UHGV virus genome: UHGV-0321997
DNA length: 35,188 nucleotides
Direction: 5' to 3' (one strand)
From: a virus
The translations under genes and the position numbers were made by a program. Every line of letters starts with the position of its first letter. Positions within the stretch are counted from its first letter, which is position 1. The notes under the pieces were generated by a model. That model had not been told where the DNA came from, did no database searches, and was given only the letters and a program-made list of their open reading frames with translations. Shown piece after piece: positions 1-35,188 of the stretch.

Positions 1-240
1 GGTGGTCGCAACGAAAAAGCGGTCATGGCTATGCTTGATATGGACGCTTTGAAAGAATCGAAAAACCAGTCTGAGGACATTAAGAAAGCATTGGAAACCG
101 TAAAGGAATCTGATGCTTATTTATTTGGTTCTAATGAACCATTCATGAACGCAGTCGGAGCAACAGGAGGCAGTGCCGATGTTGGTGGAGATAATCTGTC
201 AGCAATCAGGGCGGCTATGGGACTTCCGGCAGAAAAATAA
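1..240 (+). CDS. Scaffold protein, C-terminal part (continues in frame from the ORF at the window end).
   Basis: Frame 1 is open from nt 1 to the stop at 240. It lies immediately upstream of the major capsid gene. It is Ala/Gly-rich and helical, like scaffold proteins. Confidence 0.5.
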   Translation, partial: GGRNEKAVMAMLDMDALKESKNQSEDIKKALETVKESDAYLFGSNEPFMNAVGATGGSADVGGDNLSAIRAAMGLPAEK

Positions 241-267
241 TTTTTAGAAAGAAAGAGGTAATAAGAT

Positions 268-1125
268 ATGACGAACACAATTACATTAAGAAAAGCATAT
301 TCCACTATGCTGGACGAGGTTTATAAACTGGCATCCCTTACAGCCGTATTAGACGGTCCAAACGAACTTGTAAAAGAGGGTGCAAACGCAAATGAAATTT
401 TGATTCCGAAAATGACGATGTCCGGTCTTGCAAATTACAATAAGCAGACAGGATATGTTGCAGGTGATGTTACACTTGAATACGAGACTAAGAAGTGTAC
501 TTATGATCGAGGCCGTATGTTCACCGTGGACGCTATGGACGATATCGAGTCTGCAGGTGTTGCCTTCGGACGTCTTTCCGGAGAATTTTTGAGAACACAG
601 GTTGTTCCGGAGCTTGACGCTTGGAGACTTGCATCTTATGCAGGATACGCACTATCTACTAATAAAGTGGCAGCAGCGATTGCAGATGCGAAAGCCGGAA
701 TTGCAGCAATTAGAAAAGGCAAGACTGCTATTAAAAATGCGGAGGCAAAGCCGGAAACCTGTTATCTGTATATCTCTGCCGCACTCAAAGGGGATATTGA
801 GGACCTTGATACAACGGCATCCAAGAAAGTTCTGGAAGGCTGGGCTGGAGTGATTGAAGTTCCTGAGGGAAGATTTTTCGACAAAGTCACGTTGACAGCA
901 TCTGGGGACGGCGGCTTTACAACAACAGGCGGTAAGAAGATTGATTTCTTGATTGTTGACAAGAATGCAGTAATCCAGAATCAGAAGCACGCTGTATCTA
1001 AGATCATCACACCGGATCAGAACCAGGATGCAGATGCTTGGAAGTTCGGATATCGTACCGTAGGTATCGCAGAGGCGAAAGACAACAAGAAAGTGGCTAT
1101 CTATGTACATACTGCAGTGGAGTAG
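268..1125 (+). CDS. Major capsid protein (HK97-fold, about 285 aa).
   Basis: RBS AAGAGG upstream. Position is after the scaffold and before the connector genes. Size and sequence character fit small Firmicutes siphovirus major capsid proteins. Confidence 0.75.
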   Translation: MTNTITLRKAYSTMLDEVYKLASLTAVLDGPNELVKEGANANEILIPKMTMSGLANYNKQTGYVAGDVTLEYETKKCTYDRGRMFTVDAMDDIESAGVAFGRLSGEFLRTQVVPELDAWRLASYAGYALSTNKVAAAIADAKAGIAAIRKGKTAIKNAEAKPETCYLYISAALKGDIEDLDTTASKKVLEGWAGVIEVPEGRFFDKVTLTASGDGGFTTTGGKKIDFLIVDKNAVIQNQKHAVSKIITPDQNQDADAWKFGYRTVGIAEAKDNKKVAIYVHTAVE

Positions 1126-1143
1126 AAATAGGAGTTGATGTAA

Positions 1144-1515
1144 ATGAACTTGTATGCGGATTATACATTTTACGTCTCTGAATATAGGGGAAATTTAACA
1201 GATGAAGAATTTGATAAATCTGTTATTCCAGCATCAGCTTATGTCCGAAGGATTACCTTCGGGCGCGCTGATGACAACATGGAAATGGAAGAGGTAAAAC
1301 TTGCTACTTGTGCCGTCTGCGAATTGTTGGCAAATGATGAAAAAGTCAGAAGCAAACACTTAGGACGTGCGGTCACATCCGAGAATACGGATGGATATTC
1401 TGTCAGCTTTGAAAGCGGAGGGAATGGAGAGACAGCGGATGATCTGTTGCATAAAAAGATGTATAATACGGCAGCACTCTTTCTTGACCCGACTGGTCTC
1501 TTATGTATGGGGTAG
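1144..1515 (+). CDS. Head-tail connector / adaptor protein (gp6/gp15-like).
   Basis: Synteny directly after the major capsid protein. Size is 123 aa. Confidence 0.45.
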   Translation: MNLYADYTFYVSEYRGNLTDEEFDKSVIPASAYVRRITFGRADDNMEMEEVKLATCAVCELLANDEKVRSKHLGRAVTSENTDGYSVSFESGGNGETADDLLHKKMYNTAALFLDPTGLLCMG

Positions 1516-1519
1516 AATC

Positions 1520-1855
1520 ATGATAACCAACACAGATGCAACACTGTACAGAAGAAAGTACAACTCTGAAACCAGACTGGATGAGTGGGAGCGAGCTTAC
1601 ATACCTGAGGTATGGTGGTATAAAAATGAAAAGTCGCAGATCACGACAGATGGGTTAAAGCAAGCAGACACCTACACGGTCAGAATCCCGGATACGAGCG
1701 TGGAAATTAAGAAAGACGATTACCTTGTAAAAGGCGATTGCAAGGTTGACATGCAGACAATTAAGGACTTGGACGGACTGGACAAGACTAGAATTACATC
1801 TGCAAACTACAATACTTTTGGCGGCAACCCGCATATTAAGGTGGTGGGAGTGTAG
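1520..1855 (+). CDS. Head closure / head-tail joining protein.
   Basis: Synteny. ATG at 1520 follows the upstream stop. Size is 111 aa. Confidence 0.4.
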   Translation: MITNTDATLYRRKYNSETRLDEWERAYIPEVWWYKNEKSQITTDGLKQADTYTVRIPDTSVEIKKDDYLVKGDCKVDMQTIKDLDGLDKTRITSANYNTFGGNPHIKVVGV

Positions 1856-2256
1856 TGGCAAAAGGAAAGAAGAAATTTAAGATCGAGACACCGAGAGGTA
1901 AGATATCAACTTACACGATTTCCAAGGGAGATTTGAAAGAAAGGACAATAGCGAGACTCGACTGGAATCCGAACTTTAAACCGAATATGGAATCTGGTTT
2001 CGCAAGCGCACAGGAGTTTGTTGACTCTGAATGCATCCGGCGCATGAACCCGGAGACTCCAAGACGGACAGGAGTACTTGTTAAGTCAGCAACTCTCGGC
2101 ACCGTGATTGGAAGTGGCGAGATCAACCAGATTGCACCTTATGCACGTAGGCAGTATTACGAGCATAAGGAAAAATCACGATGGTTTGAGCGAATGAAAA
2201 ACCGTCACAAAGACTCTATCCTGAAAGGAGCGGCGAAGTATGTCAAATCTCATTGA
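1855..2256 (+). CDS. Tail component / neck protein (HK97 gp10-like).
   Basis: GTG start overlapping the upstream stop (TAGTG). Synteny between head closure and major tail protein. Confidence 0.4.
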   Translation: MAKGKKKFKIETPRGKISTYTISKGDLKERTIARLDWNPNFKPNMESGFASAQEFVDSECIRRMNPETPRRTGVLVKSATLGTVIGSGEINQIAPYARRQYYEHKEKSRWFERMKNRHKDSILKGAAKYVKSH

Positions 2257-2659
2257 CAGCGTCAGATCATACATTCTCACATGTCCGTTTTTAAGTGATG
2301 GACGTGTGAACGTGGACTACATTGGAACGGATATGGGGTACTCTGTTGACCCTCTCCCTTGCGACCCGATCATGCAGAGATACATGGACGGTGGGGCAAA
2401 GAAGCAGTTCCAATTCGCATTTACAAGCCAAGAAGAATATGACCAAGACGCGCGAATTAACATTGAAAACAGTGGATTCTTCCAGAGCTTCGAAGAGTGG
2501 TTGGAACAGCAGAGTTTTAACGACAACCTCCCAAAACTAGGAGAAAAGAAAAACCCAATATCAATTGAAACTTTAAACAGTGGTTACTTGTACGATATCA
2601 ACGAGGAAAAAGCTAAGTATCGTATTGAGTGCCGCTTAATTTATGCACAGGAGGTATAA
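2240..2659 (+). CDS. Tail terminator / tail completion protein (hypothetical).
   Basis: Synteny immediately upstream of the major tail protein. Size is 139 aa. Confidence 0.35.
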   Translation: MSNLIDSVRSYILTCPFLSDGRVNVDYIGTDMGYSVDPLPCDPIMQRYMDGGAKKQFQFAFTSQEEYDQDARINIENSGFFQSFEEWLEQQSFNDNLPKLGEKKNPISIETLNSGYLYDINEEKAKYRIECRLIYAQEV

Positions 2660-2661
2660 AC

Positions 2662-3186
2662 ATGGCAGAAACAGCACCAAAATTAGTAGGCAGACATTTG
2701 CGTGTGGCATTCATGAACACGGATGCAACGGGCAGCTCTCCGAAATTTGAAAGAATGACCAATTTTACCGCAATGACAAACGGGAAAAACCCGAAAGAGT
2801 ATTCCAGACAGTACGTGGATGAAAGCACCGAGAGATCAGATGTAGTTGGATATGCTCCGGCTACAGAGTACTCTTTTGATATGTATGCAGGGAATCCTGT
2901 ACATGAGCGAATTGCAAAAATCCATGACGGTGAGAAAGTTGCGGATGATGCACATGTGGAAGTGGTCACGGTGGATTTTTACAAAAAGAACACGGAAGGT
3001 GACAAGTGTTACGCAACAAAGAGAACTTACGCAGTTATCCCGGATTCGGACGGAGATGGAACAGACGCATTGGTTTACAGCGGGTCCCTAAAAGCTGTGT
3101 CAGAAATCGAGGAAGGATATGTTGCAGAGACTGATATTACATCCAAGACAGTTACTTACGCCAAGGGAGATTACATGGGGGAGTAG
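2662..3186 (+). CDS. Major tail protein.
   Basis: Strong RBS AGGAGGT 8 nt upstream of the ATG at 2662. Size is 174 aa. It lies just before the chaperone pair and the tape measure gene. Confidence 0.7.
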   Translation: MAETAPKLVGRHLRVAFMNTDATGSSPKFERMTNFTAMTNGKNPKEYSRQYVDESTERSDVVGYAPATEYSFDMYAGNPVHERIAKIHDGEKVADDAHVEVVTVDFYKKNTEGDKCYATKRTYAVIPDSDGDGTDALVYSGSLKAVSEIEEGYVAETDITSKTVTYAKGDYMGE

Positions 3187-3241
3187 CTGCCGCCGATTTT
3201 AAGGCGGTAAAAAATACGAGAAAGAATAGGAGAGTGAGCCA

Positions 3242-3607
3242 ATGAGCCAGTGGAAATGGAACGATGTAGAACTTGAAATAGATATGGATGACGTAGAGTT
3301 TTTGGAAAGATACGAAAAAGTATTTGAAAGCATTGAGCCGAGAGAGAAGAACCTTGAAAAGGTTGGGAAGATATCGGAAATAACAAGGGAATATTGTTTG
3401 CTATTTTATGATATTTTTGACGGAATTTTTGGAGAAGGCACTTCTGAAAAACTTTTTGACGGGAAAATGAATTTGAGAGTTTGCGAAGAGTGCTATGATT
3501 CGTTCATTGCTGTATGTGAAAAAGAAATCAATGCCGTAAACAAGAGAAGAAATTCTGTTGTTAGCAAGTACACTCCGAATAGAGCGCAGAGACGAGCGAA
3601 GAAATAA
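3242..3607 (+). CDS. Tail assembly chaperone (gpG-like).
   Basis: Position between the major tail protein and the tape measure. RBS AGGAGAG. Acidic 121-aa protein. Confidence 0.55.
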   Translation: MSQWKWNDVELEIDMDDVEFLERYEKVFESIEPREKNLEKVGKISEITREYCLLFYDIFDGIFGEGTSEKLFDGKMNLRVCEECYDSFIAVCEKEINAVNKRRNSVVSKYTPNRAQRRAKK

Positions 3608-3608
3608 C

Positions 3609-4193
3609 ATGAATTTTTTTTATGAAGAGTTGCCAAACACAGTAAATGTGAAGGGTGAAAATATCAAGGTCATTACGGATTTCCGTGAATACATCAGGCT
3701 TTTGGACATGTTAAAAGACCAAGAGCTTGATGCTCTTCAAAAATTCGCGATCATACAGCAGTATTTTCTTGATGACGTAGTCGCAGATGAAGAAGCTATA
3801 AGCGCATTGTCCCACTTTATAACGATGGATACAAACTGTGCAAAGGTTGCGGAGACAGGTGATTGTGAAGAACCGCAAGAAAAGTTGCAAGAAAAGCCGA
3901 AGAAAAATTTATTCTCGTACTCCATTGATTATCCATATATATTATCCGGCTTTCTCAGAGATTATGGAATTGATTTAATCGACATTAAATATATGCATTG
4001 GTGGAAATTCCGGATGCTTTTTGATGGTTTGTCTGACGATACAGAGATTAAACAGCGAATAATGTACCGCAGTGTTGATTTATCGGAAATTAAAGACAAA
4101 GAAGAGAAAAAACGAATTAAAAAGATCCAGAAATCAATTCAATTGCCATCTGAGAGCCTGACGGATTATGATATCGGAAATGCTTTTATGTGA
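3609..4193 (+). CDS. Tail assembly chaperone, Gp15-like (second chaperone).
   Basis: Position immediately upstream of the tape measure gene. Own ATG at 3609, and its frame is open back to 3558, overlapping the end of the previous gene. Confidence 0.55.
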   Translation: MNFFYEELPNTVNVKGENIKVITDFREYIRLLDMLKDQELDALQKFAIIQQYFLDDVVADEEAISALSHFITMDTNCAKVAETGDCEEPQEKLQEKPKKNLFSYSIDYPYILSGFLRDYGIDLIDIKYMHWWKFRMLFDGLSDDTEIKQRIMYRSVDLSEIKDKEEKKRIKKIQKSIQLPSESLTDYDIGNAFM

Positions 4194-4201
4194 GGTGACA
4201 G

Positions 4202-4357
4202 ATGAGTTGTAAAATTAAAAAACCATCACTTGAGAGAAAGTGGTATAAGTGTCCTTTTTGCGGGTGCAAGCTATTGATTTATAACAACAATTCCGTTTGC
4301 ACCAATGCATTTATCAAGTGCCGGACGTGCAAAAAAGAAGTAGAGATTAAGATTTAA
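4202..4357 (+). CDS. Small zinc-ribbon protein (51 aa, CPFCGC...CRTC), cysteine-rich KTR-like.
   Basis: ATG at 4202 overlaps the upstream stop (TGAGGTGACAGATG, RBS GAGGTGA). Two CxxC pairs. Not in the ORF track because it is under 60 aa. Confidence 0.4.
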   Translation: MSCKIKKPSLERKWYKCPFCGCKLLIYNNNSVCTNAFIKCRTCKKEVEIKI

Positions 4358-4408
4358 GCACTTTAAATTGAGCCATTGAGCCTGTGCTATCCATAAAGGA
4401 GGGATAGT

Positions 4409-6739
4409 ATGGGTTATGATGGCTCATTAAAATTTAACACAGAAATAAACGAATCCGGATTCAATTCAGGAATTTCCAAACTTGGCAGTGTTGCAAGCGG
4501 AGGATTAAAAGTGATTGCCGGATCAGTAGCTGGCGTTGCTGCAGCATTTGGAGCGGTGTCAAAAATGTCTCTTGATTCCGTTGCGAGTCTTGAGCAGAAC
4601 ATAGGCGGTGTCGAGACGCTGTTTAAAGATAGTGCGCAGACAGTGATCGATAATGCGAACAACGCCTATAAGACAGCTGGTGTATCTGCAAATAAGTACA
4701 TGGAAACAGTGACAAGCTTCTCGGCATCTCTTTTACAGGGACTTGGAAATAATACCGCAGAGGCCGCCAGAATCGCAGATATGGCGATGGTGGATATGTC
4801 TGATAATGCCAATAAATTTGGTTCAAATATGACAGATATCCAAAACGCTTATCAGGGATTTGCGAAACAGAACTACACCATGCTTGACAACTTAAAACTC
4901 GGATACGGCGGGACGCAAGCTGAAATGATTCGCTTAATTAACGACAGCGGAATCCTTAATGAGAAAATAGAAAATCTTGATAATGTGTCGTTTGACCAAA
5001 TTATTCAGGCAATTCACAAAATTCAAGAAAACATGGGAATTGCAGGTACAACGAGCGCAGAAGCATTAACTACCATAGAGGGCTCTGTACAATCCGCAAA
5101 AGCAGCATTTGATAACTTTTTGAATGGTTCAAGTTCCCCACAGGAATTGGCAGATGCCGTAAAGGCCGCAGCTGAAAATATAACAAATAATTTGATGCAG
5201 ATCGTTCCAAGACTTGCAAAAGAACTCCCGGAAGTTGGAAACCTGTTGATGGACAGTCTTTCGCAGTCACTTAATTCCGGGAAACTTGGAGAAATGATGC
5301 AGATCGGCGGGCAAGTTATTTCCAATATAACGACTGGAATCATTCAGTCGTTGCCCGGAATTGTGACTGCATCAGCACAGATTATAAGTTCGTTTGCAGA
5401 AAATATCAGCACAAGTATACCGCAACTGTTGTCGTCTGGGATCCAGATCATACAGGCAATAATAAGCGGTATGATGCAGGTATTGCCGTCTGTCGGCTTG
5501 CTTATAACTCAGCTTATTACAACTCTATACGAGCAGATAACATCGCAGGGGCCAAGTCTGCTGCAGCAAGGCTATGAATTGTTAAGCAATCTGATTGACG
5601 GATTTGTAAAGGCAATTCCAGAAGCGTTGCCGAAAGTGCTTGATTTTATACAGGGCATCGGAGAAAAACTTGCAGAAGCTGCACCTGTAATGATTCAAAA
5701 AGGTTTTGAGTTGCTACAGAAATTGGTCGAGGGAATCGTAACCGCAATACCGATATTGATTGAGCGAGTCCCAGAGATTATTTCTACATTTGCAAACATT
5801 ATTAACGACAATTTTCCAACAATTCTTATGAAGGGCGCGGAATTACTTGGACAGTTGGCACTCGGACTTATCCAGGCAATACCAACTCTGATTGCAAACA
5901 TTCCGCAGATTATAGCAGCTATTGTTGACACACTGATGGCATTCCAGTGGCTGAACCTTGGTAAAACCATTATAACCGCACTGGGAAATGGAATTAAGTC
6001 TATGGTCGGATTCGTGAAGCAATGCGGGGAAAGTATATTGGAAGGAATTAAGACTTCTGTACAGAATTTACCAAATACATTGATGAACATAGGAAGAACT
6101 GCAATGTCGGGACTTGGAAATGTTATATCGTCAGCTGTAGGTTCTCTTAAAGGTGCAGCTTCAAACATTGTAAACGCCATTGTAAGCACGATCTCTTCTA
6201 TTCCGGGACAGATGGCTTCTATCGGAAGCAATATCGTCCAGGGATTATGGAATGGTATTTCGAACATGACAGGATGGATTATTGACAAAATTGGAGGTTT
6301 TGCAAGCAGTGTAGTTTCATCCATTAAGGATTTCTTTGGCATTCATTCCCCGTCCAGAGTTATGCGAGATCAGGTTGGTAAGTACCTTGCGATGGGAGTC
6401 GGTGCCGGATACGAAGAGTACATGCCGTACAAAGAGATGAAAAAAGTATCCGGTAAGGTGGTGTCTCAGTTGTCTGCATCTGTGAGCGGTATAACGTTAT
6501 CAGTGCCGGAAAGTGCTGGAAGTCAAACTTACCAGAAAAGCGTTGGAATCCGGAAGTCTGAAAATAACAACGAGCTACTCTACGCAGTAGATCGTCTATC
6601 CAGACTTGCCAACAGACCACTAGAGATTGTTAATAAAATTGACTCTGTAGAGACATCCAGAGTACTTGCAACACCAATGGAAAAACAAATAGAAAAGAAT
6701 TCAAGTTTTCGGAAGATGTTAGGAGGGGATAGAAATTGA
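4409..6739 (+). CDS. Tail tape measure protein.
   Basis: 776 aa, long Ala/Gly/Ile/Gln-rich helical repeats. RBS AAAGGAGGG. Canonical position after the chaperones. Confidence 0.9.
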   Translation: MGYDGSLKFNTEINESGFNSGISKLGSVASGGLKVIAGSVAGVAAAFGAVSKMSLDSVASLEQNIGGVETLFKDSAQTVIDNANNAYKTAGVSANKYMETVTSFSASLLQGLGNNTAEAARIADMAMVDMSDNANKFGSNMTDIQNAYQGFAKQNYTMLDNLKLGYGGTQAEMIRLINDSGILNEKIENLDNVSFDQIIQAIHKIQENMGIAGTTSAEALTTIEGSVQSAKAAFDNFLNGSSSPQELADAVKAAAENITNNLMQIVPRLAKELPEVGNLLMDSLSQSLNSGKLGEMMQIGGQVISNITTGIIQSLPGIVTASAQIISSFAENISTSIPQLLSSGIQIIQAIISGMMQVLPSVGLLITQLITTLYEQITSQGPSLLQQGYELLSNLIDGFVKAIPEALPKVLDFIQGIGEKLAEAAPVMIQKGFELLQKLVEGIVTAIPILIERVPEIISTFANIINDNFPTILMKGAELLGQLALGLIQAIPTLIANIPQIIAAIVDTLMAFQWLNLGKTIITALGNGIKSMVGFVKQCGESILEGIKTSVQNLPNTLMNIGRTAMSGLGNVISSAVGSLKGAASNIVNAIVSTISSIPGQMASIGSNIVQGLWNGISNMTGWIIDKIGGFASSVVSSIKDFFGIHSPSRVMRDQVGKYLAMGVGAGYEEYMPYKEMKKVSGKVVSQLSASVSGITLSVPESAGSQTYQKSVGIRKSENNNELLYAVDRLSRLANRPLEIVNKIDSVETSRVLATPMEKQIEKNSSFRKMLGGDRN

Positions 6740-8208
6740 GCCTATCAGTAAAATTTGACGATCAGGAACTCGGGCGATACTTAAGTGTATTGTCCGGGTT
6801 CTCTCCGTTTAGTGGAGCAAATAGAGAGTCGGGACTCCTTGACGGAGCAGAAAGTGCAAAAGGAGAGGATTTTGGCTATACAACATATAAATCAAAGACG
6901 CTTGAAATGCCATTTGAAATTAAAGGAGACATCTTAGCAAGCTATGACGCGATTCAGAAAATCCTAAACGTCACAGAGCCGAAAAGGCTTGTGTTTGGGA
7001 ATTATCCGGATCGCTATTTTTATGCTGTCCCTGACGGCAATTTTGATATAACACAGGTTGCAATGTTTGGAAAAGGCACAATCACATGGCTAATCCCGGA
7101 CGGAGTAGCATACTCTACCGCAGAAAAACAATTCACTGGCGTCCAACAGAACGGCTACCAGACCATTACCATCCAAAACAACGGCACCGAATGGGCAGAC
7201 GTGGACTATGAGATCACGCACCAGCACGAAAACGGATTTATCGGACTTGTGAGCCAGTATGGAGTGATCCAGCTCGGAAAACAGGAAGAGGCGGACGGAG
7301 AGAATTACGAAGCGTCCGAAGAACTGTTTAACGGTTACGGCTTGTTTCAAGACGATCACGGTACATCCTATCAAAATCCGGAAAACACAACACAAGGAAC
7401 ACTCGAAGTCAAGAATGTTGCCGGATATAACGTCATGGCATTAAAAGGTGGACAGGCAACATCCGGATTCTGGAACGGTGGAATGAAAACACTTACTATC
7501 CCAGTGGACAGTGAGGGTAGGCGTGGGGCGAAGAACTTTTATTGCTACACCCAACACTGGTTTGAGGCCGGCTTAATGGGACAGACGGGAGCGCAGACCA
7601 TTGCATTTCTGACAGGAGATAATAAAGTAATCTGCGCCATGTCTATTAACAAGAGTGATACGGTTGGTAATACGGCGCATGTGGACTGGTTTGCCCCTCA
7701 AAACAAGAAAATTAAGACACTGGATTTCCAGCCGACATCCTACGAGGATAACCCGTTTAATTTAAAAATGGGCGGCGGACACAATGACTTTTTAAAAGAG
7801 GGTGACAAGTTGCGTATTTTCTGGTACGGGAAGTATTACCACTTTACTATCCCGGAGATTAAAGACATGGTGTGTGAGAAGATACAGGTCTGGATCGGGC
7901 AGTGGGGAAGTAGAGATCTTGGAAATCAGCTGGTTACGCACAATTATTTAAAAAGTATCTGGTTCCGTAAGGATAACGTGGAAAAATACCGAGATGTGCC
8001 GAACCGGTACCGTGCCGGAGATGTGGTGTCTATAGACGGGGAGAGTACGAAGGTCTACGTTAATGGGATGGTGGCTAAGGGAGATGAGATTAATGGATCC
8101 AATTATCCAAAAGTGCCACCCGGAACAACAGAAGTGCAGTTCTGCTATTCTTCCTTTTCTTCTCCACCGCCACAGATTAAAGCGAAAATACGGGAGGTGT
8201 ATTTATAG
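6736..8208 (+). CDS. Distal tail protein (Dit), enlarged form.
   Basis: Immediately follows the tape measure with an ATGA overlap. 490 aa is larger than a minimal Dit, suggesting inserted carbohydrate-binding-like domains. Confidence 0.65.
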   Translation: MSLSVKFDDQELGRYLSVLSGFSPFSGANRESGLLDGAESAKGEDFGYTTYKSKTLEMPFEIKGDILASYDAIQKILNVTEPKRLVFGNYPDRYFYAVPDGNFDITQVAMFGKGTITWLIPDGVAYSTAEKQFTGVQQNGYQTITIQNNGTEWADVDYEITHQHENGFIGLVSQYGVIQLGKQEEADGENYEASEELFNGYGLFQDDHGTSYQNPENTTQGTLEVKNVAGYNVMALKGGQATSGFWNGGMKTLTIPVDSEGRRGAKNFYCYTQHWFEAGLMGQTGAQTIAFLTGDNKVICAMSINKSDTVGNTAHVDWFAPQNKKIKTLDFQPTSYEDNPFNLKMGGGHNDFLKEGDKLRIFWYGKYYHFTIPEIKDMVCEKIQVWIGQWGSRDLGNQLVTHNYLKSIWFRKDNVEKYRDVPNRYRAGDVVSIDGESTKVYVNGMVAKGDEINGSNYPKVPPGTTEVQFCYSSFSSPPPQIKAKIREVYL

Positions 8209-11051
8209 TGGATAACATCAGGATCGCGATTTTAAGCGCGAATAACACACCAGTAGCGTTTATGGACAATCAGCACAAGAAGTCCATGCACTACTGGGGA
8301 GATGAATTGCACGAATACTTACAGGGTGCGGCAAATACTTACACCTTTACGGTGTCCGCAAAGCATCAGGATGCAGAGAATGTTACCGCCGGGAATAAGG
8401 TGGCGTTTATACACAAAGGGAAATCCTACTATCTAAACATCGTAAACACTGAGCAGACAGAGGAGACGATCACAGCTACGGCGTGGTCGTTATCTTTTGA
8501 GCTAATCAACGAGGATGCCGGAGAGTACAAAGCCGGAAAAGCAATGAGCTTTGAGGAGTACCTTGCCGTTTTTGATGCTGAGAGAACACTAAAACTGGGG
8601 CTCAATGAGGTATCAGACAAGAGGATTACCAACGAGTGGACAGGCACAACATCCATACTGAAAAGGCTGTTTTCTTTGGCAAACGTATTTTCTGCCGAAA
8701 TCGAATTTGAAACGGTTTTAAATAAGGACTACTCCTTAAAAGAGATTGTCCTAAATGTATATCGGAAACACTCCGATACAGACAGCGGAGTCGGAGAATA
8801 CCGGAATGACATTGTACTGCGGTACGGGAAAGGAATTACCGGAATCCGTAAGACCACGGATGCAGAAAAGTTATATACATGCATCCAGCCGACCGGAAAG
8901 GACGGTCTGACAATCAATGGTCTTGACAAGAAAGAATACGATGAGAATGGGAATATTGAGTACTTTACAGACGGCGCAATCATCCGGGCACCACAGGCAA
9001 GGGACCGGTTTCCATCCAATATCGTAAATAAGGCTGATGCTTATATCCTGATGCGAAAAGAGTACGATACAGACAGCAAGGACAAGCTCTATAGCATGGC
9101 ACTATCTGACCTTAAAACAGCATCCGAACCAGTAGTGACCTACGAGGTGGATGGATATTTTGACACAAACATCGGGGACACCGTGAGGATGCAGGACCAG
9201 GAGTGGACACCAGTCCTTTATCTACAGGCAAGAGTATCAGAACAGATCAGGAGTCTTACCAATCCAAAAACTGCAAAGACGGTATTTACAAACTACAAAG
9301 AGCTTACATCCGAAATTTCGGATAGCTTGTTGCAGAGGATGGAAGATCTTATCAACAAAAATAAGGTCTACACTTGTTCCATCTCCACCAACAATGGCAT
9401 CATCTTTAAAAATGGTATCGGCAGCACTACTCTGACAGCTTACGCTTACGATAACGGCGTGGACGTCACGGGCAATCTGGAAATCCGGTGGAGTAAAGAC
9501 GGGACAGAGTTTTACGTTGGCAAGAGTGTTACGGTTAATGCAGAGGATGTGGATGTTAAGGCGGTTTACTCATTTACGGCTTACGAAAATGGCGTAAAGC
9601 GTGGGTATTATGAGGTCACAGTGACAGATGTATCGGATGGAGAGCCGGGAAAAGACGGAACAACGTATTACACATGGTTTAAATTTGCCGATGACGAATA
9701 TGGAAATGGAATGTCCAGTAGTCCGGATGGAAAAGAATACTTAGGAATCGCCTACAATAAGGAGACTCCGGTAATGTCCAATAATCCGGAAGATTACCAG
9801 TGGGCAAGGATCACCGGAGAGGGAGTACCAGGAAAGCCCGGAGATGACGGAAAAACTTACTATACGTGGGTGAGATATGCGGATGATGCCAGCGGAAACG
9901 GGATGTCTGACAGCCCGAACGGAAAATATTACATCGGATTTGCCTATAACAAGGAAGTACCGACAGAAAGTAGCAATCCCACAGATTATCAGTGGTCGAA
10001 GTATAAAGGGGATGATGGTCAGGACGGTGTTGGAATCGAATCTATTACAAAGTACTACCTCGCATCCGAAAAGAGTACCGGAATCACAATATCCTCTTCT
10101 GGGTGGAGCACTACGAAGCAGGACATGACGGACGTAAAAAAATATTTGTGGAGCTACGAAGTTTATGCCTACACAAATGGAACCTCGACCAAGACAACCC
10201 CTATTATCATCGGAGTACACGGGCAGAATGGGGCAGACGGGGATTCCGGCATTATCGTGTCTCCAACAGCTCCGGAAAATCCAAAAGCGGGACAGCTCTG
10301 GCAGACTGCAAGCGGAGAGCCGATTAAAAGATGGGACGGCAGTAAGTGGGTGATCTATTACATTTCGGTAGAAAATCTGAATGTAGAGGCGCTAAGTGCG
10401 ATTGCCGCAAACCTCGGAACTGTAACCGCTGGACTTATAAAGAGTCTGGACGAACACTTTTTTATCCAAGTAAATACCGGAGAGATCTACTCCGAGGATG
10501 AAAACGGGATAAACAGCTCTGCGATAAGCAAGGGCGTATTTGTAGCGAATGGGATGGACAGCGGCAGACACACAAGCTTGTCTATATTCCCAACGCAGAT
10601 TGCGCAGTATTTTGACGGAGCCACCATTTCCAACCTTGTTATTTTTAAACGGGACGGTATATTTGTTAAAAGCTCCGAATCATACGAAATAAACATATCT
10701 AAAGCAACAAATTATGACTCCGGAAAAATAAAAGGACCATTCGCCAGCATAAACTCATCCAACTATATACGGGCGGAGCTAATAAGGAGAGGGTGCGTGG
10801 TTACATGTAAAATCACGGCACTTATACAATTTCCAAACACAGGATCGCACGGACCGTTTGACGAATTAAGGATCCCTATAGGATATCGACCAGTCGTAGA
10901 CATAGTAGAGACGTACAGCGAATTGGTTGGTCCGTCAGTTATCGGGACTGGCAGATATTATATCTCAAAAGACGGAGGAATATCCATTGTAACTGGCAAG
11001 ACAGACTACTGTGAGCGCATAAAGGCATTTACATGGATTACGGATGACTAA
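8208..11051 (+). CDS. Tail-associated protein (Tal) / prophage tail endopeptidase-type baseplate protein with a C-terminal receptor-binding extension.
   Basis: 947 aa, directly after Dit. Collagen-like GxxGxxG triplets and two about 47-aa internal repeats (TYYTW..ADD..GNGMS.SP.GK.Y.G.AYNKE.P). No separate fibre gene follows. Confidence 0.7.
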   Translation: MDNIRIAILSANNTPVAFMDNQHKKSMHYWGDELHEYLQGAANTYTFTVSAKHQDAENVTAGNKVAFIHKGKSYYLNIVNTEQTEETITATAWSLSFELINEDAGEYKAGKAMSFEEYLAVFDAERTLKLGLNEVSDKRITNEWTGTTSILKRLFSLANVFSAEIEFETVLNKDYSLKEIVLNVYRKHSDTDSGVGEYRNDIVLRYGKGITGIRKTTDAEKLYTCIQPTGKDGLTINGLDKKEYDENGNIEYFTDGAIIRAPQARDRFPSNIVNKADAYILMRKEYDTDSKDKLYSMALSDLKTASEPVVTYEVDGYFDTNIGDTVRMQDQEWTPVLYLQARVSEQIRSLTNPKTAKTVFTNYKELTSEISDSLLQRMEDLINKNKVYTCSISTNNGIIFKNGIGSTTLTAYAYDNGVDVTGNLEIRWSKDGTEFYVGKSVTVNAEDVDVKAVYSFTAYENGVKRGYYEVTVTDVSDGEPGKDGTTYYTWFKFADDEYGNGMSSSPDGKEYLGIAYNKETPVMSNNPEDYQWARITGEGVPGKPGDDGKTYYTWVRYADDASGNGMSDSPNGKYYIGFAYNKEVPTESSNPTDYQWSKYKGDDGQDGVGIESITKYYLASEKSTGITISSSGWSTTKQDMTDVKKYLWSYEVYAYTNGTSTKTTPIIIGVHGQNGADGDSGIIVSPTAPENPKAGQLWQTASGEPIKRWDGSKWVIYYISVENLNVEALSAIAANLGTVTAGLIKSLDEHFFIQVNTGEIYSEDENGINSSAISKGVFVANGMDSGRHTSLSIFPTQIAQYFDGATISNLVIFKRDGIFVKSSESYEINISKATNYDSGKIKGPFASINSSNYIRAELIRRGCVVTCKITALIQFPNTGSHGPFDELRIPIGYRPVVDIVETYSELVGPSVIGTGRYYISKDGGISIVTGKTDYCERIKAFTWITDD

Positions 11052-11075
11052 AGGAGCGGATATGGAGATTAGGGC

Positions 11076-11100
11076 AAGACCCTCACGGTCTTATTTTTAT
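11076..11100 (+). terminator. Rho-independent terminator after the tail genes.
   Basis: AAGACC-ctcac-GGTCTT hairpin followed by ATTTTTAT. Confidence 0.5.
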
Positions 11101-11124
11101 ACTTAAAAAAACCGGAGGAAAGAC

Positions 11125-11406
11125 ATGACAGAAAATGAAGTAGAAGTGAAACTTGCAGAGCACGGAAAAGAAATCGGCTCATTAAAACACCGAATGAAAG
11201 AAGCGGAGGACGTTGTTAATGTGGTACACCAGCTGGCACAGGAAATGGTTGGGCTGACCAAGGAGGTTGGATTTATGAACCAGACCCTTGTGCAGTTGAC
11301 CGCAAAAGTGACACATCTTGAGCAGACTCCGGCCAAGAGATGGGATGGAGTTGTAACCGCTCTTATTGGAGCTATTATCGGTGCAGTAGCAGCAATGCTT
11401 TTTTAA
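11125..11406 (+). CDS. XhlA-like (hemolysin XhlA family) lysis-associated membrane protein.
   Basis: 93 aa with an N-terminal coiled coil and a single C-terminal hydrophobic helix (ALIGAIIGAVAAMLF). Located directly before the holin. Confidence 0.5.
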   Translation: MTENEVEVKLAEHGKEIGSLKHRMKEAEDVVNVVHQLAQEMVGLTKEVGFMNQTLVQLTAKVTHLEQTPAKRWDGVVTALIGAIIGAVAAMLF

Positions 11407-11418
11407 GGAGGTAGAACC

Positions 11419-11667
11419 ATGAAAAAAATCAATTGGATTGTAAGAATCAAAAACAAGGCTTTCTGGGTGGCACTGATCCCGGCAATCTTACTGTTGATAC
11501 AGGCAATTGCGGCAGTGTTTGGTCTTACCATTGACCTTGGAGACCTTGGAGACAAGTTGTTGACTGTAGTCAATGCGCTGTTTGCAGTGCTGGCAATCCT
11601 TGGTGTAGTGGTAGACCCAACGACACCTGGAACAGGAGATTCGGAGAGGGCACTTACATATAAGTAA
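11419..11667 (+). CDS. Holin, SPP1 holin family.
   Basis: 82 aa with two TM helices. The C-terminal VVDPTTPGTGDSERALTYK matches the SPP1-family holin tail (DPTTKG.SDS..AL.Y). RBS AAGGAGG. Confidence 0.8.
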   Translation: MKKINWIVRIKNKAFWVALIPAILLLIQAIAAVFGLTIDLGDLGDKLLTVVNALFAVLAILGVVVDPTTPGTGDSERALTYK

Positions 11668-11673
11668 ATAGCT

Positions 11674-11704
11674 AGAGAGCTTGGAAACAGGCTCTCTTTT
11701 ATTG
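11674..11704 (+). terminator. Rho-independent terminator after the holin.
   Basis: AGAGAGC-N10-GCTCTCT followed by TTTTATT. Confidence 0.45.
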
Positions 11705-11731
11705 TGCGACATCGCACGAGGAGGTGAGAAC

Positions 11732-11818
11732 ATGAGCGAACAGAACGAATTTGGCAGAACAACAGCAGAAGAACTGGAAAAAGCGTTCGAGACAGAAGAG
11801 CAGGAGGAACAGAAATAA
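11732..11818 (+). CDS. Small acidic sORF (28 aa, MSEQNEFGRTTAEELEKAFETEEQEEQK).
   Basis: Strong RBS AGGAGGTGAGAAC before the ATG. Its stop overlaps the endolysin start (TAATG). Confidence 0.3.
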   Translation: MSEQNEFGRTTAEELEKAFETEEQEEQK

Positions 11819-12624
11819 TGAAAATCGGTTTAAGGGGAGGTCACTCTCCGAATTGTAAGGGTGCAATCGGTCTGATCGATGAGCAGGCAGAAGTGCGGAA
11901 GATCTACAACGAACTTGTACCAATGCTACAGGTAGTCGGTCATACTGTGGTTGATTGTAATTCCAACGCATCCAATGTGTCCAGCGAGTTATCTGACGGA
12001 ACAAATAAGGCGAATAGTGCGGGATGCGATATCTATGTCACCTTGCACATGAATGCGGCTGGAACTCCGTCAGCGGGCGGCACAGAAGTGTGGTTATACG
12101 ATGCAACCAACCAGACCATGAATACGATCGCAAGTAATATCTGCAAAAATTTTGCCGGAAAAGGATTTGCGAATCGTGGAGTTAAATACAGTTCCGGGTA
12201 CCACGATCTGAATGCATCGAACATGCCGGCTATGATCGTGGAGACATTATTCTGCACCGGCACAGATGATGTAGCAAGGTATCGGAATTTAGGCACAAAA
12301 GGAATTGCTGAGCTGATTGCAAAGGCAATCGACAGTAGAGCGTCTGCATGCAGCGAACAAAAAAATAACCAGAATACAGGAATCGAACAGGAAGGAGAAG
12401 AAGAGATGAAATGTTTATTTACAGTAGAGGGAAAAGGTGCAGTGTATTATTTTGACGGTCAAAAAGTAATAACATTGGGTCATCCAGACGAATTAAAAAT
12501 CATCCAGCAGATTTACAAGGACAACAATGGTAAGGACATGCCGTGTTACAAGTGGAGTCCTAAAGCGCCATGGTATGCAAGGCTCATGTCGGTAATTTAC
12601 AGTAAAGAGACCACATCTATCTAA
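11818..12624 (+). CDS. Endolysin, N-acetylmuramoyl-L-alanine amidase (Amidase_3 / MurNAc-LAA) with a C-terminal cell-wall-binding domain.
   Basis: N-terminal KIGLRGGHSPNCKGA...VTLHMNA is typical of Amidase_3 (CwlA-like). Downstream of the holin. Confidence 0.85.
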   Translation: MKIGLRGGHSPNCKGAIGLIDEQAEVRKIYNELVPMLQVVGHTVVDCNSNASNVSSELSDGTNKANSAGCDIYVTLHMNAAGTPSAGGTEVWLYDATNQTMNTIASNICKNFAGKGFANRGVKYSSGYHDLNASNMPAMIVETLFCTGTDDVARYRNLGTKGIAELIAKAIDSRASACSEQKNNQNTGIEQEGEEEMKCLFTVEGKGAVYYFDGQKVITLGHPDELKIIQQIYKDNNGKDMPCYKWSPKAPWYARLMSVIYSKETTSI

Positions 12625-12630
12625 TAAAAT

Positions 12631-12665
12631 CCCCTCGGAGATCAGCTCTCTGAGGGGTGAATATT
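12631..12665 (+). terminator. Hairpin terminator after the endolysin.
   Basis: CCCCTCGGAG-atcagct-CTCTGAGGGG stem. The following U-tract is weak. Confidence 0.4.
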
Positions 12666-12778
12666 GTACCATTTTTACTTCTTTATAATAGGTAGAAAAA
12701 TAATTGTACGCTCTTGAGAAAAGGTTGACCTTTTTGTAACAACCTACAAACACCAGCAAACCCAGTGTTTTCAAGGGT

Positions 12779-14254
12779 TTACGGCATGTAGTAGTAATAA
12801 ACCTTTAACAAGTCCTTATCCTTTTCGTAGATGATTTTTCCTACAACACTCCTGAGCACATCATTCTTGGTTGTCGCATCAACAGAGTCGGAAGAGAGAA
12901 TATCGTACACATTTTTCACCCTTAGCAGCATGTCCTCGTCATCATCTTTGCTGTTGCTTTTTTCTTCCTTGATTTCGGACAGTTGTTTTTCAAGGTGTTG
13001 TTTTTCTTCTTGTACAGCCTGTTTATTTTCCTTGTATTCTTCCATAGTGTCAATCCCGTTCATGTAGGCTTCTTTGATTCTTTGCAGTTTCACATCGATC
13101 TTTTTGATCTGGTCTTCCAGTATGGTTTTTAAGTCCACAGTGTCATCGGTTTTGGCTTCAATCTTTCGGTATGTGATTTTACCGCTATCAAGCACAGTTT
13201 TGATGGATTCCAGTACTGCAGGTTCTAACTTGATTGAGCTGATAGAGTTGTTCGCCATGCATTTCCCCTTTGTGTATCCATAGCACCTAAAATGAGAGTA
13301 CACTCTTGTGTTATTTCTGATCGTGTTTGCAGTCATTGTCCTGCCGCACGCTGGGCACTTAACGACACCAGACAACCAGTGCTTGTATGTGCTTACTGGT
13401 CTCGAACCACGTGGCCTGTATTCTCTCTTGTATCGTTCCTGTGCTTTATCGAATAGCTCCTTGCTTATGATTGCAGGATGTTCCCCATCGGTGACAATCC
13501 ATTCGCTTTCCGGGCGGATTTCGTTGGATTCATTGATTGTCCGATTCCAACGTATCATACCGCAGTAAGTAGGATTCTGCAAGATATATTCGATAGATCG
13601 GCGTTCAAATTCTTTCCCGTGCGAGGTTTTGAAATTATGCATATTTAAAAGCCTAGCAATTTCAAATATGCCTAAGTTTTCGTTCGCATACTTTTCAAAA
13701 ATCAGTTTCACAATTTCCGCTTCTTCGGGAACGATTACCGGAGGTTCCTTATGAGTCACGATCTTATACCCGAGCGGTGGGCGTGCTTGGTATCCACCTC
13801 TTTCTGCCTTCTCCTTCATTCCTCTGGTTACTTCTCCGGAGAGACGAACGGAATAATATTCGTCCATCCACTCGATGATTCGCTCTATCAGAGAGCCAAA
13901 TGGGCCATCTACCAACGGTTCTGACACGCTTATGACATCCACATTGTGCTTCTTTTTGAGAAGAGACTTGTATACGATACTTTCTTCTTGGTTTCTCGCA
14001 AATCGGCTATATTTCCAGACAAGAATGGCATCTGCTGGATGATCTGATGCTTTTGCGAGTCCAATCATTTTTTGGAACTCCGGGCGCTTATCAGCTTTTC
14101 TTCCAGAAATCCCGACCTCGTAAAAAATCTTAGACACCACATACCCGTGACTCTTTGCGTAATCTTTTAACAGCTTTGCTTGGGAATCTGGGGATAATTC
14201 GTCTTGCTTTCCAGTGGATACACGGACGTATCCAAAAGCATATTGCGTTTCCAT
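12779..14254 (-). CDS. Large serine recombinase (serine integrase).
   Basis: N-terminal resolvase catalytic domain (YVRVSTGKQDELSPDSQ). Recombinase domain, a Cys-rich zinc ribbon (CPACG...C...C) and a C-terminal coiled coil. 491 aa. Confidence 0.9.
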   Translation of the reverse strand: METQYAFGYVRVSTGKQDELSPDSQAKLLKDYAKSHGYVVSKIFYEVGISGRKADKRPEFQKMIGLAKASDHPADAILVWKYSRFARNQEESIVYKSLLKKKHNVDVISVSEPLVDGPFGSLIERIIEWMDEYYSVRLSGEVTRGMKEKAERGGYQARPPLGYKIVTHKEPPVIVPEEAEIVKLIFEKYANENLGIFEIARLLNMHNFKTSHGKEFERRSIEYILQNPTYCGMIRWNRTINESNEIRPESEWIVTDGEHPAIISKELFDKAQERYKREYRPRGSRPVSTYKHWLSGVVKCPACGRTMTANTIRNNTRVYSHFRCYGYTKGKCMANNSISSIKLEPAVLESIKTVLDSGKITYRKIEAKTDDTVDLKTILEDQIKKIDVKLQRIKEAYMNGIDTMEEYKENKQAVQEEKQHLEKQLSEIKEEKSNSKDDDEDMLLRVKNVYDILSSDSVDATTKNDVLRSVVGKIIYEKDKDLLKVYYYYMP

Positions 14255-14341
14255 GTTATCATCTCCTTATTTAATTTTATGCAAAAACGAGTACAAAAAT
14301 AACAGCCAGCACATGAACAAATGTTCTGGATTGTGTAGCTG

Positions 14342-14390
14342 TCCCGAAGATGATACAATATTCTTGGCTTCAGATTGCATATCTTCGGAT
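14342..14390. other. Candidate attP core: about 49-bp imperfect inverted repeat just upstream of the integrase gene.
   Basis: TCCCGAAGATGATACAAT...ATTGCATATCTTCGGAT. The outer 10-bp arms match 9/10. Confidence 0.3.
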
Positions 14391-14435
14391 ATGTAGACCG
14401 TCTCAGTGTTGGTAGCACTGGGGCGGTTTTTTATT

Positions 14436-14966
14436 TTATTGCACGGCGATTTTCTGAGTATCCTTCTTGTTGTCAAACGATATCATATCGGATGCTTCGA
14501 TTGTGAGCTCAGTATCACTCTTCAATTTATATACCTGGCATACTTCAACCGTTCCACCCGGCTGCACTTCATTTATAGCGTAATTGTTCATAGAGTCGTT
14601 CTGTTCTGCCATAATTCCCATTTCACACTCGCCACCGTCCTGAAAACACTGTACGTTTGCAGCAATTCCAGCTGTTGCGTTTTCGTCCGAATTATTTGTA
14701 AAGGTATAATAGTAAAGCAGACATTTATTTCCCTCATAATCATTCGCAAATTCATGTCGTACATATTTTACATTAAATTTTTCTGCTGTAAAATCTATGA
14801 TTCCGTCATCCACTGGCTGAGCTTCTTCTTTTGGCTCTTCTTTCTGCTCTGTTGTTGCTTCTGTCGTTGTCTCGGCGTCTTTGGATGGTTCGGCATCCCC
14901 ACCACATGCTGTAATGGATAATGCCATAGCTCCTACTAATAACATTGCTACAATTTTCTTTTTCAT
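14436..14966 (-). CDS. Lipoprotein (signal peptide plus lipobox ITAC), candidate superinfection-exclusion protein.
   Basis: MKKKIVAMLLVGAMALSITAC followed by an acidic Thr/Glu-rich linker and a globular domain. RBS AGAGGAAAA. Located between the integrase and the repressor on the same strand. Confidence 0.6.
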   Translation of the reverse strand: MKKKIVAMLLVGAMALSITACGGDAEPSKDAETTTEATTEQKEEPKEEAQPVDDGIIDFTAEKFNVKYVRHEFANDYEGNKCLLYYYTFTNNSDENATAGIAANVQCFQDGGECEMGIMAEQNDSMNNYAINEVQPGGTVEVCQVYKLKSDTELTIEASDMISFDNKKDTQKIAVQ

Positions 14967-15047
14967 ATTTTCCTCTTTTCTCCTGTACCTCAACACCACT
15001 TTACTCTATATAAACGCCGAAGCGGTTATATCGTATTATTACCATTA

Positions 15048-15079
15048 TTTACCTGTAGTTTCCAGATCTGGAATATACT
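15048..15079 (+). promoter_or_regulatory. Putative promoter with an overlapping perfect 14-bp palindrome TTCCAGATCTGGAA (operator) upstream of the small XRE gene.
   Basis: Palindrome at 15060-15073; -10 TATACT at 15074-15079. A related palindrome GTCCCAGATATGGGAC at 15294-15309 lies just after the gene. Confidence 0.35.
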
Positions 15080-15093
15080 ACAATAAAACCACT

Positions 15094-15291
15094 ATGAAAA
15101 TACTACTCGATAAGATCATGCTTAAGAAAAATCTATCAGTCCGGCAAGTATCCATTGCGACCGGAATATCAAAATCAACGATTAACCGTATTGCAAACGG
15201 TGAAATATCACCGACAGCCGACACGCTGGAATTGCTTGCCAAGGGCTTAAAAGTCCGAATTTCTGACCTTATCGACTCTCCATATCAATAA
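15094..15291 (+). CDS. Small XRE-family HTH regulator (65 aa), Cro-like.
   Basis: HTH LSVRQVSIATGISKSTINRIANGE. No SD; the ATG lies about 14 nt after a TATACT -10 element, so the transcript is leaderless or short-leadered. Confidence 0.65.
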   Translation: MKILLDKIMLKKNLSVRQVSIATGISKSTINRIANGEISPTADTLELLAKGLKVRISDLIDSPYQ

Positions 15292-15395
15292 GTGTCCCAG
15301 ATATGGGACGATTGTCCATTTTCGCGTAAGTTTCCCGATTTTAGATTGTTAACTTAATAGAGAGGTACATAAGTACCAAAAAATAACAGAACAAA

Positions 15396-15461
15396 TGTTC
15401 GAACAAAATATTGATTTTTATCCACTGAAATAGTATTATATGTTCAGGGATTTCGAACATG
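15396..15461 (+). promoter_or_regulatory. Promoter TTGATT-N17-TATTAT flanked by TGTTCGAACA-type palindromic half-sites.
   Basis: -35 at 15411-15416 and -10 at 15434-15439. Perfect 10-bp palindrome TGTTCGAACA at 15396-15405 and TTCGAACATG at 15452-15461. Confidence 0.4.
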
Positions 15462-15487
15462 TGTTTTTGCAGTTAGGGGGATTGCGA

Positions 15488-15586
15488 AATGGACTACAAA
15501 AAACTTATCATCGAATTGGTCAACAAGTCCAACAATATTGAGGTGTTGGAACTTGTGTACCGATTCTGCATAAAGCTTTTAGGCTA
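15488..15586 (+). CDS. sORF (32 aa, MDYKKLIIELVNKSNNIEVLELVYRFCIKLLG).
   Basis: Very strong RBS AGGGGGA 7 nt before the ATG. Dedicated promoter upstream. Followed directly by a terminator hairpin. Confidence 0.35.
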
Positions 15587-15607
15587 GGGGAAACCCTAGT
15601 CTTTTTT
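15581..15607. terminator. Bidirectional-looking terminator between the sORF (+) and the repressor gene (-).
   Basis: CTAGGG-gaaa-CCCTAG hairpin followed by TCTTTTTT. Confidence 0.5.
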
Positions 15608-15979
15608 AATTAAGCTCTCTGCGAGCTTTTCTAGGACATCCCATTCACTTTCATCCAGCTTTGCAAGAGCTTCTACTAATCTTTTTTTAAATGTATCATT
15701 TTCCATTATAAGATCAGCAGCAAAGTCTGTAATCAACTGGTCTCTTGTTAATTGGATAAACATTTCACCGTTTCCGGTTCTTAACCATTCTTCGTTCACA
15801 TTGAACTCTTTACAAATCAACTTATATAAGGATTCTTTTTGATCTGGGCGTTTCAAGCGATCGTATTCTATATTAACAATAACGCTTTCACTGACGCCAA
15901 GCCTTTCTCCAAAAACTCTCCTGGACATACTTAAGTCTTTTCTTAAGATTTCAATTCTTTCTCCTATATTTAATTCCAA
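15596..15979 (-). CDS. cI-like XRE-family repressor (127 aa, HTH only, no peptidase domain).
   Basis: HTH IGERIEILRKDLSMSRRVFGERLGVSESVIVNIE. TTG start with RBS AAAGGAGGA. Divergent from the early operon. Confidence 0.7.
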   Translation of the reverse strand: MELNIGERIEILRKDLSMSRRVFGERLGVSESVIVNIEYDRLKRPDQKESLYKLICKEFNVNEEWLRTGNGEMFIQLTRDQLITDFAADLIMENDTFKKRLVEALAKLDESEWDVLEKLAESLIKKD

Positions 15980-16020
15980 AAGGCTTCCTCCTTTCTGAAA
16001 TCAGTATATCATTATTATAC

Positions 16021-16111
16021 TTGTTAGTCAACAAGAAAAATATTTAATTTTTTTAAAAATCTTATTGACAAACAAAATAAAACGAGTTATGATTTGTTCA
16101 TCAACAAGAAA
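16021..16111 (+). promoter_or_regulatory. Early (lytic) promoter TTGACA-N17-TATGAT flanked by two 18-bp operator repeats (TTGTTnnnnAACAAGAAA).
   Basis: -35 at 16065-16070 and -10 at 16088-16093. TTGTTAGTCAACAAGAAA at 16021-16038 and TTGTTCATCAACAAGAAA at 16094-16111; each contains a TTGTT-N4-AACAA inverted repeat. Confidence 0.55.
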
Positions 16112-16176
16112 GCAACAACACAAACCAAAACAAAAAAACGCTGACCTATCGGCATGACGGGGAAAAAGAAAGCGAG

Positions 16177-16608
16177 GTGAGAAAGATGTGGGTTTCAAGA
16201 CGATCATGGGATTGCTTGCTGTATCGCATCAAAAAGTGTGAAGATGACATCAAAATTCAGAAGGAAAATACGGAGAATTTAATCAGGAATACTGCAAAAA
16301 AAATTCTTGAACAACCAGAAGAGTTGCGCGAAGAAATTCAGGGGGTTGAACGTATCGAAAAATATATCGATGAGTTTATAGGTCTTGACGAAGAAAATAA
16401 GGATAGAAAGATAAAAAAATTCGATGTATTGAAATCCATTACTAGAGAGAAAGAGTTTTCTAATATGGTATTTGGCTTGATCGAAGTCAAAAAAACTCCT
16501 GAAGCATTTGCAGAACTTCTTGAAGAGGAGATGCCTGAAAAAGAGCTACCTCATTTAAAAGAAGCAGCTCTTAATGGTTATCCGTTGTTTTTCTCTGGCA
16601 TGCAGTGA
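16177..16608 (+). CDS. Hypothetical early protein (143 aa, helical, no HTH).
   Basis: First ORF of the early operon. GTG at 16177 or ATG at 16186 with RBS GAGGTGAG. Confidence 0.5.
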   Translation: MRKMWVSRRSWDCLLYRIKKCEDDIKIQKENTENLIRNTAKKILEQPEELREEIQGVERIEKYIDEFIGLDEENKDRKIKKFDVLKSITREKEFSNMVFGLIEVKKTPEAFAELLEEEMPEKELPHLKEAALNGYPLFFSGMQ

Positions 16609-16835
16609 GCGCATCCGTTTCTTCTGATGTCAAGCATGGAAGAAAAAACAACAGCTTCCTCATAGGAACTGCAATTAAAGATATGTTCGGACTTTATATC
16701 ATTTATGCGGCAGCACGAGGTTTCGCGGTCTAAATCATGGATTTCACCAGTGTTTTTATTAAGCACATAGCGATTGCCGTTAAATGGCGAATTACAACGT
16801 CTCATAAAATCGCTCCTTTCGTAATACTCAGGCAT
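16578..16835 (-). CDS. Cys-rich small protein on the opposite strand (85 aa), hypothetical.
   Basis: ATG-initiated ORF on the - strand lying in an otherwise non-coding 320-bp gap of the + operon. Six Cys, including CC and CAHC. Confidence 0.3.
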   Translation of the reverse strand: MPEYYERSDFMRRCNSPFNGNRYVLNKNTGEIHDLDRETSCCRINDIKSEHIFNCSSYEEAVVFSSMLDIRRNGCAHCMPEKNNG

Positions 16836-16931
16836 GGCAGTGCCCTGTATTTACAGTATAGGAGATAAACAAAAAGAAAGCAATCCCGCCACGGAGGTTA
16901 CGACGGCAATAAAAATAGGAGGTAAAAGGTA

Positions 16932-17645
16932 TTGAACAAATTGCAGCAAAAATTAGATAGCCGAGAAGTGGCTGAAATGGTTGGAAAGGAACACAAGAAC
17001 ATCATCAGAGACATAAGAGGGTATTTAGAAGAATTTTCACAGCTCAATTTTGAGCCGTCAGATTTCTTCCATGAATCTACATATAAGCGTCGCGGAAAAG
17101 AATACCCGTGCTATTTAATCACAAAAGAGGGCTGCGAATTTATCGCCCACAAACTCACAGGAGTCAAAGGGACGGAGTTCACAGCAAAATACATCAAACG
17201 GTTTCATGAGATGGAAAATATCATCAAAGAGCACGTTCCGCAGGGTAAAGAACTTCTTGCACTGGCAGTTCTGGAAGCGCATAAGACCATTGAAGAGCAG
17301 ACAGCGCAGATTGAGGAAATGAAGCCGAAAGCGATATTTGCGGATGCTGTCGCTACCAGTCATACATCCATCTTAATCGGCGATCTGGCGAAGATTTTGA
17401 AACAGAACGGCGTTGAAACAGGGCAGAAGCGCTTATTTGAGTGGTTGCGTGAAAATGGATATCTGAGTAAGAGAAAAGGAACGGAATGGAACTCGCCCAC
17501 ACAGAAATCTATGAATTTAGGGCTGTTTGAAGTGAAAGAGACAACAGCTATGAATCCAGATGGTTCCGTTCGGATTAACAAAACCACAAAAGTAACCGGC
17601 AAAGGACAGCAGTATTTTATCAACAAATTCCTGAATGTAGCATAG
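16932..17645 (+). CDS. Antirepressor (N-terminal Rha/pRha domain plus C-terminal KilA-C/AntB domain).
   Basis: TTG start 8 nt after AGGAGGT. N-terminus SREVAEMVGKEHKNIIRDIR is Rha-like. 237 aa. Confidence 0.75.
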   Translation: MNKLQQKLDSREVAEMVGKEHKNIIRDIRGYLEEFSQLNFEPSDFFHESTYKRRGKEYPCYLITKEGCEFIAHKLTGVKGTEFTAKYIKRFHEMENIIKEHVPQGKELLALAVLEAHKTIEEQTAQIEEMKPKAIFADAVATSHTSILIGDLAKILKQNGVETGQKRLFEWLRENGYLSKRKGTEWNSPTQKSMNLGLFEVKETTAMNPDGSVRINKTTKVTGKGQQYFINKFLNVA

Positions 17646-17654
17646 GAGGTACAC

Positions 17655-17810
17655 ATGAGCGAAAAAGAGAAAGAAATCATCAGAAAAGTGGCGCAAGCAC
17701 TGCCGGATATGTCGGACATGAATAAAGGGTATTTTCTCGGCTTTGCAGAAGCTATGGCATCTCAGAAGAGCCAGAAGAACGAAGAAAATAAAGAAAAAGA
17801 AGATGACTAG
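17655..17810 (+). CDS. Small acidic protein (51 aa).
   Basis: Strong RBS AGGAGGT before the ATG. Under the 60-aa track cut-off. Confidence 0.4.
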   Translation: MSEKEKEIIRKVAQALPDMSDMNKGYFLGFAEAMASQKSQKNEENKEKEDD

Positions 17811-18023
17811 GACAACATATCTTGGACAATCCATCCGTCATACATATTAGAGAGGTGGTGCAAGTGACTATAAAGAACATCGTAGTAATCAACGGTAAAG
17901 AGGTGGAGATCAGAGATCTTCCGGACGCTGAATTATTTGCAGAAAAATTAAACCGGAAAGCTCTGACAGCAAGAAATTACACGGAAGAGAAAACCGCTTA
18001 GGCGGTAGAAGGGAGGACAAGCT

Positions 18024-18209
18024 ATGAAAAGGCTAACAATCAATCAAATTGAGAAATTTATCCAGACACTGGAATCCACAGAAAGGGTTGGTGGGTATTC
18101 TGAGGAGCAAAAGTTACACGCAATCGCCTGTCTGGAAAATTACAGAATGGGGTTGGAAATCCGAGGTAAAAAATCCGTGAAATTAAAGGAGGACAAGCAT
18201 GGAAATTAA
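18024..18209 (+). CDS. Hypothetical small protein (61 aa).
   Basis: RBS GGGAGGACAAGC before the ATG. Confidence 0.4.
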   Translation: MKRLTINQIEKFIQTLESTERVGGYSEEQKLHAIACLENYRMGLEIRGKKSVKLKEDKHGN

Positions 18210-18387
18210 AGGAACCTACCACTGCCAGACTACTCAACACACCAACACATTAAATAGCTGGGATATCCGGTCAGTCTCCGTAGATCTGCCAGAAGAAAAG
18301 GACAAGCCTTACTGGCATAAGGTTGCAGCATCTGTGATCGGGTTTGGACTGGTGCTACTGTCGTGGTATCTGGTGTTTGGGTATTAA
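18199..18387 (+). CDS. Small membrane protein (62 aa, C-terminal TM helix).
   Basis: RBS AGGAGGACAAGC. Hydrophobic C-terminus VIGFGLVLLSWYLVFGY. Confidence 0.4.
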   Translation: MEIKGTYHCQTTQHTNTLNSWDIRSVSVDLPEEKDKPYWHKVAASVIGFGLVLLSWYLVFGY

Positions 18388-18470
18388 AAATGAGCACCTA
18401 CGAAAAGGGTAAATGTAGGTACTCAGGTAAAAAATCAATTTAATTTTAAGCGAAAAGGAGAGAAATGTAA

Positions 18471-18929
18471 ATGAAAAAATTTGAATTAACCAGCGAATTT
18501 GTAACTTTTTTAGGAAAGACGCTCTTTAGAATCAAGGCTCTTGTGTCGTTTGGTGATGTAGCAGAGGGAGAATTGGGCGGATTTATAGAAAGGGAGAATA
18601 ATCTTGACCAGTCCGGTAACGCTTGGGTATCCGGTAACGCTAAGGTATTCGGTAACGCTAAGGTATTCGGTAACGCTTGGGTATCCGGTGACGCTCGGGT
18701 TCAAAACTGCCGTGATTATTCTGCTACAAGCTGCTTCGGATCGGAAAATAGGACGACAACATTTTTCCGCACGAAAGACGGCGGAATCAGCGTGAGATGT
18801 GGATGTTTTTACGGAACACTGAGGGAATTTAGAGAAAAGGTGAAAGAACGACACGGAGACAGTCGACTGGCAAAGGAATATTTGATGCTGGCAGATTTGA
18901 TGGAGTTTAGATTGTCTAAGGATGAGTAG
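18471..18929 (+). CDS. Hexapeptide-repeat (left-handed beta-helix-like) protein, hypothetical.
   Basis: Contains SGNAWV-SGNAKV-FGNAKV-FGNAWV-SGDARV, encoded by an 18-bp tandem DNA repeat. 152 aa. Confidence 0.55.
   Translation: MKKFELTSEFVTFLGKTLFRIKALVSFGDVAEGELGGFIERENNLDQSGNAWVSGNAKVFGNAKVFGNAWVSGDARVQNCRDYSATSCFGSENRTTTFFRTKDGGISVRCGCFYGTLREFREKVKERHGDSRLAKEYLMLADLMEFRLSKDE
18615..18704 (+). repeat. Tandem 18-bp repeat, 5 units (A-B-B-A-C), inside a CDS.
   Basis: GGTAACGCTTGGGTATCC / GGTAACGCTAAGGTATTC x2 / GGTAACGCTTGGGTATCC / GGTGACGCTCGGGTTCAA. Confidence 0.85.
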
Positions 18930-18940
18930 GAGGATAAGCA

Positions 18941-19156
18941 ATGGATAACAATAAAATTTATGTAAGCGAACAGGAATATGCCCGTCTTTGCAGATTAGAT
19001 GGGAAGATGGATGCGTTGATCGGGTATATCGCAATGGCTGAAAAGGAGTATGAATCAAGAAGAAACACTGAGTTTACCACATATAACACAGATGACGATA
19101 AGTATTTTTTAGATGCAAATGTTGTAAAAGCAATTATTGGCATGGAGGACGAATGA
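18941..19156 (+). CDS. Hypothetical protein (71 aa).
   Basis: RBS GTAGGAGGATAAGC before the ATG. Confidence 0.4.
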   Translation: MDNNKIYVSEQEYARLCRLDGKMDALIGYIAMAEKEYESRRNTEFTTYNTDDDKYFLDANVVKAIIGMEDE

Positions 19157-19368
19157 TGTATGTAGGTATCGGATCGGAAAAAGGAAAGAAAGTGCGTGAC
19201 GAAGATGCGTTCCCTTACGCTTGCGAACGAATCAATAATGGTACGGAAAGAGAACAGGAAGTATTTATGCAGATCATGAAGGAAGCTGAAAGTTTTTACA
19301 TGGCAGTGATCGCAGTGGTCCTGTGGTATTTTTCCGGAAATTGGGTTCATGAGGAGGTGAAGCCATGA
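19153..19368 (+). CDS. Hypothetical protein (71 aa).
   Basis: ATGA overlap with the upstream gene. Confidence 0.35.
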   Translation: MMYVGIGSEKGKKVRDEDAFPYACERINNGTEREQEVFMQIMKEAESFYMAVIAVVLWYFSGNWVHEEVKP

Positions 19369-19526
19369 TTACAATGCAAGACCGTAAGAAGCGGATTGAA
19401 GATCTGCTAGATGAGCGTCTCGGAATGATCGAGAGCGGGGAGGTGAATACATATTATCAGACTAGGGATATCGCAAATCTAACACAGGCACTTTTAAATA
19501 TTGTGAGAATTATGAAGGAGGAATGA
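19365..19526 (+). CDS. Hypothetical small protein (53 aa).
   Basis: ATGA overlaps at both ends. RBS GAGGAGGTGAAGCC. Confidence 0.3.
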   Translation: MITMQDRKKRIEDLLDERLGMIESGEVNTYYQTRDIANLTQALLNIVRIMKEE

Positions 19527-20173
19527 TTATGGCTAAGGTAATCGGTGTAATTGGTGAGAGTGGCGCAGGAAAAACTACATCCATGCGAAACTTAAACCCA
19601 GAGGAGACATTTTACATTGACTGCGACAAAAAAGGATTGTCTTGGAAAGGATGGAAGAAGCAGTACATCGAAGGCAAGAACTACTTCCGCGGAGACGTGC
19701 CGACAAATGTAATGCAATGCTTAAAAGCAATCAATGGAAACGAGAAATATAAAGACTTTAAGACCGTGATTGTGGACACGCTAAACGGAATTATGGTAGC
19801 TGAGGAAATGAGAAACGTAAAAGTTGCAGGATACGGAAAGTGGACGGATTTGGCGTCTTATATCTACGAGATTGTGGATTTTGCACTTTCCATGCGTGAC
19901 GATTTAACAGTTATTTTTATTTGCCATTCCGAAACTGTTTCGGACGATAACGGGATGATTTTCACGAGAATCAAAACGAATGGTCGCAAGTTGGACAAGA
20001 TTGTGTTGGAAAGCAAATTTACAACAGTATTGCTCGCAGAATGTAAGGATGGAAAGTATATTTTCCATACACACGCAGACCGGAGTTCCGTAAAAACACC
20101 GCTAGGTGCGTTTGAACAGGACGAGATCGACAATGACATAGTGGAAGTAATAAATGCATTGGAGGAGTACTAA
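19523..20173 (+). CDS. AAA_24-family P-loop ATPase (Sak4-like recombination protein).
   Basis: Walker A GESGAGKTT, Walker B-like VIVDTL, then IFICHSE. Size 216 aa, typical of phage Sak4. Confidence 0.65.
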   Translation: MIMAKVIGVIGESGAGKTTSMRNLNPEETFYIDCDKKGLSWKGWKKQYIEGKNYFRGDVPTNVMQCLKAINGNEKYKDFKTVIVDTLNGIMVAEEMRNVKVAGYGKWTDLASYIYEIVDFALSMRDDLTVIFICHSETVSDDNGMIFTRIKTNGRKLDKIVLESKFTTVLLAECKDGKYIFHTHADRSSVKTPLGAFEQDEIDNDIVEVINALEEY

Positions 20174-20175
20174 AA

Positions 20176-20463
20176 ATGGAAGAATGGAAAAGAGGATATA
20201 AACCATTTATGCATATTTATGCAATTCCGCCAATCGATCTTTGGGAGAATGCTCTTGTTCCGAGCATGGATGAGGAGTTAAGAGTTATGGCTTATATGCC
20301 GGAAGAGCCAAGAGATGGTTCGGTGTATAAATTATATGTTCCATGCCCTGATACATTTCAGTTGGAGCCGATCTATTTATGCAAGGCAGAAAACAACGGA
20401 ACAGTATATATCTTTTCGGATATACCAGTAACACTTAAAACAGATTATTTTGAAGAATTATAA
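20176..20463 (+). CDS. Hypothetical protein (95 aa).
   Basis: ORF between Sak4 and the SSB-like gene. Confidence 0.4.
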   Translation: MEEWKRGYKPFMHIYAIPPIDLWENALVPSMDEELRVMAYMPEEPRDGSVYKLYVPCPDTFQLEPIYLCKAENNGTVYIFSDIPVTLKTDYFEEL

Positions 20464-20476
20464 GGAGATTATTATT

Positions 20477-21058
20477 ATGAAAAAACCAACAGGATACGAC
20501 GAATTACAGGTAACATTTACACCAGTGGAGTTAGGCGGACACCATGCAATCATTAAGAATGTAAGAGAGATGCAGTCGAGGACAGGAAAAGCAATGATCG
20601 TTGTCTCCATCGACTTTGCGCAAAACGACAAGCAGCCAAACTACTTCATGCATAGTTTCGACAATGATATCAGAGCGGATAAAAAATGGCCATTTCAGGG
20701 GACACAATACATTTTATCCGAAGGTAACGATGGCAAAGTGTCTCGATCATTTAAGCAATTCATTGAAGCGTTTGAGGAGTCGAATAACCTTGAGGCTACA
20801 TGGGGCGATGCGTTCTGCAATCAGTTTAAAGGTAGAAAAATTGGAGTTGTATTTGGGAACGTAGAAGAAGAGTACAACGGAGAAGTTAAAAAGAGAAGGA
20901 GAATTAGATGGTTCTGCAATGACAGTGCGGTTGACAACGCAAGGATTCCAGAGGACAAGCTGCTACCTACAAGTTCGAGACAGCCTGCTCCGCCTGTGAC
21001 AGATAAAGATGGATTTATGAGCATCCCAGATGGCTCAGAAGAGGAGATTCCATTTTAA
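20477..21058 (+). CDS. SSB-like (Sak4-associated) single-strand DNA-binding protein with a C-terminal acidic tail ...EEEIPF.
   Basis: RBS AAGGAG. The C-terminal SEEEIPF resembles the bacterial SSB tail DDDIPF. Position is next to an AAA_24 gene. Confidence 0.45.
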   Translation: MKKPTGYDELQVTFTPVELGGHHAIIKNVREMQSRTGKAMIVVSIDFAQNDKQPNYFMHSFDNDIRADKKWPFQGTQYILSEGNDGKVSRSFKQFIEAFEESNNLEATWGDAFCNQFKGRKIGVVFGNVEEEYNGEVKKRRRIRWFCNDSAVDNARIPEDKLLPTSSRQPAPPVTDKDGFMSIPDGSEEEIPF

Positions 21059-21561
21059 TGTTGGTGCAGGCAGATACTCGCGAAAAAAAGAAAGAATGGG
21101 AAAGAATAGAAAAGCAATTTCAAAGCGCTGGGGTGGATTATTTCCGCTCCAAGCTCTACATAGGAGACTATTGCAACGTAGATAACCCAAGACTGGTAAT
21201 CGACCGTAAAAAGGATTTATTAGAATTGGCGGGGAATGTTACGCAAGATCACAAACGCTTCCATGACGAGCTTGTCAGGGCGGTAGCAAAGGGATTTAAA
21301 ATCATTATACTCTGTGAGCACGGAAAAGGAATCCAGTCTTTGGAAGATATTATCTTCTGGGAGAATCCAAGGCTAAAGAAATACGAATGGGTTATGGAGA
21401 ATGGTCATCCGGTTAAAAAGCAGAAATACCCAAAAGCAACAAAAGGAACTAGCTTGTATAAATGCTTGAAAACCATCCAAGATAGGTACGGAGTAGAGTT
21501 CGAGTTTTGCGATAAGGGAGAGACAGGGTTTAAGATTTTGGAATTGCTGGAAAGGAAGTGA
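21058..21561 (+). CDS. ERCC4-type nuclease (probable Holliday-junction resolvase).
   Basis: VQADTREK...YIGDY...VIDRKKDLLEL matches the ERCC4 motif GDY...ERK...DL. Confidence 0.6.
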   Translation: MLVQADTREKKKEWERIEKQFQSAGVDYFRSKLYIGDYCNVDNPRLVIDRKKDLLELAGNVTQDHKRFHDELVRAVAKGFKIIILCEHGKGIQSLEDIIFWENPRLKKYEWVMENGHPVKKQKYPKATKGTSLYKCLKTIQDRYGVEFEFCDKGETGFKILELLERK

Positions 21562-22070
21562 ACATGCACTTTCAAGGTTGGGTGAAATTACACCGAAAAT
21601 TAATGGAAAATGAAGTTATCTGGGACACGAAAGAGCCATTCGACCGAAGAAGTGCATGGTTGTATTTGGTCATGATGGCGAACCATGAAGACCGACAGAT
21701 TGCAATAGGCAGCTCAGTAAGAGTTATACATAGAGGTGAACATTGGACTTCTTTTCGGTCTTTAAAAGAGAAGTGGCACTGGGACAGCATAGACAGGGTT
21801 CGGCGCTACATTAACATGCTTGTCGAGGCAAAAATGATTACAGTAAACAGTACAAGCAACGGGACGCTTGTAACCCTTGTAAACTATGGGGATTATCAAG
21901 GTTCGCAGGACACCAAACGAGACACTAAACAGTACACGGACAAGTACACGGGCGAGACACAGACAAGTACACGGGCACTACCCAAACAAGAAGTAAAGAA
22001 TATAAAGAATGAGAAAGAAGTAAAGAAATGTAGTTCGGCTTCGCCGTATTCCGGGGGTGAGTGGCAATGA
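21558..22070 (+). CDS. Replication protein, replisome-organizer-like (N-terminal domain).
   Basis: N-terminal WVKLHRKLMENEVIWD...AWLYLVMMANHED resembles the phage replisome organizer N-domain. Lies upstream of the primase-helicase. Confidence 0.5.
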   Translation: MNMHFQGWVKLHRKLMENEVIWDTKEPFDRRSAWLYLVMMANHEDRQIAIGSSVRVIHRGEHWTSFRSLKEKWHWDSIDRVRRYINMLVEAKMITVNSTSNGTLVTLVNYGDYQGSQDTKRDTKQYTDKYTGETQTSTRALPKQEVKNIKNEKEVKKCSSASPYSGGEWQ

Positions 22071-24136
22071 TTCAAGAAAAAATTATCAACGAACTTGAAA
22101 TCAGAAAAACGATTCAAATATTAAAACCAGGCAACCAGCTATTTGAAGTTAGAGTGATCGGAGATCGGAAACCATTAAGCGGATATTTCAAAAACGCAGA
22201 TACATTGATTCAAAAACTACATTCCGTTGATTTGAGAAAAACAAACGTGTACATGACATTGAATCAAGTTAACAATGGTTTATTTTCGAGAATACAGTCA
22301 GAGAAGTTTGTAAGTGGTGGTAAGGCAACTGGAGATACAGAGATTGATGGATACAACTTTTTGTTTATTGATTTAGACCCAAAGAGACCGACTGGTATTT
22401 CATCATCTAAAGAAGAATATCTGGAAGCGTGTCAACGTGCAAAGAATATTTCCCAGTATCTTGAAAACTTAGGTTTTGAAAAACCTATCAAGGCAGTTAG
22501 TGGCAATGGTGCCCATTTACTTTACAAAATCCAACTGGCGAACAATGACAAGAATAAGAAACTTGTAGAACGGTGCCTAAAAGCATTGGCGTTGCTATTC
22601 GATGATGATGTGGTTCAAGTTGATACGTCGAACTTCAATCCGAGTCGGGTTTGTAAGTTGTATGGGACATTGGCTCAAAAGGGTGCGGACACCGAGGAGC
22701 GCCCACACCGAATGAGCAGAATTTTCGAATATCCAGACGAAGTCAAGGTAACTGATATTAAGTATCTTGAGAAACTCTCCAAAGAGTATCCGGAAGAAAA
22801 GAAGCCGACTCCGAGTAGATATAACAATTATAACACAGGAACGTTTGATGTGGAAGAGTGGATGAATCGTTATAACATTCGATACAAAGAAGGAACTTGG
22901 AGGGATGGATGCAAGAAATACATTTTGGAGGAGTGTCCATTTGATAGCAATCATAAAGCTCCAGACTCCATGATATTGGTTCAGAGTAATGGTGCGATTG
23001 GATTCAAGTGTTTGCATAATTCTTGTGCAGACAAAACATGGAGAGATGTTCGCTTGATGTTTGAACCAGATGCTTATGACAGGTCGAATGACGATGACAG
23101 AATTGAGCGTGGCTGGAAAGAGCATAACAAGAACAAAAAGGTTGATGAGGTCTTGTACGAACCAATCCAACAGGAGACACTGGATGAGCCAATGTTCGAA
23201 ACAATCAAAATGATCTTTGAGAAGAAGGAAGAGGAAGAAGTGTACATCAAGACATGCTACAACGAAATCGACAGGAAAATGAGAGGATTGCAAAAAGGAT
23301 GTATCTCAGTAGTGTCTGGACTTCGTGGTTCCGCAAAAAGTACATGGCTTTCCAATGTTGGCTTGAACGCAGTAAATAATAATCAAACAGTCATTGTTTA
23401 CTCTGGAGAACTTTCTGACCAGAATTTTGCAAAGTGGTATTTCTTGCAAGCAGCGGGGAAAAGCAAGGTTGTTGCGTCAAAAATGTTTGAAAACGCCTAT
23501 TACGTTCCGGAAAATATCAAAGAGAAAATATCAGACTGGACTGGGGAGAAGTTGTGGCTATACAACAACAAATACGGAAATGACTTCAACATGATCAGCA
23601 AAGTTCTGGTTGAAAAGATTAAAGAAAGACAGGCGGATTTAGTTATCTTGGACAACTTGATGGCATTGAATCTGGAAATGTATGACAAAGATAAATATGA
23701 AGCGCAGACAAAATTTGTTCAAAGCCTGAAGAATATTGCAAATCTTTGCAACGTACATATCATTTTCGTAGCGCATCCAAGAAAAGCAATGGGTTTTCTA
23801 AGGTTGGATGACATTTCCGGAAGCGGTAACATTACAAACTATGTAGACAATGCTTTTATCGTGCATAGGCGAAACGAAGATTTTAAAAGGCTTGGAAAGC
23901 AGATGTTTGGTTGGAAGGATGACCATTATCTTATGCAGGCGAACGTAACTAACGTAGTTGAAATTTGTAAAGATAGAAACAATGGTAATCAGGATGTTTT
24001 TATCCCGCTATATTACGAACCGGAAACAAAGAGATTGAAAAATACACCAGTAGAGAATGTGATATACGGATGGAATACAGATGCAGATGGATTTACAGAA
24101 CTGGATGGTGATGAACTTGAAAAAATTCCATTTTAG
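22067..24136 (+). CDS. Primase-polymerase (PrimPol) / zinc-binding / AAA_25 (RepA-DnaB-like) helicase fusion protein.
   Basis: FIDLDPK and SGNGAHLLY PrimPol motifs. A C..C...H..C zinc motif. Walker A SGLRGSAKST, Walker B LVILDN, then VAHPRK. Ends ...DELEKIPF. Confidence 0.8.
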   Translation: MIQEKIINELEIRKTIQILKPGNQLFEVRVIGDRKPLSGYFKNADTLIQKLHSVDLRKTNVYMTLNQVNNGLFSRIQSEKFVSGGKATGDTEIDGYNFLFIDLDPKRPTGISSSKEEYLEACQRAKNISQYLENLGFEKPIKAVSGNGAHLLYKIQLANNDKNKKLVERCLKALALLFDDDVVQVDTSNFNPSRVCKLYGTLAQKGADTEERPHRMSRIFEYPDEVKVTDIKYLEKLSKEYPEEKKPTPSRYNNYNTGTFDVEEWMNRYNIRYKEGTWRDGCKKYILEECPFDSNHKAPDSMILVQSNGAIGFKCLHNSCADKTWRDVRLMFEPDAYDRSNDDDRIERGWKEHNKNKKVDEVLYEPIQQETLDEPMFETIKMIFEKKEEEEVYIKTCYNEIDRKMRGLQKGCISVVSGLRGSAKSTWLSNVGLNAVNNNQTVIVYSGELSDQNFAKWYFLQAAGKSKVVASKMFENAYYVPENIKEKISDWTGEKLWLYNNKYGNDFNMISKVLVEKIKERQADLVILDNLMALNLEMYDKDKYEAQTKFVQSLKNIANLCNVHIIFVAHPRKAMGFLRLDDISGSGNITNYVDNAFIVHRRNEDFKRLGKQMFGWKDDHYLMQANVTNVVEICKDRNNGNQDVFIPLYYEPETKRLKNTPVENVIYGWNTDADGFTELDGDELEKIPF

Positions 24137-24173
24137 GAGAAAACATGACCAAAAAAAATTGGAGTGAAACATT

Positions 24174-24380
24174 ATGGAGTTAAGAGAAGTTAATTCTATT
24201 TTCAACGATTGCTATAGGCTATATAAAGAATTTTGCAGTAAAAAACTGGATTCAGACGATATGCATGAGTTTATCAAAGCTGTGGATCTGTTAAATAAAA
24301 AGTATAACTGCAAATTGGCAGAGGAGATTCTGTTGGCAGTCATGAATGAGATAGATCGAATTGGAAAAGAAAGAAGATGA
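24174..24380 (+). CDS. Hypothetical protein (68 aa).
   Basis: ORF with ATG. Confidence 0.35.
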   Translation: MELREVNSIFNDCYRLYKEFCSKKLDSDDMHEFIKAVDLLNKKYNCKLAEEILLAVMNEIDRIGKERR

Positions 24381-24384
24381 TTAA

Positions 24385-24720
24385 ATGCAAGAAAGAAAAA
24401 GGGACCTATACGAGCCGTATTTGGACGAAATAAGGCAAATGCTTGAAGATGGGTGCGTAATTACCCATATACACAAGGAAATTGCGAAAAAGAGCGGAAT
24501 TGACGCAAATGTTAAGACGATGAAGCGTTTTATGAGAGAAAAAGGCTTAATCCAGGAGTCTGAATGCGAAAAGACCGAAATCAATAAATTGATAAAGGAT
24601 AAGTTTAAGGGAATCAGTGAATACATGGATTTCTACGAACGTTGGGTGCGGACCAGTTGCCGGCTCAACAGGGCGATGTCGAATCCAAACCGGATATTAA
24701 TGCGGAGGTATTTACAGTAG
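24385..24720 (+). CDS. Hypothetical protein with a possible HTH (111 aa).
   Basis: Segment ITHIHKEIAKKSGIDANVKTMKRFMRE is HTH-like. Confidence 0.4.
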   Translation: MQERKRDLYEPYLDEIRQMLEDGCVITHIHKEIAKKSGIDANVKTMKRFMREKGLIQESECEKTEINKLIKDKFKGISEYMDFYERWVRTSCRLNRAMSNPNRILMRRYLQ

Positions 24721-24875
24721 CTATGAAAAAAAAAGAAAGAGAAACCAAAGAAAAATGAAGTACATATCTGCTCTTCCTGCGGACGGGAAATTATCGGAGA
24801 TTTTGAGTATGTAAAGACAAAGAGAAGGACGGAATTGTATTTTTGTAAAGATATGAGGTGTAGGAGGAATGACTA

Positions 24876-25265
24876 ATGCCAAAAACAGAAGAAACATGGA
24901 TGGACGGGATCACTGCAGAAATGATGGAGCATATATGCGACGACCTGTGCAGGCATCCAGATCATTTAAGTGGTGAAGCACTGGAAGATAAATGCGCAGA
25001 ATGCAAGATGGGACGGTTTGTGTGCGATATTTTGAACCAGTATAACAAGGTGAATGATTTTGCAAACAGCCAGTGCGAGAAGTTGATGTGTGAGATGCAT
25101 GAGCTGAAAGAACGAGATACGGCAAAGAAGCCGAATATAATGGACTACATACTTGGTGACATTAACTTTAAATGCCCTACGTGCAAAAGTGAATATATTT
25201 GTGAAAAAGGATATGAACATTTTTATTGCCCGAATTGCGGTCAGAAAATTAAATGGAGTGAGTAA
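24876..25265 (+). CDS. Cys-rich zinc-ribbon protein (129 aa).
   Basis: Multiple CxxC pairs (CAEC, CPTC, CPNC). RBS GGAGGAATGACTA. Confidence 0.5.
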   Translation: MPKTEETWMDGITAEMMEHICDDLCRHPDHLSGEALEDKCAECKMGRFVCDILNQYNKVNDFANSQCEKLMCEMHELKERDTAKKPNIMDYILGDINFKCPTCKSEYICEKGYEHFYCPNCGQKIKWSE

Positions 25266-25266
25266 C

Positions 25267-25488
25267 ATGGAAGAATTAAAGAAATGCCCGTTTTGTGGTG
25301 GAGAAGCAAGAATAAAAATGGAAAGAAAAAATAATGTTGGTTGGACTATTTGGTGTGAATGCAAAAAATGTTATGCAAAAGCAGAAGGATATTGTCCTAG
25401 TATGCAAAATGCAGACAACGCACTAAATAGTATTAATACTTGCAAAATAAATGCAATCGAAGCATGGAATAGGAGATGGAATAAATGA
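25267..25488 (+). CDS. Lar-family restriction alleviation protein.
   Basis: MEELKKCPFCGGEA...CECKKC...AIEAWNRRW is the signature of the Lar_restr_allev family. Confidence 0.7.
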   Translation: MEELKKCPFCGGEARIKMERKNNVGWTIWCECKKCYAKAEGYCPSMQNADNALNSINTCKINAIEAWNRRWNK

Positions 25489-25808
25489 AATACAAAATAG
25501 GTCAAATCCTAACATCAAATTGTGATATAGAAGTAGAGAAGATGTTTGGAGAAAAAGTAATTATTCCAAAAGGGAATAAAATAATTATTGGAGCTGACGA
25601 ATTTGCACATCATTTAAAAGATGGAATGATTCAACCTTTACAGAAAGATACTATTGTCGAAGAATATGATACAGAGGGAATAGCAGAATACTTAATGAAA
25701 AAACTGTCTGAAGTATTTCCATTAGAAGAAATGCTTGAAGATTATGGTATTGAAAAAGAAGAATTTGAAGAAGAAATTGGTTTTTTCTTAGATGATATAG
25801 GATTTTAG
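25485..25808 (+). CDS. Hypothetical acidic protein (107 aa).
   Basis: ATGA overlap with the upstream gene. Confidence 0.4.
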   Translation: MKYKIGQILTSNCDIEVEKMFGEKVIIPKGNKIIIGADEFAHHLKDGMIQPLQKDTIVEEYDTEGIAEYLMKKLSEVFPLEEMLEDYGIEKEEFEEEIGFFLDDIGF

Positions 25809-25820
25809 GAGAGTGGAATA

Positions 25821-26306
25821 ATGGAGAACGTACTAGAGAAGATCTTGGAAGAGATAAAAGAAGCATTTGACGAAAACATAGACGACATAGAAGATTCAGC
25901 AGGCATTCATCATTTTGCGATAGATAGTTTTACTGCATGGTATATTGCAAGAAAAATCATCCGTTCTCACATGGACGATGTTCCGAAGTGCGGAGAATGC
26001 AGCAGAAAAAAGTTGTATCAGATCGGATATGAAGACGGGAAGAAAGATAAAGACTGGATTTCAGTAGAAGATAGATTGCCAGAAGATGATGATATGAGAT
26101 TCTATATGTGTATTGTCGAAAATCACGAAGAGGATTTGCCGATGTTCTGCCAGTATGATAGTGAATATGGATTTGGATTTTGGCATGATATTTACGATTC
26201 GACAAGTTTAGGATTCGTTGATACGGTGTTTAAAACAAATGATGAATTGGGGTATGAAAAGGTTGTAGCATGGCAGCCACTACCAGAACCTATGAGAAAG
26301 GAATAA
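25821..26306 (+). CDS. DUF551-domain protein.
   Basis: WISVEDRLPE ... VAWQPLPEP motifs characteristic of phage DUF551. Confidence 0.55.
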   Translation: MENVLEKILEEIKEAFDENIDDIEDSAGIHHFAIDSFTAWYIARKIIRSHMDDVPKCGECSRKKLYQIGYEDGKKDKDWISVEDRLPEDDDMRFYMCIVENHEEDLPMFCQYDSEYGFGFWHDIYDSTSLGFVDTVFKTNDELGYEKVVAWQPLPEPMRKE

Positions 26307-26309
26307 CGA

Positions 26310-26500
26310 TGGACATTATAATCACAATCGCATTCCTAGCCCTGTATTACATCCTGGGGCTGGGAACCGTGATTACTTTAAAAACAGGAATCGAAGAGGA
26401 AGTAGAACTTGAAGGAGCAGATTACCTTCTGGCTGGAGGATTCCCAATACTGCTATTTGTGGTGTTTTTGGATTGGATTGTGCGAAAGATAGTGAGGTAG
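26310..26500 (+). CDS. Small membrane protein (63 aa, two TM helices).
   Basis: Hydrophobic segments IIITIAFLALYYILGLGTV and FPILLFVVFLDWIV. Confidence 0.4.
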
Positions 26501-26505
26501 GAAAT

Positions 26506-27099
26506 ATGAGAAAATTTAACTGGGATGAATTTAAAAATGAAGAAAATAAGATTGCAGTACACTGCAAGACCGAGGAAGAGGCGAAAGACTTATGCAAGCA
26601 GATGCACGAACATGGAATGAAGTGGTGTAACGGAGAAAGTTATTTGAAAAATACAAATTATAATGCGCACAACAAAGGAACGTGTTATTACGGAAACGGA
26701 GAATATTCGTCTCGTGTTTTTGCAGAAAAGTACAATTATAAAATCTTGGAATGGAGTGATTACATGCAGAAAAAATTTACCAAGGCAGATCTGAAAGATG
26801 GGATGGTAGTGAAACATCGAAATGGTGACAAGAGAATGGTGATAAGCGAAGCATTAATCGGAGAAAATGGATATGCGGATCAAAACTGCTTTCGAGAAGA
26901 TTTGACACACAGATATTTTAAAGATCTCGATATTGTTGGTGTCTACGCAATCCAAGAATATAACAACTTTGCAGATATGCTTTCGGACTATAACTTAGAA
27001 CTCATTTGGGAGCGCAAAGAACCAAAGAAAATGACCGTGGAAGAAATGCGAAAGAAGTTGGAAGAGCTGACCGGAGAGGAAATTGAGGTAACGGAATGA
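26506..27099 (+). CDS. Hypothetical protein (197 aa).
   Basis: ATG at 26506 with RBS GAGGTAGGAAAT. Its frame is open upstream to 26473. Confidence 0.45.
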   Translation: MRKFNWDEFKNEENKIAVHCKTEEEAKDLCKQMHEHGMKWCNGESYLKNTNYNAHNKGTCYYGNGEYSSRVFAEKYNYKILEWSDYMQKKFTKADLKDGMVVKHRNGDKRMVISEALIGENGYADQNCFREDLTHRYFKDLDIVGVYAIQEYNNFADMLSDYNLELIWERKEPKKMTVEEMRKKLEELTGEEIEVTE

Positions 27100-27287
27100 A
27101 GAAAATAGAAGCATACACTATGGCAACGAGAAAGCCCTGTGAGACAGCTTTAAAGCAAAAGGGGCATAAAGCCTTTGCTAAAGCCTTTGCCTGTGATTTT
27201 AAAAGGGCTGACAGAACAAATACGGACACCATAGGATACATAGCAAGCAAGTACAACATCAAAAAGCCAATTCCGGGAGGTGATTGA
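27096..27287 (+). CDS. Hypothetical protein (63 aa).
   Basis: ATGA overlap with the upstream gene. Confidence 0.3.
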   Translation: MKKIEAYTMATRKPCETALKQKGHKAFAKAFACDFKRADRTNTDTIGYIASKYNIKKPIPGGD

Positions 27288-27696
27288 GGTGGATAAGAAT
27301 ATAATCTATGAGTACATGGATGCAAAAGCTCTGGTAAAAGAAACAGAGGAAGACATCAGACGGCACAGAAGAAAGACGATCGTACAGGACAAGGTGACAG
27401 GCAGCAATCCAGAGTTTCCGTACCAACCACAGAGCTTTAATATCTCTGGATGTGTAGAGAACACGGTGAATATAGACGAAGAGGAACGGTTGTTGGAAGA
27501 ACGAAAGCTGAACGCAAAGCGGATTAAAGTAAAAGCAGAGCGAGTAATCAATAAAGCTCCGGTAAGGATGCAGAGGATTATCCGGTTCAAGGTGATGCAA
27601 GGACTGACATGGGATGAAGTGGCTGCGAAGATGAAAGGGAATTGCACAGGAGAAAGCGCAAGGAAAGAATTTCAGAGGTGGATGAAAGAAAAATAG
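27280..27696 (+). CDS. ArpU/RinA-like late-gene transcriptional activator.
   Basis: About 138 aa with a C-terminal HTH (LTWDEVAAKMKGNCTGESARKEFQRW). Last gene before the terminase block, the usual position of ArpU-family regulators. Confidence 0.5.
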   Translation: MIEVDKNIIYEYMDAKALVKETEEDIRRHRRKTIVQDKVTGSNPEFPYQPQSFNISGCVENTVNIDEEERLLEERKLNAKRIKVKAERVINKAPVRMQRIIRFKVMQGLTWDEVAAKMKGNCTGESARKEFQRWMKEK

Positions 27697-27795
27697 AAGT
27701 TTGTCCGTTTTGTCCACATTATCCGCTTTAAATAATATATAGTATAACATGGAGTTAGAAGAAAGACTCCAAAAGCTTTCCAAACAACATTCGAA

Positions 27796-27838
27796 ACACC
27801 GCCGGACTTTCACCCTTTCTCGTCTGACGGTGTTTTTA
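27796..27838 (+). terminator. Rho-independent terminator.
   Basis: ACACCGCCGGAC ... GTCTGACGGTGT stem followed by TTTTT. Confidence 0.5.
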
Positions 27839-27840
27839 TG

Positions 27841-27911
27841 CGGAGTATAGCATCAATGGTAGATGCGCAGGGTCGCGCCCTGTGTCCTTGGTTCGATTCC
27901 AAGTGCTCCGC
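27841..27911 (+). tRNA. Aberrant tRNA-like element with a short anticodon arm (possible tRNA pseudogene or non-canonical tRNA).
   Basis: 7-bp acceptor stem, D-arm GCAT/ATGC and a canonical T-arm CTTGG-TTCGATT-CCAAG. The anticodon arm is only 15 nt (CAGGG-TCGCG-CCCTG), 2 nt short of canonical. Confidence 0.4.
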
Positions 27912-28104
27912 TTTGTGATGTGAGTATACAGGCTGCACAGCTGAGGTCTGTTCTGGGAGTGCACACCGGACTTACATTGCAATGGTACCAAAAAGCAGAT
28001 ATCCGCAGATCTGCAAAACAAACAAAAATAGATTCAGCAATCTATATTTAGTGTCAGTACCCGAGTGCGGATAGGGTAAAGGGTGTCAATAAAAGGCATC
28101 CTAC

Positions 28105-28177
28105 GGGTGTATAGCTCAATTGGTAGAGCGATTGGCTGTTAACCGATGTGTCGTAGGTTCGAGTCCTACTATACCCG
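28105..28177 (+). tRNA. tRNA-Asn (anticodon GTT).
   Basis: Full cloverleaf: acceptor GGGTGTA/TATACCC, D-arm GCTC-AATTGGTA-GAGC, anticodon arm ATTGG-CTGTTAA-CCGAT, T-arm GTAGG-TTCGAGT-CCTAC, discriminator G. No encoded CCA. Confidence 0.85.
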
Positions 28178-28337
28178 TTGTGGACTACTGCAAGGTTCCT
28201 CCTTTTTCTTATAAATTTTGATTGTGTATTTGGTTATTTTTGTTTTTGTTGGCGTTATTAATTCTTTCAGCAGTAGTCCTAAATTCTTAGCATCCAGAGA
28301 TGGGTGCTTTTATTATGTTACAAAGGTGGTGAGTCGG

Positions 28338-28805
28338 ATGGCAAAAGGTAAATATCAAGAGTGGCTAGAGCCGGAAGGCTTGCTGAAGATAGAGGGATGG
28401 GCGAGAGATGGTCTGACGGACGAGCAGATTGCAGATAATATCGGGATTTCCAGAAGCACATTAAATAGCTGGAAAGACAAGTATTCGGACATTTCGGACA
28501 CCCTAAAAAGAGGAAAAGAGGTCGTTGATCGTCAAGTCGAGAATGCTTTGCTAAAACGTGCGCTTGGATATGAGTACACGGAGACTACCAGAGAATACAT
28601 ACCGGAACTTGATGAAATGAAAACTACGAAAAAGGTCACAAAGCAAGTAGCGCCGGACACGACAGCACAGATATTCTGGCTCAAGAACCGCAAGCCAGAC
28701 AAATGGAGAGATAAGCAGGAATACGAGGATAGAACAGCAATTGATAAGCTGGATGAAATCTTGAAAGGATTGCATGACAATGCAGCTAAGCAAGAAACAG
28801 AATGA
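28338..28805 (+). CDS. Terminase small subunit.
   Basis: HTH LTDEQIADNIGISRSTLNSWK and ALLKRALGYEY. Located immediately upstream of TerL. RBS AAAGGTGGTGAG. Confidence 0.7.
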   Translation: MAKGKYQEWLEPEGLLKIEGWARDGLTDEQIADNIGISRSTLNSWKDKYSDISDTLKRGKEVVDRQVENALLKRALGYEYTETTREYIPELDEMKTTKKVTKQVAPDTTAQIFWLKNRKPDKWRDKQEYEDRTAIDKLDEILKGLHDNAAKQETE

Positions 28806-30108
28806 GTACATAATTAACGCTACGCACAGATGGAATATTAAATCCGGTGCGGTACGTTCCGGAAAGTCTTTTGTAGATACTGCTTATATTGTTCCGAAAA
28901 GAATCCGAGATAGAGCTGGACTCCCAGGATTAAATGTAATCATGGGAGTCTCTAAAGAATCTATCGAGAGAAACGTACTCCAACCGATGAGGGAAATCTA
29001 TACCAGTGATCTGATCGGGAACATTAACAATCGGAATGTTGCCAGAGTATGCGGCGAGGATGTCTATTGTCTCGGTGCAGAAAAGGTCAGTCAAGTCGCA
29101 AAGATACAGGGAGCGTCCATCAAGTATTGTTACGGGGATGAGATTGCAAAGTGGAACAAAGAAGTCTTCCAGATGTTAAAATCCCGTCTCGATAAGACAT
29201 ACTCCTGCTTTGATGGAGCTTGCAACCCAGAGCATCCAACGCATTGGCTCAAAGAGTTCATTGACAATGTAGAGTTGGACATCTATCTCCAAAAGTACAC
29301 CATATTCGATAATCCATTTCTGGATCCAGAATTTGTCAAGCAACTCTGCAAGGAATATGAGGGTACAATCTACTATGACCGTCTCATTCTTGGATTATGG
29401 AAAAGAGCTGACGGATCGATTTACAAGCGGTTTGCAGACAATCCAGAAGCGTTCCGGTGCGAAATCGTGGATAATATCTCGCAGGAATCAGAGTATAAGC
29501 AATTCCGAAAAGAGGATATCACATCAATCGAGATTGGATTGGACTTTGGTGGCAATCAATCCGGTCATTCATTCGTTGCCAGAGGGTATACGGATAATTA
29601 CAGAGATGTAATTGCGCTAAAATCACGTAGAATCACGGCGAAAGATGAAAAAGAAGACATCGACAGCAATAGGTTGAATGAGTTGTTTTGCGAATTTATC
29701 AGAGAAGTAATAGAACAATATTCGGTATGCGTGAAAAGCGGTGATTACGTGCAGTATTGTAACGTAGAGTCCGTATTCTGGGATAATGCAGAGACAGTGC
29801 TTGGTAATTCCATCCGAAACGCTGTGGAAAAGGAGTTTCCGTGGATCGCTGTCAAACCAGCAAAGAAAAGACCAATCAACGACAGGATCAGATGCACCGT
29901 CAAGCTCATGGGGGCTGGGCGGTTTTTTATTACAAAAGACTGCGAATCTCTGGAAACTGCTTTTTCGGATGCAGTTTGGGACAAAGAAGCTGTTGGGAAA
30001 GATGAGCGTCTGGATGACGGCAGTACTGACATTGACAGCTTGGATGCGTTTGAGTACACGATCGAACGCGACATGAAATACCTAATCGAAGAGGTGGAAG
30101 ATGTTTGA
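28774..30108 (+). CDS. Terminase large subunit (PBSX family).
   Basis: Walker A GAVRSGKS near the N-terminus. 444 aa. The nuclease domain has its acidic residues in the C-terminal half. Confidence 0.9.
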   Translation: MTMQLSKKQNEYIINATHRWNIKSGAVRSGKSFVDTAYIVPKRIRDRAGLPGLNVIMGVSKESIERNVLQPMREIYTSDLIGNINNRNVARVCGEDVYCLGAEKVSQVAKIQGASIKYCYGDEIAKWNKEVFQMLKSRLDKTYSCFDGACNPEHPTHWLKEFIDNVELDIYLQKYTIFDNPFLDPEFVKQLCKEYEGTIYYDRLILGLWKRADGSIYKRFADNPEAFRCEIVDNISQESEYKQFRKEDITSIEIGLDFGGNQSGHSFVARGYTDNYRDVIALKSRRITAKDEKEDIDSNRLNELFCEFIREVIEQYSVCVKSGDYVQYCNVESVFWDNAETVLGNSIRNAVEKEFPWIAVKPAKKRPINDRIRCTVKLMGAGRFFITKDCESLETAFSDAVWDKEAVGKDERLDDGSTDIDSLDAFEYTIERDMKYLIEEVEDV

Positions 30109-31651
30109 TGGAATTAAGAGATTATGGAAAGGAATCATGAGGATGTTTGGATATACGACATTAAAACAGATCATCGGCAAGGATATCGCACTATCCAACG
30201 ACATGATATATGCAATCAACAGATGGAGACAGATGTTAAATGGTGATGCAGAATGGATTTCAGATAGCATCGTTTCTCTTGGGATTGAAGATGGAATCTG
30301 CCGAGAGTTTGCAGACTGCGCGCTGGTTGAAATGGAAACCAGTGTGACAAATGAACGTCTGGACAAGATTTATCAGAAGAATATCGCAAGTCTGAATGAA
30401 AACCTGCAGGAAGGGCTTGCACTTGGGTCATTTGTTTTGAAACCACTGGGAGAAGCGGCTGCTGAATTCGTTTCCACTGACAAGATTATCCCGATTAGCT
30501 TCGGGGATGATGGAAAGCCGAATGATATTGCGTTTTTGACCGTAAAAAAGGTTGGGGACGCTGATTATTTCACAAAGCTTGAACGGCACTATTTCATTGA
30601 CGGGAATCTGACTATAGAAAACAAGTGTTTTCACTCCCAGACAGCGAATGATATCGGTCTTCCGTGCAGCTTAGAAGCAGTGGAAGAGTGGGAAAATATC
30701 CTACCTGGACCGATTACATACCCCGGCATGAATCGAATGGACTTTGGATATTACCGTAATCCAATCAAAAATAAAATAGATGGTTCCGCATGTGGTGTAT
30801 CAGTGTATGAGTCGGCTGCGGAGTTGATTCGAAAAGCGGACACGCAGGGCGCAAGGCTCGACTGGGAATACGAATCGGGAGAGCGTGCTATCCATGTGGA
30901 TAATAGAGCACTTAAACAAGACAAGGCAACCGGAAAACTTGGACTGCCAAAACTCAAAAACAAATTGTATCGAGGAATGAATCTGGATGCCGGGAAAGAC
31001 CAAGAACTATTAAAGGAATACTCCCCAGAAATGAGGGATGAAGCCTTTAAACGCGGATTGGAGGAATACAAGCGTGAGATTGAATTTTCCGTAGGACTTG
31101 CCTATGGTGACCTGTCAGATGCGCAGGAAGTAGCAAAGACAGCCACGGAAATTAAAGCATCAAAGAACAGGAAGTACAACCGAGTAACGGCAATCCAGAA
31201 TAACTTATACGATTGCTTAGAGGATTTCGTTGCCGGACTTGCATTTTACAACAGCATGCTTAATTCGGGATATGAGTTCTCGTGTAAATTCAACGATTCC
31301 ATTCTAACCGATGAGGAAACAGAACGCCAGCAGGACAGGCAAGATGTGAGTATGGGCGTGATGTCGCATCTGGAATACCGCATGAAATGGTACAACGAAG
31401 ATGAAACCACAGCGAAAAAGATGTTGCCGGAACAGAACCAAGTCATGGACGATCAGATGTTTTCAGACTTAGGGGGGGCACAAGTACAAAGTAAAACATT
31501 AAATGGTGCTCAAACACAGAGTCTTATTGCTATTATGTCTCAATACATAGCCGGAGAGCTGACAGAAGGACAGGCGGTTAATTTGATTGCAACAGCAATT
31601 GGAATCGAAAAAGACGAAGCAAGAAAAATCTTAGATGGAGAAGTGATCTAA
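30101..31651 (+). CDS. Portal protein (SPP1 gp6-like).
   Basis: 516 aa, directly after TerL with an overlap. Confidence 0.85.
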   Translation: MFDGIKRLWKGIMRMFGYTTLKQIIGKDIALSNDMIYAINRWRQMLNGDAEWISDSIVSLGIEDGICREFADCALVEMETSVTNERLDKIYQKNIASLNENLQEGLALGSFVLKPLGEAAAEFVSTDKIIPISFGDDGKPNDIAFLTVKKVGDADYFTKLERHYFIDGNLTIENKCFHSQTANDIGLPCSLEAVEEWENILPGPITYPGMNRMDFGYYRNPIKNKIDGSACGVSVYESAAELIRKADTQGARLDWEYESGERAIHVDNRALKQDKATGKLGLPKLKNKLYRGMNLDAGKDQELLKEYSPEMRDEAFKRGLEEYKREIEFSVGLAYGDLSDAQEVAKTATEIKASKNRKYNRVTAIQNNLYDCLEDFVAGLAFYNSMLNSGYEFSCKFNDSILTDEETERQQDRQDVSMGVMSHLEYRMKWYNEDETTAKKMLPEQNQVMDDQMFSDLGGAQVQSKTLNGAQTQSLIAIMSQYIAGELTEGQAVNLIATAIGIEKDEARKILDGEVI

Positions 31652-32842
31652 TTGAGAGAGGACTACAAGAAACAACTATCCGGACAGATTGAGAAGCATT
31701 TTCTGGATTTGGAGCAGATGATTTTGGAGGACATTGTTCGCAGAATCAAAAAAGCCGGAAAAATTACAAGCACGGCAGACTGGCAGATTAACCGGTTACA
31801 GATCATCGGGTACTCTTCTGAGGACATCGAAAAGTTGGTAAAAACCACGCTGAACCTGTCATATCCGGAAGTGTTTGAATTGTACGACAAGGTTATCGAC
31901 TGGGAATATGTCCGCAACAAAGATATCTACGAACAGGTCAATGCGGAATATATCCCCTACGAGGATAATAAGGAGTTGCAACAGCTTGCAGATGGCTTTA
32001 TCCAGCAGAGCAATGATGATCTGCGGAACGTCACAAAGTCCATGGGATTTTATGTGGATTACGGAGGCGGTAGGCTTGTTATGACTCCATTATCCGACAT
32101 CTACCAAGGATATCTTGATAAGGCTATCACAGGCGTTGTTTACGGAGCATTTGATTACAATACCATGATACGCAAGGTGGTTACTCAGCTCACAAATAGC
32201 GGACTCAGGAGCATCGATTATGCTTCTGGGTGGCATAGCAGGGTAGACGTGGCGGCAAGGAGAGCGGTTATGACGGGAGCATCACAGCTTACTGGGAAAA
32301 TCACGGAAATGAACGCCGAGAAGTTAGGAACAGAACATTTTGAGATTGCGTGGCACGCCGGAGCGAGACCATCACACGCCGTCTGGCAAGGCAAGGTGTG
32401 GAGCAAAAAAGAACTTGTTACAGTGTGCGGTCTTGGAACAGTTACCGGTCTACTTGGAGCAAACTGTTACCATGAATATTACCCTTTTGTAAAAGGTATC
32501 TCGGAGCGGAATTGGTCAGATTCTTGGCTTGCAGAGCAGAACCGAAAGGAAAGTATACCTAAGACATTTAACGGCAAGGAATACACCTTATACGAAGCCA
32601 AACAGCAACAGAGGAAAATGGAAACAGCAATGAGGGCACAGAGGGAAAAAGCTGTGCTGTTAAAACAGGGTGGAGCTGACCCAGATGATGTGATGCTTGC
32701 AAAAGCAAAGTATCAAGGACAACTCGGGGAGTACACCAGATTTTGCAAACGAATGGGGCTGCATCAAGAACGTGAGCGAATCTATTACGATATGCGCGGA
32801 AGAGTGGCACCCGTACCAAAAAGATTTAGGAGGCAGAAATGA
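31652..32842 (+). CDS. Minor head protein (phage Mu F-like / SPP1 gp7-like head morphogenesis protein).
   Basis: Position after the portal. Conserved WHAGARPSH...GANCYH region of the MuF domain. TTG start predicted. Confidence 0.7.
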   Translation: MREDYKKQLSGQIEKHFLDLEQMILEDIVRRIKKAGKITSTADWQINRLQIIGYSSEDIEKLVKTTLNLSYPEVFELYDKVIDWEYVRNKDIYEQVNAEYIPYEDNKELQQLADGFIQQSNDDLRNVTKSMGFYVDYGGGRLVMTPLSDIYQGYLDKAITGVVYGAFDYNTMIRKVVTQLTNSGLRSIDYASGWHSRVDVAARRAVMTGASQLTGKITEMNAEKLGTEHFEIAWHAGARPSHAVWQGKVWSKKELVTVCGLGTVTGLLGANCYHEYYPFVKGISERNWSDSWLAEQNRKESIPKTFNGKEYTLYEAKQQQRKMETAMRAQREKAVLLKQGGADPDDVMLAKAKYQGQLGEYTRFCKRMGLHQERERIYYDMRGRVAPVPKRFRRQK

Positions 32843-33120
32843 GCGAAGTAAAAGTAATTAGACAACCGACAGCGGAAGCAACATTGATTTTTGAATTTGA
32901 GATAGCATCATCAGAATTTCTGATCAAGAATTTCACGGACGGTGATATCTACGCATCTCTGGAAAGGGACGCGACAAAAGAACAAAGTGTACTGATTCCG
33001 GCGCAGACTGCACAGCGATTGCAGTACGGTTCTTACGGCGGTGGAAAGAGTAACCTAGTCCAAATTATCCCCACAGCAACCAGTGAAAAAGGAGTGGAAG
33101 TACAATGCTTAAAATGGTAG
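32839..33120 (+). CDS. Hypothetical protein (93 aa).
   Basis: ATGA overlap with the upstream gene. Confidence 0.4.
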   Translation: MSEVKVIRQPTAEATLIFEFEIASSEFLIKNFTDGDIYASLERDATKEQSVLIPAQTAQRLQYGSYGGGKSNLVQIIPTATSEKGVEVQCLKW

Positions 33121-34235
33121 ATGGATCAGGAATCATCGGAGTGGATATGGTATGCCCTCTTGGAGTCTCTGCTCCACAGCCACCGAACTACGATAAAGTA
33201 GAGGTAGAGGGTACAGGGATTCTGGTACTTCCGAACAGCTTGGATGCGCCGCTTGAGAGGTTGGAGCTGATTGGAAATAGTACGCAGGGCGAGAATCCAG
33301 CGCCGGATAATCCGCAAGAGATTAAATCGGCAGGAAGGTTCGATGAAGCGAGCGGGAAATACTTGCTTGATGTGAAAATTACTGGGAAGAACCTACTGAA
33401 TTTGCAAAAAGAGCCGGATGTAAAAGGCCTTTACCAAGGATGGAAGGTTGGAAATGGTGACAAAGGCACATTGAGTATTAAGGACAAGGGTAACAACGCG
33501 GACATTTCAGAATGTTATTTTGGTTTAAACAGTGATGGCACGACTTCCAATTCGGTTACATGGCTTGTAGATAATGGAGTGATCAAAAGATACCATATTG
33601 AAAGCATTGAAAAAATGTACGCTTACATGTATCCACCGAATGAAAAAATTATCAAAAAAATTACAGAGCGATTTGAAATCCAGTATGAATATGGAAGTAT
33701 AGCTACAGAATATCAACCCTACAAAGAGCAAACCCTCACCATCACATCCGACCGCCCAATAACCAAGTGGGATAAACTCGTGGAACAGGGCGGACAGATT
33801 GGGTGGTTGTATGGGAGCGTGATAGCAACAATTGATGAAACCGCTGACATTTCTTTGTATGCGCCCAACGGATTCTTTATTCACGTCAAAAATATTGACA
33901 AGAAAGAAAAAAGTGGATATTGCGACAAGTTGTATACAAAGAAAATGTCGAACGGGGAACCATTTGTCTTATTCGGGATTGCCAATAATAATTTTCTTTA
34001 TACGCTTAACACTCAAGAGTTTTACGGGAAAACAGCTTCTGAAATTAAAGCAAAATTGAAAGAATACCCACTCAATATTATCGGAAAATCAGAAACCACC
34101 GAATTCGTCCCCCTTCCACAATCCGAGCAAAACGCTATCCGATCATTAAAAACCTACTACCCTACCACAGTAATCACAGTGGACGGAGGGGAGCTTGACC
34201 CAGATATTAAAGTAACATACCGAAAGGAGATATGA
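33105..34235 (+). CDS. Hypothetical head-module protein (376 aa), possible minor structural or decoration protein.
   Basis: Large ORF between the MuF-like gene and the scaffold. No recognisable motif. Confidence 0.45.
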   Translation: MLKMVDGSGIIGVDMVCPLGVSAPQPPNYDKVEVEGTGILVLPNSLDAPLERLELIGNSTQGENPAPDNPQEIKSAGRFDEASGKYLLDVKITGKNLLNLQKEPDVKGLYQGWKVGNGDKGTLSIKDKGNNADISECYFGLNSDGTTSNSVTWLVDNGVIKRYHIESIEKMYAYMYPPNEKIIKKITERFEIQYEYGSIATEYQPYKEQTLTITSDRPITKWDKLVEQGGQIGWLYGSVIATIDETADISLYAPNGFFIHVKNIDKKEKSGYCDKLYTKKMSNGEPFVLFGIANNNFLYTLNTQEFYGKTASEIKAKLKEYPLNIIGKSETTEFVPLPQSEQNAIRSLKTYYPTTVITVDGGELDPDIKVTYRKEI

Positions 34236-34236
34236 T

Positions 34237-34524
34237 ATGAACTACGCAAAAATCATGGAAAACGGAACTGTAAGAATCAGCTCCATCAAAAAAGAGGGCT
34301 ACAAACCACTCAAGGAAGAGAAACCAGAGGGATTTAGCAACCTTGTCTTTGTCGGCTATACAGAGACAGAAGAAAATGTAATCAAAGAATACGAAGCAGT
34401 GGATGGCGGAATGAGCGCCTATGGAAAGCTCCAGAACGACCTGAAAGCAACACAGGCGGCACAGGAAGTCACAGATCAGGCAGTGCAAGAACTGATTCTC
34501 GCAACGATGAAAATGGGGGTGTAA
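34237..34524 (+). CDS. Hypothetical protein (95 aa).
   Basis: ATG 2 nt after the upstream stop. Confidence 0.4.
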   Translation: MNYAKIMENGTVRISSIKKEGYKPLKEEKPEGFSNLVFVGYTETEENVIKEYEAVDGGMSAYGKLQNDLKATQAAQEVTDQAVQELILATMKMGV

Positions 34525-34527
34525 GTT

Positions 34528-34623
34528 ATGGCGCAGTTTTTGGCAATTAGAATCAAAGGTGGACACTTGACAATTGATGATGTACCGGAGAGTTTGAAAG
34601 AGCAGGTGCAGGCGTTACTTTAG
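34528..34623 (+). CDS. XkdX-like tiny protein (31 aa).
   Basis: MAQFLAIRIKGGHLTIDDVPESLKEQVQALL resembles the XkdX family (...ITxxxVxxxV). Confidence 0.25.
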   Translation: MAQFLAIRIKGGHLTIDDVPESLKEQVQALL

Positions 34624-34631
34624 GAGTAGAT

Positions 34632-34745
34632 ATGTTTATCAGATGGTTAAAGCAGAAATTCTGCGAACACAAGTATTGCAAGCACTACAACAAGGCTACA
34701 AAGGGATATGTTAGGCGTTGTGTAAAGTGCGGGAAAATTGAATAG
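34632..34745 (+). CDS. Tiny zinc-ribbon protein (37 aa, C..H..C...C..C).
   Basis: RBS GGAG 5 nt before the ATG. Motifs CEHKYCKH and CVKCG. Confidence 0.25.
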   Translation: MFIRWLKQKFCEHKYCKHYNKATKGYVRRCVKCGKIE

Positions 34746-34876
34746 GTAAGACATTGGCACATAGAGATATGTGTTATTTTTATGCCTTTTTGGTCAGTAG
34801 ATGAGACCTTAAACAGTCAATTCGTGGCGGTTGGTAACACGCCTAAAACTACCTAATGCGAAAGGAGATCAGAAAC

Positions 34877-35188
34877 ATGAAAACAGAATTTTTAAAAGGA
34901 CTCGGATTGGAACAGGATGTTATTGATAAGATCATGGCAGAGAACGGGAAAGACATTGCCGCTGAAAAGGCAAAGACCACAAAAGCAGAGGGTGAGCGTG
35001 ACAATTACAAGAGTCAGCTTGAGACTGCAACAGAATCTTTGGAAAAATTTAAAGATGTTGACCCAACAGCTATGCAGGGCGAGATCAACAAACTGAATCA
35101 ACAGCTGAAAGACAAAGATGCCGAGTATGCCGCAAAAGAAGCGGATCGCATCTTTTCCGACACGATCAAAGAAGCGATCAAGACAGCC
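34877..35188 (+). CDS. Scaffold protein, N-terminal part (open to the window end, continues in frame at nt 1).
   Basis: RBS AAAGGAGATCAGAAAC before the ATG. Helical, charged sequence with no stop up to 35188. Confidence 0.6.
   Translation, partial: MKTEFLKGLGLEQDVIDKIMAENGKDIAAEKAKTTKAEGERDNYKSQLETATESLEKFKDVDPTAMQGEINKLNQQLKDKDAEYAAKEADRIFSDTIKEAIKTA

What the first reader, a model, noticed from the sequence alone, without database searches (positions are those of the whole stretch)
1..35188. Window is a complete circular phage genome: the scaffold gene is split across the window ends and joins in frame
The ORF starting at 34877 (MKTEFLKGLGLEQD...AIKTA) is still open at nt 35188 after exactly 104 codons. 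Frame 1 from nt 1 (GGRNEKAVMAML...GLPAEK*) is open back to the first base. Concatenating end to start gives one uninterrupted 184-aa scaffold-like protein directly upstream of the major capsid gene. All modules of a temperate siphovirus are present once, in canonical circular order, and no host gene is visible. The sequence therefore looks like a circular phage contig, or one unit of a circularly permuted headful (PBSX-type TerL) genome, rather than a prophage embedded in chromosomal DNA.
Basis: seen in the sequence. Interest (0 to 1): 0.6.

Follow-up and report, generated by a model that had tools for sequence, protein, structure and literature searches.

The report
Complete circular gut phage genome
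The window is a whole genome of a temperate tailed phage of the gut bacterium Ruminococcus (Mediterraneibacter) gnavus or a close relative, written out from a circular assembly that was cut inside the head-scaffold gene; this is correct but ordinary.

Summary
The ORF at 34877..35188 (104 codons, still open) and frame 1 of 1..240 join in phase. They give one 183-aa protein (184 codons with the stop, so not 184 aa). It matches Pfam Phage_scaffold as a single stretch across the join.

The join is real:
- A public contig, ENA ERZ27281223 k141_5469, is 100% identical over 20.9 kb across it.
- R. gnavus phage RG-TP1 is contiguous there.
- All 80 IMG/VR relatives fetched cross it in one alignment, with no gap.

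That contig is 35,328 nt, which is 35,188 + 140 (k−1 for k=141). It is broken at a different place, so each of the two linear forms covers the other's ends.

The window also carries an intact attP at 12719..12734, next to a large serine integrase. Other metagenome contigs show the same phage integrated there, with host genes beyond. So the window is the non-integrated form, not a prophage in a chromosome.

All modules are present once and I found no host DNA. Headful packaging is plausible but only inferred, and "PBSX-type TerL" falls below that family's cut-off.

Verdict: the reading is supported. The phage is a new member of a known kind (R. gnavus cluster D, RG-TP1-like phages). Interest is low.

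The parts
34877..35188 (+). 5' part of the head-scaffold gene (codons 1-104), cut by the window end
   Evidence: In contig k141_5469 this is a complete 183-aa gene with PF06810.
1..240 (+). 3' part of the head-scaffold gene (codons 105-183 plus TAA)
   Evidence: Contiguous with 35188 in RG-TP1, in L011 and in 80 IMG/VR loci.
34792..34855 (+). GP20-b RNA motif (Rfam RF03003) in the 5' leader of the scaffold gene, 22 nt before the ATG
   Evidence: 43.9 bits against a gathering score of 36.2. Found at the same position in 13 of 19 relatives scanned.
268..1125 (+). major head protein
   Evidence: PHROG 422, E 1.9e-64.
3242..4193 (+). tail assembly chaperone pair (DUF6673 and Phage_Gp15)
   Evidence: Precomputed Pfam on the identical contig. 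Sequence around the stop at 3605..3607 read.
4409..6739 (+). tail tape measure protein
   Evidence: PHROG 58, E 3e-87.
6736..8208 (+). distal tail protein (Sipho_tail)
   Evidence: PF05709 on the identical contig.
8208..11051 (+). tail tip / host-specificity protein
   Evidence: PF06605 and PHROG 588, E 2e-157.
11419..11667 (+). holin
   Evidence: PF04531 on identical sequence.
11818..12624 (+). endolysin (Amidase_3)
   Evidence: PF01520.
12719..12734 (.). attP core: perfect 7-nt inverted arms AAAAGGT / ACCTTTT around the central dinucleotide TG (12726..12727). Identity with attB is TGAC (12726..12729).
   Evidence: Integrated contigs L002, L006, L007 and L009 stop matching the window at 12723. 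L013 stops matching at 12729 from the other side. Empty attB found in L015.
12779..14254 (-). large serine integrase
   Evidence: Resolvase + Recombinase + Zn_ribbon_recom, PHROG 95.
14436..14999 (-). DUF5067 protein with a signal/lipoprotein-like N-terminus (moron candidate)
   Evidence: PF16729, E 4e-28. Sequence.
15596..15979 (-). CI-like HTH repressor, next to divergent promoter-like sites at 16003..16093
   Evidence: HTH_19. Promoter scan.
16932..17645 (+). antirepressor (Phage_pRha + ANT)
   Evidence: Precomputed Pfam on the identical contig.
19523..24136 (+). replication/recombination module: AAA_24 (Sak4-like), ERCC4 nuclease, DnaB_C/AAA_25 primase-helicase
   Evidence: RG-TP1 annotation.
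27289..27696 (+). late transcriptional activator (RinA-like)
   Evidence: PHROG 36. Annotated RinA family in phiRg phages.
27840..28178 (+). two tRNA genes: Ala-CGC at 27840..27912 (ARAGORN only) and Asn-GTT at 28104..28178
28338..28805 (+). small terminase subunit
   Evidence: PHROG 309, E 3e-69. Weak GP3_package and HTH hits.
28780..30108 (+). large terminase subunit
   Evidence: Terminase_6N passes its cut-off. PBSX family is sub-threshold.
30101..31651 (+). portal protein
   Evidence: PHROG 533, E 2e-115. A118-type portal, sub-threshold.
31652..32842 (+). minor head protein (Phage_min_cap2)
   Evidence: E 4e-119.

Best explanation
The window is one complete genome (35,188 bp, 41.9% G+C) of a temperate siphovirus of Mediterraneibacter (Ruminococcus) gnavus or a close Lachnospiraceae relative. 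It is a linear print-out of an assembly path that closes on itself. The cut happened to fall between codons 104 and 105 of the head-scaffold gene, so the two halves of the gene sit at opposite ends and rejoin in frame.

The DNA that was assembled was not the integrated prophage. The phage attachment site attP lies between the endolysin and the serine-integrase gene, and it is intact and internal.

Inferred life cycle:
- The serine integrase recombines attP (AAAAGGT-TG-ACCTTTT) with an attB inside a host gene for a peptidoglycan-binding protein.
- On induction the prophage excises as a circle and replicates.
- Concatemers are probably packaged by a headful (pac) terminase into circularly permuted, terminally redundant virion DNA.
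- Either the excised circle or the permuted virion DNA would assemble as a circle.

Shown here: the in-frame join, the closure of the circle, the intact attP, the integrated forms in other samples, and the gene content. Inferred: the host species, the headful packaging and the physical form of the sampled DNA.
For: Join: 104 + 79 codons in phase. A single Pfam Phage_scaffold match runs across it. An identical 183-aa gene is called on ENA contig k141_5469. L011 from that contig is 100.000% identical over 20,858 nt covering window 25456..35188 + 1..11125. RG-TP1 is contiguous across the join. 80 of 80 IMG/VR relatives cross it ungapped. The GP20-b leader RNA typical of this gene family sits just upstream.

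Closure: k141_5469 is 35,328 nt. L005 and L011 map to the window with the single relation w = 48033 - r. This places the contig ends at window 12844 and 12705, a 140-nt terminal overlap equal to k-1 for k=141, and 35,328 - 140 = 35,188. The break of that contig is bridged by the window itself. It is also bridged by independent contigs from other samples: L003/L012 at 99.96% over 1818..14435, L008/L014 at 100% over 11688..14376, and L010 at 100% over 12655..14426.

Not integrated: in L002, L006, L007 and L009, identity to the window stops at 12723 and host genes follow (RseP, Dxr, CdsA, UppS, Frr, PyrH). In L013 it stops at 12729 from the endolysin side. An empty attB exists in a Lachnospiraceae MAG.

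Content: packaging, head, tail, lysis, lysogeny, replication and late-regulator genes each occur once, with no long repeats.

Relatives: the window is collinear with R. gnavus phage RG-TP1 (60% covered, identity-weighted 0.52). RG-TP1 belongs to 'cluster D', described as 35-37 kb, 42% G+C phages with serine integrases (PMC13435783).
Against: No reads are available, so circularity rests on assemblies. The first 1,719 nt of k141_5469 could not be fetched, so its 140-nt terminal overlap is deduced from coordinates and length rather than read directly. The window may simply be that contig trimmed and rotated. In that case k141_5469 is not independent evidence for the join, although RG-TP1 and the IMG/VR contigs still are. 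Exact 49-mer and 25-mer searches for the join found nothing in IMG/VR or in the GTDB species representatives. The headful inference is weak: the TerL is only distantly similar to that of pac-type Sfi11 and shows no detectable similarity to the A118 TerL.
Confidence: 0.9

Rival explanations
1. The sampled DNA is integrated after all, as a tandem (head-to-tail) double lysogen. The internal phage-phage junction of a tandem prophage recreates attP, and a de Bruijn graph would then close into a circle.
For: Integrated copies of the same integrase arm exist in several public samples (L002, L006, L007, L009, L013). A tandem array would give the same attP-spanning k-mers.
Against: attP-spanning contigs occur in at least five samples (k141_5469, scaffold_119, SRR7351870, SRR28764846, SRR27905144). 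The k141 contig carries no host arm at all. Spontaneous induction or free virions is the simpler source. Nothing in the data requires tandem copies.
Confidence: 0.04
2. The virion DNA has fixed ends (cohesive ends or a short exact terminal repeat). The circle is only the joined replicative or concatemer form, so the genome is 'complete' but not circularly permuted.
For: Sequence alone cannot show the termini. No PhageTerm or restriction data were found for RG-TP1 or the R. gnavus cluster D phages. The TerL falls below the PBSX-family cut-off.
Against: The head module is of the A118/Sfi11 kind: TerS, TerL, portal, SPP1-gp7-like minor head protein, a separate scaffold and the major head protein. 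No prohead protease gene was recognised. Sfi11 is the pac-type reference of S. thermophilus phages (PMC3952083). A118 is terminally redundant and circularly permuted (Loessner et al. 2000, from my own knowledge). The TerL passes T4-type Terminase_6N, and its weak relatives include Sfi11 TerL and pac-type S. thermophilus phages. The TerS has a weak P22 gp3-like hit.
Confidence: 0.3
3. The circle is an assembly artefact: a false closure or a chimera of related co-occurring phages joined through a shared 140-nt segment.
For: The R. gnavus phages are mosaic and share near-identical blocks. For example, scaffold_119 is 99.96% identical over 12.6 kb and then diverges. The break of k141_5469 lies in the conserved integrase/attP region.
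Against: Gene order is fully collinear with the isolate phage RG-TP1 around the whole circle. Nothing is duplicated or missing. Both breakpoints are bridged by independent contigs at 99.96-100% identity. The length is typical of the group, 35-37.5 kb.
Confidence: 0.03

Closest known systems
Ruminococcus phage RG-TP1 (PQ571303.1) and the 'cluster D' R. gnavus phages (RgGU series, PMC13435783)
   Same: Same gene order around the whole genome. Similar size (36,030 against 35,188 bp). Both have a serine integrase. The scaffold protein is 183 aa in both (91% identical) and the TerL is 97% identical. Both have the GP20-b leader and a tRNA upstream of terS.
   Different: Only 60% of the window aligns, with identity-weighted similarity of about 0.52. 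That is below the 95% species line. The lysogeny module, parts of the early region and part of the tail fibre are replaced. The RG-TP1 record is opened in the primase/helicase gene, not in the scaffold gene.
R. gnavus phages phiRg507T2, phiRg519T2, phiRgIBDN1, phiRM10 and phiRgPS_6 (Buttimer et al. 2023, PMC10072058)
   Same: They share tail fibre, lysis, antirepressor and late-regulator blocks at 85-95% nucleotide identity. Same host species and similar size.
   Different: They have tyrosine integrases and a 21-bp intergenic att site. Their packaging and head modules do not match the window at the DNA level.
Listeria phage A118 and Streptococcus phage Sfi11 (pac-type siphoviruses with a separate scaffold gene)
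   Same: Same head-module order: TerS, TerL, portal, minor head, scaffold, major head. The scaffold is 40% identical to A118 ORF5, and the portal and minor head are homologous to those of A118. The TerL N-terminus is similar to that of Sfi11.
   Different: These relatives are distant (22-40% identity). The A118 TerL is not detectably similar. The window has five extra genes, including a 376-aa protein of unknown function, between the minor head and scaffold genes.
Circular contigs from de Bruijn assemblers with a k or k-1 terminal overlap (the 'DTR / circular' class of CheckV-type completeness calls; own knowledge)
   Same: A gene split across the ends, an exact in-frame rejoin, and a sister contig longer by exactly k-1 = 140 nt.
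   Different: The window itself has had the overlap removed (no terminal repeat).
Serine-integrase phages and elements inserted inside host genes (B. subtilis SPbeta in spsM, the skin element in sigK, C. perfringens PhiS9 in sigK, PMC3442830)
   Same: A large serine recombinase. attP has inverted arms around a central dinucleotide. attB lies inside a host ORF that is split by integration.
   Different: The target here is an uncharacterised gene with a PG_binding_1 domain and a weak SpoIID-like region. No evidence was obtained that excision is developmentally regulated.

Membership tests
Pfam PF06810 Phage_scaffold (formerly Phage_GP20) | HMM score above the curated gathering threshold | tested here: met
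   137 bits against 35, E 8e-40, one stretch covering residues 1-149.
Pfam PF06810 Phage_scaffold (formerly Phage_GP20) | Gene lies immediately upstream of the major head gene in the head module | tested here: met
   Stop at 240, major head gene at 268..1125 (PHROG 422). Same order in A118, Sfi11 and RG-TP1.
Pfam PF06810 Phage_scaffold (formerly Phage_GP20) | Acts as a scaffold during procapsid assembly and is absent from mature heads | not testable with these tools
   Would need proteomics of procapsids and virions.
Complete, circularly closing phage genome | Ends abut with no base lost or gained | tested here: met
   100% identical contig across the join. Same 183-aa length as the homologues, with no gap in 81 aligned proteins.
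Complete, circularly closing phage genome | Independent linear forms with different breakpoints cover each other's ends | tested here: met
   k141_5469 is broken at window 12705..12844 and the window is broken at 35188/1. The 140-nt overlap itself is deduced, not read.
Complete, circularly closing phage genome | No host DNA, and attP intact | tested here: met
   attP at 12719..12734 is internal. Host arms are seen only in other contigs. No host-like genes were found in the family scans.
Complete, circularly closing phage genome | Reads or long molecules span every junction | not testable with these tools
   No read data are available.
Headful (pac) packaging with circular permutation | TerL groups with terminases of experimentally pac-type phages | tested here: inconclusive
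   Terminase_6N passes its cut-off. There are weak hits to Sfi11 and pac-type S. thermophilus TerL. The closest PDB entry is Thermus G20c TerL. No tree was built.
Headful (pac) packaging with circular permutation | Permuted, terminally redundant virion ends | not testable with these tools
   Needs PhageTerm analysis, Bal31 digestion or restriction mapping.
PBSX-family large terminase (NCBIfam TIGR01547 / Pfam Terminase_3) | Score above the curated cut-off | tested here: not met
   TIGR01547 scores 94.2 against 105.05 bits, although the alignment is full length (19-429). Terminase_3 scores 22.0 against 23.2 bits.
Large serine recombinase integration system | Resolvase + Recombinase + zinc-ribbon domains | tested here: met
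   All three domains are above their cut-offs.
Large serine recombinase integration system | attP with inverted arms around a central dinucleotide that is shared with attB, and only short overall identity | tested here: met
   AAAAGGT-TG-ACCTTTT in attP. attB reads ...CTGGA-TG-ACGCAG.... The shared block is TGAC.
Large serine recombinase integration system | attL and attR hybrid sites observed | tested here: met
   L002, L006, L007 and L009 show one side and L013 the other.
R. gnavus phage cluster D / RG-TP1 group | Shared gene order and proteome with RG-TP1 | tested here: met
   Collinear blocks around the whole circle. TerL 97% and scaffold 91% identical.
R. gnavus phage cluster D / RG-TP1 group | Same species as RG-TP1 (at least 95% nucleotide similarity over the full length) | tested here: not met
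   Identity-weighted similarity is about 0.52.
R. gnavus phage cluster D / RG-TP1 group | Host is M. gnavus | not tested
   The host flank in L002 was not assigned to a species. The only empty attB found is in a Lachnospiraceae MAG whose flank is 76% identical.

The most novel reading that the evidence does not exclude
Integration splits a host gene for a peptidoglycan-binding, weakly SpoIID-like protein, cutting off its C-terminal PG_binding_1 domain. Both the integrated and the excised forms are common in gut metagenomes. The phage could therefore act as a reversible genetic switch ('active lysogeny', as with SPbeta/spsM, skin/sigK or the A118-like phage in comK) that controls a cell-wall or sporulation function of M. 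gnavus. In that case the circular form would be a regulated episome rather than a by-product of induction.
Probability: 0.08. Interest if true: 0.5.

Novelty: new member of a known kind. Interest (0 to 1): 0.1.

Why it matters
The main value is for bookkeeping. The sequence can be treated as a complete, non-integrated phage genome. The scaffold gene should be annotated as one 183-aa gene across the origin, and the record is better opened at terS or attP. It adds one more genome to the RG-TP1-like (cluster D) temperate phages of R. gnavus, a gut species linked to inflammatory bowel disease. It also supplies an attP/attB pair for their serine integrase, which was not described in the papers I read. 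None of this would surprise a specialist.

Tried and rejected
- Exact search for a 49-nt join-spanning sequence in IMG/VR, and for a 25-nt one in the GTDB species representatives: no hits. The closest IMG/VR relative is 99.1% identical, not 100%.
I used the neighbouring capsid gene instead.
- I could not fetch nt 1-1719 of contig k141_5469. The look-up tool collapses it with the near-identical scaffold_119, whose proteins are all identical from 1818 to 14254. The 140-nt terminal overlap is therefore deduced, not read.
- 'PBSX-type TerL' is rejected as a family call because it is below both curated cut-offs.
- The A118 TerL shows no detectable similarity to the window's TerL.
- A PADLOC scan of ten accessory proteins gave only generic HTH hits and no defence system.
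- An Rfam scan of the gene-poor stretch 14900..16250 gave nothing credible. The stretch instead holds a small uncalled XRE-type HTH gene.
- The R. gnavus phage papers contain no data on termini or packaging.
- No large repeat, duplicated module or direct terminal repeat was found.

Full report
**1. The observation**

The last 312 nt of the window (34877..35188) are exactly 104 codons. They start at an ATG preceded by GGAG and contain no stop. The other two frames at that end are full of stops. Frame 1 from nt 1 is open from the first base to the TAA at 238..240, and again the other two frames are closed.

Joining end to start gives one ORF of 183 residues plus the stop codon. The window has no terminal direct repeat and no internal repeat longer than 37 nt.

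**2. Is the join real?**

Several independent results say yes.

- The fused protein matches Pfam PF06810 (Phage_scaffold) as a single stretch, residues 1-149, running straight through the join at 104/105 (137 bits against a cut-off of 35). It also matches PHROG 194, head scaffolding protein.
- The isolate phage RG-TP1 of Mediterraneibacter gnavus has a 183-aa homologue that is 91% identical. At the DNA level, window 34740..35188 aligns to RG-TP1 12377..12825, and window 1..3315 aligns to 12826..16129. The two ends are therefore adjacent bases in RG-TP1.
- Looking up the neighbouring capsid protein returned ENA contig ERZ27281223:k141_5469. On it a complete 183-aa PF06810 gene is called just upstream of the capsid gene. 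That stretch (L011) is 100.000% identical to the window over 20,858 nt, covering window 25456..35188 followed by 1..11125.
- In IMG/VR, 175 contigs encode a relative. All 80 that were fetched cross the join in a single BLAST alignment, at 70-99% nucleotide identity. They carry the peptide ...AIKTA|GGRNEK... with no gap.
- An Rfam GP20-b RNA motif lies at 34792..34855, 22 nt before the ATG. This motif is a candidate cis-regulatory leader named after this gene family. It sits at the same place in 13 of 19 relatives scanned. This marks 34877 as a genuine gene start.

**3. Does the genome close, and is it free or integrated?**

Contig k141_5469 is 35,328 nt long. Its two fetched parts, L005 and L011, map to the window at 100% identity with one linear relation (window = 48033 − record position, modulo 35,188). 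That relation puts the contig's first base at window 12844 and its last base at window 12705. This implies a 140-nt terminal overlap, which is k−1 for the k=141 named in the contig id, and 35,328 − 140 = 35,188, exactly the window length.

So the same circle has been written out with two different breakpoints, and each form covers the other's ends. I could not fetch the first 1,719 nt of that contig, so the overlap is deduced, not read. The window may also be this very contig, trimmed and rotated. Even so, the contig's own breakpoint is bridged by contigs from other samples:

- scaffold_119 of ERZ28630422, 99.96% identical over window 1818..14435;
- SRR7351870_19974, 100% over 11688..14376;
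- SRR28764846_184156, 100% over 12655..14426.

The integrase look-up also returned contigs in the integrated state. In L002 (a 65.6-kb contig), L006, L007 and L009, identity to the window runs through the integrase gene and stops at window 12723. Host genes then follow: a 306-aa ORF, RseP, Dxr, CdsA, UppS, Frr and PyrH. From the endolysin side, L013 matches up to 12729 and then continues with different DNA.

Reading the three sequences side by side gives the sites:

- attP: ...GAGAAAAGGT-TGAC-CTTTTTGTAAC...
- one hybrid site: ...CCAGACTGGA-TGAC-CTTTTTGTAAC...
- the other hybrid site: ...GAGAAAAGGT-TGAC-GCAGTGGGGG...

attP has perfect 7-nt inverted arms (AAAAGGT / ACCTTTT) around a central TG at 12726..12727. 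This is the usual anatomy of a serine-integrase site. The adjacent gene, 12779..14254 on the minus strand, has the Resolvase, Recombinase and Zn_ribbon_recom domains.

The reconstructed attB occurs uninterrupted in a Lachnospiraceae MAG. There it lies inside a 309-aa ORF with a C-terminal PG_binding_1 domain and a weak SpoIID-like region. Because attP is intact and internal in the window, the assembled DNA was the excised, replicating or virion form, not a prophage embedded in a chromosome.

**4. Content**

Every module is present once.

- Packaging: TerS, TerL and portal at 28338..31651.
- Head: minor head protein, the scaffold across the origin, and the major head protein.
- Head-tail connectors, tail chaperones, tape measure, Dit and tail tip protein at 1144..11051.
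- Lysis: holin and Amidase_3 endolysin.
- Lysogeny: serine integrase, a DUF5067 lipoprotein-like accessory gene, a small XRE-type HTH gene, a CI-like repressor with divergent promoter-like sites, and a pRha/ANT antirepressor.
- Replication and recombination: AAA_24, ERCC4 nuclease and a DnaB-type primase-helicase.
- A RinA-like late activator, and two tRNA genes before terS.

I recognised no host housekeeping gene and no known defence system. GC skew is uniform except where genes lie on the minus strand.

**5. Packaging**

NCBIfam TIGR01547 (PBSX family) aligns over the full length but scores 94.2 bits against a cut-off of 105.05. Pfam Terminase_3 scores 22.0 against 23.2. Pfam Terminase_6N passes, with 47.6 against 22.

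The head module has the A118/Sfi11 layout, with a separate scaffold and no recognisable prohead protease. The portal, minor head and scaffold proteins are homologous to those of A118, and the TerL N-terminus is similar to that of Sfi11. Sfi11 is the pac-type reference among S. thermophilus phages (PMC3952083). A118 DNA is terminally redundant and circularly permuted (Loessner et al. 2000, from my own knowledge).

Headful packaging is therefore the more likely mode, at roughly 0.6-0.7, but it is inferred. The R. gnavus phage papers give no data on termini.

**6. Comparison with what is known**

The nearest isolate is RG-TP1. It is collinear around the whole circle, with 60% of the window aligned and an identity-weighted similarity of about 0.52. 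A 2026 study places RG-TP1 in 'cluster D' of R. gnavus phages, which are 35-37.5 kb, 42% G+C and carry serine integrases (PMC13435783).

The Buttimer et al. phages share tail fibre, lysis and late-regulator blocks with the window. They have tyrosine integrases and different head genes.

The window is thus a new member of a known group. Finding a gene split across the ends of a circular contig is routine.

**7. Verdict**

Both the observation and the interpretation are correct, with small corrections to the protein length and the terminase family. The result is ordinary: a complete, non-integrated temperate phage genome opened at an arbitrary point.

The only mildly interesting by-products are the following:

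- the attP/attB pair inside a host peptidoglycan-binding gene, a possible 'active lysogeny' arrangement that remains untested;
- the conserved GP20-b leader;
- a 376-aa protein in the head module with no recognisable family.

Noticed in passing
window 34792..34855 (+): Rfam GP20-b RNA motif (RF03003, 43.9 bits against a gathering score of 36.2) sits 22 nt upstream of the scaffold ATG. It is conserved at the same place in 13 of 19 related loci. It is a candidate cis-regulatory leader whose function I did not establish.
   Followed up: partly
window 12719..12734; L002 5544..6464; L015 1349..2278: attP (AAAAGGT-TG-ACCTTTT) recombines with an attB inside a host ORF that has a PG_binding_1 domain and a weak SpoIID-like region. 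Integration truncates the ORF, and the phage supplies ...MTFL plus a stop. This separates the C-terminal third of the protein, about 125 aa. It is a possible reversible gene disruption.
   Followed up: partly
window 27840..27912 and 28104..28178 (+): Two tRNA genes lie in the 640-nt gap between the RinA-like gene and terS. tRNA-Asn(GTT) is found by both ARAGORN and Rfam. tRNA-Ala(CGC) is found by ARAGORN only. RG-TP1 and phiRM10 also carry a tRNA here.
   Followed up: partly
window 33105..34235 (+): A 376-aa ORF lies between the minor head protein and the scaffold gene. It has no Pfam, PHROG or PADLOC hit. RG-TP1 has a counterpart (gp21), annotated as hypothetical. Small ORFs of 93, 95, 31 and 37 aa surround it.
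   Followed up: partly
window 14436..14999 (-): A DUF5067 protein with a lipoprotein-like N-terminus (…LLVGAMALSITACGG…) lies between the integrase and the repressor. This is the usual position for a lysogenic-conversion or superinfection-exclusion gene. In scaffold_119 this slot holds a Bro-N protein instead.
   Followed up: partly
window 15094..15291 (+) and 15489..15587 (+): A 65-aa XRE-type HTH gene (PHROG 8/3) and a 32-aa ORF followed by a terminator-like hairpin lie in a stretch where no gene was called on the identical public contig. The stretch is 85% identical to RG-TP1, although the flanking genes differ.
   Followed up: partly
window 18614..18700 (+), inside ORF 18471..18929: Overlapping 33-nt copies at 18-nt spacing (CGGTAACGCTNNGGTATY) form a short tandem array. 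It encodes a GNAxV-type beta-solenoid-like repeat, with a weak YdcK repeat hit. PHROG 7964, function unknown.
   Followed up: no
window 3242..3607 and 3558..4193 (+): The tail chaperone pair (DUF6673, then Phage_Gp15) lies just upstream of the tape measure gene. The longest downstream ORF (TTG start at 3558) overlaps the upstream gene by 50 nt, so a programmed frameshift is possible. I did not identify a slippery site. The region around the stop reads ...GAAGAAATAACATGAATTTTTTTTATGA.
   Followed up: no
window 16003..16093: Back-to-back strong promoter-like sites lie between the CI-like repressor and the early operon: TTGACA-17-TATGAT on the plus strand and TTGACT-17-TG-TATACT on the minus strand. 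This is the likely lysis/lysogeny switch. No Cro-like gene is obvious; the first early ORF (140 aa) has no family.
   Followed up: no
L003/L012 (ERZ28630422 scaffold_119) against window 1818..14435: A 36,162-nt contig from another sample is 99.96% identical to the window through the whole tail, lysis and integrase region. It then switches abruptly to a different lysogeny module just past the integrase gene, from about window 14435. This is a clear example of module exchange in the phage group.
   Followed up: partly

Follow-up and report, generated by a model that had tools for sequence, protein, structure and literature searches.

The DNA analysed here (the window) is a stretch of 35,188 nt, UHGV virus genome UHGV-0321997, and its source is a temperate phage of Mediterraneibacter (Ruminococcus) gnavus. 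In its lysogeny region, the gene for a 127-aa phage repressor with a TTG start (15596..15979, − strand) is met from the opposite side by an open reading frame of 32 aa (15489..15587, + strand; MDYKKLIIELVNKSNNIEVLELVYRFCIKLLG), referred to below as the sORF, upstream of which lies an XRE-family HTH gene of 65 aa (15094..15291, + strand). All six features listed in a preliminary description of this region were found where it had placed them. It had taken the XRE gene and the sORF for a single inserted cassette, and comparison with related loci instead divides the region into two units, an optional XRE cassette and a core formed by the sORF with its promoter and ribosome-binding site. The word 'inserted' thus fits the XRE cassette, carried by 20 of 57 related loci, and does not fit the sORF, which is core in all relatives. 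Palindromes as such are not more frequent in the window than expected by chance (perfect 14-mers, 3 versus 2.3 expected; 16-mers with at most one mismatch, 15 versus 13.2), and the features are informative through comparison with relatives; an O1-like palindrome at 29318 was dismissed as a chance occurrence because it is located within a 444-aa coding sequence. Scanning positions 14300–16700 against Rfam gave no credible RNA family.

The XRE cassette (~15034..15380, + strand), as delimited by alignment with relatives, comprises a promoter, the gene, a 3′ palindrome and a hairpin; in the loci that carry it, its offset from the sORF ATG is fixed (−393 to −396). It was found again in loci L138–141, beside different sORFs, and is missing from L002–4, from L020 and L022, and from every family from L027 onwards. 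The product matches HTH_3/HTH_26 (E 2e-12), and its length is fixed at 65 aa among the 120 listed of 392 homologues. Its ATG is located 14 nt after the −10 element TATACT (15074–15079) and no variant has a Shine–Dalgarno (SD) sequence, in keeping with the earlier proposal of a leaderless gene; the gene is probably leaderless or has a very short leader. The palindrome TTCCAGATCTGGAA (15060..15073) directly abuts the −10 element and is not conserved: close relatives keep only its TTCC..GGAA arms, and it is absent in L023–26, L138 and L139. The second palindrome, GTCCCAGATATGGGAC (GTCCCA-N4-TGGGAC; 15294..15309), begins 2 nt after the XRE stop codon and has arms that are invariant in all XRE-bearing loci around a variable centre; with a stability of −12 kcal/mol and no U tract, it may be either a binding site for the XRE protein or an RNA hairpin. 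The stability of the XRE 3′ hairpin was not significantly above that of shuffled sequence. The motif T[TC]CCA-N4-TGG[AG]A occurs exactly only at two sites, which flank the XRE gene. At the right edge of the cassette, the hairpin GGTAC-ATAA-GTACC (15364..15377; z = −7.2) is replaced in relatives by the compensatory variants GGCAA..TTGCC and AGGAAA..TTTCCT. The XRE protein is best read as a separate, optional accessory regulator that probably controls its own expression.

The sORF has its own expression signals. Its promoter, TTGATT-17-TATTAT (15411..15439, + strand), would start transcription at about position 15446, and other consensus promoters occupy the same place in diverged relatives. The SD sequence AGGGGGA (15475..15481, + strand), which ends 7 nt before the ATG, is unchanged in 5 phages, and diverged families keep a G-rich SD; folding of the 5′-UTR showed a stability not significantly above that of shuffled sequence. 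An intrinsic terminator (15581..15608, + strand) with a 9-bp stem (15581–15602, −15.1 kcal/mol), a GAAA loop and a T6 tract overlaps the stop codons of both the sORF, which ends at 15587, and the repressor gene (15596–15598). Homologues of the sORF are carried at the same position by 137 viral loci; the exact sequence occurs in 390 contigs, annotated as 'hypothetical protein' every time, and a related 38-residue type in at least 1000 contigs. The pN/pS ratio is 0.17 in the 32-aa class and 0.09–0.19 across the 32-, 36- and 38-aa classes, and 0.62 in the 33-aa class (4 sequences). Judged in silico, the sORF is a real, widespread and unannotated gene with its own promoter and terminator that is under purifying selection, and the pN/pS values of 0.09–0.19, together with the conserved SD, indicate that its functional product is the peptide.

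AlphaFold2 (AF2) modelled the peptide as a soluble amphipathic helical hairpin (helices 3–13 and 17–31, pLDDT 83) with no membrane helix, and no signal peptide was found. Searches of Pfam, PHROGs, NCBIfam and PADLOC with the sORF matched nothing, and its profile, when compared with PDB chains including 9sf2, retrieved designed helical repeat proteins only and no AimX. The sORF is core to the immunity region: in all relatives it converges on and abuts a short HTH repressor (110–136 aa) without an autocleavage domain, an arrangement seen in at least 11 repressor families. [quoted passage not shown] In phages of the phiRM10 type, only 1 nt separates the two stop codons and no terminator intervenes. 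Near-identical sORFs are also present in integrative elements of 17–20 kb that have neither a LexA box nor an adjacent repressor gene; these elements carry tandem sORF paralogs directly upstream of a tyrosine integrase gene, and the tandem copies are ~86% identical to the sORFs of 45-kb phages.

The sORF promoter is flanked by TGTTCGAACA (15397–15406) and TTCGAACATG (15452–15461), which had initially been read as operator half-sites for phage HTH proteins. They fit better as parts of two Gram-positive LexA boxes of the host, AGAACAAATGTTCG and CGAACATGTGTTTT. Predicted box 1 (15388..15401), 10 nt upstream of the −35 element, differs from the Cheo/SOS box CGAAC-N4-GTTCG by one mismatch and is invariant among relatives, while predicted box 2 (15454..15467) would cover about +8 to +21 of the transcript and has the form GAAC-N4-GTTT, which is that of the clostridial lexA and recA operators (PMC4234289). 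Sites with the identical core GAACAAATGTTC were bound by Bacillus subtilis LexA in EMSA (PMC3998124 supplement). A third predicted box, TGAACAAATGTTCT (14314..14327), lies 61 nt upstream of the start codon of the serine integrase gene (int; 12779–14254, − strand), and almost all loci of the R. gnavus type have a box upstream of int, those with serine and those with tyrosine integrases alike. In the 35 kb of the window, GAAC-N4-GTTY occurs at these three places only, two flanking the sORF promoter and one before int, each in a promoter region of the lysogeny module. As a position for a repressor site, that of box 1 upstream of the −35 element is unusual; in phages that lack the XRE gene, box 1 also adjoins a divergent moron promoter.

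Of 9 diverged promoter families, 8 have retained the box or formed it anew. Its density is 5.7 per kb over the 160 nt that precede the sORF, compared with 0.061 per kb across 1.46 Mb of sequence from these loci (~94-fold enrichment). Despite promoter divergence it was kept in L023–26, L027, L042 (one mismatch), L055/56 and L134, and also in L074 and L100 (TTGCCA-17-TGGTATAAT then CGAACTAATGTTCG); in a single family of the phage type, L053, no box was present within 220 nt. The motif used is the B. subtilis/clostridial LexA operator, which may differ from that of M. gnavus itself; its conservation at this promoter suggests that LexA would bind here in this host.

The repressor, the proposed target of the sORF peptide, is composed of an N-terminal HTH domain and a C-terminal helical domain. 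It matches only HTH_19 in Pfam and has no S24 peptidase (autocleavage) domain. AF2 placed the HTH in residues 1–70 with pLDDT ~90 and predicted C-terminal helices at 79–89, 95–106 and 110–125 with pLDDT 52–65. The identical protein is encoded in 873 Mediterraneibacter contigs. The profile of the repressor family matched PDB 9sf2_A (the phi106 repressor with AimX) with E 1e-6 over positions 5–109, beyond the HTH, and the single sequence did so with E 0.03, the terminal helix-loop-helix not being clearly aligned even with the profile; the AimR model matched the HTH only (E 0.03; cutoff 70 bits). Since a repressor without a cleavage domain cannot be inactivated directly by RecA, an SOS-linked inactivator is needed, and RG-TP1, a relative that has this module as well, was obtained with mitomycin C (PMC13435783). 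Candidate operators for the repressor, CTTGTT-N4-AACAAG, are present in three copies (16020–35, 16061–76 and 16093–108) over divergent promoters; 6 matches to this motif were counted versus 2.1 expected, and no shuffle reached 6. The motif differs from every palindrome of the preliminary description and has no copy at the XRE gene. A half-operator inside the sORF, TTGGTCAACAAG, was rejected as an operator, as it belongs to a full site with 3 mismatches and stays unchanged in loci with other repressor HTH types.

The sORF peptide resembles the tail of this repressor. In the AF2 models, the helix, loop and helix of the sORF measure 11/3/15 residues and those of the last helix-loop-helix of the repressor 12/3/16. 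When the sORF profile was compared by HHalign with the C-terminal 45 residues of 11 repressors, the alignment ran end to end and covered the whole sORF (Prob 65%, P 5.9e-5, score 22.5, 36 columns); none of 200 column shuffles reached this score (maximum 14.4), and reversal and helix swap scored 9.8–10.2 and 12.0, respectively. No cognate preference was observed, the mean score being 24.5 for cognate and 25.7 for non-cognate sORF/repressor pairs. The similarity, as read from these alignments, thus appears modest and not cognate-specific. Resemblance of an antagonist to the C-terminal oligomerisation helices of its repressor is a trait of the SinI/SinR type, and the sORF shows it; the fold matches of the repressor model also include SinR/SinI, at rank 6, and no Pfam SinI domain (PF08671) was detected at E ≤ 0.1 in the sORF or the repressor.

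These observations lead us to favour, as probable, the view that the sORF encodes a LexA-derepressed antirepressor of the SinI/AimX type through which the phage puts out its DNA-damage signal, in agreement with one of four functions proposed earlier for the sORF, an anti-repressor peptide. In the lysogen, host LexA on the two SOS boxes flanking the promoter would keep the sORF silent, with the third box lying before int, and the 127-aa repressor, unable to cleave itself, would be out of direct reach of RecA. Upon DNA damage, LexA would be cleaved and the sORF transcribed, and the strong SD would ensure efficient translation. The peptide, which would act as a free-standing copy of the last two helices of the repressor, would pair with the C-terminal domain where a second repressor subunit would otherwise bind; oligomerisation and binding at CTTGTT-N4-AACAAG would then be lost and the early operon derepressed. 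That the peptide binds the repressor and that prophage induction follows is what we infer. A far broader proposal, which we hold to be rather unlikely, is that such MDYKK-type peptides form a large, unannotated family of repressor-tail mimics that serves as a general SOS trigger of Lachnospiraceae prophages and is traded between elements, that the 17–20 kb elements could use them to induce or sense a helper prophage in trans, like satellites, and that the XRE protein adds an SOS-independent input.

It is conceivable, but unlikely, that the XRE gene and the sORF make up one transcription factor–small ORF module, in which the XRE protein binds near the sORF promoter and supplies a second input that does not depend on SOS. 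Many phages share the sORF and its promoter without having the XRE gene, the ~100 nt around the sORF −35 element contain no XRE-type palindrome, the palindrome upstream of the XRE gene is not conserved and the two genes are co-directional rather than divergent. Such a module would nevertheless account for the fixed offset of the XRE gene in 20 loci, its recurrence in L138–141 with different sORFs, and the conserved palindrome and conserved 3′ sequence between it and the sORF promoter, and it would have precedents in the Vibrio TF-smORF pairs (PMC10432266) and in AimR acting on aimX.

The LexA boxes tell when the sORF would be expressed and not what it does; the peptide might thus be SOS-induced and yet act outside the switch as a small effector directed at the host, for example by inhibiting division, as a toxin or in some other moron-like role. 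The lack of any family annotation and the occurrence of the family in 17–20 kb elements without an adjacent repressor gene would suit such a role. Against it, the sORF converges on and abuts the repressor gene in at least 11 repressor families, and its product resembles the C-terminal helix-loop-helix of the repressor from end to end; moreover, the model is that of a soluble amphipathic hairpin without a signal peptide, and non-cleavable repressors require some SOS-linked inactivator. No evidence was found for the toxin/immunity element suggested in the preliminary description, and we consider a host-directed function quite unlikely.

Very unlikely, in our view, is an effect of the transcript rather than the peptide, whereby a convergent or antisense RNA would lower repressor expression, as does lambda oop and as was originally thought of aimX RNA. 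The sORF does converge on the repressor gene, and in phiRM10-type phages nothing would terminate transcription in the 1 nt between the stop codons; in the window, however, the sORF transcript stops at a strong terminator located at the repressor stop codon, the coding sequence is under purifying selection with a conserved strong SD, and recoded and stop-codon alleles in phi106/phiW23 showed that the protein, not the RNA, acts.

Hardly credible is the remaining proposal, a recombination directionality factor (RDF/Xis) for the integrase in the case of the sORF and a displaced Cro in that of the XRE gene, for which speak the tandem sORF paralogs directly upstream of the tyrosine integrase gene in the 17–20 kb elements, the LexA box at int and an early operon that begins with a gene which, as noted before, has no HTH (16177–16608, zero Pfam matches), and against which stand near-identical sORFs with serine integrases as well as unrelated tyrosine integrases, the presence of both a canonical Cro and the XRE gene in RG-TP1, the pairing of the same XRE with at least four unrelated repressor HTH types, its absence from L020, which has the repressor and immunity type of the window, and from L022, which has the C-terminal domain with a different HTH, and its location on the far side of the repressor gene with no repressor operator, CTTGTT-N4-AACAAG, nearby, where a Cro would be expected at the head of the early operon.

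An abundant commensal of the gut, M. gnavus has been linked to inflammatory bowel disease, and the isolation of its phages for use in microbiome editing is under way. Published descriptions of M. gnavus phage genomes mention only 'Cro/CI-type repressors' and leave the route of induction unstated. If the antirepressor function that we favour for the sORF is true, a 32-codon gene that is mostly skipped or labelled hypothetical links DNA damage, for which antibiotics, inflammation and genotoxins are relevant sources, to prophage induction. Very small antirepressors of the AimX/SinI type would then not be peculiar to the arbitrium phages of Bacillus and would represent a general solution in Firmicutes, which could be recognised by a few simple features, namely an ORF of 30–40 codons that has a LexA box and a strong SD and is convergent on a short HTH repressor gene.

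Several known systems share part of this design. In the TF-smORF modules of Vibrio and other linear plasmid phages (Silpe et al., 2023; PMC10432266), a small, unannotated protein without homologues also inactivates the repressor, and an XRE-type factor can sit alongside. Those modules, however, are SOS-independent and their transcription factor, encoded divergently from the smORF, is needed for the smORF to be expressed, whereas here LexA boxes are predicted at the sORF promoter and the XRE gene is co-directional and dispensable. The logic of the LexA-controlled antirepressors Tum of phage 186, GfoA/GfhA of the Gifsy phages (PMC3121763), AntC of N15 and Sar of SPbeta/phi3T (10.1101/2025.11.27.690993) would be the same, in that the repressor is non-cleavable and the antirepressor gene is held by LexA and released by SOS. 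These proteins are nevertheless larger than the sORF peptide and unrelated to it in sequence and fold; Sar is a DNA mimic that binds an integrase-like repressor, and the LexA motifs of the enterobacterial antirepressors are Gram-negative.

The SinI-SinR pair of B. subtilis (PDB 1B0N) comes nearer in the proposed mode of action, since both systems pair an XRE-type repressor with a small helical antagonist that is similar to the C-terminal helical hook of the repressor and would take the place of one of its subunits. It differs in that no Pfam SinI domain is present here, the switch is that of a phage rather than of biofilm formation, control would be exerted by SOS, and the peptide has 32 aa versus 57 aa in SinI.

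The closest known system appears to be AimX-AimC of the 'extended arbitrium' Bacillus phages, especially phi106 (Kabel et al., bioRxiv 10.1101/2025.11.23.689978; PDB 9SF2). There, too, a tiny helical ORF (29–80 aa) converges on, abuts or overlaps the 3′ end of the gene for a short HTH repressor (80–140 aa) that lacks an autocleavage domain, a LexA site is located just upstream of the small ORF in phi106, and in the repressor a linker joins the HTH to a C-terminal helical oligomerisation domain, where the peptide binds in phi106. Unlike those phages, the window has neither aimR nor aimP, and what lies upstream of the sORF in this type of locus is the 65-aa XRE gene or nothing; the sORF has no detectable sequence similarity to AimX, the AimX proteins themselves being highly divergent. 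The host is a gut species of the Lachnospiraceae instead of a Bacillus, there are two candidate LexA boxes plus one at int, and the peptide is detectably similar to the terminal helix-loop-helix of the very repressor that it is proposed to inactivate.

In this computational analysis, direct reading of positions 14400-16700, with all ORFs listed, recovered every feature of the preliminary description, in which a 65-aa XRE gene, a 32-aa sORF and several palindromic operators had been taken for a single + strand mini-cassette; the interpretation, however, was only partly right. Upstream lie genes for a serine integrase (12779-14254, - strand) and a DUF5067 lipoprotein (14436-14969, - strand), and downstream a TTG-started gene for a 127-aa HTH repressor (15596-15979, - strand). 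The sORF (15489-15587) has its own promoter (TTGATT-17-TATTAT, 15411-15439), an AGGGGGA ribosome-binding site (15475-15481) with the ATG 7 nt further on, and a terminator with a 9-bp stem and T6 (15581-15608). Palindromes as such are not enriched in the window (3 perfect 14-mers vs 2.3 expected; 15 near-perfect 16-mers vs 13.2), so their meaning had to be sought by comparing relatives. The region's matches are temperate Ruminococcus (Mediterraneibacter) gnavus phages, among them RG-TP1, phiRM10, phiRg507T2 and phiRg519T2. When five phages were aligned, the cassette fell into two parts. One, at about 15034-15380, comprises the XRE gene, its promoter, the 3' palindrome and a hairpin; the window shares it with RG-TP1 alone, where the ORF is intact but unannotated, and it is cleanly missing from the other three. 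The second part, from about 15380 through sORF codon 10, is near-invariant in all five. Each of the five carries an sORF homologue (MDYKSKIIELINGISNTAKLEYLYYVIRSFLKG) convergent with the repressor gene and ending 1-9 nt from its stop. A second mosaic junction, seen on comparing window positions 15596-15979 with related loci L005-L026, falls inside the sORF, past about codon 10.

On comparative grounds, the sORF is a real gene with a large family. Two rounds of back-translated searches located homologues at 53 and 80 viral loci, respectively, with 264 candidates left after filtering in the second; HMMER, run over all 1.8 billion representatives, added 12 members. Contigs encoding the exact peptide number 390, and those with a 38-aa type at least 1000; the annotation is 'hypothetical protein' in every case, and searches against Pfam, PHROG, NCBIfam and PADLOC models gave the sORF no match. 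Variation is greatest at third codon positions; pN/pS is 0.09-0.19 in three of four length classes (32, 36 and 38 aa) and 0.62 in the small 33-aa class. The AlphaFold2 model has two helices (residues 3-13 and 17-31; pLDDT 83). At locus L134, a perfect LexA box, a decayed sORF copy (MDYRKQMLYKKKNI, then a stop) and an intact sORF follow one another, the first two lying between about 213 and 120 nt ahead of the intact gene, an apparent trace of sORF duplication and decay. Tandem copies lacking a LexA box and an adjoining or convergent repressor lie just upstream of Tn916-type tyrosine integrases in 17-20 kb integrative elements (L043-L054, L057-L073 and L108; e.g., L044 2400-2611 and L058 10001-10108), which also encode a Rha protein and a 1192-aa protein; the sORF of these elements shares about 86% identity with the one found in 45-kb phages of the L074 family. 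Near the L044 paralogs, ORFs 1810-2100 and 2055-2396 show the same two-helix motif by eye.

The 'half-sites' TGTTCGAACA and TTCGAACATG that had been described around the sORF promoter are present, but in another register they form parts of AGAACAAATGTTCG (15388-15401, upstream of the -35) and CGAACATGTGTTTT (15454-15467). Both fit CGAAC-N4-GTTCG, the Gram-positive LexA operator as described in other species. LexA operators read GAAC-N4-GTTC in B. subtilis and GAAC-N4-GTTT at clostridial lexA and recA (PMC4234289); in EMSA, B. subtilis LexA bound gut-metagenome sites that share the core GAACAAATGTTC of the first box, and one of these sites precedes a phage integrase by 33 nt (PMC3998124 supplement). 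In the 35-kb window, GAAC-N4-GTTY occurs at only three places, the third (14315-14326) being within TGAACAAATGTTCT (14314-14327), 61 nt ahead of the start codon of the serine-integrase gene; only the sORF and int carry LexA boxes among the window genes. A box about 47-61 nt upstream of int recurs in nearly all R. gnavus-type loci (L001-L022), with serine and tyrosine integrases alike, which suggests that int is under SOS control. Where sORF promoters have diverged past alignment, the box is retained at a new position: GAACAAATGTTC and CGAAAGTTTGTTCG in L023-26, CAAACAAATGTTCG directly past the -10 in the L027 family, CGAACAAACGTTTG between -35 and -10 in L055/56, and, in the L074 and L100 families (45-kb phages), CGAACTAATGTTCG at about +2 to +15 behind TTGCCA-17-TGGTATAAT. 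The box of L134 lies at -213, ahead of the decayed copy; that of L042 has one mismatch, and none was found at the L053 sORF. Within the 160 nt preceding the sORF, strict boxes reach 5.7 per kb, whereas the rest of these loci (1.46 Mb) has 0.061 per kb. Because the loci are related, this ratio describes the data and should not be read as a P value; the independent units are promoter families, eight of nine of which have a box. This comparative persistence is the strongest argument for the LexA reading. The sORF promoter would be conserved across phages of different immunity because its regulator is a host protein. With the caveat that box 1 is positioned upstream of the -35, LexA control of the sORF is highly probable.

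The XRE protein may conceivably act on the sORF promoter as a further input, although no XRE site supporting this was found there; exact matches to T[TC]CCA-N4-TGG[AG]A in the window are limited to the two palindromes flanking the XRE gene. As judged from sequence, this gene (15094-15291, + strand) is genuine: it has HTH_3/HTH_26 domains (E 2e-12) and 392 homologues, of which the 120 listed come from M. gnavus and further Lachnospiraceae and, with few exceptions, are exactly 65 aa long. It has no SD, and its ATG lies 14 nt past the -10 TATACT (15074-15079). Its variants all lack an SD and have a -10-like hexamer 9-14 nt ahead of the ATG, so a leaderless or near-leaderless mRNA is plausible. 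The upstream palindrome TTCCAGATCTGGAA (15060-15073) directly touches the -10, is overlapped by the predicted -35 of the moron promoter, and is not conserved among relatives; the downstream one, GTCCCAGATATGGGAC (15294-15309), has invariant arms (GTCCCA/TGGGAC) and a variable centre. The hairpin at 15364-15377 shows compensatory changes in relatives. Autoregulation of XRE and its control of the divergent moron promoter are both plausible, and the hairpins of its cassette could protect the gene against transcription running on from the repressor. Those at 15294-15309 and 15364-15377 also score as weak - strand terminators. A further hairpin, TATATAAACGCCGAAGCGGTTATATC (15007-15032), immediately ahead of the - strand lipoprotein gene, is kept in all relatives though the downstream moron varies (DUF5067 lipoprotein, sie protein or 343-aa protein); it could form a stem-loop at the 5' end of the mRNA or mark the edge of a module.

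The XRE protein had also been proposed as a displaced Cro. No Cro-like gene occupies the usual position in the window, and the first early gene (16177-16608, 143 aa) has no Pfam match and no family match apart from a weak PHROG match. However, XRE is not a Cro: RG-TP1 carries a canonical Cro too, this XRE is found alongside four or more HTH types of repressor, and L020 and L022, with the window's repressor type and its C-terminal domain, respectively, are both without XRE. In 20 of 57 loci, the spacing between XRE and the sORF start codon is constant, and XRE recurs in L138-141 beside quite different sORFs and repressors. On the strand opposite to the first early gene, an 85-aa gene (16578-16835) overlaps the end of that gene and hits phrog_28292 (E 1e-30), a PHROG of unknown function.

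Repressors adjacent to the sORF have 110-136 aa; a conserved linker, 'NVNEEWLRTG.GEMF', joins their HTH domain to a helical C-terminal domain, and no S24 peptidase was found in them. The window's repressor is identical on 873 Mediterraneibacter contigs. Its candidate operators, three copies of CTTGTT-N4-AACAAG (16020-16108), cover divergent promoters (TTGACA-17-TATGAT, +; TTGACT-17-TATACT, -) and are absent near the sORF and XRE promoters. In its AF2 model, HTH residues 1-70 are confident (pLDDT about 90) and helices 79-89, 95-106 and 110-125 are not, as expected if the domain folds on oligomerisation. Among PDB relatives whose similarity reaches past the HTH, the best by sequence was 9sf2_A, 'Phage Phi106 repressor in complex with AimX' (E 0.03 with the single sequence; E 1e-6 over positions 5-109 with an eight-member family profile). 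Repressor genes are mosaic, with at least three unrelated N-terminal HTH domains on one constant C-terminal domain (window 15596-15979, L005-L026). The sORF type tracks the latter and not the HTH, a pattern that physical linkage alone could yield because the sORF adjoins the repressor gene's 3' end.

The sORF itself looks like the repressor's C-terminal helix-loop-helix, albeit modestly. HHalign aligned a 16-sORF profile over its entire length with a second profile, built from the C-terminal 45 residues of 11 cognate repressors (score 22.5 over 36 columns; P 5.9e-5; probability 65%), placing Y3-K-K-x-I-I-E on F97-K-K-R-L-V-E and sORF helix 2 on repressor helix 110-125, the register of an earlier, narrower test. 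Controls scored much lower (at most 14.4 in 200 column shuffles, 9.8-10.2 with either profile reversed, 12.0 with the sORF helices swapped), and helix and loop lengths agree between the AF2 models. Cognate pairs are not more alike than non-cognate pairs, which points to a shared helix-loop-helix type rather than recent per-phage duplication. An antisense RNA as the effector was rejected, given the strong terminator at the sORF/repressor junction in the window and selection on the peptide. A role as an RDF, suggested earlier, does not fit near-identical sORFs accompanying both serine and unrelated tyrosine integrases. Nor does a toxin or membrane peptide suit a modelled soluble amphipathic hairpin with no sign of a partner immunity gene.

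A non-cleavable repressor requires a link to the SOS response. Given this, the confinement of LexA boxes to the sORF and int, and a Bacillus precedent, we propose that DNA damage would lead to LexA cleavage and the sORF would then be transcribed and translated; a peptide-repressor heteromer would replace the repressor homodimer, operator binding would be lost and the early operon expressed, with int derepressed in parallel. That the sORF is an antirepressor acting in this way is fairly likely. The Rha/KilAC antirepressor-like gene (16932-17645) lies within the repressed early operon and lacks a LexA box. The antirepressor model leaves the sORF copies of the integrative elements unexplained, unless they act in trans. 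RG-TP1, which carries the sORF module, was obtained via mitomycin C treatment (PMC13435783); the R. gnavus phage papers do not mention LexA or an antirepressor, and no published description of the sORF family was found.

[quoted passage not shown] The design proposed here is the same, but without arbitrium genes. The sORF probably represents a new sequence family of LexA-controlled mini antirepressors of the AimX/SinI type, which would place a known design in abundant human-gut phages that lack arbitrium genes.
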